Part shown: piece by piece, positions 1-64,000 of the stretch
Numbering within the stretch: the stretch's first letter is position 1
How the letters are laid out: every line of letters begins with the position of its first letter
Source of the DNA: Daphnia carinata
Taxonomy: Eukaryota
DNA length: 64,000 nucleotides
NCBI RefSeq assembly: GCF_022539665.2
Contig: NC_081331.1
Coordinates: 12,710,001-12,774,000, forward strand
Direction of reading: 5' to 3'
Notes under the pieces: model-generated
The model's input: only the letters and a program-made list of their open reading frames with translations
Told to the model about the DNA's origin: nothing
Databases searched by the model: none
Position numbers and translations under genes: made by a program

Positions 1-1
1 T

Positions 2-397
2 GGATACGCCGATGTTAAATCGGAGCCTGTCTATTTTAATGTTGGAAGAAACACTTCCTTCCGCTATTCAAGTACGGCAATGCCTTTCGAACAAGAAATT
101 TTGAACGTCGGTAATGCTTTCGACTTGCCGTCGGGAACGTTCGTCGCTCCTTGCAATGGAACATACTTCTTTGCATTTGCTAGCTTTGCAGAGAATTCCT
201 ATAGTTCTTTTTATTTTTCTCTTATGTTGAATAACGTTCAAATTACGAGTTGCTACTCTTCATATACACTTTATTATTGCCACATAGTGTACACTCTAAA
301 ACTAAGCTCCGGAGATCAAGTTCAGATGTTTCTTCAGCAAGGATCAACGAATAATGCTATATTTACTGGTGCATTACTCGCAGAAGATATTTTCTAA
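2..397 (+). CDS. C1q/TNF-like globular domain protein, 3' part (gene starts left of window)
   Basis: Frame open from nt 2: GYADVKSEPVYFNVGRNTSF...MPFEQEILNVGNAFDLPSGTFVAPCNGTYFFAF...LKLSSGDQVQMFL...FTGALL*. The G-x-F-x-A-P-x-x-G-x-Y-F-F and terminal F-T-G-x-L patterns are gC1q hallmarks. Confidence 0.85.
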   Translation, partial: GYADVKSEPVYFNVGRNTSFRYSSTAMPFEQEILNVGNAFDLPSGTFVAPCNGTYFFAFASFAENSYSSFYFSLMLNNVQITSCYSSYTLYYCHIVYTLKLSSGDQVQMFLQQGSTNNAIFTGALLAEDIF

Positions 398-1376
398 ACT
401 TTGTGTCTGAAAACGAAAGAATCCTATTTCTAATTTATTTTTTTGGAATGCTGATGTAACACAGTGGACCTTTCATGTGTAGAAGAGAACAAGCACAGCA
501 AAATACAACAGATTTGCCCTAGCATTTTCAATAGTTTATCAAACTGGTCTATCCTTCTAATGGACTTAAGTAAAAGCGGTTTTCAAAGCTATTAGCCCCG
601 ACGTCGGGAAAGAGTTGAACTAATTCACCAATTTTGAAATGTTTCTGTTAGAAGGCTATCCAATTTTAAGACTTTGTCCTTTCTTATTGCCACCCATTTC
701 GCCCCTCCTAAACTGTTCATATTTTGCTTCCCTTTTTTTATTTTTTTCCTGTCATATTACCTTACGGATGCTCACGTAAAAGAATAGCGGCACTTTCCTT
801 TTGTGCTCATTAACAACTCTTTCAGGGTTTCGCAAGCCCACGCATTTTTTGTTTCATTTTTTCTGCGACAAGCAATATTTTAGGCAATAATGGCATATGG
901 CAAATGGAGTAAGATTTCTTGAACAATCTTGTAAACGGGGCCTTAATATTTTTCGTGCACGAAGAGCGAGAGAGAGACAACAGAGAGAGTGCCCTCCTAG
1001 CAGCAAGGAATTCTCAAACAATAGAGAATTATGAGACCACAAGCGAAAGAAAGTTTGTTTGGCTACTGGACCTAAATTTGTTTAAGCTGGCCTTGCATTT
1101 GCAGATTCACTGGTATGAAGAGTAAGGTTATTCGTTGACTGGGTTTCATTTTCTTTCACCTTCACTAGACCACTCGACTGTTTAAAAAGGCGAGCACTTG
1201 GTCAGTGTTCATCAGCATCGATCTAGCACTCAGAAAAGAAACAACAGTTCTTCTGGTAAACATTAAAAAAGTAAACGAAATATATTTAGCTTTACTTCAT
1301 TTATATCTTTTCAGTATTATACCCCAAACTACATTTGGCACTACCCCAAAGTCTAACGATTTAGCGCAATTCAGCC

Positions 1377-2963
1377 ATGAAGGCAGTAGTAAGTTTGGAC
1401 TGATTCGTTCATCTAATAACAGTATGGTCGTTAATTTTCTATGTTTCCTTTCTTTCTTATAGGCTATTTTAATTGCTTGTCTCGTCGCAGCAGCCGTGGC
1501 TGCCCCGCAGTATCAACGGCAGAGACCTAACCAATCGGCTGCGTCCGTTCTCGCCAGACCAGTGGGCTGCTCTGAATCCACTTAAATCTGAGAACAGTGA
1601 TCTTGATGAACTGAAGAAGCAATGGGCTCGTTTCCTTGAGTAAGTTAAAATATATAGCAAAACAAATTCATTAACGCAATCGTAATAATTTATTGTTAGA
1701 TACCTTCCGTGGCTGAAGGGAGCTGCTGGACCAGTTGGGCCTCAAGGACCCGCTGGAGAAACTGTGTACGTTGCTGGACCCCCTGGTCCTCCTGGCCCAC
1801 AAGGTTATGCTGGACCGAAGGGAGACAAGGGAGATGCAGGTGCACCGGGAGCTAACGGTGAGCCTGGACCTCAAGGAAACCCTGGAGCTGATGGATCTCA
1901 AGGTCCTCAGGGGTTGGCAGGTGCACCTGGCGCGGATGGAGCCCCAGGAGCAGCTGGAGTTCCAGGTGAAGCTGGAGCAAAAGGAGATGCTGGACGCAAT
2001 GGTGCGGATGGAACTCCTGGAGCTCCAGGTGCCCCTGGCAAAGACGGATATCCTGGAGCTCCTGGACCGCAAGGACCTAAAGGAGATGTTGGTGCTCCTG
2101 GAATCACACTCCCATCCAAGATTCCTGGCCCACCTGGTGCACCAGGATATCCAGGCAAAGATGGAGCTCCTGGTGCTCCTGGCGCTATTGGGCCTGTTGG
2201 ACCTGCAGGCCCAGTCGGCCCACAAGGAGTCCCCGGCAAAGACGGCGCTGCTGGTAACCCTGGCAGCCCTGGCCCGAAAGGAGAGGCAGGTAAACCTGGA
2301 TACAATGGAGCTCCAGGAAAAGATGGACTTCCAGGCGCTCCAAGCACCCAACCCGGCCCAATGGGACCTCAAGGACCAGCTGGACCCCCTGGTTACAATG
2401 GCGCTCCTGGAAAAGATGGTGCCGCAGGCCCAGTTGGTGCTCCCGGCAAAGATGGACTAAATGGTGCTCCTGGTGCTCCAGGTTCGTGATTGAAAATCGA
2501 ACACAAACGAAAGGGACTTTAAACAGGACTGTCAAAACTTTTGCTCTTTGGTGTTCCAGGTGCTCAAGGAGAACAAGGCAAACCCGGCAAAGATGGTTAC
2601 CCTGGTGCTGCTGGTGCCCCTGGTGCAACTGGAAATCCAGGACCTCAAGGACTTCAAGGTGAACAAGGCCCTGCTGGAAGCCCTGGCAACACCGGTCCAC
2701 AAGGATTAGTTGGCCCTGCTGGTCCTGCTGGACCTGAAGGCAAACCCGGTCCGACGGGCGCACCTGGTGCACCTGGACCAGAAGGACCCGTTGGCCCTGC
2801 TGGACCTGAAGGAAAAGTTGGCGAAACTGGAGCTCCTGGACCTGTTGGCCCTGTTGGTCCTGTTGGCGCCCCAGGAACTCAAGCTCCATATCCCACAAAG
2901 AGTTACACAACGGCTGCTCCCTATTACAGAACAACCCCAAAGGACACTTGGTTCAGTTGGTAA
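1377..2963 (+). CDS. Secreted short collagen-like protein 1 (apparent 1-nt frameshift at ~1550)
   Basis: Exons ~1377-1388 (MKAV), 1463-1639, 1700-2481, 2560-2963. Signal peptide [13 protein letters not shown], head motif DQWAALNP...[17 protein letters not shown], long Gly-X-Y tract, Tyr/Thr tail. Signal peptide and QW head lie in different frames. Confidence 0.8.
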
Positions 2964-4823
2964 ACATCCCGTTCAGGACCGCAAGTTCTTTTCAGACCCA
3001 AACCCTCTGTATTTATTAGAAAACTAATGATTGGAATTTATGCTCACAATTTCAGAAAGCATTTGCTTGTGTAAGTTTAAACAACTGGCTAAAGCTTTAA
3101 CTATTCTGAAAAATATACCACATTGAAGATTTGAATGCCATTCGTCACCTGTATTTTATACTCATTTTAGAAGGCTTTAAAACTAGTAGAATAAGTACTA
3201 TCGGTTTCCCCAACTCAAAGGGCAAAACACATTTTTATTAACTCTTTTCCGCTTTCTTTTTATCATTGCAAGTAGCACGTACCCAACTCGCTATTCGGTA
3301 CGGAAACATCTATCTCTTAAAACACATTTTCTTTGGCCTAAATGTCAAGCCTGTATTACAGAATGATGTGAATTTACTGTATAATACATGGCGAAGTGTT
3401 GCGCAATCTTTTAAAGCGATTACTAATTGACACAAATCAAAGTACATTGTCTAGTCGAAAACATCGTGGGAGAATCGAGCGATGCAAGTGTTGAAATGTT
3501 CACGCTTGTGGTTAAAATCACGCGTGATTGCTTAGCTTTGCGACGCTCATGCGTGAATTACGATATGTGTTTTTGCGTATTAAAGTTGACTACGAAATTG
3601 TTCTTCTCAATGTTACATCGCTTTATTATGTTGTCATTTACTTTCGGAATTCAATCAACCGATGGATTGTAAACGTAGCTTCTTACAATTCCTTGGATAC
3701 AATGTAATGACTAGAAAAGGATAAAATTTCAAAGTCAAATAGCGTTTTCTCCCATGACAAATGTCTTTTCCACAAAGGGGGAATACAGGTGAGATTATGT
3801 ACATACAGCTCATTTCACAGAACGTTGATTCCGTAAATCTTGCCATACTCTCTTATACTAGACGTGGTAAAATGTGCGAATAGCTCCATATTTTCACGTT
3901 TTACTTTTGTTTTAACGTTGTTTCGCCCTACCCATTTAACGATAGATATCACAGAGGCTAAAGCAAGTATGAGGTTAGTATTCCATTAACTGGATCTCCT
4001 ATTATAACGAAAACTAGCAAATGCCATCGTTAACATCAAGAGAAATCCTCAAAACAGAGATGATGCTGTGAGCTCTCTCCAGCTAGAGAAACATATATTT
4101 TTCGTATTCTTTCTTATGTCAGTCTGTAATAGGTATAAAAGAAAAAACTGCATCGTTCTTCATGTGCGCTCGTTGAATTTCCACAGCTGACACAAGAGAA
4201 AATTCATATCGCAAAAAGAGAAATGGTGCAAGTCATAAAAGTCCTGCTAATACCTACGTACGTCCTCATCGCCTTCGACGTAAGGGTCCACACTTTTCTT
4301 TCCTTTCTCCCAATAACTTAAGAATTTCACTTTCGACTTTTATGTGTGTAGTACACCCAGTACGCGACGTTTACCCTGCTCGCTATTAGTAGCCCTCATC
4401 TTCACAAGTGGATTACGACACTTTTCTCTACCGCTCACTAGACCGCTAACGCGTTTAAAAGCCGGCACTTCGCCATCAGTGATCAGTGTTGTGTCGGCAA
4501 GAAACTGACAAACACCTTGCAAAAGGTAACACAACAGCTGTTCAAACATACTACAATTTTCTCTAAAGTTTTAACGTTGATCTCATTTAACCGGTTTTAA
4601 AAGTACAAAATTTTGATTTTTAGCTAAACTCGTTCGTTTTGCTTTAAAAATTATGCTTTTAACTATACTCACTACTACAAATTTACATTTAGATGTGTAA
4701 CGCGAAAGTTTCGAGATTAATTAAAGACGCACGCATGTTATTTTCATTCTATTTGATCAGCTTTTTCGGTTGCAGATCTTGGCGAATCAAGGACTGTTCA
4801 AGTAAAAGTTATCAAGTTCCAAC

Positions 4824-6488
4824 ATGATAGCAGTAGTAAGTAGATGCATATTGCATTTCATTTTATAATTGCTAATGATATAATGGGATTCGATTCCATT
4901 TTCATTAGGCAATCCTGCCGTTCTTGTTCGCTCGTGCCTTTGCCGCTCCGCAGTATGGGCCGCAAACCGCACCACAGCCATTTAAGACAACATCCCAAGT
5001 CTCGTTTGAACAATGGGCGAATGTCAATCCGTATGGCAACCCTAACGCTAACGCCTCACCGTCCAAACCAAAGGCTAAGATTGAAGAAATCCAGAAACAA
5101 TGGGCCAAATTCCTTGAGTAAGTGGTGCCACTTGAGTCGCTCCTTTGCGCAGACGTAACAACATTTACTGAATGATTTCAACACAGACGCATGCCGTGGT
5201 TAACTGGACCAGCTGGTCCACCGGGCCCACCTGGACCTTCGAGCAGTGGCAGCCAATCCCAACAACAACCCGTTGTTGGACCACCTGGCTTACCTGGAGC
5301 TCCCGGTCCTGCTGGACCTAAAGGAGAACGAGGCAATTCTGGAAATCCTGGAGCTCCTGGTGGGCCCGGGCCAGTAGGACCCTCCGGCCTTAATGGCGCT
5401 CCTGGTGCACTAGGACCGGCTGGCGAACGTGGATCAAACGGAGCTCCTGGTGGGCCCGGTACGCCTGGCTCCCCTGGTGCTAAAGGAGCTGCTGGTGCTA
5501 ATGGTGCTCCTGGCGTCAACGGAGCTCCAGGAGCCCCTGGCAAAGACGGTTTCAATGGCTTACCCGGATTCCAAGGACCCAAAGGCGAAGCGGGTGCACC
5601 CGGTATAACTTTGCCCTCAAACACACCTGGACCTGTAGGAGCTTCAGGTGCCCCTGGTAAAGATGGAGCACCAGGTTTCCCTGGCGGCCCTGGCCCCGTT
5701 GGTCCTGTCGGACCTGTTGGCCCGGTTGGACCTGCTGGCAGACCTGGTACGAATGGATTCCCCGGAGGCCCTGGTCCTAAGGGTGAAGCTGGAACTCCCG
5801 GATTCCCTGGAAGTCCCGGCAAAGATGGACGTCCTGGCGCTCCAAGTACTCAACCAGGTCCAGTTGGACCTCAGGGACCTGTCGGTCCACCCGGCTTCAA
5901 CGGCAAACCTGGAAACGATGGGCTTCCTGGCGGACCAGGTGCCCCAGGCAAAGACGGTCTGCCCGGCGGACCGGGCATTCCAGGTAATTAAATACGATTC
6001 AAAATCGAATTTCTCTATTGATTACTTTTAATTCACGTTCTATTTTTATAGGTGGACCTGGACAACCCGGTAAACCTGGCAAGGATGGTTTGAATGGCGC
6101 TCCTGGAGCTCCCGGTATCCCTGGTGGACCGGGGCCTGTAGGACTTGAGGGCAAACCTGGCCCAGCTGGTCTTCCTGGCAACCCTGGTGGGCCAGGATCA
6201 GCTGGACCGATTGGTGGTCCAGGACCTCAAGGTAAGCCGGGTGCACCAGGATATCCCGGAGGGCCTGGCCCAGTTGGACCTCAAGGTGGACCTGGGCCGC
6301 AAGGGGGACCTGGTCCTAAAGGCGAGTCTGGCACACCTGGTGGCCCAGGACCCGCCGGTCCCCCGGGCCCTCAAGGGCCTGCAGCTTCCACCCCAGCTCC
6401 GGCCTACCCAGCTCCTGCTCAACAGCCATCCTATCAAGCCCCAGCTCAATCATCGTTTCAATCACAACAGTCCAACTACTGGCGATAA
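4824..6488 (+). CDS. Secreted short collagen-like protein 2
   Basis: Exons ~4824-4835 (MIAV), 4909-5118, 5187-~5983, ~6052-6488. Head EQWANVNPY...[17 protein letters not shown], Gly-X-Y tract with the same interruptions as paralog 1 ([14 protein letters not shown]), PAY/QS-rich tail. Confidence 0.88.
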
Positions 6489-8574
6489 ATTTGATTGAAA
6501 TTCAGTTAATTTGCACAACAAACCGTGTGAGCTATATTATGAAGCTATAGTCTCTGCTATTTGTTAAAAAAAAAAAGATTTAGTATACGGAACTTTTTGA
6601 TCATACATGTAAAAAGGAAATATTAAAGTGTTGCTTTGTATACGATGTGAGAAAGACATAAGTGGAAACATGTCAATAAATCATTTTAAATTCTTGATAT
6701 GTTTTATTACTACTTGCAATTATCGAGGTGGTCTATATTAAGAGAGAAATCAAACTTAAAACGTCTAATAAAAAAAGATTAGTGAAAGCTCTTACGGACA
6801 GATCTCTCTCTTGGAGAAATCCATTCAAACGCACAGGCAGATTGATTACGTGAAAGCTAGGCTCGTTCTCTTTAGCGAGAGTTTTCTTAGACCTTAACGA
6901 GAGCGAAGGGTCCAGACGTTGTAAGCTCATCCTCCCCGTTTTCTAATTAGAATTAGATTAAGGACATAGGGATGCCAGAAGGTAACATCTCTCCAGGACC
7001 TTGCAACATTTTAGAGCACGTCACATAAACTCGTCCCGCTCAGCCCAGCGGCTAATCGATTATCAAAAATATTCTGCTCGGTGATCCATTAAGCTAAGAG
7101 GTAACTACTTGGAGAAATTGAAATTGTTATCGTTTATCCGTATACGTCACGATGGCTAGCTCATTACTCGTTTCGCCCAAGCTTATCTTGTTATTGCTGG
7201 CCTATAGTCCGAAGTCTCTCTTTTATGTTTTGAATAGAAACCTGAACGTCTTAAATTCCTGATGATAATTAATGCCTTCTATGCAAATTATGCTTTTTTT
7301 TTTCAATCGAATTTTAGCCTTATCGTTTTTCTTTGCGACCGGTTCACCCAAATTTCTTTGGGCTGTTTCCAAAACTTGGACAGCACATCGTCAGAAAAGA
7401 GTGCAAGTGCAGCCCACAGATTAATCTCGTAACCTACATTTATATTAGGCCCCTATTCGCACGGCATTGGATATCTCGTCCGTTGTTGGTGACCGCAAAT
7501 TCAACAACCGCAGCCATGACTTTGTGTTACAAAAGTTTTCCAATTACATTGATAAAATATTTTCTCCCCCTATACGGTCTACCACGAGATAGATAACATA
7601 TGACCTGCATAGCAATACAGCTTTACGAACGGCGAAGGGAAACGTAAGTTTTTCATTTCTGGGATCTGCGCATTGCACAAGGACGTTGGAGAAAATATGT
7701 ATGAGATGCGGAAAGCCATTTGACCCACTTTTTTACACGACTAGGTAGGTCTCACTCATTGATTTACATGTATGTGCACATTTGGCAGTTTAATATCATT
7801 AGTTCATCATAGCATCTAATCAGTTCCCACATCATATGCGAGTTAGTGGGCATTGCACTCCGCTAAATCCAATTCAAATTCCAAGCTGCGATTTTGCTTA
7901 TGTGTCAGTCAAAGAGACTCACTGAAAAGCACATCCACAACCCGAATGATAACACACGCGTAAATTGTACAAGGATGACTTTCTTTCATTACAATAGCCC
8001 CGACTGCAATCAAAATTAGATTGAGGACGATCAAGCGCTGCAAGCTAACATCTGCACACCAGGCTTACTCATTCGACGTAACTTATAGAAATAATCTCAT
8101 CTTTTCTTCTACATAAGCGATTGTTCTGGTCACTCTCTCCTTGTCAGTGTCCAGATGCAGGCAAGTGGTAACACAAGTTTACATTCTTTTTCTAAAAACT
8201 TGTATTCAGTACAGTCCCACAAATTTTAATTGGCAGAAAAATCATTCGTCCAAGAATGAAACGTTCCATTCTTTAGTGTACCTTATCGCCGAAGTGTTTT
8301 TATAGCCACAGTATGTCACACATTTCAAAATGTTGTATCGCTACCCAGTTATGTGCTGCTGATTATCGTACTTCATCTTAATAAGGTACGCGTTTAGTTT
8401 ATTTTGCTTCGCCTTTTGTTACAAGTACATCCGATTTGCATAGCGTAAAACTCAGATCTGATTTCATACTTAAATGCGAAAATTTCTTCATTGCTATCAC
8501 ATTTTTGTGTGTGCAGTTTAAGCCTTCTTTTGCACGTCATTTTCTGCTGGCCAGAAATACGTGGTGTTAACCTG

Positions 8575-11067
8575 ATGTTTAACGAAATGTCTACGACAAC
8601 ACTGTTGGTACGTCTTCGAATCATGGTCCCATCAGTTTTATAATTTATCATTTCCAGTTGCAAGGATAGTCTTTACAAATACTATATTTGAATGCCAGAT
8701 AATCGTTCCACTCTTGGTGGTCAACTTCCTCTTTATTGCTGTGGCCATCTCGCCACGACAAATAGTTGAAAGGAAACCCATTTCAGAAGATGCTTGGGCC
8801 TCTTTAAACTCCTACCGTGAATCGGAAGCTCGTCATTACCTGACCGAGGAGATAGCGCATATTCAAAGAATTCGGCACGAATTGGAGCGTCTCCTTGATT
8901 CTTTCCTTTTACTCAACACCACGTGTGGTATGTGTCCTCCTGGGCCGCCTGGGCCACCCGGTCCACCAGGGCCACCTACACGAGTACGAAGAGGTACATA
9001 AAAGTATTTGAATGAAATGCAATTTTAGAACGTTGAGGGGCTCATCTACTGTTACTATAAACTACGAAGAAGCGAATGTTCATCGCGGAGGAGGTTACCA
9101 AGGAGGAGGTGGGGGTTACGGTGGAGGTGGCGGAGGTTATGGTGGAAGTAGCGGAGGCTATGGCGGAGGTGGCGGAAGCCAGAAAGGAAAAGGCGGAAGC
9201 AGCAAAGGAAAAGGTGGAGGTGGTGGGGGTTCACCCGGTCCTCCGGGCCCACCTGGACCTCCAGGTCCACCTGGTAGAAACGGTCACGACGGAGAAAAAG
9301 GGGATCCTGGTGAAGACGGGCATCCTGGATCAAAAGGCCCGCCAGGTGAAAAAGGACCACCAGGCAAAGATGGGTCTCCCGGACCCAAAGGGCCAACAGG
9401 AGAAAAAGGCCATGACGGCAAAGACGGATCTCCCGGAGAACCAGGCCCCAAAGGGCCTAAAGGAGATCCTGGTTTTCCTGGTGAGTGTTTCTCAACTGCT
9501 GACGTGCAACTGAAATGTTCCAGACAGTTAGTCTTGCTGTAGATGTTAAGCAGAGGACTGAGAAATGTGGAATTATGCTTGTATCCTCATGCAAATAGGA
9601 TTTCCTGGTAAAGGTGGACTTCCAGGATTGGACGGAAAGCCTGGCGATAAGGGAGAAGATGGCACTCCTGGAGAACCTGGCCCACAAGGACCCAAAGGAG
9701 AAGAAGGGGCCAAGGGTAAGTCTTTTGAATCATTGGAAATGACCCGAGGCTTAATCATATCATCCTTGTTTGCCCATAAAAGGAAGTCCCGGGGACGCGG
9801 GACCTACAGGACCAGAGGGACCCAGCGGACATCCAGGAAAGGATGGTTCTCCAGGCGAAAAAGGCTCTACGGGCGAAACGGGACCAACCGGACCAGTTGG
9901 TCCGAGTGGCACCGACGGCAAAGACGGAACACCGGGAGAAAAAGGTTCAACAGGCGAAACAGGTCTACCAGGGAAAGACGGATCCGCAGGGCCTATAGGG
10001 CCCCCTGGCGAAAAAGGTGATGTCAGACTTTTTAGAGTTAGCTTTTTAAAGTTACATAAATCATGAATTTGTTTTGTAGGTGAACCTGGAGACGCTGGAG
10101 CTGTTGGTTTGGCCGGACTTCCAGGCGATCCCGGAAAAGCTGGCTGGCCTGGTCCACCAGGTCCAGCTGGGCCCAAAGGAGATACCGGAAACGACGGTTG
10201 GCATATTTTAGACTTCATGTTTGATCCATTTTAACACAATCCAAACTTTGATTACTTAAGGGCCTGCAGGTAAAGAAGGCTCTATAGGGCCAGAAGGTCC
10301 AGCCGGTCCGACGGGTAAGTAAAAACTAAAATTATTCTTTCACTATAGCTCTTATTGATCGTTATGCCATCAGGGCCTCCCGGGTCACCTGGTCAAGATG
10401 GACAAGACGGCCAACCAGGCTCAATGGGTGCTCCAGGTGCCGCCGGACAACCAGGGCCTGCCGGTCCGCAAGGTAAGACTGGGCCGCCTGGTTTTACTGG
10501 GGATCCTGGACACCCAGGCCAAATAGGACATATCGGTCCTATAGGGCCTGCAGGACCCCAAGGAAAAGCGGGCCCGGTAGGTCCACCAGGCAAAGCAGGT
10601 CCAGAGGGAAAGATTGGACCTAAAGGTAACATGGCATGCCGACAACAATCTTACATGTAATCAATCAATAAAATTTAATTTTTCTATAACTAATAGGCCC
10701 ACCTGGGAAAGCAGGTAAAGATGGATCACCAGGACCTCCCGGCCGGCCTGGAGAACGTGGCCCACCTGGATCAGGAGGAAAAGCAGGACCATCAACGTCA
10801 GGCAATTACGTACAATATCGAACACCAAACGACAAGAGCAATTCCGGGGGCAAGCAAACCTCATCTGGAACTTCTGGGCCATTTGCTTCTTCGTACAGTT
10901 TACCCCAAGGCGGAAAACGTTCTCCTGTTCCAGGACAGACGTATTCTGCTGGATCGGTCTCACAAAGCAACGCGTCTCAACAGAAAAACCCAAAGCGCCA
11001 AGTACTACCGTCAAATCAAACATCACGCCGTTCGCCGGAGGGTTTGGAACTTCCATCTCATTTGTAG
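8575..11067 (+). CDS. Secreted collagen-like protein 3 (CxxC, furin site, Gly-rich linker, charged Gly-X-Y domain)
   Basis: First exon at 8575/8587-8607, then [16 protein letters not shown] signal, [10 protein letters not shown] head, [22 protein letters not shown]-rich linker, several Gly-X-Y exons (~9240-10790), Ser/Gln tail ending TAG at 11065-11067. Exon boundaries read by eye. Confidence 0.8.
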
Positions 11068-13640
11068 ACTTCTGGAAATAGCCCAGTTTGCTTTCAAATT
11101 TCATTATTTTCGCCAGTGCAATTATTCCGCAAACTTTCCTCAAAAAGCGGGCTTGTGCCAAGGCGTGTGAAATGTTAAAGCTTTCAACTAGATCAGTTAT
11201 ACCATATGTTACTTGAAATTTCGAACGCTTGGGCGTATAATAAACGCCGTTATTGACTTCATTTCCAACTGGTTTGGGAAAGAGAGTCGAAAATGGATGT
11301 ATATATCGATTCAATTTTGATCATGAAATTATTGTGAAGTGCCAGGCTTCACAAATGTTACGTCGATTAATAAAAATTGTATTTCGAATTTTGTCAATCG
11401 TACTGAATAATACCGTTAAAAAACGGCGCTTGATGTTTACCAAATAATTAATGTTATCTAACCTGAAAAAGTCTGCTTTCTTTTGTGCTCTCTGTGAATT
11501 GACGAATTAGCGAAGTAGATCACCAATTCGCCAGTACGACACTGCTGGCCAAATAACACACTGCAAGGTTCTTTAACAAAAGGGAGGAAATGTGGGAAAT
11601 TAGGGAACCCATCCAAAAAACTTTCGTGAAATAGACCACAAACGTCCGTCAATCGTCACGATACAGCGACGTACAGCAACAATCGCCTTTTTATTTTACA
11701 AGGAGAGACTGACGGGATGAGTTTGCCGTGCGGAAATAACTCATTTTCGTCCGACCAATTCGAAACATTTTTATATTCGCACCACAGAGAATATGTGGCC
11801 ATGTGGAGTGAAAGTAAAGTAGCTCACTCGTGAACGGAGCATCCAGGCATGCATGTGTTCCAGTCACCCGTTTTCACGTTGCATTTCTATCTACAAGTAT
11901 ATAGGCTATATAGCGTATGTTATTATGTGCATGACGCTACGCGTTTAACGCGCACTTTCTCGTGCTGCTTTTACTCTTTTTCTTTTGCCTTTCTCATCGT
12001 CAGCATAAACAAGTGTTTCGATGGACGCCCATTCAACGATCTATGACGCTGTCATTCGCAATTAACAACTACGAGAAACATATAAACTTGAACTTTTGCA
12101 TCATACCTTCTCCCCTTGCGCCTCTGTCGTTGGCTTTCAACTTCCGCGTTTCCTTTCTCCTTTTCTAAAATACGCAATTGGGACGGATTCATTTGAATTC
12201 TTGGAAAAACTGTGACATACAATCATTTCGGCACCAAGTGAGACTCTCCTCTTCGGTTGCGTTTTGTTGAATGAATGTAGCAAAAACATGCATAAACGTG
12301 CCATACAGAACGTTTGTTAAAGTGGTTGGTTTTTTAGCGCTTCAAGTGAGGGAACAAATGTTGTATCGTTTTTCAAGTTGGGAGACGACGATTAGCACAT
12401 ATAGAAATCGAGTTTGTAAGAGCCAACAGTTTTTGCTTTTCAACTTTCCGCATGAAATTACTTAGCGCAAGTTTCACTGAATAACATAAAAAGAAAATGA
12501 TTCCAACTTTTGCCGTTTCTTTATTGGTACCCAAAATACCCTAATGAACAATCTACCGGCATACTTTCACAATTAACACATGAGAATGTAAAACGCAGTT
12601 TCTTCGCCTCTTGGGTACATCCGGGATTCAATTAAAACTACTTGGCAAGCAAACTGGAATGCATGAATTTTTTTTTTTTTTTTTGCAGCCGGCTGTAACG
12701 TCTCACGGCATGTTCGTGTTTGATACCCCAACGGTGATGGCCGCTCCGTACATAGCTTACAAACTTTCACCAGATAACCCCACTTTTTTTAAAACTATTC
12801 TCTACATATTAATTTTAGAAATACCTCAAGTTTGGCTTTGAAATATAGTATGACTCGAATTGCTGTAAACACGCGTACCACAACACGAGTGTGGTCTTGA
12901 TGTTTTCTATCTTCCGTTCTACCTCGAAAGATGAAAATAAATGCATACCGCAGTGCGTTTCTTTCTCTTTTTCTTTCCCCGAGGTAAAAAAAAATTTCCC
13001 TTTTACGTCGAATATTTGGGTATAGGTGAAGAGAGATTTCCGCCTATCCATCTGGCCCGATGGAAAGAAGTAGACAGCCAGACTTATTGTATATTGGGCA
13101 CTGACCGCACGGTAAATAGGCTACTTCGTATATGATACAGTCCTCCATTTGCGATCTCTAAAAATACGATCCCACCCATCTTTTCTAACCTGTTTCTATT
13201 GCTAGAGTGACGCGGCCGAGTCGGGTATTTAAAGACAACGATTTCTTCTCCAAAGGCAGTGTTGAGCGGACAACAGTTGAAGAAAGAGCTACTCCAAGAA
13301 AAGGTAAATTCATTCATCCGAAAGCATTTGATGTAGGGCCTCCAAAGGATTTCGCATTATTTCAAAAATAACAACAGCCAATAACTCGCCTTGAACGTTT
13401 CTGCTTCACGCTGCGTTATAGGCGTCCGTATAATTTACTACTTATCGTTAACGTCCGTTCATTTTGTCCTGCTGAATTCCGTTCAAAACGTTTTATCAAA
13501 CAAAAGCTTGTCACACGTATACATTTAAACAACTTTATTCACTAAACATAGTTGACGTGTATGCTAATGGATCCTTCTTCGGTAGATCTATAGTTGATAT
13601 TGCACGCAACGAACCCAACAGGGAATTAGCAATCAGAGCC

Positions 13641-15280
<1,640 letters not shown>

Positions 15281-16511
15281 ATACCCCAACTAATCAAATT
15301 TGAATCGTTTCAAAGATTTTTATGGCAAATATTTTTGTCCATGTCCAGAGTTTAAGATTTCAAGAGTTTATTTTACTTATGTGCACCATGGTTATACTAT
15401 GCTGGTTTCATGACTTTGTGCAAATTGTAAATATACCATGTGTAAGCAAAACGTGTAGTTACATCTCATCAATTTTTTTCACGCTTCTGCCATAAGCTTA
15501 TGCAAGCAATATAGATGACAGAACATCTACCTATATCTTTTCTACATTAATATAAGGAGATTCGGACTGACGCGTGTTTCTTTGCAGTTATGTGTGGGTT
15601 AGACAGCGAAGGCAGACTGTCTTGAATAAATCCCAGTGCATAATGTAGCCTACATGTATGTGTAACGTACGGCTATTATTATCAGCCTCAAATACACTCT
15701 AGTCTGGAACTAAGCGCGGATGCAGTATCGCATCATGCATAGATTAAAAGGATTAATTAAATTCCCTGCTTAAGCTTGATATCAAATCATAAAAAATTGC
15801 TACAACCACCGAAGGATATATTTTGCCATTGCGGCATTGGCATACACTAGTCTATCCAGCTACGGGTGCGTGCTACCAGGAGGTGCTACCGCATCAGGAG
15901 ATCCGTTTACCTGCCCGTAAGCCGATAACATAGCGCGTGCCAACAATGTCACATGCTGAAACGTGATTATGTCGCCTCAATAAAAATGCATTCATTTTGC
16001 TTTGTCTCCCCTACGTCTGATGTCCTTTACTTTAAATATTAGCGCAACCTGCGTTCGGTTTAATGTAATACCAAAAACTTAATGCATCCGCATAGGAGGC
16101 ATATACATTACCTTACAGGGAACGTTGCGAGACTTGAGCCTCTTTTCGAGCTCTGCCAACATTCACACTATGACACAGTTTGAAAAAGAGCCAGACCTTT
16201 CGTAGAACCTTGGATAATAACTTCGCGTGTGGAATATTATCACTCACATGCCTGATTAGGAAGCTACAATTTACGAATACAGTTCTATAGTAAAGAAAGA
16301 ATAAAATGACCCTGAGGTCCGAGAAAGATTTCTTGCGAAACCTGTCTACTCCTACCTTAAATAGGATTGGTTATTATAGAACGAATCATAAAGTTCCTGC
16401 CAACTGATTTCTCCTTTCACCCTCATTTGCACATCGCCTCGAGCAGAAGAAGAGAACGGTATCTACAATAGGTCATCCTCGTAACATCACTTTCATCTGT
16501 CTGCATCCGCA

Positions 16512-16518
16512 TATAAAA
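16512..16518 (+). promoter_or_regulatory. TATA box of the cuticular protein gene
   Basis: TATAAAA ~90 nt upstream of the ATG at 16602. Confidence 0.6.
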
Positions 16519-16601
16519 GGTGGCCAACGTCTTGAGATTATCATCACTACTCTTCAACTGTTTCCAGCAGAGCAGAACAGCAGAATCTTCTTCAAACAAA
16601 A

Positions 16602-17137
16602 ATGAAATTCGTATGTAACTTGTTTCTTTTTTTTATCTTCTTAATCTTCAGTCGTTAAACCTAAAACGATTTCTTTCGAAATTTAGATCATCGTTGCCGC
16701 CTTGTTCTCCGTTGCCTTAGCTGCAAAATTGGATGAACCAATCGCTATCGTCTCGTCCAACATTGAGATGAAAGAGGATGGAAGCTATTCTTTTGAGTAA
16801 GTTAAAGATGTTACGATGCAAATTGTTGTTATTCTTTAAGTATTTAGAGCTTGTTCATTGGCAACTTTTCAAAATGTTTAGTTTTGAAAGCGCTGACGGA
16901 ACTAAGGTTCAGGAAAGTGGAAGCCAGAAGCAAGTTGGACCTAAACCAGAGGATATCGGCACTGTTTCCAAGGGATCTTATTCCTACACCTCCCCCGATG
17001 GCGTCGTCATCACCGTCAACTGGGTTGCTGATGAGAAAGGTTTCCAGGCTACCGGTGACCACTTGCCCACTCCTCCCCCGATGCCCGAACATGTCGTCAA
17101 GCTCCTCGCTGATTTGAAGGCTGCCGGCGCTTTGTAA
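16602..17137 (+). CDS. Cuticular protein, RR-1 (Rebers-Riddiford chitin-binding) family
   Basis: MKF|IIVAALFSVALA signal; DGSYSFDFESADG...KGSYSYTSPDGVVITVNWVADEKGFQATGDHLPTPPP is a canonical RR-1 consensus. Three coding exons. Confidence 0.95.
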
Positions 17138-17943
17138 ACAGTCCAAATTACTTTCTCTTTATGTGTACATAACATCTGTATTATTTCATTTACATACAAG
17201 AAGGGAGAAACAAATATAGTAAACAATGCAAAATAAGCCTGCGTGGATCCGTGTGTATTCTTTCTTATAATGCCTTTCAATTGAAACATCTATAAAATCT
17301 CATTTAAACCAAAAGTTATTATGGACCTTTCCAAACAAAAAAGACTGTGTCCGGTATCATTCTCCTTGGTGACCTCGGTACGTTTTCGTTAGATTAGGCT
17401 CGTAATATCACAGGTTTTAAACCAGCGGCAATCCTATAAGATTAAGACTCGGTGAACTTGAAATTCATTTACGACAGTATTACTTCGGGAATGCCTATAA
17501 AAACATGACAGACCAACACCAGTCGCTTTAGTTCCGAATTTCCAAACCTCCCGATATTACGGCGGAACGCGGGCAATCATTTTTGTTCTGTTTGTTTTGT
17601 TTATTAAGTTTTTTTGTGCGCTCCGAATGCTGGAAAACGTTGAATAGAAGGCGCCGAATAAAGGTATTGTTTAAATAACTGACTTAATGTGTCTGACATC
17701 GGATAACTAGGTCAGCTCGATGTGGGCGAGGTTTTCGAACTTTCGTGTATGCCGAGGGCACACGTGTTTGAAGGTGAAAGTCAAACTCTAATGAAAATGA
17801 AAGTCTAGTTTTGGTTTCGTTCTCAGTTGAATAGACGTGGATCAAATAACGCATAACCTCCATCCTGGTCAGCTTTCTGCCGTACACGATCAAGACGTTT
17901 TAGCCAAAATCTGGTGAAAGAATATTTCGCTTGTAAGGTGGTA

Positions 17944-20514
17944 ATGGCTATCAACGTGGGTGGACTCGTTTCCATTATCGTGTTTTACCTGGTCATCTTG
18001 GCCGTAGGTATATGGGCTGGCTGGAAACATGGCAAGAAAAGCAACAAGGAGACGGGCACGGAGAGTGTGATGCTGGCTGGCAGAAACATGGGTGTGTTTG
18101 TTGGCATCATGACCATGACAGGTAAAATCATTTCACGATGTACTATTTAAATTTCAAGATTCTTTTCTAATGGTTATCGAATTAAAAAAAACAACTCTAT
18201 AGCTACATGGGTGGATGGAGGTTACATCATGGGGTCGGCCGAAGTGGTGTTTACTAGTGGCGTCGTTTGGTGTCAAGCGCCGTTTGGCTACGCAGTGGCT
18301 CTTTTCTTGGGTTCGCTTCGATAAATGTAATGAAATGATTGTGAATCTTCATTATTCTTCGCGAAAACTAGGTGGACTGTTTTTTGCTGGTCCGATGCGT
18401 AGCGCTGGCTACCATACGATGCTGGATCCATTCCAAGAAAAGTACGGAGCGAAAATTGGAGGCGTCCTTTACTTACCTGCGCTATGCGGTGAAATTTTAT
18501 GGTCGTCGGCTATCTTAGCTTCTCTCGGCTCCACGTTGAGCGTCATCCTCGGATTGGATAACACTATTGCCGTGCTGGTGAGCGCTTCAGTTGCAATGCT
18601 GTACACTCTGTTCGGAGGTCTTTACAGCGTCGCCTACACCGACGTCGTCCAACTCTTTTGCGTCGCCTTTGGATTGGTAAATTGATTTTAGAACAACGAT
18701 GCACTTAATACCTAATCAAGTCATCAAAGTATAGACATTTCAATCATTAAGATCCTATGCGTTCCCTTTGCGTGGAACAATCCTGCCGTTGACATGAATA
18801 GCACAAGTTCGGACACCTGGGGCGGCACCATCGAAACACACAACATTGGAGTGTACACCGAAAATTACCTTTTACTCATCATGGGAGGGATTCCCTGGCA
18901 GGTATCTTTGATCGCTAGACTATCGTATTTCTATTTTCATTCGTGTGCAACAACGCAAATTAGGTGTATTTTCAACGAGTGTTGGCGTTCAGAACACCCA
19001 AACAAGCGCAGACCATGTCTTACGTTGCTGGACTAGGATCTATTCTAATGGCAGCTCCACCAATTTTGCTCGGAGCTGTCGCTACTGCAACAGGTTTGTA
19101 ACAATAAAATGATAACCTTACATAGGCATTCGTATCTCTTTTTATGACGTCACATTACCCCCAACGAATTAGCCGACCTTGAGCCTTTGTTGTTTGACGC
19201 AACAAAATCTAGGGTGACGATCAAATAGAAGACGGGAAACTTCCGTTTTACGTCGAAAGTTACGACATCCATTATCCGATTTCGGGAAACGGGATTTTCT
19301 ATTGAAAAATATGCCTCTCCCGTCTTCGATTTTCATAAGAACTTCTTCGTTCAACCATTTTTTTTTTTAACTATTAACATTTAGATTGGAGTGTTGCGAC
19401 GAACGGAAGCATAAACGTCACTGCTGAGGAGAATGGAAAAATTATATTGCCCTTGGTTTTGCAGTATCTCACACCTGCCGTAAAGATATTTGAATATTTC
19501 TGATTTCGTTATTCTCGAATTACCAGACATGTAAATTCATTTCGAATTCCAGTGGGTTTCATATATTGGTCTCGGAGCGGTTTCTGCTGCGGCCATGTCT
19601 TCTGCCGATTCTTCTATGCTTTCGTCTAGTTCCATGTTTGCACGTAATATTTACCAAGCTATTTTTTTCCCTTTGGTAAGCATCTGCTAGATACCGATCT
19701 ACACATTTTCCCTCTTCATCATTTAATAATTTAAAATGCACCAGGTGTCCGAGCGTCACGTTGTCCGCGTTATTTGGGTGGCAATTGTCGTTGTGGCTGC
19801 TTTGGCTTCTTTAGTGGCTCTGACCGTCAACTCTATCTACGGATTGTTGTATGTTACTGGAAGTAAATTATTTAAAAAACATGTTAAATCATTCTACCTG
19901 AAAATTTACAGCGTGCTGAGTGCTGATTTGGTTTATGTCCTGTTGTTTCCACAACTTTTGTTGGTTATCCATTGGAAGAAACATTGCAATTCTTATGGAT
20001 CTATCGTCAGCATGGTGACAGGATTTATCTTCCGGATATTAGGTAATTTGATTCACATTTTAATCTGCTTGGTTGATGATAGGCATACATTCGTTTGTTT
20101 GATTCAACCGATTTTGTTTTCAATACTTTAGGAGGCGAACCTCTTCTTGGATTACCTGTAATCCTGGCTTATCCTTATTACGACCCCGAGTTGGGCCAGT
20201 TATTTCCATTCCGGACGTTGTGCATGATCATAGCGCTTGTATCGCACATGTTCGTATCACTATTGGCATCTTGGATATTCAAAAAAAATTACCTTCCAAT
20301 GAAATGGGATGTCTTGCATTGTTTTGACACCCCTGACGAGTCCTGTGCCTCACCGTCAGTGCGTCAAAATTCAAGCATTTTAGAGGAGAAATCAGTGGAC
20401 GACAATTGCAACTGCCAATTAAGTAGCAACTCGTCAGCAGTTACCCTGTCAGCAGAAGAATTTGAGCTCACTACAACGCATCAAGGGCAGATCAACCCAA
20501 CATTTACGTTTTAG
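17944..20514 (+). CDS. SLC5A7: High-affinity choline transporter (SLC5 sodium:solute symporter family)
   Basis: [33 protein letters not shown]...[76 protein letters not shown]...QLFPFRT. About 10 exons. Confidence 0.92.
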
Positions 20515-21896
20515 CTGTCATGAAATTAAGCAACCGTTTCATCTTGCCACATGATTAAAATACCCCCATCTAGTTGTTAAACAGGATAGACTAAATTTGC
20601 CAAAGTAGAGTACTAATATTCGTGCATCCGCTTATTCAAGTGTTGTCGTTGTGTGTTATCAATTACTATAAAATATATCTCACGAACTTATTATGCTACT
20701 TCCTTTTTTCTTCTGTTTTCCTAGTAAGGACATATTAGACACGAATGAGGATCAGCTCCGCATACTGCAACTAAGAGAATCCCGTTGCCCCAATAACGAA
20801 ATAACTGAAGGTAGTATTACCATTGACGTGAAGGCCCGGGACCTTTGACAGCTGCAACTATGAACGAATGGATTTCCGTTCCACTGACCTACTTGACAAC
20901 CCATTCGAGTGACGTTCAATTTCTCACCCTACACGGCATTAAATATTAAGACACCTTTATAAGGCCTTATTTATTCATCAGCTGGGGATATCACATGAGA
21001 TTAATCAGACAAAAACGTCCCGACATTCAGCCGATGCTCACACGACACGCAGCGAAAGATTCCCACAGATGTTGAAGCGTAAACAGAATAGATGTAGAAC
21101 TCCATTAAACATTGCTGAGAAAAAAAAAAATAACGTTTACAAGAGCAACAACAAAACAAAATTCTTTCGTGATTCTTGAAACTGCACGCTAAAACGCAGA
21201 TATAAAGAATCTTAGTGGAAGTGTTGGCAAACCACAGTACATCCGTATTTTTTTCGTTAGCATTAATGGTCCCTGTCCGGCTTGCTCAATTTTTTGAATG
21301 CATTCTCGCCATCCGTAACGATGACGTCATAGGTTCGTGAGCCAAGTCTCTTTTGCCCGCGGCTTACTTGTGACAGCATTAGCTCGAGGCCATGTATTTA
21401 TGTATTCTACACACACTCACGCACACACACGCACAAAGCTCTAACACACGAACGTGTATACTTGCCTCTGGGTTCGGATACATCCACTTCAGTTCAAGGC
21501 AAACGAACACAAATTTCAGTCAGACCTCGCCATTCGCGATAACTACACCGCATCAGTTTCATTGGCACCGAATGTATTTTTTTTTTGTATCCACCGCAAG
21601 CCTGTGATAGTGGTTTTAACTAGCACCGAGTAGGATTACAGTCTACTTCCAACGTACTTGATTTACGACTAAATAGCCTCATTCGATAGTTCGACACTGT
21701 GTGCGTAGTCGGTAGGTATACTCGTGGTGTAACAGCTCAGACAAAGTGATAAGAGTCACGTTTTATCTCCTCGTTCCCCTACATTTTTCTCCGACTCTTT
21801 GCGTGAATTCGTGCTTCAGCATTTAGCGTACTAAAGGCGACAGTCTGTGTTTTGAGTGGCTGACGTTTGAATGTTCGTGATCGCCAGGCCGTCAAC

Positions 21897-24800
21897 ATGA
21901 ACAACCACATACGCATGGAATATATGCACCTGTTGCCCTGGCGCCGACTCGCTAAAGAAAACGGAGATGAGGAACTTGGAATAGATGACGACAATGTATT
22001 TATACACATAGTTTGTAATTTTTACCCTATGGTAATTAATTTTCTTTTTTTTTTTTTTTTACAAAGTTATCTGAATCCGAAACTCACTATCACGATGTCA
22101 ACAACCCACGGGGGTCGGTGTACAGCAAGTACAGGTACGTAAACAAAAAGAAATAAAAAACAGGTTTCGTAAAAATAACTTTTCATTGATCCCATTGAAC
22201 AATTTCCCTCGTCCAGTTTAAACGAAGGTGATTTAAAACTCTTGGGCTTTATTCGCGAAGACAATGGAATTATCGAAGAAACTGAAACGGCTAGTGGAAT
22301 GTATTGCACCACTGTTAACCAACGTCTGATGATGGCCATTGAAGACAGAGACACAGTAAGAAAAATAAAACAAGAATAACAATATTATTTGATTGTGCTT
22401 TTTCTTCTAATGCTACGTAATATTATTTTAAACAGGGTGGAATCGAATTTTGCCTAAAAAACGGAGCGGACCCCAACGGTCAATACGGACCCAACAAAAT
22501 CACAGCGCTTCATTTAGCGGTTAGACATTTCGTAATTTTTGTTGTTTCGAGTCTTGCATAATACGTTATTGATTATTCATATTTGATTTCTTAGACGGTT
22601 GGAGCGCCTGAGGCTGTACAAGTTCTTTTGAAACACGGCGCTGACGTAAAAGCGGCCGATTCGAGGGGCATAACACCACTTCACCTAGCTGCTGGCATTG
22701 GTTGTGAGGATCTGGTCCAGCAGCTGATCGTTGCTGGAGCTGACGTAAACGTACAGGATTACGCAAGAGAGAATGGAGGAGGACAGGAAACCCCACTCCA
22801 TCGGGCGGCTGTCGGAGGTCATCTGGAAGCGTTGCGACAATTGATTCATGGTGGAGCTCAGGTAAAGAATATCAAACCTCAAGTCCTTTGTTCATGTCGT
22901 CACTCATTGAATAATAACAGGTGGATATTGGCGAAGCCAGAGGACGGACACCACTTCATTACGCAGCTCAGCGAGGAGCAGCTGGCTGCATCCAGGCCCT
23001 ATTGGATTATCAAGCCGATCCCAACCTATCCGATAAAACAGGTGCTACTGCATTGCTACTCTTAGGAGGAGGTTACCTCATCAAGGGACATCGTCGTGTT
23101 TCAGGGTATTTAATTTAAAATTCCATTCGAAAAATGCTTCTTTAGTATACTTAATACAATTGGCTACAGGTATTCCGAAAGTGTTGAAATTCTAATCAGA
23201 GGAGGAGCCAAAGTGAATGTCAAAGACCCGAACACGGGCGTTACTCCCTTGCACCAAGCCGTAACGCTTGGCCGGTTGGAGTCGACCAAATTACTGCTGG
23301 CATCCGGTGCCGATCTGACCGCACAGGACAGCGAAGGTGGCACTCCGTTTCACTCTTGCGCACTCAAAGGACAAGCGTCTACTCTCAAATATTTATTATC
23401 CCAGCCGGGCGCTAGAGATGCCGTCAATTTGGCCGATTCTAGAGGTCGTATGCCGCTTCATAAAGCAGCTTACCGTGGCTCGGCCGAATGTATTCAACTT
23501 TTGCTGAAAGCTGGCGCCGACCTGGGTGCCAAAACCAAAACGGGCTTGAGTGCGGCCACGCTCATTCTCCAATTGCCGAATGGGGCGAAAATTTTGAGCA
23601 AAAGGCTGGATGAATCCATCATCTCTAACGGAATCGATCCGAGCGAAGTGGCCTGTCGTATCAAGTTCGATTATTCAGTGTTGCTGACGAAGCACAAATT
23701 CCAGCAAATGGGCGTTATCGAGGATATCATGGATGACAGACGTCAGAGGCGTACGGCTGATTTGCTTCAACATCCGGTCATCGAGTCCTTCCTATATTTG
23801 AAATGGCGCAAGATCCGATTTCTCTTCTTTTCAAACATTCTTTTGTATTTGATTCTGGTATCGGGGGTAACCGCCTACGTTCTATCGAGCGTTTGGAATG
23901 ACCCTGTACCGCCAGTTGAACCTCAAGTCACAACAATTTCTCCGGAATTGAATATCAGCGAAACAACAACGGAACCTTTAGTTACAAGTCCAATCGCTTC
24001 GGAACCAGAAACAGTGCTGCAATTGCAATTATCCTTGAACATCATTATACTAATCATCATCGTGCAGGAGGCAATTCAGTTTACGTCACTACATTATCAG
24101 TATTTCCGCGAACCAGAGTCTTGGATAAAACTGGGAGCTCTTGTGACGTCAACCATCGTCATCTTCTCTGCCCCTCCTTGGCCAAGCTGGGTTCATCATG
24201 TGTCAGCTGTGGCTGTTCTTCTAGGCTGGTCTGAGGTCACTCTTCTCCTCGGACGGTAAATTGAATTTATAGCATAAAGAATGAACAAAACAAATTATTA
24301 TCTTGAATCATTTAGATTGCCAACGTTTGGGGTTTATGCACTCATGTTCTACGCGGTGGCACAGCACCTGGTCAAATTCATCTTCGTCTTTTTCTTTTTC
24401 CTCGCTGGCTTCTCGTTTAGTTTCCATCTTGTTTTCAAAGATCGACACGAAACGTTCAGCTCACCGGGGACGTCACTGTTGCGCACGTTTGCTATGATGA
24501 TTGGTGATACTTCTTATGACGAGTAAGTACTAACGATCTAAAATAATTCTTGTTCTCTGGTTAGTTAACTGACGTTGTTTTTTATTTTCTTAGTTACATG
24601 ACTGCAGGCAACGTCAGTCTAGAAGGAACGGCGCATGTCATCTACTTCTTTTTCCTCGTACTAGTTTCACTTATCCTGATGAACTTGCTTATTGGCTTGG
24701 CCGTCAACGATATTCAAGGGCTTCAGAAAGAAGGCAGCATCAAGAGGTTGCGTAAACAGGCCGAATTCATCGTCTATCTGGAGGACATAGCTAGCAATCG

Positions 24801-25416
24801 ATTTTTACGTTGGCTTCTCTTCTGCTCTGGGATCATCCAGCGATTAAACATGTGGATCAACTTGGAACCTGTTTTCACATTCAGCCCTGCCGGACGGAAA
24901 ATGAAAGTCGTCGTCTTACCATCAACAACAGTGGAACGAGCTGTGGCCATAGTTCAAGAAGGTCGTGTACCAGTGGAAAGTATGACCATAAGCGATACTT
25001 ACAATCTTTTACACGAGTGTGTAGCTTCTATCGGAACTCTCCGGCAACGAATCGAAAGCTTAGAACGGGGTCTGATTGGACCTTCATCGGCGACAGCTCC
25101 GCCGGATTCCGGCTCTTCTGAAACAGTTGAACTGAGCGGAGATGCCGGTGTCAATCAGGAGCCTCCAGATTCGGCTGATCAACAAGAGGATTCTGATTCT
25201 TCTGTTTCTGAACTGGATTATCCCAAAAGTCACAAGGGCGATCCGGATGGCATTTCAGATCATCGAGATGGGCCTTACAGTAGGCTGGGCAGATCGTTGT
25301 CGCGTAAGACCAACAAGACAACCAAAACCGTTTTGAAGCGTTCCATCCAATCAGAGTTACTAGACATTAAAAGAATGTTAATAACTCTCACTTCCAAAGA
25401 CGACATCTCATCCTAA
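21897..25416 (+). CDS. TRPA-family ankyrin-repeat cation channel (pyrexia/water witch-like)
   Basis: Multiple ankyrin repeats (GITPLHLAA, ETPLHRAA, GRTPLHYAA, GVTPLHQA, GRMPLHKAA), then LLQHPVIESFLYLKWRKIR, six TM segments, TFAMMIG pore helix and LILMNLLIGLAVNDIQ. Start exon inferred from splice phases. Confidence 0.9.
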
Positions 25417-25699
25417 ACCACATAACTTATTTCGTCTTTTGTTTTGAAGTCCGCACTTGTTTTGTACTGATATGCATGTTACCTGTTAATGCATCCCTTC
25501 GCTTTATCTTTTGTTATACCGCAATATTCCACAAACTGTGATTCAACTTATTCATTGAAAAATTACGAATATACCAAGCCAAAACCGCATTATCATGTTA
25601 TGACATCCCCACCTTTCCGTAATTAGAGCACCACTCACCTGGCTTTCCTAGTTTGAGTTATTTAAAGTCAAACGTGATTACACCGAAAGCTCATTGATT

Positions 25700-26275
25700 C
25701 TGGTTTTATTTGGAATCAAATTCATGTATTTTTATAGCTATATCTAGAGGTTTTGAAAAAAAAAAATGAAATGAGCGAAAAAGTCGGGCTTATTTTTTTT
25801 GTCGGGCTTAATTTTTCTCTCGTTTTTTTCGTTTTTCTTTCTAAAGCTATAAGCCCAACGTAAAAATAAACTTCATTTTTGTGATTATCGTTCAATTTTG
25901 AATCGGAATCATGTATTTTCAACCAAATCTAAATTTTGACCAAAAATGAAAAAGTGAGAAGCCTTCCCACTCTTACCAAAATCTGCATAAAATGAAAACT
26001 CTTATAATCCCATAAAAATCACAAGGTACAAGCAAAATTAAACGCTTATTTCGATAAAGTGGTTTGTTTTTGCGTCGAATCAATCATTTTTGAAAGACAC
26101 CGAATAATTATCACAACGCCAGCACGCTACAGCGCTAGCGCGATGCAGCACAAATATTCGTTGTATTTCAAAAACGGTTGATCTAATGAACAAAAGAACG
26201 ACACATTTGTGATTTTCGTTCCATTTAGAATCAAATTCATGTATTTTATAGCAAATTTTGAGTATGGCAAAAATT
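25700..26275. repeat. AT-rich interspersed repeat / probable non-autonomous transposon remnant, copy 1
   Basis: 25845-26047 aligns by eye with 45120-45325. Short TCGGGCTTA repeats at 25785-25810; internal direct repeat GAATCAAATTCATGTATTTT at ~25713 and ~26228. Confidence 0.55.
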
Positions 26276-26698
26276 CAGGGTTGTAATTTTGGCATTAAAT
26301 TTGATTTAAGGTAACCTAAGATAAAACGTTGATTTCAGGAAAAGTACTTATTTTCTCCTCAAAACAGCCGTTTTTGTAATAAATGGAATTAACGCTCTGC
26401 TGACGCGCAAGCATTTATCGTCGAAAACGATCTCGAGATAAACGACAAACCAGAGAACAGTGGGTTCTCTATAAAATGTCAAATGGTGTTCCCTAGCATA
26501 AATTTTCCTTTTTTTTAGAGCTATATTTTCCTATCACCAGTTTCTACTTTGTTTCGATCCTACTTCCGAAAATAATTCGTCCGTGACATGGCTTTTTTTT
26601 TTAGTTAAAACAGGCAAAAAATTATATTGTTTCATACACACTCAGACTATACACTAATACGAGTCGAAGATTATTACAAAAAAATTTTAACATGTTTG

Positions 26699-27980
26699 TT
26701 AGCCGTAGTAGGATCCTCTATAGCCTCCATGTCCACCAGCGTAGCCGCTATATCCTCCTTGATATCCACCGTATCCACCGCGATAAACCTTGCGTTTCTT
26801 TTCAGCTGCCTCCAGATCCGCTTCTTGGATGGACCTGCCTTTGCGTCCCTTATATCCTTTGTTGCGATGTTCAGCAGTTTGCTGATCTACAGCAACTGGT
26901 TCTTCTACGGCTGAGCGGCCTTTACGTCCCTTGTATCCCTTGTTGCGATGTTCAGCAGTTTCCAGGTCTGCAACAGAGCGGCCTTTACGTCCCTTGTAGC
27001 CTTTGTTGCGGTGCTCAGCGGTTTCTTGGTCTGCAGCAGCAGCTTCCTCTACGACAGAGCGGCCCTTACGCCCCTTGTATCCTTTGTTTCGATGTTCAGC
27101 GGTCTCCTGGTCTACAGCAGTGGCTTCCTCTACGACAGAGCGGCCCTTACGTCCCTTGTAGCCTTTGTTTCTATGTTCAGCGGTTTCCTGGTCTGCAGCG
27201 GTGGCTTCCTCTACGACGGAGCGGCCCTTGCGTCCCTTATAGCCTTTGTTGCGATGCTCAGCGGTTTCCTGGTCTGCAGCAGTGGATTCCTCTACGACAG
27301 AGCGGCCTTTACGTCCCTTGTAGCCTTTGTTTCGATGTTCAGCGGTTTCCTGGTCTACAGCAGTAGCTTCCTCTACGACAGAGCGGCCCTTACGTCCCTT
27401 GTAGCCTTTATTGCGGTGTTCAGCAGTCTCTAGATCTACCAAGGGTTTTTCTTCTCCTAGGGATCGGCCTTTGCGGCCTTTGTAGCCTTTGTTGCGATGT
27501 TCGGCAGTTTCCTGATCAGCAACAGATGCTTCTTCTCCGAGAGAGCGGCCTTTACGCCCCTTGTATCCCTTATGGCGATGTTCAGCAGTTTCCAGATCTG
27601 CGACAGCTGCTTCTTCTTCAGCAGAGCGGCCTTTACGCCCCTTGTATCCCTTTTTACGATGTTCAGCGGCTTCTAGGTCTGTCTCTTCTCCGGGGGAACG
27701 GCCTTTGCGGCCTTTGTATCCCTTGTAGCGATGCTCTGCAGTTTCTAGGTCTGAAACAGCCGTTTTGACCTGCTGCAGCTCCTCTGCAGCAGCCACCAAG
27801 GCCACTAAACACGCTAATGCGATCTAATGGAAGAATATAACGTAAAAGAGCCAATCAGACACAAAGAAATTACAGCCCAAAACACATTGTTAGATATGTG
27901 ATACCATCAAATCAAAAACACATGGCTAATCAACGTATATTAAAACACTAATTAAGTAAAACTCTTACCACGATTCTCAT
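26699..27980 (-). CDS. Multi-peptide precursor gene A: 12 x HRxKGYKGRKGR plus a C-terminal Gly/Tyr peptide
   Basis: Exon 1 27969-27980 (MRIV), exon 2 26699-27823. Signal IALACLVALVAA; acidic spacers ending D(L/Q)(E/Q)(T/A)AE alternate with the cationic repeat. Confidence 0.9.
26830..27760 (-). repeat. Coding tandem repeat, ~81-nt unit, 12 copies
   Basis: Unit encodes spacer + HRNKGYKGRKGR; the central units are nearly identical at the DNA level. Confidence 0.9.
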
Positions 27981-30474
27981 GTCGTTGCTGCTTGCTATTG
28001 TTGCTTGTAGAAGCGAATGGATTTGTTTATGTTTACCAAGTCATCGGCGTCCCCCTTTTATACCTACACCTAGTCACGCCCTTTTACGCACGGTGCTCCT
28101 AGACCAAGCGTTGTTTGCGCAAACAACTTATATAAGATACACAAATTCTTGAAGGACACGTGTTCTGGAACATCCAGTGAGTACCTCCCTATCCCTCTTC
28201 CCTTTTTTCTTGAACGAAACAAACACATTGCGTGAACTTGAATCCCGTCTGATGCCAGAGGCTAAAAGAATTCTCGTTTCCAGTAGAAATACGCCAAAAG
28301 GCAAATGCCCTCGACATGCGAGTGATCCAAAACAAGTGCAACGTATGACAAGAACTGGTTTGCCAATGACTTGCTGAAACTTCAGGAACCTCAATCGTAT
28401 CAACCAGAGACTTCACCGGCAAACTGTCAAGGCTAAACGCTCAGGTGTACCGGGTTTCACGATGAAATGAACGAGTTTGTTCGTAATCATTTGCATTTTT
28501 GGCTTTGTTCATTTGTTTTTTGTTTTGTTTTTTTGTTTTTTTTTGTTTTTGTTTTTGAGGATAAAACTTGAACTGGTTGCAGCAGTTTTAAGTGTTGGTT
28601 TAAAACATGTCGTGTCGTGTTATCCGGTGTATTTGCATGCTTATTGCTCGGGGTTTTACCCGAATGCCACGTTATGTAACACTTCCAAAAGATAGAACAA
28701 AAACAACATCTTGTTTCATTTTTCTTCACAGTGCCTGCGCATGGCTACTAAAGGTAGGAAGCAAAAAGCTGATGCATCGTTACTCAGCATTACTAAGCAA
28801 AAGGAAAACGAAAACGAATGAACCAAAGAAACATTTACATGCGATATGGAAGTATGTTTTTCGGAACTAAAAAATCATTAGAAAAATTTAAAATATTTGT
28901 AATGTTCATCGCTTGGTTGGAAGGACGTCTGTAAAGTAAGCGCACAACCGCAACAGCGAAGAACCGCAGAGCGCACTAAAGTAACATGAAAACATCGTTC
29001 CGGGAAATTGTATTATAGGGACAATAGCACTACCCTTTTCAAAAAAGGCCAAGATGCATCGCCGGGTTCTGGTCATTCGAAATACCACCAATGTTCTCAT
29101 GAAAGACTAATTAATTTTATGGAGCGAGATTTCTTATTTTTTTCATGGATTTTTGTTTTTCTTCGCCTGGACGTATTTTAGTTCTTTTAATTGACTGATA
29201 TGGTTCTCTCTGCCTAACCGCCAGCTTCTGTCAAGGCTCAGCCAAATTCCGGTTTATTATTTTCGTCAGGAAACAGTGGCAACCATTATGGGCATTGCCA
29301 GTGACAGCTTGCAACCAAAATGCCAATAGCCTTCAGATCAAACAGGAAACTTTTATTTGTACCTCATCATTACCGTGTGCCAAATGAAGTAGTTTACGAT
29401 ATGATAAGCAAAACCAACAGTGTGTCCTTCAATAATCTACGTCGCCCAAATGCCCTTTCAGCTGTCTTAATGTCTGAATTGTATTCGAAATTCATATATC
29501 GAACAATAGCTGCGCAAAACTGGGTTCTTTTAAATGAATCGTCGGCGCCTTCTCCGACAGGTTTGTAGTAAGGTTAAAGAGAACAAACAAACAAAAAAAG
29601 AATAATGCCGAAAGGGAAACGAGCAATACAGGTTCAGCTATTGGCTAACTGCTTTTCGTTATTCTTATGCTAGATGGTGCCAACACCAGGTGAGGGCGCA
29701 GTCTTATGCTTACGAGCCAACAGCTACAGGGTGCTATTCTTGTTTTATATAATCACATTTTAGGGATGTAAAAGAAGAAGTACGTAATATAATATGCTCT
29801 TCAAACAACTGACGAAGCCATACGCAAAACACCAACGTCGTCAAATGTATGTGGTATTTGAAGTTTTTAAAAATAAATTTACCATCTGTCCAGGTAGAAT
29901 TTTATGACGTCGAAAAGTTTTATTTGTGCAATTCTTCGGCATTGCTTTCTTGCGCAATATAAAGAAATTTACCGGGTACATGAACTGATAATATCGTGTG
30001 ATCAACCTAATAACTACTCTGCCAGTTTTATGTTCTTCACCTGCCTGATTATACATTTGCAAGCACGATTGCTCAAGGCGGAACGTGACGCATCTACAGA
30101 CTTTGAGACGTCGCCCTGTTACAATTTAAAACTTATGCTTCAGCCATTTAAGAGTCAAATTATACATGCAATGTAGTTTAACATTAGGAAAAGAATTAGC
30201 TCGAGAGGTGTTAGCTATGTGTCTCGCTTTCGGCTCATTTTTATAAGGATGGCGTTAGCTGTTTCCCACAGGTAAGTTAAATTACTATTTGCAAAAATTT
30301 TAGTAGAAATAAACAACTGATCTAAAAATTGCTTTTTGTTTATTGACACAAAAAAAAAGTTGATAACGGAAACATCCGATAAGGCAGAGTATATAAGTGC
30401 CACAGTGCCGGTAACATTTTGATTGACAGTTGTCGTTTAGAAATGGTAAGTTGAATGTTCGTGGAAGATTGTGT

Positions 30475-31129
30475 TTAGCCGTAATAGCGTCCACCGTATG
30501 CACCGTAGTTTCCACTGGGATATGTACCGTAGCTTCTTCCACGATTTCCTCCGTAGTTTCCGCTTGATGCTCCATAATGTACTCCGTAGTTTCCGCTTGA
30601 TGCTCCATAATATCCTCCGTAGTTTCCACTGGATGCCGTACGATATGCTCCGGAACTGGTTCTACGAGTTTCAGCTGTATTCAAGTCTGCAACGGCATCT
30701 TCTTCGACGGAGCGTCCGTATCGGGCTTTATGTCCGCTCTGTCCCCCATATCCTCCATAGCCGCTGTGTCCACTATATCCTCCATAGGCGCTGTGTCCTC
30801 CATATCCGCCACGGCCCCCGTAACCGCTGTATCCACGGTAACCACCGTACGCACCGAATTTGCCCTCAGCAGCATCCAAGTCGGTCATCTGATCAACTAG
30901 TTCAGCCTGGTCTAAGGCTGCAGCTACTGCCAACAAACACGCTAATGCGATCTATAGAAATTGGATCATAATGCTTAGCACTTTTAACTGTTACGTTGCT
31001 CTTCTTTGACATTTAGATTAGCACATCATTTAAATATTGCGTTGATGGGCATTTCACGATTTAATTACAGTTAGAGTGAACCAATTAAACTAAATTAGAA
31101 TAGATTTGCACACTTACCGCGATTTTCAT
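30475..31129 (-). CDS. Gly/Tyr-rich two-peptide precursor gene B
   Basis: Exon 1 31118-31129 (MKIA), exon 2 30475-30951. DLDAAE-peptide-RYGR-SVEEDAVADLNTAE-peptide, with three ASSGNYG repeats. Confidence 0.88.
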
Positions 31130-32383
31130 GGTTCTGACGACTTCTTGTTGGTGCTGAGCAAAATGAGTTGTGGGTATCGATGAAGCATTTTCTTATGTCT
31201 TTTATACCTGTTCATCGTGATGAATCATGCTTCCCTTCAATACACAATGTGTAATGTAGAAAGCTTATAATTTTGTTAATCTGCAAAAACCTTCGAAGTC
31301 GAATTCGTGTACAACGGATGGCATTGCCCATTTTGCCTTTGGTGCGTCCGTTCTTGAATCCTTGACGAAATAGTAGGACAAACGCGCCCATGGCCACGCC
31401 CGTCTTGCATAAAAAGCCCCGCTTGTTTTACAGAATGATCTTGTCCCGCATAAAGAAAATATTTTGTTGAAAATAAACCAATCTACTTAAAACTGACCAA
31501 TCAAATTTTCTGTTACCTTGAATGTTCGCACAAGAACAATTCAATTCTCTTCTTGGTTTGATATTCACTGTCCCCGCTCGATATATCAGTTGTTTCGGGC
31601 TCTCAAACAATAGTCGAAGGTCAACTAAAAAAAGCTATCTGCACGGTCTGATAAGCATCTTGAAAAGATTAAACACAAACGAGGATTGCCATTGAAAACC
31701 CGAATTCAAAGTTATGTTTTAGTTATGAGTTTAGTCTAATTAGAATCAATAAAAAAGAAAAGAAAAAGACGTTGATGCAGATGTGCATCTTATACCATCC
31801 TTAACCGATTAACTATAACAGCCCACAAAAACGAAGTTTTTCAACCGCTTTCGCAGCTAAAGTTGAATTATGCTTACGTAAAAAATTGGATAGAAAAACC
31901 TTAGGGGCTTGAATAGATCAAACAAACATCGATCAAGCAGAAAACTGTCAATCGATCTTTCGTATGGACAGGGATATGCGTAGTCGAATGTTTTTTTTAA
32001 GTCGCTGTTCGCGTCAGAAGGTGACAGTACTTTAGTTGAGCCGTTGGTGTTCACCTTAAACATTTCAGGGATAAGTAAAATGTAACCTACTGTAGATCCT
32101 TGTTTATTTTTCCCTTTCCATCTAGGACAAAATTGAAGAAACATACAGAAAATGAAGATCCCCATTTTTTCTCTAAAGGAATTTGCCCCCGTTTCGATGT
32201 TTTATCTCGCTAATAAGTGTCGACTGAGACCCACATCAGCTGATATGCAGTAGGCAGCCTATCTCACTAGCGATAACCCAAGAGTTAAATATCCAGCTTA
32301 AAGGGCGGCGATAGCTGGTCGTTTCCGTACAGTCACTAAAGTCGTTGAGTTCATGACACGTCTCGTACATCAACGTTAAAAAC

Positions 32384-34598
32384 ATGTTAACCTTTCTGTG
32401 CTCACTGCCCATTTTATGGCAAATCGGATTGCTCATTTCGCTTCTACTTGGTGGCTTTAAAGCCTACCTCTGGTACACGTTGGGTGTTTGTACCAGCACA
32501 AAGAAAATGTCGGGCAAAACGGTCATCATCACTGGAGCCAATACGGGTATCGGCAAAGAGACTGCCATTGATCTTGCAAAACGAGGAGCACGAGTCATTC
32601 TCGCATGTCGAGATCCAAAAAAAGCAGCGATCGCCAAAGGTAAGCCGGCCTTACTTTCAATACCATGGTAACACATCGCACTCGAAATTTTCACTGATTT
32701 TCTAACCGTTGGGGCAGATGATATTATTCAGGAAACCGGTAACAAAAATGTAGTCGTCCGCCACCTTGACTTGGCATCCCTCAAGTCTGTCCGCAAGTTT
32801 GCAGCTGAAATTCTTAAGAGTGAACCTCGTCTGGACATCCTCATCAACAACGCCGGCTGCGCTACAATTGAGAAGAAACTAACTGAAGATGGATTAGAGT
32901 ACCAAATGCAAAGCAATCACTTTGGTCACTTCTTGCTAACCAATCTACTGTTAGGTAAGACTTGTCCGGTAGAAATCGCAAGTTAGTAGGCAAATATTCG
33001 GTGAAAGTAGACTTAAACAGTTGGATCGTATACAATGTGTACATTATTTGATACGTTAATTGAAACTGAAGGATTGATCATCAAAACCGGGACTGCTCGT
33101 ATTATCAACGTTAGCTCTGAAGCCCATAGGATGCCCAATCGCTTGAATTTGGACGATCTGACCTTTGATCGTGACCCAGCTGACAGCAAAATTCTCAGAA
33201 TTTATGGTGTCACGAAGCTTTGCAACATTCTGTTTAGCAAAGAACTGGCAAGAAAGCTCGAACCTTGTGGTGAATGGTTTTCATTACTATTTACGGCTCG
33301 ATGAAAGAGTGTGTGCGTTATTCAACGGTGGAATGGAATGCCAAAGGCAACTGGTTTTCGTATCGAATCAGCATAAAATTGGCGCTTGAGCATGTTACTG
33401 TCAGCACTTCTATTCTTCTTCCTTCTTTTTTCATGTGCCTTGTCCTCCTAGGATTGCTGAAAAAATCAGCCCCTTCCCGCATCATTCACGTTTCTTCCAT
33501 GGCGCACGCTTTTACCAAGACGTTGGACTTGAATAACTTGAATTCGGAACTATCCTATAATACCGGCACAGTGTAGGCTATTAAATTGCCATTTTGTTCT
33601 GCGTGTCGCGAGTTTCTTTTTAATATGCACTATCATTTTTTTGTTAGATATTACTATTCCAAGTTGAGCCAAGTTCTTTGTACTCGACATCTCACACGTC
33701 TCCTTTCCAATTCCGGTAACGGCCAACAGCCAAATTTGCTTAAATCATAGAACAAAGTCAGATTTTCTATCACCCTACTCTACGACATTATGTTCGAAAG
33801 GCGTGACCGTGAACTGTTTACATCCTGGTGCTGTCCAAACTGAAATATTCCGCAACGCTCCTTCATGTAACATCAGCTCATTTAAATTATTGGCGCACCA
33901 ATTTCTATTCGACCTCACACTGTGTTATTCCTTAATTCATTAGGGTTCCAGATGATAGCCGCCATCACTTTTCCTCTTTTCTTCAAGGTTCTTTTCGTTT
34001 TTTTCTTAGTTCGCTTCCGCTTCTTATTTTCATTCCACTGATTGAGTAATTGCGCTTACTTCATTATCATCAAGCAAATGTTTTTAATTTCTAAATTGAT
34101 CGTACTAATTTACGCCTGTATCTCCAGGTAAGAATATAACTGTCAATTCTCTTCATCCGGGAGTCGTACATACCGAATTCGGTCGGTTCCTTCCTTATGA
34201 GGTTTTCAAGAAAATAATGACAGCCATTTCCCCCCTCTTCTCGAAGGTTGAGAGCGACTTATCAAGACACGCTTTTTCATTCTATTTGATTTTCTTAATT
34301 GATTCAATCGGTTGGTAAAACATGTGATTGTAAATCTTATTTTTAGTCGGCTAAAGAAGGAGCGCAGACCACAATTTACTTGGCTGTGGCTGACGAAGTC
34401 GCCAACGTTTCAGGAAAATATTTCTGCGATTGCAAGGTAAATGTTTCTATCGCAATTTGTATTGAAGATCATAACCGATGACTTTCTCGTCAGATCGCTA
34501 AAACCAGCAAATTGGCAAAGGATGCGGGACTAGCCAAAAAATTGTGGGAAGTCAGTGAAACGCTTGTTAAATTGAAGCCAGAAGAGCGACACTACTAA
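32384..34598 (+). CDS. Short-chain dehydrogenase/reductase, retinol dehydrogenase 11-14-like, with duplicated alternative internal exons
   Basis: N-terminal anchor, [44 protein letters not shown], two YxxxK-bearing exon sets, [34 protein letters not shown] at 34596-34598. Confidence 0.92.
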
Positions 34599-35444
34599 TG
34601 ATGGGGAATTAGGCCAAATAATTTTCTGAAATTAATAGCCAATAATACATCAACTGAAACAAATGAAGTCTTTGAGAGTGGTGTATTCTATAGTATTATG
34701 TTTGGATTGCCTACGGAATCAGTCATAAAGCGCTGGTTTGTATGTGAATATCATTCCTCTCGCTCCATCCGGTAGGAGTGACTTGACAGTCTTCTTAACA
34801 TAGACGTTCTTCGAGATACAGACGCTATACTCAAGTGCTAGAAGATAAGATGTGCAAGCCAAAGTCATGGCCACCGCTACAGCCGATAAACAGCATATTT
34901 GTGGTCGGCCTCTATGACCCCCAAGATTATTTATCTTAACCAAAAATTTTCATGTTAACTGTTAACCCACACATAGGGGGCTTAAATTTCTAAGCTTAAA
35001 CTACAAATAAGGGCATGATAAAAAAAAATTACACGCATCAACCAAACCACCACTTCGGGCTTATTATTATTATCGGGCTAAAGAAATAAGCCTCCTAAAT
35101 ACGACAAACTAAACATGATATCCACTCAAAACTAAAAGAAGCATGAACATCGCAATTGTTTTGGTAGGTCATCATACGACAACACAGTTTTCACCTATTT
35201 CAATTTCAAGCCATTTTTTGCTATTGGATCGACTGTAACATCAATATGATAGAAATTTCTTGATAGCGAAGCATGAGACAAATTGTAAAACGCGGTCCAA
35301 TGGACAATTGACACATATTTATTGATTCAAATCATTTTCAACGTGGAGCATACATCAATGGAAGCGTCGTACGAACATAAATTCCCGAATTAGAGTATTA
35401 AGCGAGCAACGAGTTTCAGGTTTCAAACAGAAATTAGTAGAAAG

Positions 35445-36427
35445 TTAACCGTGGTAGTGGCCGTGTCCACCACCGAATCCACCGTGTCCATATCCGCCGT
35501 GATGTCCACCTCCGTAACCGCCATGGTGTCCACCTCCATAGCCTCCGTGGTGATGGTGCCCACCTCCATAGCCTCCGTGATGATGGTGTCCACCTCCATA
35601 CCCACCATAATGGCCACCGCCATATCCATGGTGATGTTGTTCGGCGCCCTCCTGATCGGCAATTTCAACAACTGGCTGAACGACCGCTACGGCTGGCTGG
35701 ATTGCTTCAACAGATCTGCGTTTGCGTCCCCATCCGCCGAATCCATGGCTGTGCCCTCCTCCGTATCCACCATGGTGTCCGCCTCCATATCCACCGTGGT
35801 GTCCGCCTCCATATCCACCGTGATGCCCACCTCCATAGCCCCCGTGGTGATGATGTCCACCTCCATACCCACCATGATGGCCACCACCATATCCATGGTA
35901 ATGTTGTTCGGCGGCTTCCTGGTCGGTAATCTCAACAACTGGTTGGACGACCTCTACTGCTGGCTGGACGACTTCTACTGCTGGCTGAATTGCTTCAAGA
36001 GATCTGCGTTTGCGTCCCCATCCGCCGAATCCATGGCCGTGTCCGCCTCCGTGTCCGCCTCCGTATCCACTGTGGTGGCCGCCATGGTGCCCGCCTCCGT
36101 ATCCACTATGATGGCCGCCATAGTGCCCGCCTCCGCCGTGGTGCCCACCGCCGTATCCGCCGTGATGTCCACCACCGTACCCACCATAATGTTGCTCGGC
36201 AACGTCTTGATCAGCGACGACAGCAACTGGTTGGCTTCCCTCTACTAATGGCTGGTTTTCCTCAACGGCTACGGCTAGCGCCACTAAGCTCGCCAAGACA
36301 ATCTATGTAGATCACGTACATTGAAACAAAAAAGAATGCTCAGTGAATTAAACTAAACTCAATAATAAAAATCCTAATTGTTTGACACTACTTGTTTACA
36401 CAGCTGACAACTTACCACGAGTTTCAT
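35445..36427 (-). CDS. His/Gly-rich three-peptide precursor gene C
   Basis: Exon 1 36416-36427 (MKLV), exon 2 35445-36302. Three units DQxxAE-QH...(GGGHHGGY)n; the first two end GFGGWG-RKRR-S. Confidence 0.9.
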
Positions 36428-38687
36428 GATTGTGCTGTTGTTTTCTTGTTTGTTGCTCTACAGATGATGGAACTTATGAAACTGCTGCTGCTGTGTGTGT
36501 TGGACCAAGTCTTTTATACCGAAAGAAAACCCGCCTTTCATGCGCGTACGTGGTTTCATTCACTGCAAGACAAGTGGGCAAGACCCGTTACGGGTATTCG
36601 TCCAGAAAGTTTAAAGAAAACCTTGGGGCTACACCAAACCTCCGAGTAGATGATCAGCAGAAAAAAAAAATGGGAGAGAAAAACTTCCCTTTATCCGGAT
36701 TAAAGTGGATATTCAAGTACAGAACACACGTGTGTTTAGAGTTTTTCGTTGTAAAAAAAAAACGTGCGTGCTACAAGGAGTCATCGACATGACGCCTGAA
36801 GCGGCCTTCTTTGCCGCGTTCGCATCCTACTCGCTTTCACTTGGTTTTTCCGAACATGTCGTAAGATTGAAACATTCGAGGGACTCAGATGAGTGATAGG
36901 ATTGGCAGCGAAAAGATACCAATAAACCAATTTGAGGAGAAATTTGCCTTGCATAAGTTTGGGTTTTAATTCGCTGAGCAGCACATTGCGAAAAGATGCA
37001 GGGTGGTGGTGCGAAGTGATGTGAATCACTTCAATTGATTACAGCGTGAATATTCGAAATTGATGAAAGCTGATATAAAGAAGGGAAAATCCCCAAACTG
37101 GATTTTCAGGTCGTTGGGTCCAAGCGACCAACAACAATGAGTTATATTTTGATTTCGCAACGTCATCGACACCTTGTGAAAACCCCAGACCGTACAAGTC
37201 ACCGATTTTAGAGTGTTTCTTTTTGTTTTTGAAACTTGATAGTTGAAATTATGCAACCATTAGCATATTAAACTAAAAATATCTCCGTAAAGCTAATAGA
37301 ACATTTATGATACGCGTAATTCACAGCTTTTGTGGATTCTTCAACAACTAACCAAATCAGTTTAACGTTTTAGAATTTTCTAAAACAATTTCAACAACAC
37401 TTTTCAGTCTATTCTCCCACCAGGTGAATAGATAAATCGTGTTCCGCAATGCTGACGACGGTATTAAATCATCCTTTGAAGGCCATAAACCGCTTGTGAA
37501 GAGTGAGCCATTCGTTTTGCAAATCAAAAGTCAGGGTGAATATTGAAAATGCTGTTTTCAAGGGCAAGAAAGGACAATATTGTAACACTCGATGAGTTTA
37601 GCTAAAAATAAAATGCGCCGCATCACGGGCTCTGAATGGTATTGCATGACACAACACGGAAGTCGTGCAGAAGCTCACGATAAAACGTTGACTCAGGTAG
37701 TAAGCTATTTGTCTTCATTTAAGGACCATTGGCGTTTTTATTTAACTCGTCAACCAGAAAAAAAGATAAGGCAAAAGAGCCAGGCAATAGAAAAAAAGAA
37801 AGGTAAAATGAAAAGCAGTTGTTTTTTGGCCTTGAATCCCAAGCTTTTATTCCTGTGATTAATTACGTGCATCTTATAGATAACGAAACAATAGTCTCTT
37901 GTCTAGGCCAAGACACAGCACTTAGACAATACAACACTTTTGCATTTAAATCTCCTTTTTTAATTTGCAGGCAAACAAAAGCCTTTCAATAAAAAATTTT
38001 GGCTAAGACAATTAATAATACTTGCCTCGAAGAATCTGCAGTTCAGCTCCATTTAAATCAACGGCTGTTCCTTGCCTTTTTATTTTATTCTTCATGGCAG
38101 CAATTGTGTTGATGTTTGAAAACAAATGAATTTTCTTTGGTTCACATCAATTCAAACTCAAATCATCAAGGTGGCAATCTCAAGGTTAATGGCATGTGAA
38201 CGAATTCTTTATCGTCGTGAGAAATAAATTTAACGTTGGCTACACAAAAAAGATCAGATCGTCTATTTATGTGCCGAATGATTGCCGCAAACGCCGCCGT
38301 AAACCATTTTCAAAGTGGGTGTGATTTTTAGTGCTGGGCTGCGGTGAATCGATCGGGAAAATGCTGCAGGCGACAATAAAAACCTGAAGAAAGCTAATTG
38401 CTGGATGATTTTGAGACATATTATGCCAAGCCAAGTTTGCTGTTATTGCCTTCCGATATAAAAATAGAGCTTTTGAACCAACTGTTGTTAGATTTTGAAC
38501 AGCACAACGACGTCGTTGATACAACCCAATACTTTATTAAATCAAAATAATTCGTGATAACGATAACAACATGGTTTTACAGCCAACCTAAGATAACGCG
38601 CCATTTCGAAATACCTTCAAATGCTTGATAATAGCAGTTTAGAATAACAAGAACAATAAACATAAATTCGCATGAAGAAGGATTGCC

Positions 38688-39141
38688 TCAGCCATGATGG
38701 CCGAAACTACCATAACCACCATGTCCGCTATGCCCACCATGCCCGCCATGATGTCCACCGTAGTGTCCGCGGCCTCCGTATCCTCCACGTCGATGTTCCG
38801 CAGTTTCTAAGTCAGCGACAACGGCATCGTCTTCAACGGAGCGACGCTTACGACCCCAACCATAGTGTCCATGATATCCGCCCCGATATCCTCCATATCC
38901 GCCACGGTAGCCTCCATAACCGTGTCTGCGATGTTCGGCCACATCAAGATCAGCGGCCTCGACGACAACGTCTGCTTCTTCAACTGCTGCTGCGGCTAGC
39001 GCCATTAAACATACTAATGCGATCTGATGGAAATAACATGCAAACATAATACAAGTCAACGTCAGATAAACAATTCGCAGATTTAATTCTAATTTCTTGA
39101 ATTTGAATGTAGGAAAAATGGAGTCTTACCACGACTTTCAT
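38688..39141 (-). CDS. Gly/His/Arg-rich two-peptide precursor gene D
   Basis: Exon 1 39130-39141 (MKVV), exon 2 38688-39023. DLDVAE-HRRHGYGG...YGWG-RKRR-SVEDDAVVADLETAE-HRRGGY... Confidence 0.9.
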
Positions 39142-40259
39142 GTTTGCTAATTTTCAAGTGTTGTTCTCAATTGCTGGGGTGGTGATGTATTTTACCACTG
39201 TGTTCATCAATCCCTTTTATACCGACCCATCGTCACGGATGCGTGCCCATCTGTACCTGTTTGGGAACCTTGAGTAATTGATATCGTCATTGGAATCGAT
39301 AGAATCTCAGAACCACTTGTACAGGGGAAATTTAAAACAAAAATCCCCTTGCCCCCTGAAAAGAAACTTGTTTTCTGCGTCGTAGGAAAAACACAATCCC
39401 TGAAAGGCATCAAAACTAAAGGTATTTAAAAAAACAGGCCAAAAAACAACAAACAAGTTTTCCTACGCCTCGTTACGAAAAACAAGTTTTTCTACGATTC
39501 ATCTATAAAACAGAGATGTCATCAACGACCTCAAGTTAGCCAAACTGTTGCAATCACTTGCCTAAAGCGAAACTTATTCTCTCTCTCTGTTTCTTAATTT
39601 TGCTTATTTCTCATTACGAATAACACCGCTGTTCTGTTTGCTGCGAGGCTGTTGAGGTGGTGGTATGCAACTAATACTGAAATTACAGCCGTACTCCATT
39701 AAAACATTGCGCATATTTTTTCTGTTAAATTATGGAATCCACATTTGTTGTCAATAGCAGGACGACAAGTAATTCTATTGTCCGTCGATTGTAAATGGAT
39801 GTTTCATTCTGTGCCTTTCTTCCTTCTTATTTATTGTCTTTACAGTATAATGTGGAAGCGTACAGCACGCCTAGTGTGTAGTTTAAGAATTTATGAAAGC
39901 ACTCCTAGTTTATACAGTTACAACTGTGATTTCAACAATTCAATTATCTTTTGTCCACTGCTATAGAATATTGGCATTATAATATAGCCATTAGGAATTT
40001 TGCTGACGCTGCTATTGTTAAAATGAATGAAGAAACAAGGTAATGTTCAAAGCACCGAAACGACATGTTTATTGAATAAAAAAAACGCATTTTGTAATCG
40101 ACCCATTTCACCTTACGTGTTGGTATAAAAAATGTTAGTTTTACTTTTGCCTTTAGATTGGATAACATGTAACAGCTCAGCAATATTAAAGGAAAGAGTA
40201 TCCTTATTACGGAACGTAGTTACGTACTAAACTTAACAACAATTTTAATTTTTCACATT

Positions 40260-41004
40260 TTAGCGTCCCCAACCATAACCTCCATAACCTCCATAACCTC
40301 CATAGCCACCGTAAGTAATGGGCCTATACCCATTGTAGCTACCATAACCATCGTAGTTACCGTAACCTCTATTGATACCATAGCCACCGTAACCACCGTA
40401 GGCTACATTATGATGCTCAGCGGTTTCTTGATCTACAACGACGTCGTCTTCAACAGAGCGGCCTTTACGACTGTGTCCATTGTATCCGCTGTATCCTCCA
40501 CGGCCACCATATCCAGCGTATCTTCGGCTTTCGGCTGCGTTAAGATCAGAGACATCCCGGACGATTGGTTCTGCATCCTCTACGATTGGCTGGTCTTCTC
40601 CAATTGAACGGCGTTTTCGGCCCCATCCACCATGTTGGCCGTATCCACTGTGTCCCCCATATCCGCCGTATCCACTATGTCCCCCATGTCCGCCGTATCC
40701 ATTAGGACGTCCTCCGTATCCACCATATCCACTAGGACGTCCACCGTATCCTCTGCTGTGGTGTTCTGCAGCATCCAGGTCTGTTACCTCACCGACTTCA
40801 GGTTTAGCCTTGTCCTCGGCTACGCATAGCGCCAGCAAGCAGGTCAGTACGATCTATAGTTGGATAGTGCAGCACGGAAATGAAATTTAGATTTGTTTAA
40901 GTAGGATATAGGCAAAAATACGTACACTTTGATTCGAAATGAGGTCTAACAGTAATCTTTTTGATATAAGTAAAGTGAGAATTAGATTTTACCACAAGTT
41001 TCAT
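40260..41004 (-). CDS. Gly/Tyr-rich three-peptide precursor gene E
   Basis: Exon 1 40993-41004 (MKLV), exon 2 40260-40853. DLDAAE / WG-RKRR-S / DLNAAE / RKGR-S / DQETAE; ends GYGWGR*. Confidence 0.9.
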
Positions 41005-42166
41005 GGCTGTGAAGTCTTCTAGTGTTGTTCGCTGAGTGAGGGAAGAATTGTTGTGAATGGAACCCTGCCAGCGCTTTTATACGAATCCACCGTCACGGCA
41101 AATGCACCATCCGCTGTTGTTCGTATAAGTTTAGCAAAACAAATAACTAAGTCCTCGAACCAAAAACATGCTAAGGACAAATGCGGTATTCTTCTTTGGC
41201 CCGCCGGATCTCAATGACTCACCACTACCGCAATATCACCCGTAAGTCAATATTGCTGAAGTGTACAAGTAAACGTTAGACGCAAGAAAACCCAATCTAT
41301 TATAAAGCGATCACTCAGACACAGCTCGTCCTGTCATAAAGTTGAAGTGGCTCCATTTTACAGCTGGATAACATTAAAATGTTGTGTTTTTTTATTAGAC
41401 TAATGCCGCGTTTCAGAAAGTTCTTTTGGCAAACTGCGAAATGCGTTGCTATGCACTAAACGCAAAAAAGCACCCAGTACACGAAATAAATGCGTTGAAT
41501 GAACATTCAACAAAGGTAAATGACCGCAAGTAATTGTACGTCCGATGACCAAACGGGAATCCCGCGTTCAAAATTTTTCGTGGGATGAAAGTAACTTTTC
41601 TGAAGCGTTCAACCATGTGCACGAAAAAATAAAAAATAAATAAAATAACGTTTAGCTTTCTGTCCGGATTGCTCCGGTTCTTACAATGCAGTCATCGGCC
41701 GTGAGTTGACTTCCGTGTAAGACATACGTTAAACCTTGAAATGTTTGTCTCTTGATCCGACCAATGGCAACAGACGAGGTTATTCAAGACGTAATTTCTG
41801 TTTTTAATTCGAAGAGAATCAAGATCGATGCTAGCCATTACACTCACGAATCACAGATTTTCAGACTCTTCTTTCGTATCAAGTTTATAGAATGTAAATG
41901 TACGTGATTAATGAATGATTGACATAATTTTTTGAATTTTCCCGAGTTCCAGTGTTCATATTCTATTATTCACTAAGAAAAACATGTGATAATAATGCTG
42001 TAATAAATTTATTAATCATTTCATACAGATTTCTCTTTTTTAAATTGTTATTAGAAGGGTGGAATCTTTGGCTTTTCTATGACGAAAAGCTTTATCCTAG
42101 TTGGAACAAAAATACCATCCACCGACAAAAAATGAACATCACTAATAAAACTTCAAATCATAGTTC

Positions 42167-42928
42167 TTATTTTCGACCATAATAATATCCACCATATCCA
42201 CCTCTGCGCCCAAATACGTCACGATCAGGACCAGTGTAACTATGTCCTCCACGAAACCCAAATCTTCCACGACTAAAGCTACCGTCAAAATCTTTGAGGT
42301 AATACACGCGGACAACGCCAATACTATCAGAATCATTTGAATCGTCAGCATTGCTTTCGTAGGTTCCACGAAAATCTGGATCAGTTTCGGATCTGGTCGG
42401 GGTCCATTAGACGAAATGAATTTCCTTCTATATACTGGAGCTCCAGGCCAAGCCCTGTTGCTGCCACTGCCTATGTCTTAAACCATTCTGTTGAACTAAC
42501 AAAATTCAATATTGATTTAGCAATCTTAAAATTACCATTATTGGCTTCGTTACTGGCAGCAGGGGCGTCTTTATCGGCGATTTGGTAGACGTTATTGTCG
42601 ACCGTGTTGACATCCGCATCAGTCTTTTGAACGATGGGATTAGGTCCGGTACGTTCTACTGGTTTCCACATAAAACAACATCGGTTTTATATTTTGTGTT
42701 AGTTTGCCGGTAAAGGGTTCCCGCATAATATAAATAAAATAAACTCTTATAGTTACCCAATTCGCGAGAAACTTTTGGTTTAATTCCGCCAATACTAGCA
42801 GCTCCCGCCAGTGCCAACAAGCACGCTAGGGCAATCTGGTCAATGATTACACATGGAGCAACAAAATGAATCAGAAATTGTTTAAATCGCTGAGAAAAAT
42901 TCGAATGAAATATTACCAAAACTCTCAT
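42167..42928 (-). CDS. Divergent member F of the precursor family (extra introns)
   Basis: Exon 1 MRVL (42917-42928), IALACLLALAGA signal, TATAAAA at 43017-43023. Further exons inferred at ~42757-42835, ~42536-42658 and a last exon ending RRGGYGGYYYGRK* at 42167. Internal splice pattern uncertain. Confidence 0.6.
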
Positions 42929-43915
42929 TGTAGTTCAGTCTGTGGTGGACCGTTGCTTATCGCAGAGAAAAGGCTTTTGAAACGTCTGTGCTTATCAACG
43001 GCAGTACTAGCGTGTATTTTATACACAACTCGGAGCGCTACATAGCGCAGTTTGCTACGTGTTAGTTTTCCAAAAAGTATGACTAATTTACCACCTGTGG
43101 GTCAAGTACCTTGCTGACCTATATACAATAACCCTTTTCATTTGAAATATACCCCATTTTTCTGATATAATCTCTCGCTGTCTCTGCTAACCTTCTGATC
43201 GTACACACGCAATTTCTAGTTGGACGTGGCTCTATTGCCAACGTGAAACAAACAGGATGTTGGCACGGTGTACGTGACCTGCCCGACATGCAAATGAAAT
43301 GGGGCACTATGTATATGTGTCGCAAGTGTGAACGAGATCCGTGTCTCTGGCTACTGCGTCAGCATGCTATCCGTTGACACGTATGCTGTTCGAGATATTT
43401 CTAAAAAATGGAAACAGTAAAACATATGGTGAAACGTTCCTGTTACCCCGTCATTACTCCATGATCGTGACATTTCATTTGCGTGTCGGAGAGGTCCTTT
43501 ACAACAAATGAAAATCCTGTTCGTTTCGCGTTGATAGAGTCACATGCAACTAGAAATGTCACGATGATTACCAGACGGCTACCACGACTACCCCATTAGC
43601 AGCCAGAAGTTGATGCAGCTGATGCCCGAGAATACGGTGCTGAATGTGGTATCCCCATGTCATACGAAGGATTGAGCATTTCGAGTGAAAGATGATATTT
43701 CTGGATCATACTGAAGCCGCTACAAGCATACAAGAAAAACTCAATGTTTAACGCGCTAATATTTTTATTGAACCAAAACAGTTGTTCAGGAAGTTGACAT
43801 TAGCTTTTGGGATTTACGAAAACGCCTCGCAATATAACGAATTAAACCACCATACCATAAAACACGGTTAACAATAACAGCAACAATTTGATGGAAGTCA
43901 AAGAAAAATTTTGCT

Positions 43916-44464
43916 TTAGCCGCGGTGGCCGCCGTATCCACTATAACCTCCGTGTCCGCCATAACTTCCGTATCCACCATAACCTCCGTGTCCACCATAA
44001 CTTCCGTGTCCGCCGTAGCTTCCACGTCCTCCATAGCCCCAACCTCCACGACGATGTTCAGCGGCTTCTAAGTCAGTAGCAAGGGCGTCGTCTTCAACCG
44101 AACGACGTTTACGGCCCCATCCGTGTCCACCATATCCTCCGTAACCACCTCGATGTCCTCCGCCATACCCTCCGTATCCCCCTCGATATCCTCCGCCATA
44201 ACCTCCGTATCCACTAGGCCGGCCTCCGTAGTATCCGCTTCTGTGGTGTTCGGCAGCGTCTAGATCAGCTACCTGGACGACTACATCAGCCTCATCAACG
44301 GCGGCGGCTAGTGCCATTAGGCACGCTAATGCGATCTAATTTAATTGGTTCACACAATAGCTTTATTAAATTGAAAGTCCTTTCACTATCTTCAGAAAAT
44401 TATCTTAAACTACATATAATCACTATTCAAATGAAAAGAAATTATTTCTTACCACGACTTTCAT
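43916..44464 (-). CDS. Gly/Tyr-rich two-peptide precursor gene G
   Basis: Exon 1 44453-44464 (MKVV), exon 2 43916-44335. DLDAAE...HGWG-RKRR-SVEDDALATDLEAAE-HRRGGWGY... Confidence 0.9.
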
Positions 44465-45004
44465 GGCTTTGGGGAGTGTGAAACTGTTGCTCTCGATGGC
44501 TGAAGACTGATATCTATCCAGCCTGTTCGTGTCCCTTTTATACTGATTCACAGTCACGGTTGTTGCTTCTACTCTACCTGTAAGTTTGGCCGCATCCACT
44601 TAATCTGTAGTTATATAAGTTTCAAGACCTTGAAACTAAACTTAGAGGACAAACACGAAAACCCCCTTTTCCCTTGAAAACATCGCTGCCTATCTTACCT
44701 TTTAATTGTTTTCCGATGAAGCAAAACCATGCCGACCACGAACAATATTTAAAATAGAGGCAATTCTATTGTGGAATATTCTTGTATTGTAAAACACTTC
44801 ATAGCCCAATTAGGATAAGGGAATAAAATACAGAACCCACACCAGTTTGATTTGGTGTGAGTTAACGCTGATATCGTGAGCTGGTAGGCAGCATCCTGCC
44901 TCTCATTTCCTTTGACACCCAAGTGATTTTCCAGGTTCACAGTCGTTTTTTCTTCATGGGAGGCTTTTAAGCTCACTTTTTAAGCATTAAAAGAATTGAC
45001 CTGA

Positions 45005-45330
45005 CAAAATAAGCCCGAGAAAATAAGCCCGATTATTTTTTGATAGGAAAAAATTTTAAGCCCGACAAAATAAGCCCAACAAAATAAGCCCGATTTTTTG
45101 TTTTTTACGATTAATTCAAAAAGTAGAAGCCTAATATAAAAATATACCCCTTTTTCGTGATCAGCGATCAATTTCGAATCGAAATAGTGTATTTTTAACG
45201 AAATCTAGAATTTGACGAAAATTGAAAAAATGAGAAGGCCTTCTTATTTCTACGAAAATCATCAAAAAGCGATATCTCTCGGAATTCGAAAAAAATACAC
45301 ACGTAAGACTCAAAATTGAACGCCAATTCT
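45005..45330. repeat. AT-rich interspersed repeat, copy 2, with tandem AAATAAGCCC(GA) motifs
   Basis: About five (AAAT)AAGCCC motifs at 45007-45092, followed by ~200 nt similar to 25845-26047. Confidence 0.55.
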
Positions 45331-45719
45331 AACTAGCACGTTAGTTTTTCCGTAATCTATAAGGTTATTGAATTGTGCGCAATCAAAATAGTTGAATAAT
45401 GGAATTTGTTTTTACGTAGAGTTTATAGTTTTTGAGAATTAAGGATCAGTAAATATAGCAGAAATTAGTCTGAAGTTGCAACAGAAAGAGGACGATTCTC
45501 TCAGGATCAAAACAACGTTTATCAAGACCCTGGAAATCAGGCAAAGTTCACTACAACTGAAAAATCCTGAATACGATAACAGTTTATTGAATCAAAGAAA
45601 AGAGTCTAAATACCAGTACATCACTCGGAAAAGCTCATGAAAAACAACGGGTGAAACGAGACAGTAATCATGTGGGAAACAGCAATAACAACAGGATAAA
45701 CGAGCTTAGAAACGATTAT

Positions 45720-46242
45720 TTAGCCATGATAACCACCATATCCGCCATACCGTCTATATCCACCATAACCTCCGTATCCACCATAACTTCCGTATCCGCC
45801 GTAGCCTCCGTATCCGCCGTAGCCTCCACGACCTCCATAACCCCAACCTCCACGGTAATGTTCAGCGGTGTCCAAGTCGGCCGCCAGCACTTCGTCTTCA
45901 ACCGAGCGACGTTTACGGCCCCATCCGTATCCTCTGTGTCCACCGTACCCACCGTATCCTCCGTGATATCCGCCACCGTATCCTCCGTATCCTCCGTACC
46001 GTCCGGGACGTCCTCCGTAGTATCCACCACGGTGTGCGGCAACATCGAGGTCAGCTACTTCGACTGCTACGTCCGTCTCATCAACGGCAGCGGCTAGTGC
46101 CATTAGGCAGGCAAATGCGATCTAGTTTGGTTGATTGAAAATGAAGATTCAAATTCGATTCAGAATGTACTATAGCAATGAATTGATATCATTTAACGTC
46201 ACTATTTAAATGAGGAAAGTAATATCTTACCACAACTTTCAT
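45720..46242 (-). CDS. Gly/Tyr-rich two-peptide precursor gene H
   Basis: Exon 1 46231-46242 (MKVV), exon 2 45720-46121. Close paralog of G; YGWG-RKRR-SVEDEVLAADLDTAE-HYRGGWGY(GGY)n. Confidence 0.9.
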
Positions 46243-46854
46243 GGTTGCAAAGTTTTCAAGTGGTGCTGTCGCTTGCTGAAAAACTTCTGTTGAAGGGGAC
46301 CTGTTCTTTCTCTTTTTATAGGGGCCCACCGTTACGGTTGAATTCGTTGTTGCTTGTAAACTTGTTTGCGTCCAGTTGGGCTTGTTATGTAAGTTGTCGA
46401 AACCGCGATCTTGTAAGTCATATTAGAGGACGAACAAGAGAAAATTCCCCTTTCCCCTTGGAGGGCGTTGTCTTCCATCTTCTGCTTTAAATTGTTTTTC
46501 CATTAAATGTTTATGCATTATTTCCTATGCATTAGTTCTTTTTCTCAAATGACGCAGCAGTTTTTATCATCCATCGAAACCTGTTCGTTGAGTGCCTCGT
46601 CATTGCCCTAATCAAAGGATCGATCATACTTGACAAAATGCGCATTAATGTGGAGGTATCAATTCCTTCTTTTGCCATAAAAGAACTGCGAATGAGCATC
46701 GACAAAGGCTTTGCTATTATAGTTAATTGCGTCCAGTGAAATTCAGATTGTATCGTATTTACCAAGCTACGTAAGATTTACGGCTACGTGATTCATGCGC
46801 CGTGTATTGCGTGCTGCTGGCTATTAAGTGGTGCAATCGAGCGCTAGAACAAGG

Positions 46855-47025
46855 ATGTCCATGAAGCACCTTTCCATGTCCTTTTGTGTTGATCGTTCAC
46901 CGTCACGGATTATTCTGTCTTATCTATAAGCTTGGACGTATTCAATTGGTTTTGATAAATAAAGGACAAAACCTTGGAATCCAAACCAGAAGACAAATGA
47001 AGAAATAACGTTTTTCCTTGAAGAA
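46855..47025 (-). pseudogene. Orphan promoter remnant of the precursor family (TATA destroyed, no coding exon)
   Basis: Colinear with the gene G promoter (44525-44680): gtcctttt..., tcaccgtcacgg, taagcttgg, accttgg, gacaaa, tttccttgaa. TATAAAA is replaced by CACAAAA and no MKVV exon follows. Confidence 0.55.
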
Positions 47026-47675
47026 ATTATGCTTGATTTATACGATGCATAACGAAATACAGAGATATGCATTATCACAAGAAAAGTAACAAGAAGCACA
47101 AGACCTCCGGCTCTTTAAGCCAGTCCCCACACCTCAGCATAGTTTAAACCAGACATAATTTTATAAGCAAATCGACAGTAAGTTGCTTTCACCGTCTTTT
47201 GTTAATAGAACAAATCGCCTTCATTGGCATTGGGAGTCAACAACCAGTGCTCACTATGCATTGTTTAATGAGTTTTCTTTTGAGACGGACAGTTTGAGGC
47301 AAAGGCGGAAATGTCTCACAAAGACTCGGAGATAGCACAAAGCCCACTGATGAGGTGAATTTACGTTCCACCACTCGAAACGAGTTGTCTAATTTAATGC
47401 GGATTATGAGTTTAGTCATTTGCCTTCTGAATTTCCAAATGGAACTTTTATGGACATTCTACTACATGAGGAATAAATAAAAATGACAGCCACATAGTTA
47501 CCAATGTCGAAATTTTGTATTGAATCAAAACGAGTATTCTGTTACGAAACCAATTCCTTACGTTACGCCTTACACCGGATACTTTAACACGTTAAGTTTG
47601 ATGGTGAAGGAAACAACATTATCATTAATTAAAAGCGATCAACATAACCATAGTAGCCAAACCACATTGTGTAGC

Positions 47676-48559
47676 TTAACGTCCCCATTGATTATGTCCT
47701 CCATATGAGCCATAATTGTTGGATGATTGCCCACCATAGCCAGGATAGCTGTTATAGCCACCACCATAGCCGCCATTATTTCCATAGCCATTATTTCCAT
47801 AGCCATTATTTCCATAGCCATTATTTCCATAGCCATTATTTCCATAGCCATTATTTCCATAGCCACCTGAATTTCCATAGCCACCATAGCTTCCGTAACC
47901 TTGAGCGTGATGCTCAGCAGCTTCCAAGTCAATGACGTCGTCGTCTTCGAGGGATCGGCGTTTGCGGCCAAATGCATGTCCACCGTGGCCACCACTGTGT
48001 CCACCGCGATGTCCTCCTGCGTTTCCATGCCGATGTCCTCCTCCTTGTCCAGCGTAATGACCACCGGTTCTTCTGCTCTCGGCAACATCAATGTCGACGA
48101 CATCCTGAACAAACGGCTGAACGCTCAGAACATTAGGCAGATTTTCCTTAACCGATCGGTGGCCTCGTCCGCCGGAGTATGCAGGTCCGTTAGAGTATGG
48201 ACGTTGGGCGTTAAGGTGTGCACTGTGTCCACCCCGATTTCCACCATAATTGCCAGCCTGTTGTCCACCATAACCGGGATTTCTAGACGCATGATGTTCG
48301 GCGACATCCAAATCAGCAATGTGTTCAACTTGTTCGATCCCTTGAGCTGTTGCGAATAGCGCCAGCAAACAAGTTAATGCGATCTAATCAGATCATATTA
48401 AAACGAATATGTAGGAATATGTTATTTCTTTGGACAACATAATAAAACTGATGAACTCCATATCCAACATGGGAAACGATTCACGCTTAAGAATTTGCCA
48501 TGTCAGAGGTTTGTTTTAAACTGATAGTTAGATAGTTTCGATCTTACGGCAATTTTCAT
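47676..48559 (-). CDS. Gly/Asn/Tyr/His-rich three-peptide precursor gene I
   Basis: Exon 1 48548-48559 (MKIA), exon 2 47676-48383. DLDVAE / RGHR-S / DIDVAE / FG-RKRR-S / DLEAAE; (GYGNN)x5 repeat; ends QWGR*. Confidence 0.9.
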
Positions 48560-49865
48560 GGTGTGAAGTCTTCAAGTGTTGTTTGCAGAATGGTGAAGTA
48601 TGTGTTAATGCATCCATTACTAGGCCTTTTTATACTTGTTCCGCGGTCAGGGCGAATTCGCCCTTTCCTGCACGAGCGTGTATAACTTCTACAAGAAACG
48701 CAAGACCTTGAAACACATGTTAAGGGTAAACAACTGGAAGATCCGCATGCGCCGGCGGTCATCCCGCGGGATTCTTATGTTGAAATGTCTAAATTTTTAT
48801 TGTTAGTAAGTAAGACCATGTACGAATAACATATATCATAAAACCGCATTGCTTCGCAAAGCTGTTCAAAGGACATGTGATTTTTGGCCAAGCCCTTTTG
48901 ATTGTAGATAATCAAATTAACTGAAATGGAAAGACATCAAAGGCAAAGACAAGATCAAGTTTGTGATGTTCCATACGTATGATTCCAATCTGCGGTGAAG
49001 CTATGCGTCACAGTGTATTTCAAATGTATTACTCAGGAGCCAATGGACCATTAATTTTCATATTTTCTTTAAGGAAGAGTCCCAAGGCTAGAGTGCTTAA
49101 AACTGGGTTTTTCCTTGGTTTTTGCTGGGTTTTTCCCTGCTGCTCAAAGGACGTTCATTTTGGAAAGTAAACTGACAGCCACTAATTCGAAACAACTCGC
49201 CATTGTCGTGGTAAACACCTCTGGTCATGTAAAAGAATGAAAAACATAATGAATCTGTGCCGCAATCCCGTAACATGCGGTAAAAAAGATGACATCTGTG
49301 AAATTAATAAAACCCTGAGCTCAAACCGAACGCTTTAAATTTTGCCAACTTGTGTGACCATTTTGATACGTTGTATTATACCACAGAGATTAAGATTCTG
49401 ATCGTCAATGGATAATCACAGATGCTTATGAGTTACACGTACAGTATATGTCATATTGTTCGCATTTACGGTCCATTGCTTCAATATTTGCTTATAGAAA
49501 TATTTATCCTGCATCTGCCCATGGTCGAACTGAGGACCCATTGCGGGTGAAACAACCATGATAACAATTACACTGCAGAGGCTTAGAAACACCACTTATG
49601 TTTACAATTATTTCTTTGGCAAGTAATGCAAAACGAAGCCATTGCAATCTCCAGTTTAACAGACTGTTATACGAAATCGAAACCAATTCGCTGCGCCTTA
49701 GACATGCCAAGTCCGTACAAAGAAGCAACAAGAAAATCGAATCTTAAAAACTCAAACCCTTTATTGGATTTTAAAACGAAGCGTTACAGCGTACCAATTT
49801 TACACAAAGAGTAAAAATCATGCAGATATTGACAGATATTTCGAGAAATCGATTTTTTCTTTCTT

Positions 49866-50417
49866 TTAACCGGAGTACCCAAAGACACGGTGGCCTCCAT
49901 TACTACCATAGCCCCAACCTCCGTATCCGCTGCGATAGTCACCATAGCCATAGCTTTTGGTATTTCCGTAGCCATTGCTTTTGGTACTTCCATAGCTTCC
50001 ATATCCTCCGGTACTTCCATAGCTTCCATAGCCTCCGGTACTTCCATAGCCTCCCCAACCTCCAGTGCTTCCATAGCCTCCATAGCTTCGACGCTGATGT
50101 TCCGCAGCCTCCAAATCAGAGGCAAGCGCTCCGTCTTCGACTGAACGGCGTTGACGGCCCCATCCGTATGTTCCACGATATGCGCTACCATATGGTCTAT
50201 ATCCACTGGGGTATCCTCCATGGTGCCAAACTCGCCTGGATTCGGCAACATCCAAATCAGATGCCTCTACTACTGCGTCCGTCTCAACGGCGGCGGCAAG
50301 CGCCATAAGGCATGCAAGTACGATCTGGTTTAATCAATCGAATTATAGTAAGCATATAAGTAAACTTATGAGAGCTAAAATAATTATTTTAAATTAAAAG
50401 CTTACCACGACTTTCAT
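49866..50417 (-). CDS. Gly/Tyr-rich two-peptide precursor gene J (recent tandem quartet, copy 1)
   Basis: Exon 1 50406-50417 (MKVV), exon 2 49866-50324. DLDVAE...YGWG-RQRR-SVEDGALASDLEAAE-HQRRSY... Confidence 0.9.
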
Positions 50418-51540
50418 TGTTGCAACGATTTGTAGAGTTAACTCGAGAGCTGAAGAACTTATGTCGATGTAGCCCAAATCCATGCCATTTTATACTAAAT
50501 AATCATCATGGCTTTTGCTTCTGTCCTCTTTTTGAATATATACACCCATCGATGGTTGCTGTAAAAAGCCACAAAACCTTGAACGACGATCTGGAGGACG
50601 AACAAAAAAAGACACCACCCCTAACCTTCCCCGTTTAATTTCTGGATCAGACCTTACTTTAGTAAATGAAATAAAAGAATTGTTTTTTTCTGTGACGACA
50701 AAATGATGATGATGATGAAGAATAAGGGTATATCCCTTATATGGTTGGCACTTTCTTATCAAATATGTTATTTGAAACGCGTAGTGATCCACATTGCACA
50801 CGCAAAACAGAGAACGGATGCCGTTTCAAACCTATCCGTATTAGCCTTATTTGTCACACTGGACGCATTTAAGGTCCTTTGCTACAATATTTGTTTATGG
50901 AAATATTTATCCTGCAACTGCCCAGGATCGAACTGAGAACCTGTTGCGTGGGAAACAACCGTGAAAACCATTATACTACAGAAGCTTATAAACAGATTTG
51001 AACTCTATCAACTATATCCTACTTCTACACTTTAATTACCTAAATTAAAAGCAAACTGCGGTGGCACATAAAAGAAAAACACATTATCAAAATGAAAACA
51101 CCTAAGCGACGCATATGTGTTGATATTCCAAATGTACCATAAAAACGATTCGTCGAATGCTCTATGAAAGATGCGCATGAATTTCCTATTGGATGTGATC
51201 GATGCACTTTTGTTACAAGAATTTCTTTGGTATATCATGCAAAACGAAGCCATCGCAATCTCCAGTTCAACAGACTGTTATGCGAAACCGAGACCAATTC
51301 GCTTCTTCTTAGACATGCCACGTCGGTACACATATGAAACAAGAAAACCGAATCTTCAAATGCAAACGATTTATTGAATTTTAAAACGAAAGGTTACAGC
51401 GTACCAATTTTCATGGTCATTGGAATGATTTTGAAACAGACCATTTAAACAAAAGTGACGTGGAATGAAAAGATTAAAACAAACGGTAACAATCATGCAG
51501 ACGTGCACAGGTATTTCGAGAAATCGATTTTGTCTTTCTT

Positions 51541-52127
51541 TTAACCGGAGTACCCAAAGCCACGGTGACCTCCATAACTACCATAGCCCCAACTTCCGTA
51601 TCCGCTGGGGTAGCCACCATAGCCATAGCTTTTGGTATTTCCATAGCCATAGCTTTTGGTATTTCCATAGCCATATCTTTGGGTACTTCCATAGCCTCCA
51701 TATCCTCCGGTACTTCCATAGCCTCCATATACTCCGGTCCTTCCATAGCCTCCATAGCTTCGACGTTGATGTTCCGCAGCCTCCAAATCAGAGGCAAGCG
51801 CTCCGTCTTCAACTGAACGACGTTGGCGGCCCCATCCGTATGTTCCGCGATATCCGCCACCATATGGGTTATATCCACTGCGGTATCCTCCATAGTACCA
51901 ACCGCGCCTGGATTCGGCAGCATCCAAATCAGATACCTCTGCTACCGCGTCCGTTTCAACGGCGGCGGCAAGCGCCATTAGGCATGCAAGTACGATCTGG
52001 TTTAATCAATCGAATTATAGTAAGCATATACTGTAAGTAAATTTATGAGAGCTAAAATAATTATTTTAAATGAAAAGCGCTACTTTTATCTTAGAAAAGA
52101 AATCAAAAATCTTACCACGACTTTCAT
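51541..52127 (-). CDS. Precursor gene K (quartet copy 2)
   Basis: Exon 1 52116-52127, exon 2 51541-51996. Near-identical to J, L and M. Confidence 0.9.
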
Positions 52128-52559
52128 TGTTGCAACGTTTTGAAGAGACAACTCGAGAGCTGAAGAACTGATGTCGATGGAGCCCAAATCCATGCCATTT
52201 TATACTAAATCATCATCACGGCTTTTGTTTCTGTTCTCTTTCTGAACATCTACACCGATCGAGATGGTTGCTGTAAAAGCCACAAAACCTTGAACGGCGA
52301 TCTGGAGGACGAACAACCAAAGACACCACCCCTAACCTTGCCCTTTTAATTTCTGCACCATACCTTACTTTAGTAAACGAATAAAAAAATTGCTTTTTCT
52401 TTGACGACTTTGGCAAAATAATGATGATGATGAAGAATAAGGGTATATCCCTTATATGGTTGGCACTTTCTTATCAAACATGTTTATTTCATACGCGTAG
52501 TGCTCCACGGTGACACGCAAAACAGAGAACGGATTGCTCATTAAACTTTCCCCGTTACC

Positions 52560-53030
52560 GACTCACCGTCACACCCACGCGAAGAATCTCTTATCTTATA
52601 GAGAGCTGTTTAAACAGTACGAGTATCCAAAACCTTGAAGCATAAATGAAGAAAAACGGGGAAGCCCCTCTGCTTCCACGGTCGTTCCCCAATCCTCTTT
52701 AGTGACACACTTGAATATGAAGGTGATCGTGAAGGAAAGACTGCCAATGAATAAAACAAGTTGTTCTTCTCGCTCCTCTTCAAAAACGTGTGTTCCCATG
52801 AAATCATGCATGTTAAAGGCTAAAATACAACGCCTCAAAATTTCCCAACAGTTTGATATGCTGCAAGAATCCAACAGGAAAAGGATATGTGATTGATGAA
52901 ATCTAGAAAATGTTCTTCCAACTTTATTCGTGCTCGAAGGTTAAATTCATTGCAGCTTATAAGTACTCTGGGAAACGTTCATAAGCAAGTGGTTAATATT
53001 GCGCCGGAATTGGCCAATTTGCCCACTATA
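52560..53030 (-). pseudogene. Duplicated 3' fragment (last ~10 codons plus downstream sequence) of the carbonyl reductase gene
   Basis: Highly similar to 56305-56775. Minus strand reads WANWPIPAQY* versus WVNGLLPAQY* at the real gene end. Confidence 0.75.
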
Positions 53031-53523
53031 CATGTTGAGAGACTTATTCCAACTCTGCCCACCATATCCTACTTCAACAGTTTAACTACATAGATCAAAA
53101 GCAAGCTGCGGTGGCACATAAGAAAAACACGTTATCATAAAAAAAAATGCCTAAACGACGCATTTGTGCTTATGTTCCAAATATACCATAGAAACGAGTC
53201 GTCGAATGCTCTATGAAAGATGCGCATGAATTTCCAATTGGAGGTGTTCGATGCACTTATGTTTACAAGCATTTCATTGGCAAATCATGCAAAACGAAGC
53301 CACCGCAATTTCCAGTTTAACAGACGGTTATACGAAATCGAGACCAATTCGCTGCGTCTTAGATATGCCACGTCCGTACACATAAGCAAAAAGAAAATCG
53401 AATCTTAAAAATGCAAACCCTTTATTGAATTTTAAAACGAAGGGTTACAGCGTGCCAATTTTACCAAACAGTAACAATCATGCAGACATGCACAGATATT
53501 TCGAGAAACAATTTTTTTTTCTT

Positions 53524-54123
53524 TTAACCGGAGTACCCAAATCCACGGTGGCCTCCATAACTACCATAGCCCCAACCTCCGTATCCGCTGCGATAGCCAT
53601 CATAGCCATAGCTTTTGGTATTTCCATAGTCATAGCTTTTGGTATTTCCATAGCCATAGCTTTTGGTATTTCCGTAGCCATTGCTTTTGGTACTTCCATA
53701 GCCTCCATATCCTCCGGTACTTCCATAGCCTCCATATACTCCGGTCCTTCCATAGCCTCCATAACCTCCGGTACTTCCATAGCCTCCATATGTTCGACGC
53801 TGATGTTCCGCAGCTTCCAAATCAGCAGCAAGCGCTCCATCTTCAACTGAACGACGTTGGCGGCCCCATCCGTATGTTCCACGATATCCGCCACCATATG
53901 GGTTATATCCACTGCGGTATCCTCCATAGTACCCACCGCGCCTGTATTCGGCAACATCCAAATCAGAGGCCTCTACTACTGCGTCCGTCTCAACGGCGGC
54001 GGCAAACGCCATTAGGCATGCAAGTACGATCTGATTTAATCAATCGAATTATAGTAAACATAAAAGTAAACTTATGAGAGCTAAAATAATTATTTTAAAT
54101 TAAAAGCTTACCACGACTTTCAT
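53524..54123 (-). CDS. Precursor gene L (quartet copy 3)
   Basis: Exon 1 54112-54123, exon 2 53524-54030. Confidence 0.9.
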
Positions 54124-55251
54124 TGTTACAACGATTTGAAGAGTTAACTCGAGAGCTGAAGAACTGATGTCGATGGAGCACAATTCCATGCCATTTTATA
54201 CTAAATCATCATCAGGGCTTTTGTTTCTGTCCTCCTTCTGAATATCTACACCCGCCGATGATTGCTGTAAAAAGCCACAAAACCTTGAACGACGATATGG
54301 AGGACAAACAAAAAAAGACACCTACCCTAACCTTCCCCGTTTAATATCAGGATCAGAGCTTACTTTAGTACATGAAATAAAAGTATTGTTTTTTTCTGTG
54401 ACGACTTTGACAAAATGATGATGATGAAGAATAAGGGTGTATCCCTTATATGGTTGGCACTTTCTTATCAGACATGTTATTTCAAACGCGTAGTGATCCA
54501 CGTTGCACACGCAAAACAGAGAACGGATTCCTTTGCAAACCTTATTCGTATTAACCGTATCTGTCACACTGGCCGCATTTACGGTCCTTTAGTTCAATAT
54601 TTACTTATGGAACTACCTTTCCTGCATCTGCCCAGGATCGTACTGAGAACCTGTTGCGTGTGAAACAACCGTGAAAACCATTATACTACAGATGCTTATA
54701 AAATGATTTGAACTCTACCAACCATATCCTACTTCTACACTTTAACTACCTTCATGAAAAGCAAACTGTGGTGGCCCATAAAGAAAAACACATTATCATG
54801 ATGAAAACACCTAAACGACGCATATGTGTTTATGTTCCAAATTTACCATAAAAACGAGTCGTCAAATGCTCTGTGAAAGATGCGCATGAATTTCCAATTG
54901 GAGGTGATGGATGCACTTATGTTTACAAGCATTTCTTTGGCAAGTCATGCAAAACGAAGCCTTTGTAATCTCCAGTTCAACAGACTGTTGTGCGAAACCG
55001 AGACCAATTCGCTTCGTCTTAGGCATGCCACTTCCGTACACATAAGCAACAAGAAAACCGAATCTTAAAAATGCAAACGTTTTATTGAATTTTAAAACGA
55101 AAGGTTACAGCGTACCAATTTTCATGGTCATTGGGATAATTTTGAAACATACCACTTAAACAAAAGTAATGTGGAAAGAAAAGACTAAAACAAACAGTAA
55201 CAGTCATGCAGACATGGACAGATATTTCGAAAAATTGATTTTTTCTTTCCT

Positions 55252-55889
55252 TTAAACGGAGTACCCAAAGGCACGGTGACCTCCATAACTACCATAGCCC
55301 CAACTTCCGTATCCGCTGGGATAGCCACCATAGCCATAGCTTTTGGTATTTCCATAGCCATAGCTTTTGGTATTTCCATAGCCATAGCTTTTGGTACTTC
55401 CATAGCCTCCATATCCTCCGGTACTTCCATAGCCTCCATATCCTCCGGTCCTTCCATAGCCTCCATAGCCTCTGGTGTTTCCATAGCCTCCATAACCTCC
55501 GGTACTTCCATAGCCTCCATAGCTTCGACTCTGATGTTCCGCAGCCTCCAAATCAGAGGCAAGCGCTCCGTCTTCAACTGAACGACGGTGGCGGCCCCAT
55601 CTGTATGTTCCGCGATATTCGCCACCATATGGTCCATATCCCTTGCGGTATGTTCCATAGTACCCACTGCGCCTGTTGTATTCGGCAACATCCAAATCAG
55701 ATGCCTCTACTACTGCGTCCGTCTCAACGGCGGCGGCAAGCGCCATTAGGCATGCAAGTACGATCTGGTTCAATCAATCGAATTATAGTAAGCATATAAG
55801 TAAACTTATGAGTGCTAAAATAATTATTTAAATTAAAAGCGCTACTTTTGTCTTAGAAAAGGAATAAAAAGTCTTACCACGACTTTCAT
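55252..55889 (-). CDS. Precursor gene M (quartet copy 4)
   Basis: Exon 1 55878-55889, exon 2 55252-55764; RWG-RHRR-S cleavage site. Confidence 0.9.
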
Positions 55890-56741
55890 TGTTGCAACGA
55901 TCTGAAGAGTTAACTCGAGAGCTGAAGAACTGATGTCGATGGAGCCCAAATCCATGTCATTTTATACTAAATCATCATCACGGTTTTTGTTTTTGTCCTG
56001 TTTCTGAACATCTACACCGACCGAGGTGGTTGCTGTAAAAAGCCACAAAACCTTGAACGACGATCTGGAGGACGAACAAAAAAAAACACCACCCCTAACC
56101 TTCCTCGTTTAATTCCTGTTTCAGATACTTTAGTAAACGAAATAAAAGAATTATTTATTCTTTGACGACTTTGATATAAAAGAATAAGGGTATATCCCTT
56201 ATATGGGTGGCACTTTCTTATCAAACATGTTATTTCAGACGCGTAGTGATCTACGGTGCACACGCAAAACAGAGAACGGATTCCTTATTAAACCTTTCTC
56301 GTTACCGACTCACCATAAATCCGGCACGCGAAAGATCTCTTGTCTCATAAAGGCCTGTTTAAGCAGTACGAGTATCCAAAACCTTGAAGCATAAATGAAG
56401 AAAAACGGGGAAGCCCCTCTGCTTCCACGGTCGTTCCCCAATCCTCTTTTGTAACACACTTGAATGTGAAGGTGATCGTGAAGGAAAAACTGCCAATGGA
56501 TAAAACAAGATGCTCTTCTCGCTCCTCGTTAAAAACGTGTGTTCCCATGGAACCATGTATGTTAAAGACTAAAATAGAACGCTTCAAAATTTCCCAACAG
56601 TTTGATGTGCTGCAAGAATCCAAAAGGAAGAGGATATGTGATTGATTAAGTATAGAAAATGTTCTTTCAAATTTATTATTGCTTGAAGGTAAAATACGGT
56701 GTAGCTTATAAGTATTCTGGGAAACATTCATAAGAAATTGA

Positions 56742-57845
56742 TTAATATTGCGCCGGAAGTAGCCCATTTACCCAATCGACGATGGTCTTATCGTGCCAAA
56801 CGTAAGCTCCTTTCGGATTTGTGGCGTCGTTGGGTGGCAACATGGCCAACCACGACGGAGCAGCAGCACCTAGTCAATCAATAATTAACGTTAATCAAGT
56901 GGTATGAAGCAATGAATTCTACATGTAGCTACCTTGTTCAATTGTTAACACCCCTTTAAAGGACGCCATTTTCGTATTGACGTAGCCAGGATGGACGTGA
57001 TTAACGATTATGTCTTCACGTGGATCAACATTGAAATCACGTTGTTGGATTCGTGTCATCGCACTTACAGCGATTTTAGACGCAATGTAAGAGACCCAGT
57101 TTTTCTGTGGCCAGCCATAATCCGAATGATCTCCTCGCTTCACAGCACTATAAAAATGTCAAAACAAGTTTAAATTTTGAAATTTAGGAATCAACGGTCT
57201 TTAAAAGTTACTCCAGAAAATCGTTCATGAGTTTCAACAGCTCGTCGTACGAGAGATCCGGAGAAGAAAATTTGGCTCTTAATGTGGTGGCTGCCTCACT
57301 CTGACCCTCGATCTGGGAAATGTGACCCATGCTGCTAGATAAATTGACTACTCTTGCGTGAGGCCTCAGAAGGGGGAAAAGGATATTGCACACACGAAGC
57401 GTATTGAAAAAATTAGTTTGCACTACGGAGCGCGTGTTTTCTGTAAACAATTCTCGTGAATCTTCATTTTTCGCCAAAATTAACATCGCAGCATTGTTAA
57501 CCAAGATATCTAGACCGCTATAGGTTGCTTTCAGGTAGTCTCTCAGCCGCAGAACACTGGATTCGTCATCGATATCAAGTTGGTGGTATTTGGGATGCAA
57601 GCCAAGCTTCCCAAGTTCTTCGACTGCGGCCCTACCCAAATTCTCATTTCGAGAAGTTAGATAAACTGAGCCGCTAAACGTTTTACATAGTTCTTTAACA
57701 GTTGCATAGCCAATGCCTTGGTTTGCTCCAGTAACCTTTTTGAATCCAGGTAATGAAGTTAATGTTAAATGAGTTGCATGGAACATACATATAAGTTGGG
57801 GAAGATGAATTCAAAACGTACCACTGCAACACGGGATCCGACCAT
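56742..57845 (-). CDS. Carbonyl reductase [NADPH] 1/3-like SDR
   Basis: MVGSRVAV|VTGANQGIG, YHQLDIDD, GLDILVNNA, TNFFNTLRVCNILFPLLRPHARVVNLSS, GWP...YIASK, VNHVHPGYVNTKM, LTIEQGA...PKGAYVWHDK. Confidence 0.9.
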
Positions 57846-58162
57846 GTTTCTTCTGTCCGAGATTGCAACAACAAAATAAATCACTGTATGTTGTACGCCT
57901 AGCTATCGTGACGACTATCAGTGAAGGATGAACGGTCAAAGCTGTAAACCTAAGATAAGCAGCAAAAAAGCAAAGTCATGCACCAGATGACTATCAAAAC
58001 ACACAAATAGAAACCATTTTAAAAAGGACAACCATTAAAACATGTATTAATAATACATTTTAACATTCCAGAAAAATGTAGGCATGATGAAAATAACACA
58101 CTGTGTTATGCGCATATCCCTTTCCAGAGAGTAATGCAAAACGCAAATGAAACCATTTCCTT

Positions 58163-60446
58163 TTACAAATTGTTGCGCACTTTCCATGCACTTTCGTCCT
58201 TTGACTGCAACTGCTGAATAACACGGCGACCCCAACGGAGCCATAGAAATCCGAAAACAATGCATATAAGCGATTCAACGTAAAAACCATCCAAGTCGAC
58301 GACGCATTGACCTCCAGCTTCAGTACATAACTATGCCCAAATGAAACAAGTTTTACGCTTATGTTTATGGCTGACGTTAAACATCGAGAAAATGATAACT
58401 TACCAGTGTTTCGGCGGAATTGCGGCACTTGTTAGTTTCACCGACGATAGAATTTCCTGTGTGGCAGCTTTTCCAAGTCAAAGCATCAACGGACCAAAGA
58501 GCTAACGTAGAGGGCCAGTTGCCCCCAAGATTGCACACTGCAAAATAATATTTGAAAAACAAAGAAGACAATAAAGTACTCAAAAGGTAACAATATATAT
58601 TTTTGTTAATCACGGCACCTGTGTTTAGTAGCGTCATATAGGTTCCGCCAACCTGAGGATCACTAACCTATAAACAAAGAACGATCATAAAAGGATAAGT
58701 TGTTGAGGAAATAAATGTTGAACACGCAACGTCTTACTTTGGCAAAGAATGCCATCACGGCAACAAACATACTGTACACTGTGACCTAGGAAAACTGATA
58801 ATTACATGGTGGCAATTAATGAATGAATGCGTATGGTGGTACCTGATGTATAGCGTAAATGATAACAACGATTAAATAGTAATAAAAAGGAAACTGGCCG
58901 TCGCTGCTTTGAAACCAGGGAGTTATCCATACCAGACCAGCATAAACAAATCCGAACATTAACCTGCAGGTTGGTGAGGTGAATGTATTAAAGAATTAAC
59001 GGTGGTTCTTTTTGTTTAAGAACGATCTTGTTTACCTATAAGGAATGGCTTTTATAAAAACTTGCATGGGCCGAGGCCCGGCAGTGTATCGGCTTATGAA
59101 AAGTGGCAGGACAATTTGAAGTGGGACTAAAGGGACCGCTAACAAGGCTAATTGCGCTTTGGGAACTCCCTAAAAGATTTAATAACACCGAGATCAATCG
59201 AAAGTCACAATAATCAAGCAGGGAGGGAAAATTCTCATTGTTACCATTTCAACTAATTTAAGACCGGAAACTGCATCGGACGCTGAAAATCCTATCTAAA
59301 TGATAAGACGGAGAAAATAATACCAGCAAATGAAATTCTGAAATGCTTAAAGTTACCTTGCAGGTTAAGAGAACTACTACAGTCCACCTGATGACAGGAA
59401 GTTTAAATATTTTGAGCAATAGCTTGTAAGTCTCCATAATGCTTAAATCCTGCTCATCGCCTTCATGGCCGTCTCTTTCGTTATTTTCTTGTGCTTGTGT
59501 TTTCTCTCTTTTGAAAAACCACACAAGCGTCGTGGTGATAAAGAAAATGATTCCCCAAAAATAAAGGAACCCTAGAATCCATATATGGAATCGAATTAGA
59601 AACTTGACCACACGCAACGCGTGAATTCTAGTACTTTACCTGATAATGTTAGAAGACCATTTGGTTCAGGATGATTCCTTAGATATTTGTTGCAGAAATC
59701 TGCAGATTCAAAAGCTACAAAAACAACATAGCCTAAAAAATAACCAGCAGTTTGACCAACACTGTTGCAAGTAGAAGCATAACCCACATTTTTCCTGTGT
59801 ATAACAGAGAATGTATGTGTTAGTGTTTTATAAAATAATTTGCAAATGGACAATTAAAAGAAAACCTGTGCAACATTGTTAATGCCCATCCATCAACAGC
59901 AATGTCTTGAGTTGCAGCTAAAAAGTTTAGAATAAAGAATGCTGCAGTTAACAGTTGGATATTAGGGGACCCTTCTGAATCCAGATATTGGTCCACCCTA
60001 GTTGACAAAAACAGCATAGCCACTCCAATCAGGTACTGTACAGGAACAAGCTGTGCAACAACAACAGATATTAATGCCTATTGCGAAGAAGCAATAAATG
60101 ATTTTAGTACCCAAGTTTTTCTTCTCCCCATCTTAGATGAATACAAGGAGTCCACTATTGGAGCCCATAGGAGTTTCAGGCTAAATGGCCAAAACACAAG
60201 ACTGAATTCTGCTTGTTCTTTGTAGCTAACATGCCGGTTCTGTAGCATGAGGGGAATGCTGGCAGTCAATCCTAAAGGAATTCCTTGCAGCAAATACAAA
60301 AAGAAGAGCAGGGCAATATTTTTGCCTTCACCTTTCCAACTCCAAATAAGCGGTGCGTCCTTCATTTCTTTGATTTGGTAACTACTTCCTTTTTCACTCA
60401 ATGAAGAACGTCCATTTTCTGCTTGTAATTCTCCTCGCTTCCTCAT
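58163..60446 (-). CDS. SLC33A1: Acetyl-coenzyme A transporter 1 (AT-1, MFS)
   Basis: NIALLFFLYLLQGIPLGL, WPFSLKLLWAPIVDS, GRRKTW, FLAATQDIAVDGWALTML, NVGYASTCNSVGQTAGYFLG, GGTYMTLLNT, NLGGNWP, DGFYVES; last exon ends SAWKVRNNL*. Confidence 0.95.
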
Positions 60447-61135
60447 TGTACAATCTGAAATTTGTTGTAAATTTAATGATTTCTTTCTTTTAAAATGTCT
60501 ACTTTTAACACCTGTGGTTGTTGGATTGGTTAAATGAACAGGTAGTTGTACATTGAGATGATTTGCCTGGTCCTGTGTGATGACGTTGCCTGCTGCCGAT
60601 AGTTCTCAGTCCAAAAACAAAAACCTTTTTCGTCTGCTAGTATCTGACAGATAAAAGGGTTGACACTTGACAGCATGCGATTTTCTCATTTTGTTATTAA
60701 ACTAAAATTTTGCTTTTGACAATACTAGTTTTCCGACACAATAAAAACGATATCATAGAATATGAACACTAAATGGGCTAACGTGCTGCGTAGATGAAAA
60801 ATCAAGCGCAGCAAAGTAAATGATACTGAACTGGGGCTGCTGGGGTTCTATTCAATTTTATTCAGTTTTTGATGAGGATTTTGCATCTAACATACAGCAC
60901 ATAACAGCACTTGATGGTGAGAGGAAGAAAACCGGCGACGGGTACTTCATTTAACAGGTCGATGAATGAATTTTCAACACGGTTGAATTTGAACTTTTGC
61001 TGTGTCAAACGGTGGAGTTCTGTCTGTTACTGCCACCACGCCACCAGAGCAATAAAGGTAGGGGAGGAAGAGAACAGGTAAGATTCATCACTGGCACAGC
61101 GGACGTAGCTAGGGTCAGCTATGCAGCATGCGGGA

Positions 61136-62395
61136 TCAGAAAGACGAGATGGGCATGTCAAATAGATCGGTAAGACCCTCATTTTCATCAAGGTGGAAGT
61201 AATAGTCCCTCTCACTGGGAGGAGGACTTAATCGGAGGAACGAATCAGACACAAGTTCCTCCATTTCGGTGTCATCTGCATCGGCTCCAGATGACTGCAT
61301 CGGCTTTAAAGCCGGTTCTTGCTGATCTTGAGATTGAGACTTGCGTGGCGAACGCCGCGTTTCCTGCTTAGGCATACATACACACAAAAGACATATCAGC
61401 AATTTTGCAATAGAACATGATGAAGATGTACTACCGTTAAGAACCGTTTCGGGGGAGGTACAGGTACAGCAATCGGACTAGTGCCTTCATTATCCTTATT
61501 CACCAGCAGAACGTGAATGGGAACTGTTTGTGATTTCAGATGGATCTGATACTGACGTTTCTGTAAGGGAATCTAAGTTAATTTGGTCATTAATGCTCAA
61601 ATGAGTGTCTTGTTTAGATTTTCACCTGGTCTTCTTCTGGAATGGGAACTTCTAGGTGAGTATGTGGTGGTGCTCTGATGGCTAATAAGGTATCACCTTC
61701 AAAGCTTGAGCAAAGATCGTCATGAGTGATGTATGCTAATCGACTGTTGACACTATCTTCACTTGTGTTACGAAAGCTTTGCTGTATCCACTGTAGGGTA
61801 AAAGTCCAAGGGGTATATATGAGTCAACTGTTTGAATTAAATTGTTTTAAGAAGCAGAACTTCCATATTTGTTTTATTGATATCTTGAACTATTAGGCCA
61901 TATTGCTGGCTAAATCATGTTCCACTGAAAGGAAAATACCTGCTTGTGCTGGTCTAGGTTTTTTTCTAATGTATCTAATGATGCTACTTCATTCCTCAAC
62001 TGAGCAAGTTTTTCTCCGATCTCTTGAGTATTGCATCCAGGGCCTGCCCCTCTATAAAATTAAAACTGTCATCAATAACATAAAATTAAACATAAATGCA
62101 TAAAAACAAACCTCCATTGTATACTGTTTTTACTCTTCTTTTCTATTAGTCCTATTCCTTCTAGAACATTTGTGATATCATAAATACGCCGTTTCTGTCT
62201 GACGGCCAAGGTATCCGCGGCCTAGGCAAACACAACCGTTACGTTATCCATACGTACGATAATTTATCGATCAGTGATGCTCACCACTTTCAGATCCAAC
62301 ACCCCATCGCGAGCTTCTTGCAAAAGATTTACGAAACGTGTTGTCAACAAACCTAACGATTTTTCAAATCGGCTGGCCGCGTTTAAGTCCGCCAT
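61136..62395 (-). CDS. E2F4: E2F transcription factor, E2F4/E2F5-like
   Basis: [69 protein letters not shown]-binding domain, DTLLAIRAP marked box, and C-terminal [17 protein letters not shown] pocket-protein-binding motif. Confidence 0.93.
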
Positions 62396-63513
62396 GTTGA
62401 AAACCCAAACGTATATTGAAAACGAAAACGACGCGCCACTGGTCCTACTGATCTTGAAATCCTCCAAACTGTCATCTAACGGCCGATTGGCAAACCTATC
62501 ATGTGAAAAGCAGTTTTGTCTGCATCAAGGTACACAAAAAGATAGATGATGAAACGAATAGTGACTAGCCAATTGGACTTTTTATTCTGCATGCAGGTTT
62601 GAATTTGAATAAATTTTTTGTTGGCTTTTCATTTTCAAGATCAGCCATAAAGGCATACATTGATTTAGAAAACTTGAAGTGGTAATATAGCAATTCTGCG
62701 CCATCCAATATCTACGTAGGTACGTACCTATTTAAAGATATTTTAGTTGTGAATTCAACTTAAAACCTTGAAATTTCCTTTTTTGAAATTTACGATAATC
62801 TTGTAGTTTCTAGTATTGCAACTTTATCCTTCGAAGCCTAATGCCACCTTTGTTCCGTGAGTTGAATGACGTCTCGCATTTTTTTATTTTAAAATTATCT
62901 TACCAATGTTAGATCGATTTGTTTCTATTAGTTAATATTAGTTTCTGATTGCGGACAATGTGGAACAGGTAAATCAATTTAAAATTATCAATATTCTTAA
63001 TTCGACATCCACTAGATGTCTCCAATGCAATTTTGTTAAGCGTAACTCGACCTAGTTCCTCTTTTGTCATTCCCTTTATGGTGTCCTTCTCTTTTTATGC
63101 CATAGATATCTGTTGAACCTTTTTGCTCCTCATCCCCAACCCCTCTGCTTTTTCTAACCCCACTTCCTTATATGACAGGGTCTTTTATTGTAAAATTCTC
63201 ACAAAAGACACGGCTACACTTGGAGACCAGCGGAATGCGAAGAGCTGATGTTGTTAGGGCGGTGTTAGTTCCGGCCGCTCGGAATTGGAAGTGCCTCTAA
63301 CTTTCCTTACCCTTCCCTACCCCAACTATTTCACTATGTCGTGGTTCGTTCCTTCGATGCAGGGAGTTATCTAGTGAGCCAAGCGTGCAGACTACTCTCC
63401 GCAGTTCGTTACCAACTGCAGTCCCGCATAGGTGTGCATCTTGGCCACTCCTCGTTTGTTTTCCTTTTTCATGTTTTGAAATTGAAACGAATACAGAGCC
63501 ACAGAAATTTGAA

Positions 63514-64000
63514 ATGTCCATAGATTTTGATTTAATTCTGCCCGATGTGGGTGAGTACGGAAACTACCAAAAACTGATGGTGTGGTTTGTTTTTCTACCC
63601 GGCATGATACCCTGTGGGTTCCATGCGTACAATCAGCTGTTTATGGCAACTCAACCCAAATTTCGATGTCTCGTACCCGATCTCGATTTCACGGCACGCA
63701 ATCTCACGGATGATTTTATTCGCAACATAAGGTATTTCTAAAATATTCACTTTCGTTTTTGCATGTAAAGAAAATTGACCGCATTGTAAGATTTGAAACA
63801 AATCAATGTTAGTATTCCGTTCGTGATGAACAAAGACAGGAGATGGAACTTTAGCTCATGTTCGATGTACTCGCGGAATTACTCCGTCGCGGAAGACCTT
63901 ACTGTGCTACTTCAAGCTAGCGGAAATTTGTCATCATCGGATATTCCAACAGTGCCATGCCAAGTGGGTTGGAAGTTCCAGAACAATGATCAAGAGACAA
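63514..64000 (+). CDS. SLC22 organic cation transporter-like, 5' part (truncated by window end)
   Basis: MSIDFDLILPDVGEYGNYQK...F...P...CLVPD, then SSCSMY...VPCQVGWKF: the typical SLC22 N-terminus and Cys-containing first loop. Confidence 0.8.

Follow-up and report, generated by a model that had tools for sequence, protein, structure and literature searches.

What is made by a run of 13 genes that lie close together in the water flea Daphnia carinata, and what might the products do? The genes occupy positions 26699..55889 of the window, a stretch of 64,000 nucleotides (contig NC_081331.1, positions 12,710,001 to 12,774,000 of the forward strand). A preliminary description of this DNA had proposed a tandem cluster of co-oriented minus-strand genes, and all 13 were recovered (labelled A-M from low to high coordinates, Table 1), each with a 4-codon first exon, a phase-0 intron and a signal peptide. 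The first exon occurs as MKVV (seven genes), MKLV and MKIA (two genes each), MRIV and MRVL; intron 1 is of the GT-AG type and 81-166 nt long, the hydrophobic signal-like stretch at the N-terminus follows the pattern I-[AV]-L/F-[ATV]-[CS]-L in all 13 genes, and each gene has a TATA box 75-95 nt upstream of the ATG. For genes J and I the RefSeq models were identical on inspection, with the same splice. The tandem arrangement held in that all genes are on the same strand, but it is interrupted between B and C by a short-chain dehydrogenase on the opposite strand. Within it, the J+K and L+M copies are offset by about 3.7 kb and share 88-89% identity, intergenic DNA included. The forecast that automated annotation would offer only glycine-rich or keratin-associated labels came true for gene J but not for gene I or for gene C, for which RefSeq has a shorter isoform labelled holotricin-3-like.

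Table 1. Features of the peptide gene cluster; positions are those of the window.
Feature	Position	Strand	Description
Gene A	26699..27980	-	378 aa, 13 modules; exon 1 27980-27969, exon 2 27823-26699
Gene B	30475..31129	-	162 aa, 2 modules; junction RYGR↓S; C-terminus YYG
Short-chain dehydrogenase gene	about 32357-33940	+	ORFs; Pfam adh_short in two exons; outside family
Gene C	35445..36427	-	289 aa, 3 His/Gly-rich modules, each beginning with Gln (predicted pyroglutamate)
Gene D	38688..39141	-	115 aa, 2 modules
Gene E	40260..41004	-	201 aa, 3 modules; C-terminus WGR-stop
Gene F	42170..42928	-	probably 4 exons; exon 1 and signal peptide as in family
Gene G	43916..44464	-	143 aa, 2 modules; DNA 79% identical to gene H
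Gene G proximal promoter	44540..44680	-	example of family type; kappaB-like, nuclear-receptor-like, CCGTGA, TATA
Gene H	45720..46242	-	137 aa, 2 modules; first motif ends AA instead of AE
Gene I	47676..48559	-	239 aa, 3 modules; GYGNN repeats; WGR-stop end; RefSeq ctenidin-1-like
Gene J	49866..50417	-	156 aa, 2 modules; RefSeq XP_057370209.1, keratin-associated protein 19-2-like
Gene K	51541..52127	-	155 aa, 2 modules
Gene L	53524..54123	-	172 aa, 2 modules
Gene M	55252..55889	-	174 aa, 2 modules; sole precursor with C-terminus other than G or GR
Recent tandem duplication	49593..56774	.	two-gene unit J+K vs L+M; blastn self-comparison

Twelve of the 13 genes encode repeated modules in which an acidic spacer is followed by a basic cargo. 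About 40 modules had been predicted in these 12 genes and 38 were counted (2-13 per gene) by the motif D-[LQI]-x-x-A-[EA], which ends in AE in 37 cases and in AA once; in 2000 shuffles of the proteins the motif count averaged 0.05 and never exceeded 2. Gene F is the exception: its last exon is uncertain (alternative acceptor or frameshift), and both multi-exon models built for it lack D-[LQI]-x-x-A-E and RxxRS, encoding instead an acidic middle and then an Arg/Gly/Tyr tail with a GRK end. All 26 internal junctions read R-x-x-R↓S. The internal spacers carry a net charge of -3 to -7 and have bodies of 9 to 32 residues, the cargos are basic, Cys is absent, and the boundary from acid to base always falls exactly at D-[LQ]-x-x-A-E. 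Ten of the 12 precursors contain YGGYG repeats. The cargo of gene A consists of 12 near-identical K/R-rich copies and one Gly/Tyr tail peptide, with nine copies of a predicted 10-mer, HRNKGYKGRK-amide. The 38 predicted peptides reach 94 residues, are of low complexity and contain 0-13% hydrophobic residues (AVILMFW); the three His-rich peptides of gene C and peptide I3 have a net charge of +1, and Pro content is 0-7 per precursor.

Furin-type proteases cut after RxxR, carboxypeptidases trim the basic residues, and PAM turns an exposed Gly into an amide. R-x-K/R-R furin sites and a Gly before basic residues as amidation signal had both been claimed for these genes, and both claims stand in part: 11 of 26 junctions are canonical furin sites but 15 are minimal RxxR sites (RKGR at 13 of them, RYGR, RGHR), and trimming would expose Gly at 21 of 26 junctions but not at the first junctions of I, J, K, L and M, though a G precedes. 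In the recent J-M copies this amidation context has been lost. Among relatives, Gly is exposed at 59 of 61 junctions (48/50 in 27 named or freshwater-type proteins, 11/11 in 8 merc-source proteins), a count that leaves out the window-derived P0009, P0047 and P0055 and the near-duplicate P0006, and in a second set of relatives at 91 of 99; P0058, P0059, P0065, P0066, P0067, P0102, P0140 and P0150 had been set aside before counting for different grammar or chance. The routes to Gly vary (GRKRR, RKGR, RGRR, RYGR, RFGR, RHGR), and it is exposed by 22 of 26 distinct junction types, where the local share of Gly is 0.49 (p=2e-4, assuming independent types). Likewise, the C-terminus is G or GR in 11 of 12 precursors, with about 5 expected. 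The residue predicted to be amidated can be W, F, Y, K, H, S or R, and only gene A repeats one peptide. An RHRR subfamily among the relatives is without Gly (7 junctions), and on inspection also without the P1 Glu.

Processing to amidated peptides is thus well supported computationally, and the secreted multi-peptide precursors with a common grammar and amidation signals that had been proposed are borne out by the 38 modules and the uniform junctions. The first step of the mechanism we propose, a signal-like N-terminus with alternating spacer and cargo and a cut site at every junction, can be read from the sequence; in the second step a furin-type cut, carboxypeptidase trimming and PAM would amidate 32 of the 38 peptides, as established enzymology suggests. 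We consider it highly probable that the genes encode a secreted spacer/cargo polyprotein that is cut at RxxR, trimmed and amidated.

Selection appears to distinguish between the parts of a module. Between the repeats of gene A, pN/pS is 0.04 for the cargo, 0.09 for the D-x-x-x-A-E motif and 0.66 for the spacer, with 18 synonymous codon variants against 3 amino-acid variants in the cargo and 8 against 14 in the spacer; the spacer drifts, whereas purifying selection acts on the repeated cargo. In genes J-M the first cargo has collected 18-19 nonsynonymous and 3-4 synonymous changes, compared with 6 and 10 in the signal, spacers and furin site (Fisher p=0.004-0.008), in agreement with the conserved frame and variable cargo noted earlier. 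A conserved frame with variable cargo is the pattern of defence peptide genes. However, the dN/dS of the cargo does not significantly exceed 1 (binomial p=0.2-0.4) and positive selection is not supported, so relaxation explains the pattern equally well. Copy number and cargo change fast between paralogues.

The named relatives of the family are all from Daphnia, with close relatives of gene B in D. magna (P0018/P0033), and a metagenome scan gave at least one locus among the 599 pattern matches listed. The 13 genes had no curated Pfam match, only sub-threshold hits to GRP, PGRS and DUF families, including DUF1459 for gene J. PDB sequences gave 0 matches to the family profile, and the ESM Atlas no usable match for gene D. 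Nematode proteins were not named among the matches of profile and sequence searches, a test weakened by low complexity. In a literature search, with subscription journals mostly outside its coverage, the family was undescribed and we found no report of activity, peptides or induction by infection. Six identifiers of family genes had no match in a Metschnikowia infection study based on another assembly, and there were no matches in the main text of a single-cell atlas or in supplementary data on D. sinensis. For 35300-44600 no RNA sequencing run was listed, which counts neither way.

Apidaecin precursors carry tandem Pro-rich peptides that are freed at basic sites, with X-Ala/X-Pro spacers removed by a dipeptidyl peptidase. 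The apidaecin layout suggested in the preliminary description fits as to the repeated peptides at basic sites (26 of 26 junctions), but the Daphnia precursors have no dipeptide spacers and no EAEP; instead they carry long acidic spacers of mixed length parity with a fixed end motif, and their cargo is not Pro-rich. Drosophila Baramicin (PMC8423362) also releases tandem peptides at RXXR furin sites from a single secreted precursor, much as the Daphnia junctions would allow. The nearest architecture is that of the spider complex precursors, in which a signal peptide and an acidic propeptide are followed by up to 13 cationic, Cys-free, frequently amidated peptides and anionic iPQM/PQM linkers whose charge mirrors the cargo (PMC8290080). 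Anionic linkers between cationic Cys-free peptides are common to both, although the spider linkers invariably have Arg as their last residue and Glu close by, whereas the constant element in Daphnia is D-[LQ]-x-x-A-E and the spacer, unlike the linker, begins with RxxR. PQM-like ends (Arg, with Glu 1-3 residues before) occur in 28 of 38 modules and iPQM-like starts (Arg, then Glu within 3 residues) at 13 of 26 junctions. The spider cargo is amphipathic, with alternating basic and hydrophobic residues, in contrast to the Gly/Tyr/His-rich Daphnia cargos, and no homology between the two kinds of precursor was found.

In composition the cargos come closer to glycine-rich peptides of other animals. 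C. elegans nlp-29 belongs to clustered Gly/Tyr-rich peptide genes whose expression in the worm is epidermal and infection-induced (PMC2453101). The nlp-29/caenacin genes and those of Daphnia are alike in forming a tandem cluster of small secreted Gly/Tyr-rich genes diversified by duplication. To our knowledge the acidic-spacer grammar is not known from NLP-29. Armadillidins, ctenidins, acanthoscurrins, holotricin-3 and AfRgly1 are linear, cationic and glycine-rich like the Daphnia cargos. According to PMC7017220, PMC5031766 and PMC12387859, armadillidins are isopod-specific single peptides with 3-7 GGGX repeats (X = F, Y, R, S, I), and Artemia AfRgly1 has 21.65% Gly, 3 Cys and a net charge of +9.25 over the whole chain. 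Against these descriptions, the Daphnia precursors contain no GGGF and at most one GGG[FYRSI] each, and they are Cys-free, unlike AfRgly1 as described. Ctenidin-1-like and holotricin-3-like are names that RefSeq borrowed for genes I and C. Activity has been measured for the analogues among Gly/Arg/Tyr-rich armadillidins, nlp-29 genes, Baramicin and the spider anionic-linker precursors.

Two functions had been put forward as leading, innate defence and cuticle, and both are kept. On the amidation signals, the conserved frame with variable cargo and these analogues, there is about an even chance that the 12 genes yield some 38 mostly amidated peptides that act as antimicrobials of the epidermis and cuticle surface. 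The acidic spacers would neutralise the cationic cargo until release, and the freed candidate peptides would then kill or restrain microbes on the body surface, with expression partly linked to the moult. Several observations run against antimicrobial peptides: low hydrophobic content and peptides of net +1 differ from membrane-lytic amphipathic AMPs, the first-junction amidation context is lost in J-M, and the RHRR subfamily has neither Gly nor P1 Glu.

The main rival reading, possible though rather less likely, is that the genes instead supply protease-activated material for cuticle, carapace or ephippium, in which acidic spacers would keep Gly/Tyr/His-rich chains soluble until secretion and the chains, after spacer removal, would condense on chitin and cross-link through Tyr, His and Lys at the moult. 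Sclerotised structures typically contain Gly-Tyr and Gly-His repeats, and the repeat content and low hydrophobicity of the peptides suit such a role. Selected C-terminal amidation and identical multi-copy 10-mers would be unexpected in a cross-linked structural protein, however, and the chitin-binding R&R domain (PF00379) was found in 0 of 13 genes, compared with E=2e-19 in the cuticle gene at 16772-17134. The promoters speak to both functions. Upstream of gene G, relaxed patterns picked after inspecting the sequences comprise a G3-T4 kappaB-like box at about -125, a nuclear-receptor-like [CG]AAGGT[CT] at about -90 and CCGTGA at -16, followed by the TATA box. Of 10 independent promoters, one contains the strict kappaB consensus, which is chance level (34/200 shuffles), while the FTZ-F1 core YCAAGGY, one of 12 motifs tried, has 9 sites in 7 of 10 promoters, a number reached in 0 of 200 shuffles; both results weigh against an antimicrobial role. 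Measured from TATA, the core keeps its position (-51 to -107) in 5 of 10 lineages, as it does in one of the two genes at locus L001. FTZ-F1 (consensus YCAAGGTCR) controls cuticle genes in Bombyx and Drosophila (PMC3766229), which favours cuticle, but the full consensus was found in 0 of 10 independent promoters and the cuticle and collagen genes within the window have no core near TATA. Grainyhead, GATA, EcR half-site and CRE half-site motifs showed no enrichment in the family promoters. A name-matched D. magna member drops under flumequine along with cuticle protein 3 and three cuticle protein 18.7 genes, which again speaks for cuticle rather than defence, although an antibiotic could equally lower microbe-induced genes. 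Promoter motifs and this one name-matched expression table are compatible with both functions.

Release of surface antimicrobials or of cuticle chains would in either case involve removal of the spacers. Removal by a dipeptidyl peptidase was considered and rejected: the first dipeptide is a removable X-Ala/X-Pro in 3 of 26 spacers, and spacer lengths are odd in 19 and even in 7. Since the spacers do not consist of apidaecin-type dipeptides, their removal likely takes an endoprotease, and it is probable that one reads D-[LQ]-x-x-A-E. The cut likely falls after Glu or after a nearby Arg. Most simply it would follow Glu, and peptides starting with Gln would then be capped as pyroglutamate; alternatively it would follow an Arg lying 2-3 residues beyond Glu, which 28 of 38 modules have; in relatives, such an Arg is found at 89 of 127 distinct sites. 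A peptide start immediately behind AE, as first described, is therefore one of two possibilities. A lead toward the protease comes from versican, which ADAMTS proteases cut at DPEAAE↓ARRG (E441-A442; PMC12226136). That site resembles the window consensus D-L-E-A-A-E↓H-R-R-G at P6, P4-P1 and P2'-P4', but ADAMTS4/5 favour a small hydrophobic P1' according to the same paper, whereas the 34 distinct Daphnia sites have His at P1' in 22 cases and Ala in none; the likeness is no evidence for ADAMTS. It is improbable, in our view, that the spacers stay on, so that RxxR cuts alone would give acidic-basic diblock peptides (coacervate, adhesive or mineral-binding) and D-[LQ]-x-x-A-E would serve as a sorting or binding motif. 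Such diblocks would suit a motif without an assigned protease and spacers that an X-Ala/X-Pro dipeptidyl peptidase could not remove, but the motif coincides without exception with the switch from acidic to basic residues, the bodies of the spacers drift and differ in length, and relatives most often have Gln after the motif (29 of 127 distinct sites), as would suit a freed N-terminus. Amidation, pyroglutamate and multi-copy precursors are neuropeptide hallmarks, present or predicted here, and modules of relatives end in RYGR and RFGR, but neuropeptide-like or paracrine signals acting on receptors through amidated C-termini (GW-, RY-, RF-, RK-amide) seem very unlikely given peptides of such length and low complexity, the fast change in copy number and cargo and the lack of a conserved C-terminal motif across the family.

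Should a cut after D-[LQ]-x-x-A-E be real, it would represent a new processing signal with a protease yet to be named. If cuticle were the true destination, the family would stand out as structural peptides with amidation and gating by spacers, an unusual combination. Classical AMPs are reported absent in Daphnia (PMC2685406), which confirms what had been stated earlier for insect families, and if the peptides are antimicrobial the gap left would be filled. A bolder and doubtful idea is that this water-flea-specific, fast-diversifying, amidated Gly-rich library may be the missing antimicrobial arsenal of Daphnia, released via furin, PAM and a glutamyl endopeptidase that would read a versican-like D-x-E-A-A-E, a route undescribed for arthropod defence peptides in the literature searched. 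The Daphnia family supplies exact candidate peptides with masses, which makes the question directly testable.

Scanning both strands of the window for a short first exon followed by a signal-like exon recovered 13 minus-strand genes (A to M, from low to high coordinate), all with the four-codon exon 1 and phase-0 intron that had been claimed for them, the intron being GT-AG throughout. A TATA box lies 75-95 nt 5' of every gene (13/13), and AATAAA occurs within 400 nt of the stop in 10 of 13. The array had been described as tandem, which holds for the co-oriented genes themselves but not between B and C, where a plus-strand dehydrogenase gene intervenes. The module grammar attributed to 12 of the 13 genes was borne out: a total of 38 D-[LQI]-x-x-A-[EA] motifs is spread over them (maximum of 2 in 2000 shuffles), and the internal junctions read R-x-x-R|S in 26/26 cases, each leading into an acidic spacer 9-32 residues long. 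What gene F has in common with the other 12 is limited to exon 1 and the signal peptide; its tail is an amidation-type Gly-Arg-Lys despite the absence of a spacer motif. A two-gene unit was duplicated recently to give genes J, K, L and M (88-89% identity). The RefSeq isoform of gene C (P0055, 165 aa) is missing some of the repeats, reflecting either alternative splicing within the repeats or a modelling artefact. Among the neighbours, some collagen-like genes have non-collagen tails, and the cuticle protein gene resembles the cluster genes in its TATA box and its short exon 1 (MKF-).

Positions of the cluster, selected parts of it and neighbouring genes in the window
Feature	Position	Strand	Remarks
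C1q domain exon	2-394	+	upstream of collagen-like genes
Collagen-like genes in a row	1689-15290	+	Pfam Collagen in four ORFs tested
Cuticle protein gene	16512-17134	+	R&R chitin-binding domain
Sodium:solute symporter	~17857-20511		precedes ankyrin-repeat ion-channel gene
Ankyrin-repeat ion-channel gene	22595-25413	+	Pfam Ank; weak Ion_trans; presumably TRPA-like
Cluster genes A-M	26699-55889	-	
Gene C	35445-36427	-	single 285-codon exon holds repeat region
Gene F	42170-42928	-	possible one-base frameshift in last exon, or late splice acceptor
Inverted repeat, gene G promoter	44619-44636	-	8-base arms, 2-base centre
Genes J-M	49866-55889	-	youngest copies
Carbonyl-reductase-type SDR, acetyl-CoA transporter, E2F-like gene	57211-62524	-	flank cluster

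Furin cleavage after RxxR and subsequent carboxypeptidase trimming of K and R are established enzymology, and under the PAM amidation rule an exposed Gly is called an amide. Both steps together would expose Gly at 21 of 26 window junctions, at 48/50 and 11/11 among the 35 relatives taken first, and at 91/99 in a second group of 62; the last figure is biased, as the profile used to collect these 62 included the columns in question. Counted by distinct junction type, Gly is exposed in 22 of 26 against a Gly background of 0.49. The precursor C-terminus is G or GR in 11 of 12 window genes and in 15/27 and 4/8 relatives, some of which are truncated or mis-modelled. The 38 predicted peptides (32 amidated) span 10-94 residues with a net charge of +1 to +8, no Cys and 0-13% hydrophobic residues. 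In all four of J-M the junction GRKRR has become GRQRR or GRHRR, so predicted trimming would halt before Gly; gene M has also lost its terminal Gly. Amidation thus appears to be decaying in these youngest genes.

For the N-terminal side, the cluster spacers were compared with apidaecin spacer chemistry. They are not dipeptidyl-peptidase substrates, so the apidaecin-type layout of the preliminary description is not supported in detail, and the N-terminal cut probably needs an endoprotease. A cut after Glu would be compatible with 37 of the 38 modules; among relatives the motif is most often followed by Gln (29/127), which such a cut would leave as N-terminus. A cut after an Arg 2-3 residues past Glu, in the style of the spider PQM, would fit 28 of 38; either may apply. 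With the Glu cut, calculated monoisotopic masses would be 1241.72 for the gene A decamer amide, 2404.16 for E2, 2981.36 for D1, 3441.53 for D2 and 5551.24 for C1 carrying pyroglutamate. The D-x-x-x-A-E site resembles, P1' excepted, the ADAMTS-cut versican site (PMC12226136).

When the 12 gene A repeats are compared with one another, pN/pS comes to 0.04 in the cargo including its basic site, 0.09 in the motif and 0.66 in the body of the spacer (pairwise values are non-independent; variant counts agree), so the peptide is the selected product. In J-M, amino-acid change is much faster in the first cargo than in the frame (Fisher p=0.004-0.008, three trees); the ratio for that cargo, 1.4-1.9, is not significantly above 1.

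None of the 13 genes reached a Pfam cut-off. Automated annotation had been expected to offer only glycine-rich or keratin-associated-like labels, which suits gene J, identical on inspection to the RefSeq entry keratin-associated protein 19-2-like of D. carinata, but not gene I (ctenidin-1-like) or the isoform of gene C (holotricin-3-like). Relatives were sought with a single protein, two junction profiles and a broad profile, which yielded 23, 20, 25 and 95 matches in that order. Every species-named match was from Daphnia (carinata, magna, sinensis, galeata, pulex, pulicaria). The lack of other arthropods among species-named matches is weak evidence for a restricted range, since the junction profile is short and two of the searches scored just the best ~7980 candidates. 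In D. galeata, one gene model joins cluster-family genes to a carbonyl reductase; as a reductase also adjoins gene M, the locus appears syntenic.

Relatives from the merc source form a divergent group, its junctions being R-Y-G-R|S and its starts E|Q-R-Y, and a second subfamily, with a member in D. carinata, has W-R-G-R-R|S junctions. A metagenome locus, L001, carries two tandem family genes with the same exon 1 as the cluster; by eye, a direct duplication of ~200 bases (1408-1806) lies between them. In P0063, P0089 and P0091 (D. sinensis, D. magna, D. carinata) the spacer is expanded, with degenerate D-Q-E-x-K-D-E units repeated into a long acidic tract. P0058, P0102, P0140 and P0150 are precursors rich in Gly and Tyr whose spacers are of the dipeptide type (K-R-S-A-D/E-A-E-P); in P0102 such a spacer end occurs together with R-Y-G-R|S junctions, a possible link between the two processing styles. 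In P0005 and P0035 the reading runs from the 5' leader through the intron position, which suggests cDNA origin. The family was not described in the literature found, most subscription journals and several supplements lying beyond the search.

In its workings the family resembles multi-peptide precursors whose linkers are anionic, yet it lacks a defining feature of the apidaecin-type, spider complex, armadillidin, CPR cuticle and amidated-neuropeptide families against which it was tested. Baramicin (PMC8423362), armadillidins (PMC7017220, PMC5031766) and the nlp-29 cluster (PMC2453101) are defence-peptide systems with matching traits, and in spider complex precursors (PMC8290080) acidic spacers mirror cationic cargo. 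Because charge-mirroring spacers, selected amidation, tandem expansion and a cargo that varies within a constant frame all match such systems, we favour, with about even confidence, a putative epidermal defence-peptide library. Classical AMP families are missing in Daphnia according to PMC2685406, in agreement with the preliminary description. Counting against a defence function are the low hydrophobicity of the peptides and a hint of a moult-type promoter.

The promoters have a common layout. The FTZ-F1 core YCAAGGY, one of 12 motifs tried, is enriched, occurring 9 times across 7 of the 10 independent promoters (0/200 shuffles), the full consensus being absent from these ten. Boxes resembling kappaB occur in 4/10 promoters, under a pattern relaxed after inspection, and at about -127 in H and D. 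Both motifs are regulatory hints only. The perfect inverted repeat in the gene G promoter contains a nuclear-receptor-like site.

FTZ-F1 regulates insect cuticle genes (PMC3766229), and the enrichment of its core speaks for the main rival, protease-gated cuticle or ephippium material, which we regard as possible though rather doubtful. Expression bears on both readings. The D. magna relative P0012 is tied by name only (shematrin-like protein 2, once per sheet among the rows listed) to the flumequine RNA-seq table in the supplement of PMC10253896, where the name-matched locus shows expression (logCPM 3.9) that drops by log2 3.96 at high dose (FDR 0.0009) and 2.86 at low dose (FDR 0.08). Five more ids in the rows listed, with family membership guessed from names and numbering, include two significantly down, two non-significantly down and one flat. 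Cuticle genes are also down in this list; since they fall too and the drug is an antibiotic, the drop is consistent with a shift in moulting as well as with lost induction by microbes. It is improbable that the spacers stay on, unremoved, and signalling peptides are more improbable still.

With a defence function as the favoured reading, the cluster represents a real Daphnia family of peptide precursors, apparently undescribed, whose processing signature is strong and whose function is putative.

Follow-up and report, generated by a model that had tools for sequence, protein, structure and literature searches.

A predicted multipeptide precursor with twelve short cationic repeats in a paralog cluster of Daphnia carinata

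Precursors that carry several peptides are already known. Those of apidaecin and ant hymenoptaecin comprise a signal peptide, tandem near-identical cationic peptides, acidic spacers and basic cut sites, and their copy number varies between species (PMC11549390, PMC3415428). Spacers of the apidaecin type (RR-EAEPEAEP) are removed as E/D-A/P dipeptides (PMC3415428). Drosophila Baramicin A contains tandem short peptides between RXRR furin sites together with a longer Gly-rich cationic peptide (PMC8423362). The glycine-rich AMPs of arthropods (armadillidin, ctenidins, acanthoscurrin and holotricin 3) and the glycine-rich secreted peptides of nematodes are described as secreted, Gly-rich, cationic and unstructured (PMC5031766, PMC10506718). 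Among branchiopods, SGEG2 of Artemia is a secreted precursor presumed to be cut at RxxR into matrix peptides (PMC3108945).

The gene described here, gene A, shares the first of these layouts, including a copy number that differs between gene A and its ortholog; with Baramicin A it shares the tandem short peptides and a longer Gly-rich basic tail, and with SGEG2 the branchiopod origin and the RxxR sites. It lies in a window of 64,000 nucleotides (the whole stretch of Daphnia carinata DNA that was analysed), whose features are collected in Table 1. Gene A is a two-exon gene of the minus strand coding for 378 amino acids. It belongs to a group of 12 or more neighbouring paralogs sharing one module, formed by an acidic spacer ending in D[L/Q]xxAE, a basic Gly/Tyr peptide and RxxR|S. 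The four-codon exon 1 is common to gene A and all paralogs, and so is the leader; the five features of the precursor family (four-codon exon 1, shared leader, D[L/Q]xxAE spacer, basic peptide and RxxR|S) were all found. Long plus-strand and off-frame open reading frames over the array were rejected as genes because the splice joint marks the minus strand.

Table 1. Position of the features of gene A, its promoter and the paralog cluster in the window
Feature	Position	Strand	Remark
Gene A exon 1, coding part (MRIV)	27969..27980	-	GTAAGA donor next; splice joint in run X1
Gene A intron, 145 nt, phase 0, GT-AG	27824..27968	-	skipped in X1 contig
Gene A exon 2: remainder of signal peptide, the 12 spacer-peptide modules, Gly/Tyr tail module and stop codon	26699..27823	-
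Gene A predicted signal peptide, its hydrophobic core and end (about residues 5-17)	27785..27823	-	hydropathy only
Array of 12 HRxKGYKGRKGR units, each with an acidic spacer ending in D[L/Q]xxAE before it and Ser after it	26834..27733	-
13th module of gene A: 33-aa basic Gly/Tyr tail, last residue Gly	26702..26800	-
Paralog B, 2 modules, RYGR|S	30475..31129	-
Paralog C, 3 His/Gly-rich modules, RKRR|S	35445..36427	-
Paralog D, 2 modules	38688..39141	-
Paralog E, 3 modules	40260..41004	-	one junction RKGR|S then DQETAE, like gene A
Paralog F, 2 modules	43916..44464	-
Paralog G, 2 modules	45720..46242	-
Paralog H, 3 modules	47676..48559	-	exon 2 identical to P0012 letter for letter
Paralog I	49866..50417	-	exon 2 identical to P0001 letter for letter
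Paralog J	52127-51541	-	recent duplicate of I
Paralog K	54123-53524	-	recent duplicate of I
Paralog L	55889-55252	-	recent duplicate of I
TATA box of gene A	28057..28062	-	82 nt before ATG
CGTGAC-type element	28073..28078	-	16 nt before gene A TATA box
Grainyhead-like site	28353..28360	.	at -380; L001 has one at -382; weak, post hoc
Second Grainyhead-like site of gene A	28571-28578

An earlier, sequence-only reading had counted 12 copies of a cationic dodecapeptide, and the translation of the gene model agrees: nine units carry HRNK and one each HRYK, HRKK and HRHK. The unit contains 25% Gly, a single Tyr in its 12 residues (8%) and neither Pro nor any aliphatic residue (GRAVY -2.87); its charge is +6. 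It also carries XBBXBX patterns, which are of the heparin-binding type. Six K/R per unit and five D/E per spacer had been proposed, counts that hold for 11 of the 12 units (seven K/R in the other) and for 8 of the 12 spacers (range 3 to 6) and are therefore not uniform. The near self-neutralization claimed for the precursor is true of the full module (peptide +6, spacer -5, sum +1) but not of the whole, which after the leader bears a net charge of +20 (81 K/R, 61 D/E, pI 9.6).

The 57-nt cores of the units differ by 2 to 16 nt in all 66 pairs and no two are identical in DNA; the longest exact repeat within the coding sequence is 44 nt. Because no two units share their DNA, the array was not collapsed or doubled by assembly, an artefact that the sequence-only reading had considered, and run X1 provides six contig pieces that agree with the array without other letters; the count of 12 itself is spanned by no single read or contig. 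One contig of run X1 skips 27823-27969 (CT..AC on the plus strand, that is GT..AG on the minus strand), which is the predicted intron. In run X3 a loose end at 27824 continues into exon 1. Depth is zero in all four runs over both the upstream flank and the bin that covers intron alone. Transcription and splicing of gene A from the minus strand are thus shown here as well as in a relative, the RNA nature of X1 resting on the spliced contig since the runs are not recorded as RNA. The lack of expression named earlier as a possible objection does not apply. Contig depths at gene A (about 3-6 in X2, hundreds to thousands in X1 and far higher in X3 and X4) give no ranking of expression between runs. 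In one low-depth contig of run X2, 9 nt inserted at 26926 double YKG within one unit, which shows that the unit can grow through internal triplet repeats; the tail of this contig has an insertion of 21 nt.

KGYKGRKGR is invariant in protein in the 12 units, with at least 11 synonymous and no non-synonymous changes. Over these units the peptide has a Nei-Gojobori dN/dS of 0.023. The six residues preceding it, the DxETAE motif, have 0.036 and are as constrained as the peptide. In the nine units with full-length spacers the peptide has a dN/dS of 0.018 (at least 14 synonymous changes, 1 non-synonymous) versus 0.57 in the variable part of the spacer (8 synonymous, 14 non-synonymous; Fisher p = 0.0006, a generous value since the units share history), with bootstrap ranges of 0.0006-0.049 and 0.19-1.35. 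All four changes listed within peptides of a diverged X2 contig are synonymous. Selection on the peptide, proposed from its invariance, is borne out by these values (about 0.02 versus 0.57): the repeat is far below the spacer, rather than no lower.

The ortholog, L001 (a metagenome locus, one of 38 candidate stretches), has the exon layout of gene A and a tail in which 25 of 33 residues are identical. It contains only three units where gene A has 12, and two of them are 14 residues long. Between gene A and L001 the most constrained segment is G-RKGR-S (pN/pS 0.014), followed by HRxKGYK (0.11) and DxxxAE (0.19).

Processing at RKGR|S is probable. Furin requires RxxR as its minimal site, the fuller form being RX[K/R]R, and RKGR, with Gly at P2, is of the minimal form. 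RxxR|S was identified at all 12 gene A boundaries, and R at P4 with Ser at P1' at all 14 paralog junctions (RKRR in 7, RQRR in 3, and RYGR, RKGR, RGHR and RHRR in one each, always before Ser). Among 54 junctions of 29 homologs R is at P4 in 49 and Ser at P1' in 50, with a junction finder that favours these residues; paralogs and units share ancestry, so these counts are not independent. The retention of RxxR|S across the family points to RKGR|S as its furin-type boundary, as the sequence-only reading had suggested in one of its two options, and the constraint on G-RKGR-S agrees. The other option, the 7-mer HRNKGYK-amide, is disfavoured: it needs a cut within RKGR, while the family boundary falls after it. 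The products are likely 10-12-mers, possibly amidated.

Trimming of K/R would leave a terminal Gly in 51 of 54 homolog junctions (background Gly 0.48), through the routes G-RKRR and RxG-R, and in 9 of 14 paralog junctions, the other five exposing none. The C-terminus is Gly or Gly-Arg in 10 of 11 paralogs, in gene A and in L001, and Gly in 17 of 29 homologs (p = 0.17), in a family that is Gly-rich. Gly also precedes the site in four paralogs where RQRR or RHRR would block amidation. The amidation signal may partly reflect the Gly-richness of the family.

No peptide lacks D[L/Q]xxAE ahead of it; the motif is present even before the first one, which follows the signal peptide and has no furin site upstream. 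Because of this position, and because it is as constrained as the peptide, the motif likely marks the N-terminal cut of the peptide by a second protease. In all 12 spacers of gene A, 1-4 of the 4-7 dipeptides after RKGR end in A or P. A cut after AEHR by the processing-quadruplet rule of spider precursors was tried and rejected: Arg occupies the second place after the motif at no more than 42 of 70 homolog sites, and the first unit of L001 has no Arg there.

The 11 further genes of the cluster occupy 30.5-55.9 kb of the window on the minus strand, with D[L/Q]xxAE ahead of every basic segment. Their peptides comprise 24-94 residues with 22-54% Gly and a charge of 0 to +8, being mostly cationic. 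The gene A unit would represent the family module at its minimum, with GYKG where the paralogs have GYGG. The three modules of paralog C are 64-mers, each starting with Gln (possible pyroglutamate), and are candidates for metal binding or coacervation. A 13th, diverged gene (42928 to about 42170, minus strand) shares the exon 1 type (here MRVL), TATA box and leader of the cluster and has apparently several exons and a Gly/Tyr segment at its end; D[L/Q]xxAE was not found in it. The cluster adjoins a carbonyl-reductase-like gene (57208-57810, minus strand). The D. galeata model P0045 fuses the ortholog of this gene (74% identical) to cluster members; the fusion is probably a gene-model error but shows that the neighbourhood is conserved. 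Elsewhere in the window, about four clustered short collagen-like genes (Gly-X-Y; Pfam Collagen) were identified at 1700-15300 on the plus strand, two of them with a PWLxGP motif just ahead of the triple helix. An ankyrin-repeat gene at 22600-25400, also on the plus strand, has transmembrane segments after the repeats and is likely a TRPA-type channel.

All 12 cluster genes and L001 have a TATA box at -75 to -91. A C[G/C/A]TGA[C/T]-type element stands 16-17 nt before it in 11 of these 13 promoters, from which the pattern itself was drawn, and suggests shared regulation. Gene A and L001 have several promoter blocks in common. One, the heat-shock-element-like GGAnnTTCnnGAA, is at 28163-28175 and in L001 about 176 nt before the ATG; CTTATATAA-TTGTTTGC and GCATTTG-CTTTTGG are others. 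No enrichment was seen for GATA, CRE/AP1 or E-box sites in the promoters examined. Three kB-like sites were identified, in paralogs C, J and L (0.39 in shuffles), J and L being near-duplicates.

A profile of eight paralogs retrieved 30 proteins, including those of D. magna, D. pulex and D. galeata, with Artemia franciscana more distant. The Artemia franciscana proteins P0025 and P0039-P0041 contain 2-4 near-identical Gly/Tyr modules ending in YGRKRR, with DEDAAA in place of D[L/Q]xxAE. Gene A itself had no match at E <=0.001 among the proteins of 205-655 aa in a set of 5.8 billion; among the shorter ones a single family member, P0010, was matched, and neither search returned a protein with gene A's own length or repeat. 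HMMER against 1.84 billion representatives gave eight matches; among seven of them only the Logan protein P0034 has the module, the rest being unrelated repeats. P0034 contains short Arg/His/Tyr peptides ending in Rx-G-R|S with similar acidic motifs ahead, which indicates that the short-peptide layout exists with other sequences. Pfam gave nothing over a curated cut-off for gene A and six paralogs, and PDB sequences gave only Gly-rich noise. The nearest Atlas cluster to gene A is apidaecin (0.77, a lead only), and paralog D had no usable match there.

Family members are present in databases as keratin-associated protein 19-2-like, ctenidin-1-like, shematrin-like protein 2 and glycine-rich cell wall structural protein of Daphnia and Artemia. 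Two of these entries, P0012 (ctenidin-1-like [Daphnia carinata]) and P0001 (keratin-associated protein 19-2-like [Daphnia carinata]), are the window paralogs H and I letter for letter; the others share the module. The automatic names vary from one member to another and describe composition only. A search of the open-access literature by topics and motifs gave no description of the family; the motifs DLETAE, DLEAAE, DQETAE, DLDVAE, KGYKGRKGR and DLxxAE retrieved one unrelated paper. The family is likewise unmentioned in the searched passages of PMC13587834, 10.1101/2025.03.28.645445, PMC13322756, PMC3244413 and PMC4449106, and its automatic names are absent from the main text of two Daphnia infection transcriptome papers.

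Maturation of gene A would start with removal of the signal peptide. A furin-type convertase would then cut after each RKGR, as family conservation and known convertase chemistry suggest, a carboxypeptidase would take off the last Arg, and the resulting 11-mer, ending in Gly, would be amidated there to the 10-mer HRxKGYKGRK-amide. To free the N-terminus, the precursor would have to be cut a second time, at D[L/Q]xxAE|H or close to it; without this cut the product would be a zwitterionic 27-mer of charge +1. For the HRNK unit the predicted neutral monoisotopic masses are 1455.83 (12-mer), 1299.73 (11-mer), 1241.72 (10-mer amide), 900.50 (7-mer amide) and 3014.53 (27-mer with spacer). The acidic spacer would mask the +6 charge of the peptide in the secretory pathway, and each transcript would deliver a higher dose through the repetition of a minimal module. 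In the least secure step, the free peptide would bind polyanions (LPS, teichoic acid, nucleic acid or acidic mucus) at an epithelial surface.

The function favoured for the predicted gene A peptides, tentatively and with somewhat less than even confidence, is a non-lytic barrier defence based on polyanion binding. Binding by charge is likely from the composition. Membrane lysis is unlikely because the peptide is without aliphatic residues (GRAVY -2.9), and the hydrophobic face of membrane-lytic amphipathic AMPs is not present. The layout of host-defence peptide genes (PMC11549390, PMC5031766) is seen here in the acidic propieces, the probable amide donors, the amplified copies and the Gly-rich, cationic nature of the paralogs. 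A secreted (by hydropathy), cationic, Gly-rich mature peptide, as in glycine-rich AMPs, fits both the paralogs and the gene A unit. Counting against defence is the absence of kB-like sites within 700 nt of gene A or L001, though Grainyhead-like sites exist there. A survey of the Daphnia genome reported the Toll pathway and recovered no AMPs (PMC2685406), and a 2025 preprint states that Daphnia is not known to secrete them (10.1101/2025.03.28.645445). It is possible, though less likely than not, that the cluster is this missing arsenal: a set of charge-masked multipeptide precursors of branchiopods whose maturation signal, D[L/Q]xxAE, is undescribed. The gene A peptide would then have shrunk to a 10-residue Lys/Arg amide that acts as a non-lytic polycation and is present 12-fold. 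Daphnia is a main model for host-parasite coevolution, and the cluster supplies concrete, cheaply made candidates for its antimicrobial peptides.

Only slightly less probable is a matrix function, in which the same processing would yield epidermal components of cuticle, egg coat or ephippium that condense with acidic proteins or phosphate and cross-link via Tyr, Lys and His. The Gly/Tyr-rich make-up of the paralogs is similar to that of cuticle and eggshell proteins. Grainyhead-like sites, two each before gene A and L001, amount to four in 13 promoters versus 0.68 in shuffles (2 of 200), and a link between Grh and the moult network of Daphnia is reported (PMC5569996); by strict sites, however, there are two versus 1.06 expected from the rest of the window (p = 0.29), and the 11 paralogs lack them. 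Artemia SGEG2 is presumed to be cut at RYKR into cyst-shell matrix peptides (PMC3108945), and a D. magna gene named keratin-associated protein 19-2, which may or may not belong to this family, groups with cuticle and vitelline genes (PMC10253896). No Pfam match to a chitin-binding consensus domain was obtained at E up to 1 for gene A and six paralogs. A soluble 10-12-mer would be a poor building block, and the conserved Gly before basic ends is better explained by amidated bioactive peptides. Even as a source of matrix components, the family would represent a branchiopod way to deliver polycations from charge-masked precursors.

That the protein acts uncut, the whole chain or its 27-mers self-coacervating into a secretory or matrix gel, is improbable. 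The block-charge pattern from which the sequence-only reading had derived possible coacervation does exceed chance (blockiness 0.148 versus 0.069 +/- 0.011, reached by none of 500 shuffles), yet it is expected of any precursor with acidic propieces and basic peptides. The +1 charge of the full module fits a polyampholyte, and D[L/Q]xxAE is not associated with any known protease. Such a protein should, however, tolerate K/R and D/E swaps, whereas KGYKGRKGR has no non-synonymous change among units, and RxxR|S is kept throughout the family. Slightly less probable still is a neuropeptide or peptide hormone, with amidated products of a multi-copy precursor acting on a receptor, which had also been suggested earlier. 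Signal peptide, repeated copies, basic sites, Gly donors and the RY- or RF-amide ends predicted at some homolog junctions would suit it, but the gene A peptide is half basic and lacks a hydrophobic C-terminal motif, its unit length is 12 versus 14 in L001, the paralog peptides are low-complexity Gly/Tyr segments of 24-94 residues and no Pfam family was matched. A DOPA-Lys wet adhesive like mussel foot proteins, the last of the earlier suggestions, is highly improbable: GYK, with Tyr in a Lys/Gly context next to Lys, is present in all 12 units and YK is kept in L001, but Tyr is one residue in 12 against 20-30% DOPA in Mfp-3/5, GYKG reads as a Lys-substituted GYGG of the family, and adhesive proteins gave no sequence match.

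The systems named at the outset can be compared with gene A feature by feature. Glycine-rich arthropod AMPs mostly have one peptide per precursor, and the gene A unit differs from them in being a Lys-rich 12-mer with 25% Gly. The paralog peptides do fit their composition, armadillidin having 47% Gly (PMC5031766), while the label ctenidin-1-like on paralog H is an automatic low-complexity one and not a test. SGEG2 forms two long peptides rather than repeats, is not called Gly-rich in the main text of its paper and stands apart from gene A by its description (PMC3108945). No motif common to Baramicin A and gene A was seen; gene A also differs in its RKGR site, its long acidic spacers and the lack of a kB-like site. 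The likeness to apidaecin precursors, noted earlier, holds for the tandem cationic peptides and acidic spacers; apidaecin is Pro-rich with a PRPPHPRL-like C-terminus, whereas the gene A unit is without Pro and has no match to Pfam Apidaecin, and its spacer has no X-A/X-P dipeptide ladder, D[L/Q]xxAE standing there instead. Gene A and apidaecin are analogous in layout, not homologous. By the features tested, gene A is not an apidaecin, a Baramicin or a mussel foot protein, and it belongs to the known type of multipeptide precursor, with a sequence not covered by any Pfam family, any solved structure or a usable cluster of the Atlas.

Follow-up and report, generated by a model that had tools for sequence, protein, structure and literature searches.

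A minus-strand array of spacer and cargo precursors

The window, the whole 64,000-nucleotide stretch of Daphnia carinata DNA analysed here, carries on its minus strand an array of 12 intact, neighbouring two-exon genes (26,699–55,889). The exon structures are based on the sequence and on a match to P0008, and signal peptides were judged by eye. The 12 precursors are predicted to be secreted and are built from units in which an acidic spacer is followed by a Gly/Tyr/His-rich peptide, the cargo. The order seen in the sequence is a hydrophobic leader, the acidic spacer, a six-residue tag of the form D-[LQI]-x-x-A-E, the cargo, and Gly with basic residues.

All genes given here lie on the minus strand. 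Gene A (26,699–27,980; exon 1 27,980–27,969, exon 2 27,823–26,699) encodes 378 aa in 13 units, with 13 motifs at 26,801–27,751; its cargo consists of a basic 12-residue peptide unit occurring 12 times, a predicted amidated decapeptide, and a Gly/Tyr tail. Gene B (30,475–31,129; 162 aa) has two units with the tags DLDAAE (30,865–30,882) and DLNTAE (30,670–30,687). Gene C (35,445–36,427; 289 aa) has three His/Gly-rich units with motifs at 36,195–36,212, 35,907–35,924 and 35,640–35,657, and its shorter database model, P0015, is named "holotricin-3-like [Daphnia carinata]". Three units are also found in a 201-aa precursor (40,260–41,004; motifs 40,764–40,781, 40,530–40,547 and 40,416–40,433) and in one of 239 aa (47,676–48,559; motifs 48,297–48,314, 48,078–48,095 and 47,913–47,930), whose product is identical to P0008, named ctenidin-1-like [Daphnia carinata]. 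The remaining seven precursors have two units each: 115 aa (38,688–39,141; motifs 38,934–38,951 and 38,796–38,813); 143 aa (43,916–44,464; motifs 44,249–44,266 and 44,057–44,074), the initial query of our searches for relatives; 137 aa (45,720–46,242; the variant DLDVAA at 46,035–46,052 and DLDTAE at 45,861–45,878); 156 aa (49,866–50,417; motifs 50,241–50,258 and 50,100–50,117), whose sequence equals P0044; 155 aa (51,541–52,127; motifs 51,913–51,930 and 51,772–51,789); 172 aa (53,524–54,123; motifs 53,947–53,964 and 53,806–53,823); and 174 aa (55,252–55,889; motifs 55,681–55,698 and 55,537–55,554). A divergent thirteenth paralogue (42,160–42,928, lower end approximate) begins its exons 1 and 2 as the other 12 do and lacks the motif; its downstream Gly/Tyr-rich frame ends in Tyr-Gly-Arg-Lys-stop. 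Four of the window genes are recent near-copies.

When units are delimited through RxxR|S sites, with no use of the motif, the 12 genes yield 38 units in total; the start of first-unit spacers was set at residue 18 by assumption. Among the 26 internal sites, 11 have the canonical R-X-[KR]-R form and 15 the minimal RxxR, and trimming of the basic residues would expose a C-terminal Gly in 32 of the 38 units. Spacers carry a net charge of -3 to -7 and several contain Pro, and 34 of the 38 cargos are free of Asp and Glu. The preliminary description had placed the motif at a switch from acidic to basic sequence, which agrees with these figures, with the correction that the cargos of gene C are basic only through His.

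The tag that closes the spacers

A six-frame scan of the window for D-[LQI]-x-x-A-E returned 39 matches, all on the minus strand, of which 37 fall in the 12 intact genes and two (38,059 and 29,474) are non-genic chance matches. The base-shuffled window gave a mean of 1.0 match and a maximum of 6. The earlier count of more than 35 motifs is thus borne out, although it needs a wider range than the 27,730–55,700 first given, as only 25 genic motifs lie within that interval and 12 more lie at 26,801–27,679. Although spacers range from 9 to 32 residues, with odd and even lengths, the strict motif closes 37 of the 38, and DLDVAA closes the remaining one. Shuffling whole precursors gave 0.017 motifs and shuffling the spacers alone gave 0.04 motif-ended spacers, so a chance origin of the genic motifs is rejected. 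The tag is real. It occurs in both first and internal units, and its Asp, at P6 of the predicted boundary, is present in all 38 units. The fixed residues are encoded by mixed synonymous codons (Asp GAT 20 and GAC 18; Ala all four codons; Glu GAA 29 and GAG 8), a mixture that indicates selection at the protein level.

The residue directly after the motif is His in 26 units, Ser in 4, Gln in 3, Tyr in 2, and Gly, Thr and Lys in one each; His, Ser or Gln, which the preliminary description had reported as prevailing, thus account for 33 of the 38. As it also stated, every cargo of gene C starts with Gln (3/3).

Two known modes of spacer removal do not fit these precursors. Apidaecin and melittin mature by dipeptidyl trimming, and in such precursors X-Ala/X-Pro dipeptides make up the spacer from end to end, giving it an even length. 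No window spacer is a full run of this kind, the best having 4 such dipeptides out of 7, and many are of odd length; the earlier statement that the spacers are not strict X-A/X-P runs is correct, and whole-spacer dipeptidyl removal is rejected for Daphnia. The PQM sites of spider toxins have Arg at P1 and Glu within the three preceding residues. Here P1 is Glu in 37 of the 38 units, Ala in one and never Arg, which rules out a site of the PQM type.

The motif and its substitutes outside the window

The strict motif also occurs in named proteins of the mosquitoes Anopheles and Sabethes, the gall midge Sitodiplosis, the leafhopper Homalodisca and the ostracod Darwinula, besides several Daphnia species; variants of it occur in Trichomalopsis and Dendroctonus. 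These relatives are akin among themselves, and the profiles that retrieved them contain the motif, so that the site counts given below are not independent and binomial P values from them are inflated. This range across crustaceans and insects, the in-register dipeptides described next and the furin-type or dibasic sites of look-alike precursors are new in this analysis.

Of the 53 unique single-unit sites, 34 continue straight from the motif into one or two X-Ala/X-Pro dipeptides, whereas the neighbouring registers of the same sites fit such dipeptides in 0/53 (+1) and 1/53 (-1). The residue after the dipeptides is Gln in 18 of the 34 and His in 12, and, counted from the motif, the offset of the first Gln is even in 24 of 26 cases. 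The run is missing from 19 of the 53 single-unit sites and from 70 of 73 polyprotein sites (three have one), as well as from all 38 window units, so that for Daphnia the argument from register depends solely on the motif it shares with these sites and on its cargos that start with Gln. A second comparison comes from look-alike precursors without the motif; "look-alike" denotes resemblance in sequence, since homology between the two kinds of precursor is unprovable on low-complexity sequence. These have an RxxR or dibasic site at the border of spacer and cargo (24 sites), followed by Gln in 12, His in 6, Trp in 4 and other residues in 2, with dipeptides of the X-Ala/X-Pro type behind five of the 24. 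In other look-alikes a spacer made up entirely of dipeptides precedes the same cargo and ending. The in-register dipeptides, together with furin-type sites at the equivalent place, suggest that the motif behaves as a cleavage site read just past its sixth residue.

These two observations lend support to the N-terminal maturation step proposed in the preliminary description, and they favour its endoprotease over its other suggestion, a sorting signal. Dipeptidyl trimming does not compete with a step at the motif; in insects it appears to follow that step. Alternatively, the motif might serve in sorting, binding or folding, for instance as a short helix or as the ligand of a receptor, with the spacer retained or lost by an unrelated route. 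The presence of the motif in first and internal units alike and its tolerance of changes at P1 and P2 would suit such a signal, which however gives no reason for in-register dipeptides and Gln past the motif, or for the position of the motif, which in look-alikes is taken by a furin-type site leading into the same residues; we consider it improbable.

Conventional convertases might also suffice, if basic residues just past the motif set the N-terminus and the motif merely presents that site. A dibasic pair lies within five residues of the motif in 15 of the 38 window units and an Arg within three residues in 29, and P0021 carries both kinds of site, with RSGR between the motif and Gln. This explanation is very unlikely, as 23 units are without the dibasic pair, none of the 38 has an RxxR within eight residues past the motif, gene C units start without a basic residue, and in the insect Ser-Ala-Gln and Thr-Ala-His types no basic residue precedes the start of the cargo.

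Where junctions were defined independently of the motif (78), Asp occupies P6 in 62 against a background of 13%, Glu occupies P1 in 70 and Ala P2 in only 33. Glu at P1 is replaced by Ala in the window variant and by Ala, Asp, Ser or Gly among relatives. The Glu-specific endoprotease reading DLxxAE that had been envisaged is therefore too narrow in both respects, although an endoprotease as such stands as the favoured reading.

With Asp the best-kept residue (all 38 window units and 62 of these 78 junctions), an Asp-N-type protease of the astacin, BMP1/tolloid or meprin class could instead cut before the Asp, leaving exopeptidases to clear the six residues and the dipeptides. Astacins prefer an acidic P1', and since the motif is six residues long, or three dipeptides, a cut before Asp would also keep the dipeptide register. 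However, this leaves the conservation of Glu at P1 and Ala at P2 unexplained; none of the pairs DL, EG and AE has the X-Ala/X-Pro form, and nothing would stop a broad dipeptidyl peptidase at the 26 cargos that start with His. The residue before the Asp, moreover, is of 12–13 types, Pro included. A cut before Asp thus seems an unlikely route.

For the acidic processing of cnidarians, an aminopeptidase is considered a possible enzyme in PMC9545775. Processive aminopeptidases might likewise degrade the spacer from the end left by furin until the cargo stops them, and the motif would be a relic of duplication, as the near-copies in the window would allow. We give this little credence, as ostracod and mosquito share a constant spacing from Asp to Glu in spacers that otherwise differ in both length and sequence, synonymous codons are mixed, and Pro interrupts several spacers.

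Putative maturation route, candidate enzyme and cargo

On balance, the tag is probably the recognition site of a putative endoprotease that cuts right after its sixth residue and so frees the N-terminus of the cargo. The signal peptide would be removed, a furin-type convertase would cut after RxxR, a carboxypeptidase would trim the basic residues, and the exposed Gly would become an amide. Until then the acidic spacer may hold the basic, aromatic cargo soluble or inactive. Removal of the spacer would fall to a protease that reads an extended site (Asp at P6, Leu or Gln at P5, usually Glu at P1); X-Ala/X-Pro dipeptides past the motif, as in many insects, would be trimmed by a dipeptidyl peptidase, and a leading Gln would cyclise to pyroglutamate.

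One of the closest known systems is that of cnidarian, ctenophore and placozoan neuropeptide precursors such as Antho-RFamide, whose acidic N-terminal processing is ascribed to an enzyme stated to be unknown in the sections available of PMC9545775 and PMC9525235. There too an acidic residue lies directly before the mature start, often Gln, with Gly and basic residues as C-terminal signals; the defining feature, an Asp or Glu immediately preceding the mature N-terminus in the absence of a basic site (PMC9545775), is matched by the Glu at the predicted boundary in 37 of the 38 window units. The arthropod site differs in its six residues with Asp at P6 and Leu or Gln at P5, its long Gly/Tyr cargos and its pancrustacean hosts. 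As far as the available text goes, acidic N-terminal processing is absent from Bilateria according to PMC9545775, and acidic sites have lately been recognised in bilaterians according to PMC9525235. In Baramicin of D. melanogaster an unexplained cut follows a GIND motif, at a place where other flies have RXRR (excerpts of PMC8423362). The apidaecin and Baramicin precursors resemble those of Daphnia in their tandem peptides between RxxR sites and pyroglutamate starts, and Baramicin IM22 in its acidic-motif cut; they differ in that Daphnia spacers are not X-Ala/X-Pro runs and the Daphnia motif has another sequence and recurs before every unit. Against a cleavage site counts a cone-snail precursor with DLEGAE inside a predicted mature peptide of an unrelated cargo (PMC8949452).

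For the enzyme, an ADAMTS-type metalloprotease is the best single candidate, itself an unlikely one. Vertebrate versican is cut by ADAMTS enzymes at Glu441-Ala442 (DPEAAE|ARRG; PMC12226136 and PMC8000579, in part), a site that resembles the motif in having Asp at P6, Ala-Glu at P2-P1 and Arg at P2' (the last in 21 of 36 unique window sites). Aggrecan sites typically have Glu at P1 and a variable P1' (PMC8000579, same portion), as do the window sites. However, P5 is Pro in versican and Leu or Gln in the arthropod motif, ADAMTS substrates are proteoglycans recognised through exosites, and ADAMTS9, from a branch with reported fly and nematode orthologues, prefers Tyr/Arg or Leu at P1, not Glu, with exosite-driven specificity (PMC12226136, in part); the resemblance in sequence is a lead only. 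It is doubtful that D-[LQ]-x-x-x-E serves a dedicated ADAMTS-type peptide-maturing endoprotease as its site, conserved in ostracods, water fleas and mosquitoes alike and evolutionarily interchangeable with furin. If it were so, arthropod secreted peptides would have a second convertase route with further undiscovered substrates, and there would be a handle on the acidic-residue-processing enzyme of early-branching animals. No protease domain was found among 14 window frames scanned against Pfam.

Arthropod peptide-prediction pipelines look for basic cleavage sites, so peptides freed at the motif would be given a wrong N-terminus or be missed. With 37 recurrences in one Daphnia array, and its presence in Anopheles, the motif offers a defined substrate in animals that permit gene knock-down. 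Our search of open-access main text found no description of motif or family, although an alignment in a figure or supplement could show the motif; the portions available of PMC8557429, PMC2823692, PMC6857651 and PMC12882449 contain nothing on the motif.

The cargo may be antimicrobial-like, at slightly less than an even chance, or, with nearly the same probability, a cuticle or matrix component. Like armadillidin, ctenidins, acanthoscurrins, holotricin 3 and nematode GRSPs such as NLP-31, the Daphnia cargos are Gly-rich, mostly basic and predicted to be secreted and amidated, a likeness in sequence that accounts for the automatic NCBI names of the genes. Working criteria for nematode GRSPs are at most 200 aa, a signal peptide and mature Gly above 17% (PMC10506718); here 8 of the 12 precursors have at most 200 aa and all 38 cargos at least 20% Gly. 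The Daphnia precursors differ from these Gly-rich peptides in being polyproteins with acidic spacers, and their predicted mature peptides, with 20–56% Gly against 70.6–72.7% in ctenidins (PMC5031766, in part), fall outside the ctenidin/acanthoscurrin class of about 70%. GGY/GYG repeats are shared with the matrix and cuticle proteins shematrin, prisilkin and the tick GGY glycine-rich proteins, GGY having been tied to the hardening of cuticle and, tentatively, to an antimicrobial effect (available text of PMC11772090); motif-delimited spacers or multi-peptide release, as in Daphnia, are not described for such proteins in the portions of the sources at hand.

The motif brings together a large family of Gly/Tyr/His peptides, predicted to be amidated, that lacks annotation and whose database labels are misleading. 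The best ESM Atlas scores (0.75–0.77) fell on unnamed arthropod clusters, below the useful threshold, and a PDB sequence search with query A4 gave four weak matches, read as Gly-rich composition. None of seven window precursors scanned passed the Pfam cut-offs; one matched GRP (PF07172) at 20.8 bits, against a curated cut-off of 30 bits. Among the outside relatives, 6 of 11 match GRP at E up to 1, the best at 5.4e-08.

Motif-bearing units of the array

Twelve intact genes between 26,699 and 55,889, all on the minus strand, follow a common plan: a TATA motif lies 75-91 bases upstream, exon 1 has 12 bases, the intron 81-166, and exon 2 holds the remainder. Each encodes a leader, hydrophobic as judged by eye, and then 2, 3 or 13 units of an acidic spacer and a Gly/Tyr/His-rich cargo; the 239-residue product of one (47,676-48,559, minus strand) is identical in sequence to the database protein P0008, named ctenidin-1-like [Daphnia carinata] by NCBI, which places the animal DNA of the window in this water flea or one very close to it. 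When the precursors are cut at RxxR and then Ser, 38 units result, and the spacer ends in D-[LQI]-x-x-A-E in 37 of them, compared with 0.04 expected from shuffled spacers. The exception is DLDVAA (46,035-46,052, minus strand), the sole unit with Ala for Glu and a natural test case for processing. The preliminary description had counted more than 35 motifs between 27,730 and 55,700; the total stands but the range does not, as 25 of the 37 lie inside it and the other 12 just below, in gene A (26,699-27,980, minus strand). The fixed residues are encoded by mixed synonymous codons. Spacers are 9-32 residues long with a net charge of -3 to -7, and acidic residues are absent from 34 of the 38 cargos. 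His, Ser or Gln directly follows the motif in 33 of the 38 units, and each of the three gene C units (35,445-36,427, minus strand) has Gln there, both as previously described.

An exposed Gly after removal of basic residues is the usual amidation signal, and 32 of the 38 units end in this way. The internal sites are canonical furin sites in 11 of 26 cases and minimal RxxR in 15. Four close duplicates (49,866-55,889, minus strand) have RQRR or RHRR where other genes have RKRR, a change by which their first peptide would lose its amidation signal. Gene A repeats a basic 12-residue unit twelve times, mostly at a spacing of 81 bases, and would yield twelve near-identical, amidated basic decapeptides; this layout of many copies of one decapeptide is an apidaecin-like design. 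Before correction for amide and pyroglutamate, the predicted masses are about 1.24 kDa for the gene A decapeptide and about 5.6-6.2 kDa for the gene C peptides, whose leading Gln would give pyroglutamyl forms. The predicted peptides of the family have 10-94 residues, 20-56% Gly and a net charge of 0 to +7 without His. They resemble the glycine-rich antimicrobial peptides in passages of PMC5031766 and PMC10506718 and the GGY-type matrix proteins in a passage of PMC11772090; either function is putative.

A thirteenth paralogue (42,160-42,928, minus strand) lacks the motif and keeps the family's first exons and the start at 42,928. Its later frames encode acidic sequence and a Gly/Tyr tail that closes with Tyr-Gly-Arg-Lys and a stop codon, and it has either extra introns or a frameshift. 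The database protein P0015 corresponds to gene C minus about one unit, possibly through a spurious intron in the repeats. Several database names within the family are misleading: holotricin-3-like, TATA-binding protein-associated factor 2N, dynein heavy chain and FAM98B (P0015, P0032, P0054, P0043).

The proposed site at the junction

We defined junctions independently of the motif, placing each at the final acidic residue ahead of a cargo that has no Asp or Glu, so that P1 is acidic by construction. There were 95 internal junctions, 82 of them unique, and putting aside four of dipeptide type left 78. Glu stands at P1 in 70 of these, Asp at P6 in 62 (background 13%), Leu or Gln at P5 in 54 and Ala at P2 in only 33; the strict motif is found in 26 and the broad motif in 65, with 13 matching neither, some of these through a misplaced junction. 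In other members Ala, Asp, Ser or Gly takes the place of Glu, and the dipeptide register is kept in two. In its general form the motif is D-[LQ]-x-x-x-E, Glu-preferring and not strictly Glu-specific. The earlier suggestion of a Glu-specific protease reading DLxxAE thus holds as to preference (P1 Glu in 70 of 78), but its strictness does not survive the replacements of Glu and the frequency of Ala at P2.

Cleavage by a convertase at basic residues after the motif is very unlikely, with at most 15 of the 38 units fitting it. Removal of the spacer by processive aminopeptidases, which would not need the fixed spacing, is equally hard to credit.

Register after motif and furin sites

Relatives were gathered by homologue searches and a profile search (the best 120 of 198 profile matches listed). 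Among the matches listed, precursors with similar cargo are of three kinds. Motif-bearing polyproteins include named members from Daphnia magna, D. pulex, D. galeata and D. sinensis. Motif-bearing single-unit precursors are found in Anopheles species, Sabethes, Sitodiplosis, Homalodisca and the ostracod Darwinula, with motif variants in Trichomalopsis and Dendroctonus. The third kind is motif-free and has either RxxR directly before the cargo (Orchesella, Scaptodrosophila, Calliphora, Chironomus, two Anopheles species, Trachymyrmex, Anthophora and several nematodes) or a spacer that is entirely an X-Ala/X-Pro run. Anopheles has both furin-type (P0186, P0212) and motif-type (P0132, P0141, P0153, P0168) Gly/Tyr precursors, with His-starting cargo, and these database proteins offer a ready pair for comparison. 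In the single-unit genes of Anopheles the predicted mature start comes after the Thr-Ala dipeptide.

The cut position was examined in 213 proteins, a set that omits three equal or nearly equal to window genes and certain cluster members. [DE]-[LQIM]-x-x-A-E occurs at 148 sites in 101 of them; dropping seven sites without Gly/Tyr-rich sequence downstream and keeping unique sites left 126. In proteins without an internal RxxR-Ser (53 sites, including a few Daphnia-like proteins), X-Ala/X-Pro dipeptides directly follow the Glu, one at 25 sites and two at 9, compared with 0 and 1 of 53 in the neighbouring registers. The residue after the dipeptides is Gln in 18 of 34 cases and His in 12, and in 24 of 26 cases the offset of the first Gln is even. 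Furin-type or dibasic sites number 24 in the motif-free look-alikes; Gln follows 12 of them, His 6, Trp 4 and other residues 2, and 5 have the same kind of dipeptides. In the polyproteins dipeptides occur at only 3 of 73 sites and the cargo begins at once, 11 of the sites having Gln at offset 0.

The motif and the furin site thus agree both in the residues that come next and in their register. A cleavage site would predict such agreement and a sorting signal would not. The sites are mutually related and were found with motif-containing profiles, and for this reason the P values are set aside; the argument draws its weight from the variety of dipeptides (SA, TA, AA, NP, RP, RA) found in different insect orders and in an ostracod.

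We therefore consider it probable that an endoprotease cuts directly after the motif. That the motif is a retained sorting or binding signal is unlikely, as this accounts for neither the dipeptides nor the furin equivalence. Cleavage before the Asp followed by trimming would keep the register and fit the conservation of Asp; however, it leaves the Ala-Glu unexplained, and we regard it as unlikely.

Precedents and genomic setting

Given a cut after the motif, the case would be a variant of acidic-residue propeptide processing; it reaches further and can be tested more sharply than the preliminary description had it. A passage of PMC9545775 describes how cnidarian precursors undergo processing at N-terminal acidic residues, through an amino- or endopeptidase that it calls unknown, and states that Bilateria lack this processing; a passage of PMC9525235 reports that mass spectrometry confirms acidic sites in one cnidarian and one ctenophore, and that they were recognised recently in bilaterians too. 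In D. melanogaster an unknown process cuts a Baramicin peptide after GIND, and in other flies the cut follows RXRR (passage of PMC8423362), the same logic as the exchange of motif and furin site here. A search of the running text of open-access papers, by motif spellings and topics, found no description of the motif; the one relevant match was a cone-snail precursor with DLEGAE inside the predicted mature peptide (passage of PMC8949452).

The versican site DPEAAE|ARRG, cut by ADAMTS1/4/5/9 (passages of PMC8000579 and PMC12226136), resembles the motif form DLEAAE|HRRG. Arg occupies P2' in 21 of the 36 unique window sites and in 34 of the 78 outside junctions. Against this lead, a passage of PMC12226136 gives Tyr/Arg or Leu as the P1 preference of ADAMTS9 and stresses exosites. 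No protease was found among the 14 window frames scanned against Pfam.

Near the array lie a cluster of collagen-like (Gly-X-Y) frames (1,689-15,280, plus strand) and a chitin-binding cuticle protein frame (16,772-17,137, plus strand), and other frames encode a sodium:solute symporter (18,203-20,514, plus), an ankyrin-repeat membrane protein, TRP-channel-like by inspection (22,595-25,416, plus), and an acetyl-CoA transporter (60,078-60,605, minus). Short-chain dehydrogenase frames occur both within the array and next to it (32,357-33,576, plus; 57,208-57,810, minus). In the Daphnia galeata model P0025 a short-chain dehydrogenase is joined with family units; this points to a matching neighbourhood in that species and to a merged gene model.

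Follow-up and report, generated by a model that had tools for sequence, protein, structure and literature searches.

A Daphnia dehydrogenase gene with two alternative catalytic cores and a conserved predicted intron helix that likely couples their exons

Joint choice of alternative exons that lie far apart is an open problem, and most of the worked examples, such as Dscam1 and myosin, are huge. RNA pairing guides mutually exclusive exons in Dscam1, srp, 14-3-3, Mhc and MRP1, according to the available parts of two accounts (PMC4691838, PMC6071210). In the Dscam1-type systems set out in those parts, conserved complementary intron elements loop out exons so that weak splice sites approach each other, the exons are homologous duplicates, and one exon is taken from a tandem array by competing docker/selector or two-way pairings (PMC4691838, PMC6071210). 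The Daphnia carinata gene reported here resembles them in its homologous duplicated exons, its weak splice sites and its complementary intron elements, but a single predicted helix encloses a block of four exons, the alternative to that block flanks it in two parts, and the search for a competing helix was negative.

Other described systems share single features with this gene. In Drosophila PGRP-LC, CG42235 and Pip, multi-part cassettes encoding a functional domain are chosen by competing RNA pairings; in the accessible portion of that report the cassettes are 3' variable regions, whereas those described here are internal and nested, with shared exons on both sides (PMC6191721). Human CUX1 has interleaved clusters in which the choice at one is tied to the choice at the other, although the accessible text describes no nested A-B-B-A order and no enclosing helix, and the clusters do not form an enzyme core (PMC5740500). 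The recursive-splicing exons of Ubx m1 type, as far as the available section of the source goes, are coding exons that open with a donor motif immediately after the acceptor and have a weaker donor of their own (PMC8605326). One exon here is built in the same way, but its introns are short, re-splicing is only a candidate, and the motif may simply follow from Gly-Lys codons. For PGM1/PGM5 and the FYN family, the part of the paper at hand reports that copies of a gene lost one of their duplicated exon sets (PMC9741552); a duplicate described below lost a whole two-part enzyme core and the helix rather than one exon. Classical short-chain dehydrogenases/reductases (SDRs) of the RDH11-14-like kind carry the same motifs as our gene, in which ~105 core residues are swapped by splicing.

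Our literature search, with supplements and subscription papers outside it, found no paper on this gene, on mutually exclusive splicing of a Daphnia retinol dehydrogenase or on SDRs with mutually exclusive exons. RefSeq already has the two isoforms, X1 and X2, unexplained. Coupling by an enclosing helix would likely add a further form to the mutually exclusive splicing that RNA pairing guides, here in a 1.2-kb, two-state, fully mutable gene of a laboratory animal with a single predicted helix.

Exons and splice joints of the two paths

The window is the whole stretch of DNA that was analysed, 64,000 nt of D. carinata contig NC_081331.1 (positions 12,710,001 to 12,774,000), and the gene lies on its plus strand. 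Shared exon E1 (32384..32639) carries the start codon at 32384, the N-terminal hydrophobic helix and TGxxxGxG, and shared exon E2 (32718..32954) carries NNAG and Asn152 and ends in a strong donor in phase 1. The next exon, A1 (33072..33269, 198 nt), encodes catalytic segment A with Ser180 and YGVTK; its acceptor is AAG and is without a pyrimidine tract in the window. Catalytic segment B is split into B1a (33452..33572, 121 nt), whose acceptor is YAG and is preceded by a pyrimidine tract, and B1b (33648..33715, 68 nt), which encodes the catalytic helix of core B with YYYSK. Exon B2a (33801..33866, 66 nt) follows with a strand, the HPG motif and the start of loop B, and B2b (33944..33987, 44 nt) ends that loop at a weak donor in phase 0. 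Exon A2 (34128..34246, 119 nt) holds the corresponding strand, HPG motif and loop A; it starts with a donor-like motif immediately after its acceptor, and its own donor is weak. Downstream of both alternatives lie shared exon E5 (34347..34436) and the coding part of E6 (34494..34598), which runs to the stop codon. The ordinary introns of the gene are 57-117 nt long.

The original prediction had drawn the same exons, and the only refinement concerns the end of B2a, which moves from about 33867 to 33866. Its phases, open frames and splice sites were likewise found as it gave them. All exon borders are GT-AG, A1 and B1a+B1b both run from phase 1 to phase 1, and A2 and B2a+B2b both run from phase 1 to phase 0. 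The A and B segments are homologous, phase-compatible alternatives, with identical residues in 20 of 65 aligned columns for A1 and B1 and in 18 of 39 for A2 and B2. Four paths are open: A1+A2 (334 aa), B (328 aa), A1+B2 (331 aa) and B1+A2 (331 aa). Inclusion of both A1 and B1 is also in frame, as is the skipping of both catalytic segments; B2b followed by A2 gives a frameshift and an early stop.

With A1 as the query, we retrieved the D. carinata RDH13-like isoform X1 (XP_057370183.1). The A1+A2 path of the window equals RefSeq isoform X1 letter for letter, the B path equals isoform X2 letter for letter, and the B path plus A2 is the truncated isoform X3. Both full isoforms match Pfam adh_short (PF00106) with 113 and 114 bits against a cut-off of 26.6, and both contain TGxxxGxG, NNAG, N-S-Y-K, HPG and the N-terminal hydrophobic helix. 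Residues G51, G55, G57, N130, N152, S180 and the catalytic Lys are invariant in 88-89 aligned sequences. The gene is thus a classical SDR (PF00106), RDH11-14-like; an RDH-like SDR had been proposed from the DNA, and the name retinol dehydrogenase comes from automatic annotation only. A PDB search gave a single match at E<=1e-30, an uncharacterised SDR. Predicted models of isoforms X1 and X2 (mean pLDDT 94.3 and 94.1, pTM 0.92) have similar folds with the alternating strand-helix Rossmann pattern. The swapped stretch corresponds to residues 165-270 of isoform X1, about 105 residues of the core, and in the predicted model it begins with the strand that leads to Ser180, takes in the lid, the YxxxK helix and the HPG strand, and includes the loop and helix that come next. 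Splicing thus swaps about a third of the enzyme, with the catalytic Ser, the YxxxK helix and the substrate loop exchanged together. The two isoforms would differ in substrate, and their substrates would most likely be lipophilic aldehydes or alcohols, the kind handled by RDH11-14-like SDRs.

Splice joints were read from assembled contigs of relatives, from which rare forms drop out; none of 6 runs (shares 0.05-0.07) came from the same organism as the window. Joints were scored on the window in four runs, three of them only guessed to be RNA, and the tally comprises the nine joints listed, with depths not used to rank isoforms. The E1>E2 joint was present in three of the four runs. The original prediction had named 32954>33072 versus 32954>33452, and 33269/33715>33801 versus >34128, as the junctions that would reveal its alternative paths. 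The first of these, E2>A1, was observed as a GT-AG joint in run X6 and as loose contig ends in runs X1 and X2. The A1>A2 joint (33269>34128), which spans the whole B block, was found in three of the four runs, as an A1 end attached to A2 in runs X1 and X2 and within a single contig in run X5, and A2>E5 was seen in runs X2, X5 and X6. On the other path, B1a>B1b, B1b>B2a (33715>33801) and B2a>B2b were joints in three of four runs, with B1b unbroken into B2a, and in runs X1 and X2 the B exons lay in one 329-nt contig ending at the start of E5 (B2b>E5). The mixed pairs A1>B2a and B1b>A2 did not occur among the nine joints listed, and neither did A1>B1a.

The junction 32954>33452 (E2>B1a) was also absent among the listed joints of these relatives' contigs. 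In runs X1 and X2, however, the contig with E1 and E2 breaks off at 32955 and the one with the B exons begins at 33449, and from this fork together with the RefSeq X2 models we infer that E2 is joined to B1a. In run X6, E2 was joined to A1 only, and the sole way into B1a was the A1-B1a intron (33270-33451), which was retained; the B exons were nonetheless spliced to one another, and the retained intron may reflect a processing intermediate or an A-favouring condition.

Annotated isoforms of other species show the same two paths. For D. magna, RefSeq isoform X1 is the A path, X2 the B path (its protein also has a Logan source) and X3 joins E2 to A2; for D. pulex and D. pulicaria, X2 is the B path and X3 is B plus A2. 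The B path is thus annotated as isoform X2 in four species, with proteins 83-94% identical, and the form with the B2b>A2 joint as isoform X3 in three. Mixed isoforms were absent among the RefSeq isoforms surveyed in the four species (X1, X2 and X3 of D. carinata and D. magna, X2 and X3 of D. pulex and D. pulicaria), and neither of the window's two mixed proteins was among 235 proteins collected. Since in contigs of two related organisms A1 joins A2 across the B block, the B exons stay together and no mixed joint is listed, the gene appears to have two coupled cores and not four combinations. The mutually exclusive use of two cores that had been predicted is supported by the joints in relatives and by the identity of isoforms X1 and X2, but the combinatorial swapping with up to four isoforms is not. 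Low-level mixing of the cores is possible, given that P0007, an older gene model of D. pulex, itself combines A1 with B2 and that contigs lose rare forms.

A predicted helix enclosing the B exons

A metagenome scan returned 21 loci, two of them daphniid-like (L001 and L002); the other 19, distant SDRs that match part of A1 at 30-69%, were left aside. L001 carries E1, E2, A1, the following intron and B1a, the minus strand of L002 carries B1b, B2a, B2b, A2, E5 and E6, and their ends overlap by 13 nt. Identity to the window is 72-88% for most of their exons and 94% for E2. Each of the six alternative exons keeps an open frame in this diverged homologue, and the 39 codons of B1a compared with L001 show 1 amino-acid-changing and 13 synonymous differences. 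Together with the exact RefSeq matches and the joints in contigs of relatives, these open frames argue against a chance arrangement. The polyA run X5 contains a 481-nt contig A1>A2>E5>E6 with 0 differences to the L002 minus strand over A2, E5 and E6, and its loose end reads as the A1 end in L001, indicating that A1>A2 joining across the B block is used in a second lineage too. The B exons of L002 were without cover in run X5, which proves nothing, and in run X3 no contig matched L002.

The first 115 nt of E2 (32718-32832) and ~69 nt of A1 (about 33188-33256) are identical between the window and L001. The E1 of L001 is only 72% identical to the window, unlike these tracts, and a closer relative (organism A) differs from the window at many of these E2 sites. 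The pattern suggests gene conversion or introgression.

In the window, an upstream arm in the A1-B1a intron (33296..33338) is predicted to pair with a downstream arm in the B2b-A2 intron (34028..34075) through 38 pairs with ensemble probabilities of 0.57-0.93. Among 36 intron pairs, these two introns gave the best local duplex, -40.0 kcal/mol compared with -30.0 for the next, and 0 of 200 shuffles reached it; the same duplex in the diverged homologue scored -37.9, reached by 0 of 150 shuffles. The helix appears in both the MFE and the centroid structure of the 1421-nt fold. The arms are better conserved than their surroundings: the upstream arm is identical to L001 at 36 of 43 nt versus 74 of 139 in the rest of its intron, and the downstream arm to the L002 minus strand at 45 of 50 nt versus 60 of 90. 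By automatic alignment, 29 of 35 helix pairs are kept between the two intact copies, with 6 of 35 failing in the MAFFT register, and a 2-nt insertion in one homologue arm faces a 5-nt insertion in the other, making a single internal loop. The two arms are, by this comparison, conserved long-range complementary intron elements, and the predicted helix between them is an addition to what had been noted before. The B2b-A2 intron of L002 contains an inserted repeat of ~100 nt (5350-5452), to which unrelated contigs also match; the repeat adjoins the upstream side of the downstream arm, which is intact.

Two-sided compensatory changes were absent between the two intact copies, a comparison of little power with two copies, which moreover are perhaps not fully independent because they share the anomalous identical tracts in E2 and A1. 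Manual re-registering gave three one-sided wobble-to-Watson-Crick changes, and swapping arms between copies weakened the duplex in one direction only (-30.2 versus -41.5).

A second source of comparison is a duplicate on the plus strand of L002, which has E1, E2, A1, A2, E5 and E6 but no B exons. This A-only duplicate (1031-2778, plus) and the two-core gene (4718-5936, minus) lie tail to tail within 2 kb, providing a natural loss-of-cassette control. Both arms are still alignable in the duplicate, but 13 of 35 pairs are gapped and the duplex is non-significant (-24.3, reached by 4 of 25 shuffles; z 0.38), which is the decay expected if selection lapsed after B was lost.

The search for other pairings was negative. 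Neither the window nor the homologue yielded a competing helix for the B state, the i7xi8, i2xi3 and i3xi6 intron duplexes had no local significance in either copy, and the free downstream arm had no partner above 0.47 within the window. A four-element chain of competing helices suggested by eye, tested as the E2-A1 x A1-B1a introns plus the B2b-A2 x A2-E5 introns, was not significant. The A1-B1a x B2a-B2b duplex reached z -3.6 over whole introns, but locally 3 of 25 shuffles reached its score, and 22 of 25 did so in the homologue. Another predicted helix lies over the B1a donor (33566-33577 with 33913-33925); by eye it has no counterpart in L001/L002.

How the choice of exons may be coupled

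We consider it likely that the gene has two cores on coupled paths and that the conserved predicted helix couples them by looping out the B exons. The choice made at E2 would commit the transcript. With E2 joined to A1, the transcript would keep the upstream arm, which would pair with the downstream arm and loop out 689 nt. The A1 donor would then be separated from the A2 acceptor by 26+52 unpaired nt, a 78-nt effective intron of about the size of the gene's ordinary introns. If E2 is instead spliced to B1a, whose acceptor is stronger, the excised intron would take A1 and the upstream arm with it, no helix could form, and the B exons would be spliced in order; B could then no longer be looped out, since the joining of E2 to B1a deletes the upstream arm. 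Both enzymes would share the membrane anchor and the cofactor site.

On the B path, A2 would then be dropped leakily, whether it is skipped directly or removed by re-splicing at its donor-like start. Transcripts retaining A2 behind B2b are out of frame and would be cleared by nonsense-mediated decay. The donor motif at the A2 start is present in all three copies, the B-less duplicate included. Scored at 11 places against the textbook donor consensus, it has 10 matches behind B2b and 8 behind A1, and A2's own donor has 6 in the window and 5 in L002. Judged by these sites, A2 has the anatomy of a candidate expressed recursive-splicing exon, making a re-splicing step possible, although its donor-like start may reflect only Gly-Lys codons. 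The X3 models with B2b>A2 fit a leak or an intermediate, and the E2>A2 form annotated for D. magna is a further leak form. More tentatively, and with doubt, we put forward a self-contained binary switch, in which the first choice keeps or deletes a helix arm and so decides the second choice 800 nt downstream, A2 is re-spliced on the B path, and two ancient cores stay unmixed while repeatedly giving rise to single-core paralogues.

Two independent mutually exclusive clusters, with four isoforms at meaningful levels, would be an unlikely arrangement. All four paths are in frame, P0007 is a mixed model, an Artemia gene described below combines one catalytic segment with three loops, so that the loop can vary alone, and rare forms may be missed in contigs. 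However, no mixed joint is among the nine listed, B1b runs unbroken into B2a in three of four runs, the A2 contigs of runs X1 and X2 carry the A1 end directly, the RefSeq isoforms surveyed in four species (X2 and X3 for D. pulex and D. pulicaria) include no mixed form, and the helix encloses B1 and B2 together. Equally improbable, in our judgement, is a coupling by splice-site strength, trans-acting factors and decay, with the arms acting as protein-binding or retention elements and their pairing incidental or secondary. The AAG acceptor of A1, found in all three copies (window, L001 and the L002 plus-strand paralogue) against the YAG of B1a, would suit it, as would the lack of two-sided covariation between the intact copies, the arm remnants in the duplicate without B and the contigs with a retained A1-B1a intron. 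Yet in two diverged copies the complementarity of these conserved elements, which lie ~700 nt from each other, far exceeds that of shuffled sequences, this complementarity has decayed where B was lost, and decay cannot clear mixed or A1+B1 forms that are in frame.

That one path is vestigial or mis-annotated and the other alone makes protein is very improbable. It would account for the absence of E2>B1a among the joints listed, for run X6, which reaches B only through an intron, and for run X5, which shows the A path only; it does not fit the six open alternative exons of the diverged homologue with the largely synonymous differences in B1a, the 83-94% identity of the B isoforms in four species, or the B2b>E5 joint in runs X1 and X2. 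The reading we favour is still the two coupled paths with the predicted helix looping out B.

Origin of the two cores and the surrounding genes

In a tree of the cores (53 rows, P0007 left out), four single-core Daphnia paralogues joined A (95/88) and nine others joined B (94/87) within a clade of 27 rows (100/99). A topology that keeps A and B together was rejected (p-AU 3e-8), and the old duplication proposed from the differing intron content agrees with this grouping. The shared flanks grouped with B-type paralogues (92/90), and their placement with A-type paralogues was not rejected (p-AU 0.074). Catalytic and loop segments were matched in all 13 named Daphnia single-core paralogues and in 15 of 16 environmental proteins; the environmental P0038 and Artemia X3 score as an A-like catalytic segment with a B-like loop, and outgroup rows, which score near zero in this A/B comparison, were not counted. 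These sequences are most simply read as descending from an old two-core gene, with duplicates that each retained a single path; the L002 plus-strand duplicate is an example of such a loss. In this way a two-core gene could give rise to whole families of single-core paralogues. Capture of the A exons from another gene is possible.

Two proteins were set aside: P0123 (450 aa), in which part of E2 is repeated and which looks like an assembly chimera, and P0005, a garbled gene model. A core swap was found in none of 13 isoform comparisons (termite, locust, cockroach, crayfish, shrimp). The Artemia franciscana proteins P0019, P0145 and P0146 are isoforms of one RDH-like gene that differ only in residues 227-262, the HPG-loop; the gene is, from these proteins, a candidate for a three-way mutually exclusive loop exon, hinting that the HPG-loop exon is a recurrent duplication target.

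The SDR gene is embedded in a tandem array on the minus strand (window 26699-55773) whose genes encode Gly/Tyr/His-rich proteins. These proteins are built of repeated units with RKRR-like basic sites and an acidic stretch that closes with AE or AEH, features resembling those of processed secreted precursors; the array proteins scanned with Pfam gave one weak GRP match only. Other open reading frames in the window encode a second SDR (57208-57810, minus), an acetyl-CoA transporter (60078-60605, minus) and, on the plus strand at 5176-5991, 13716-14804 and 23114-24259, two collagen-repeat proteins and one ankyrin-repeat protein.
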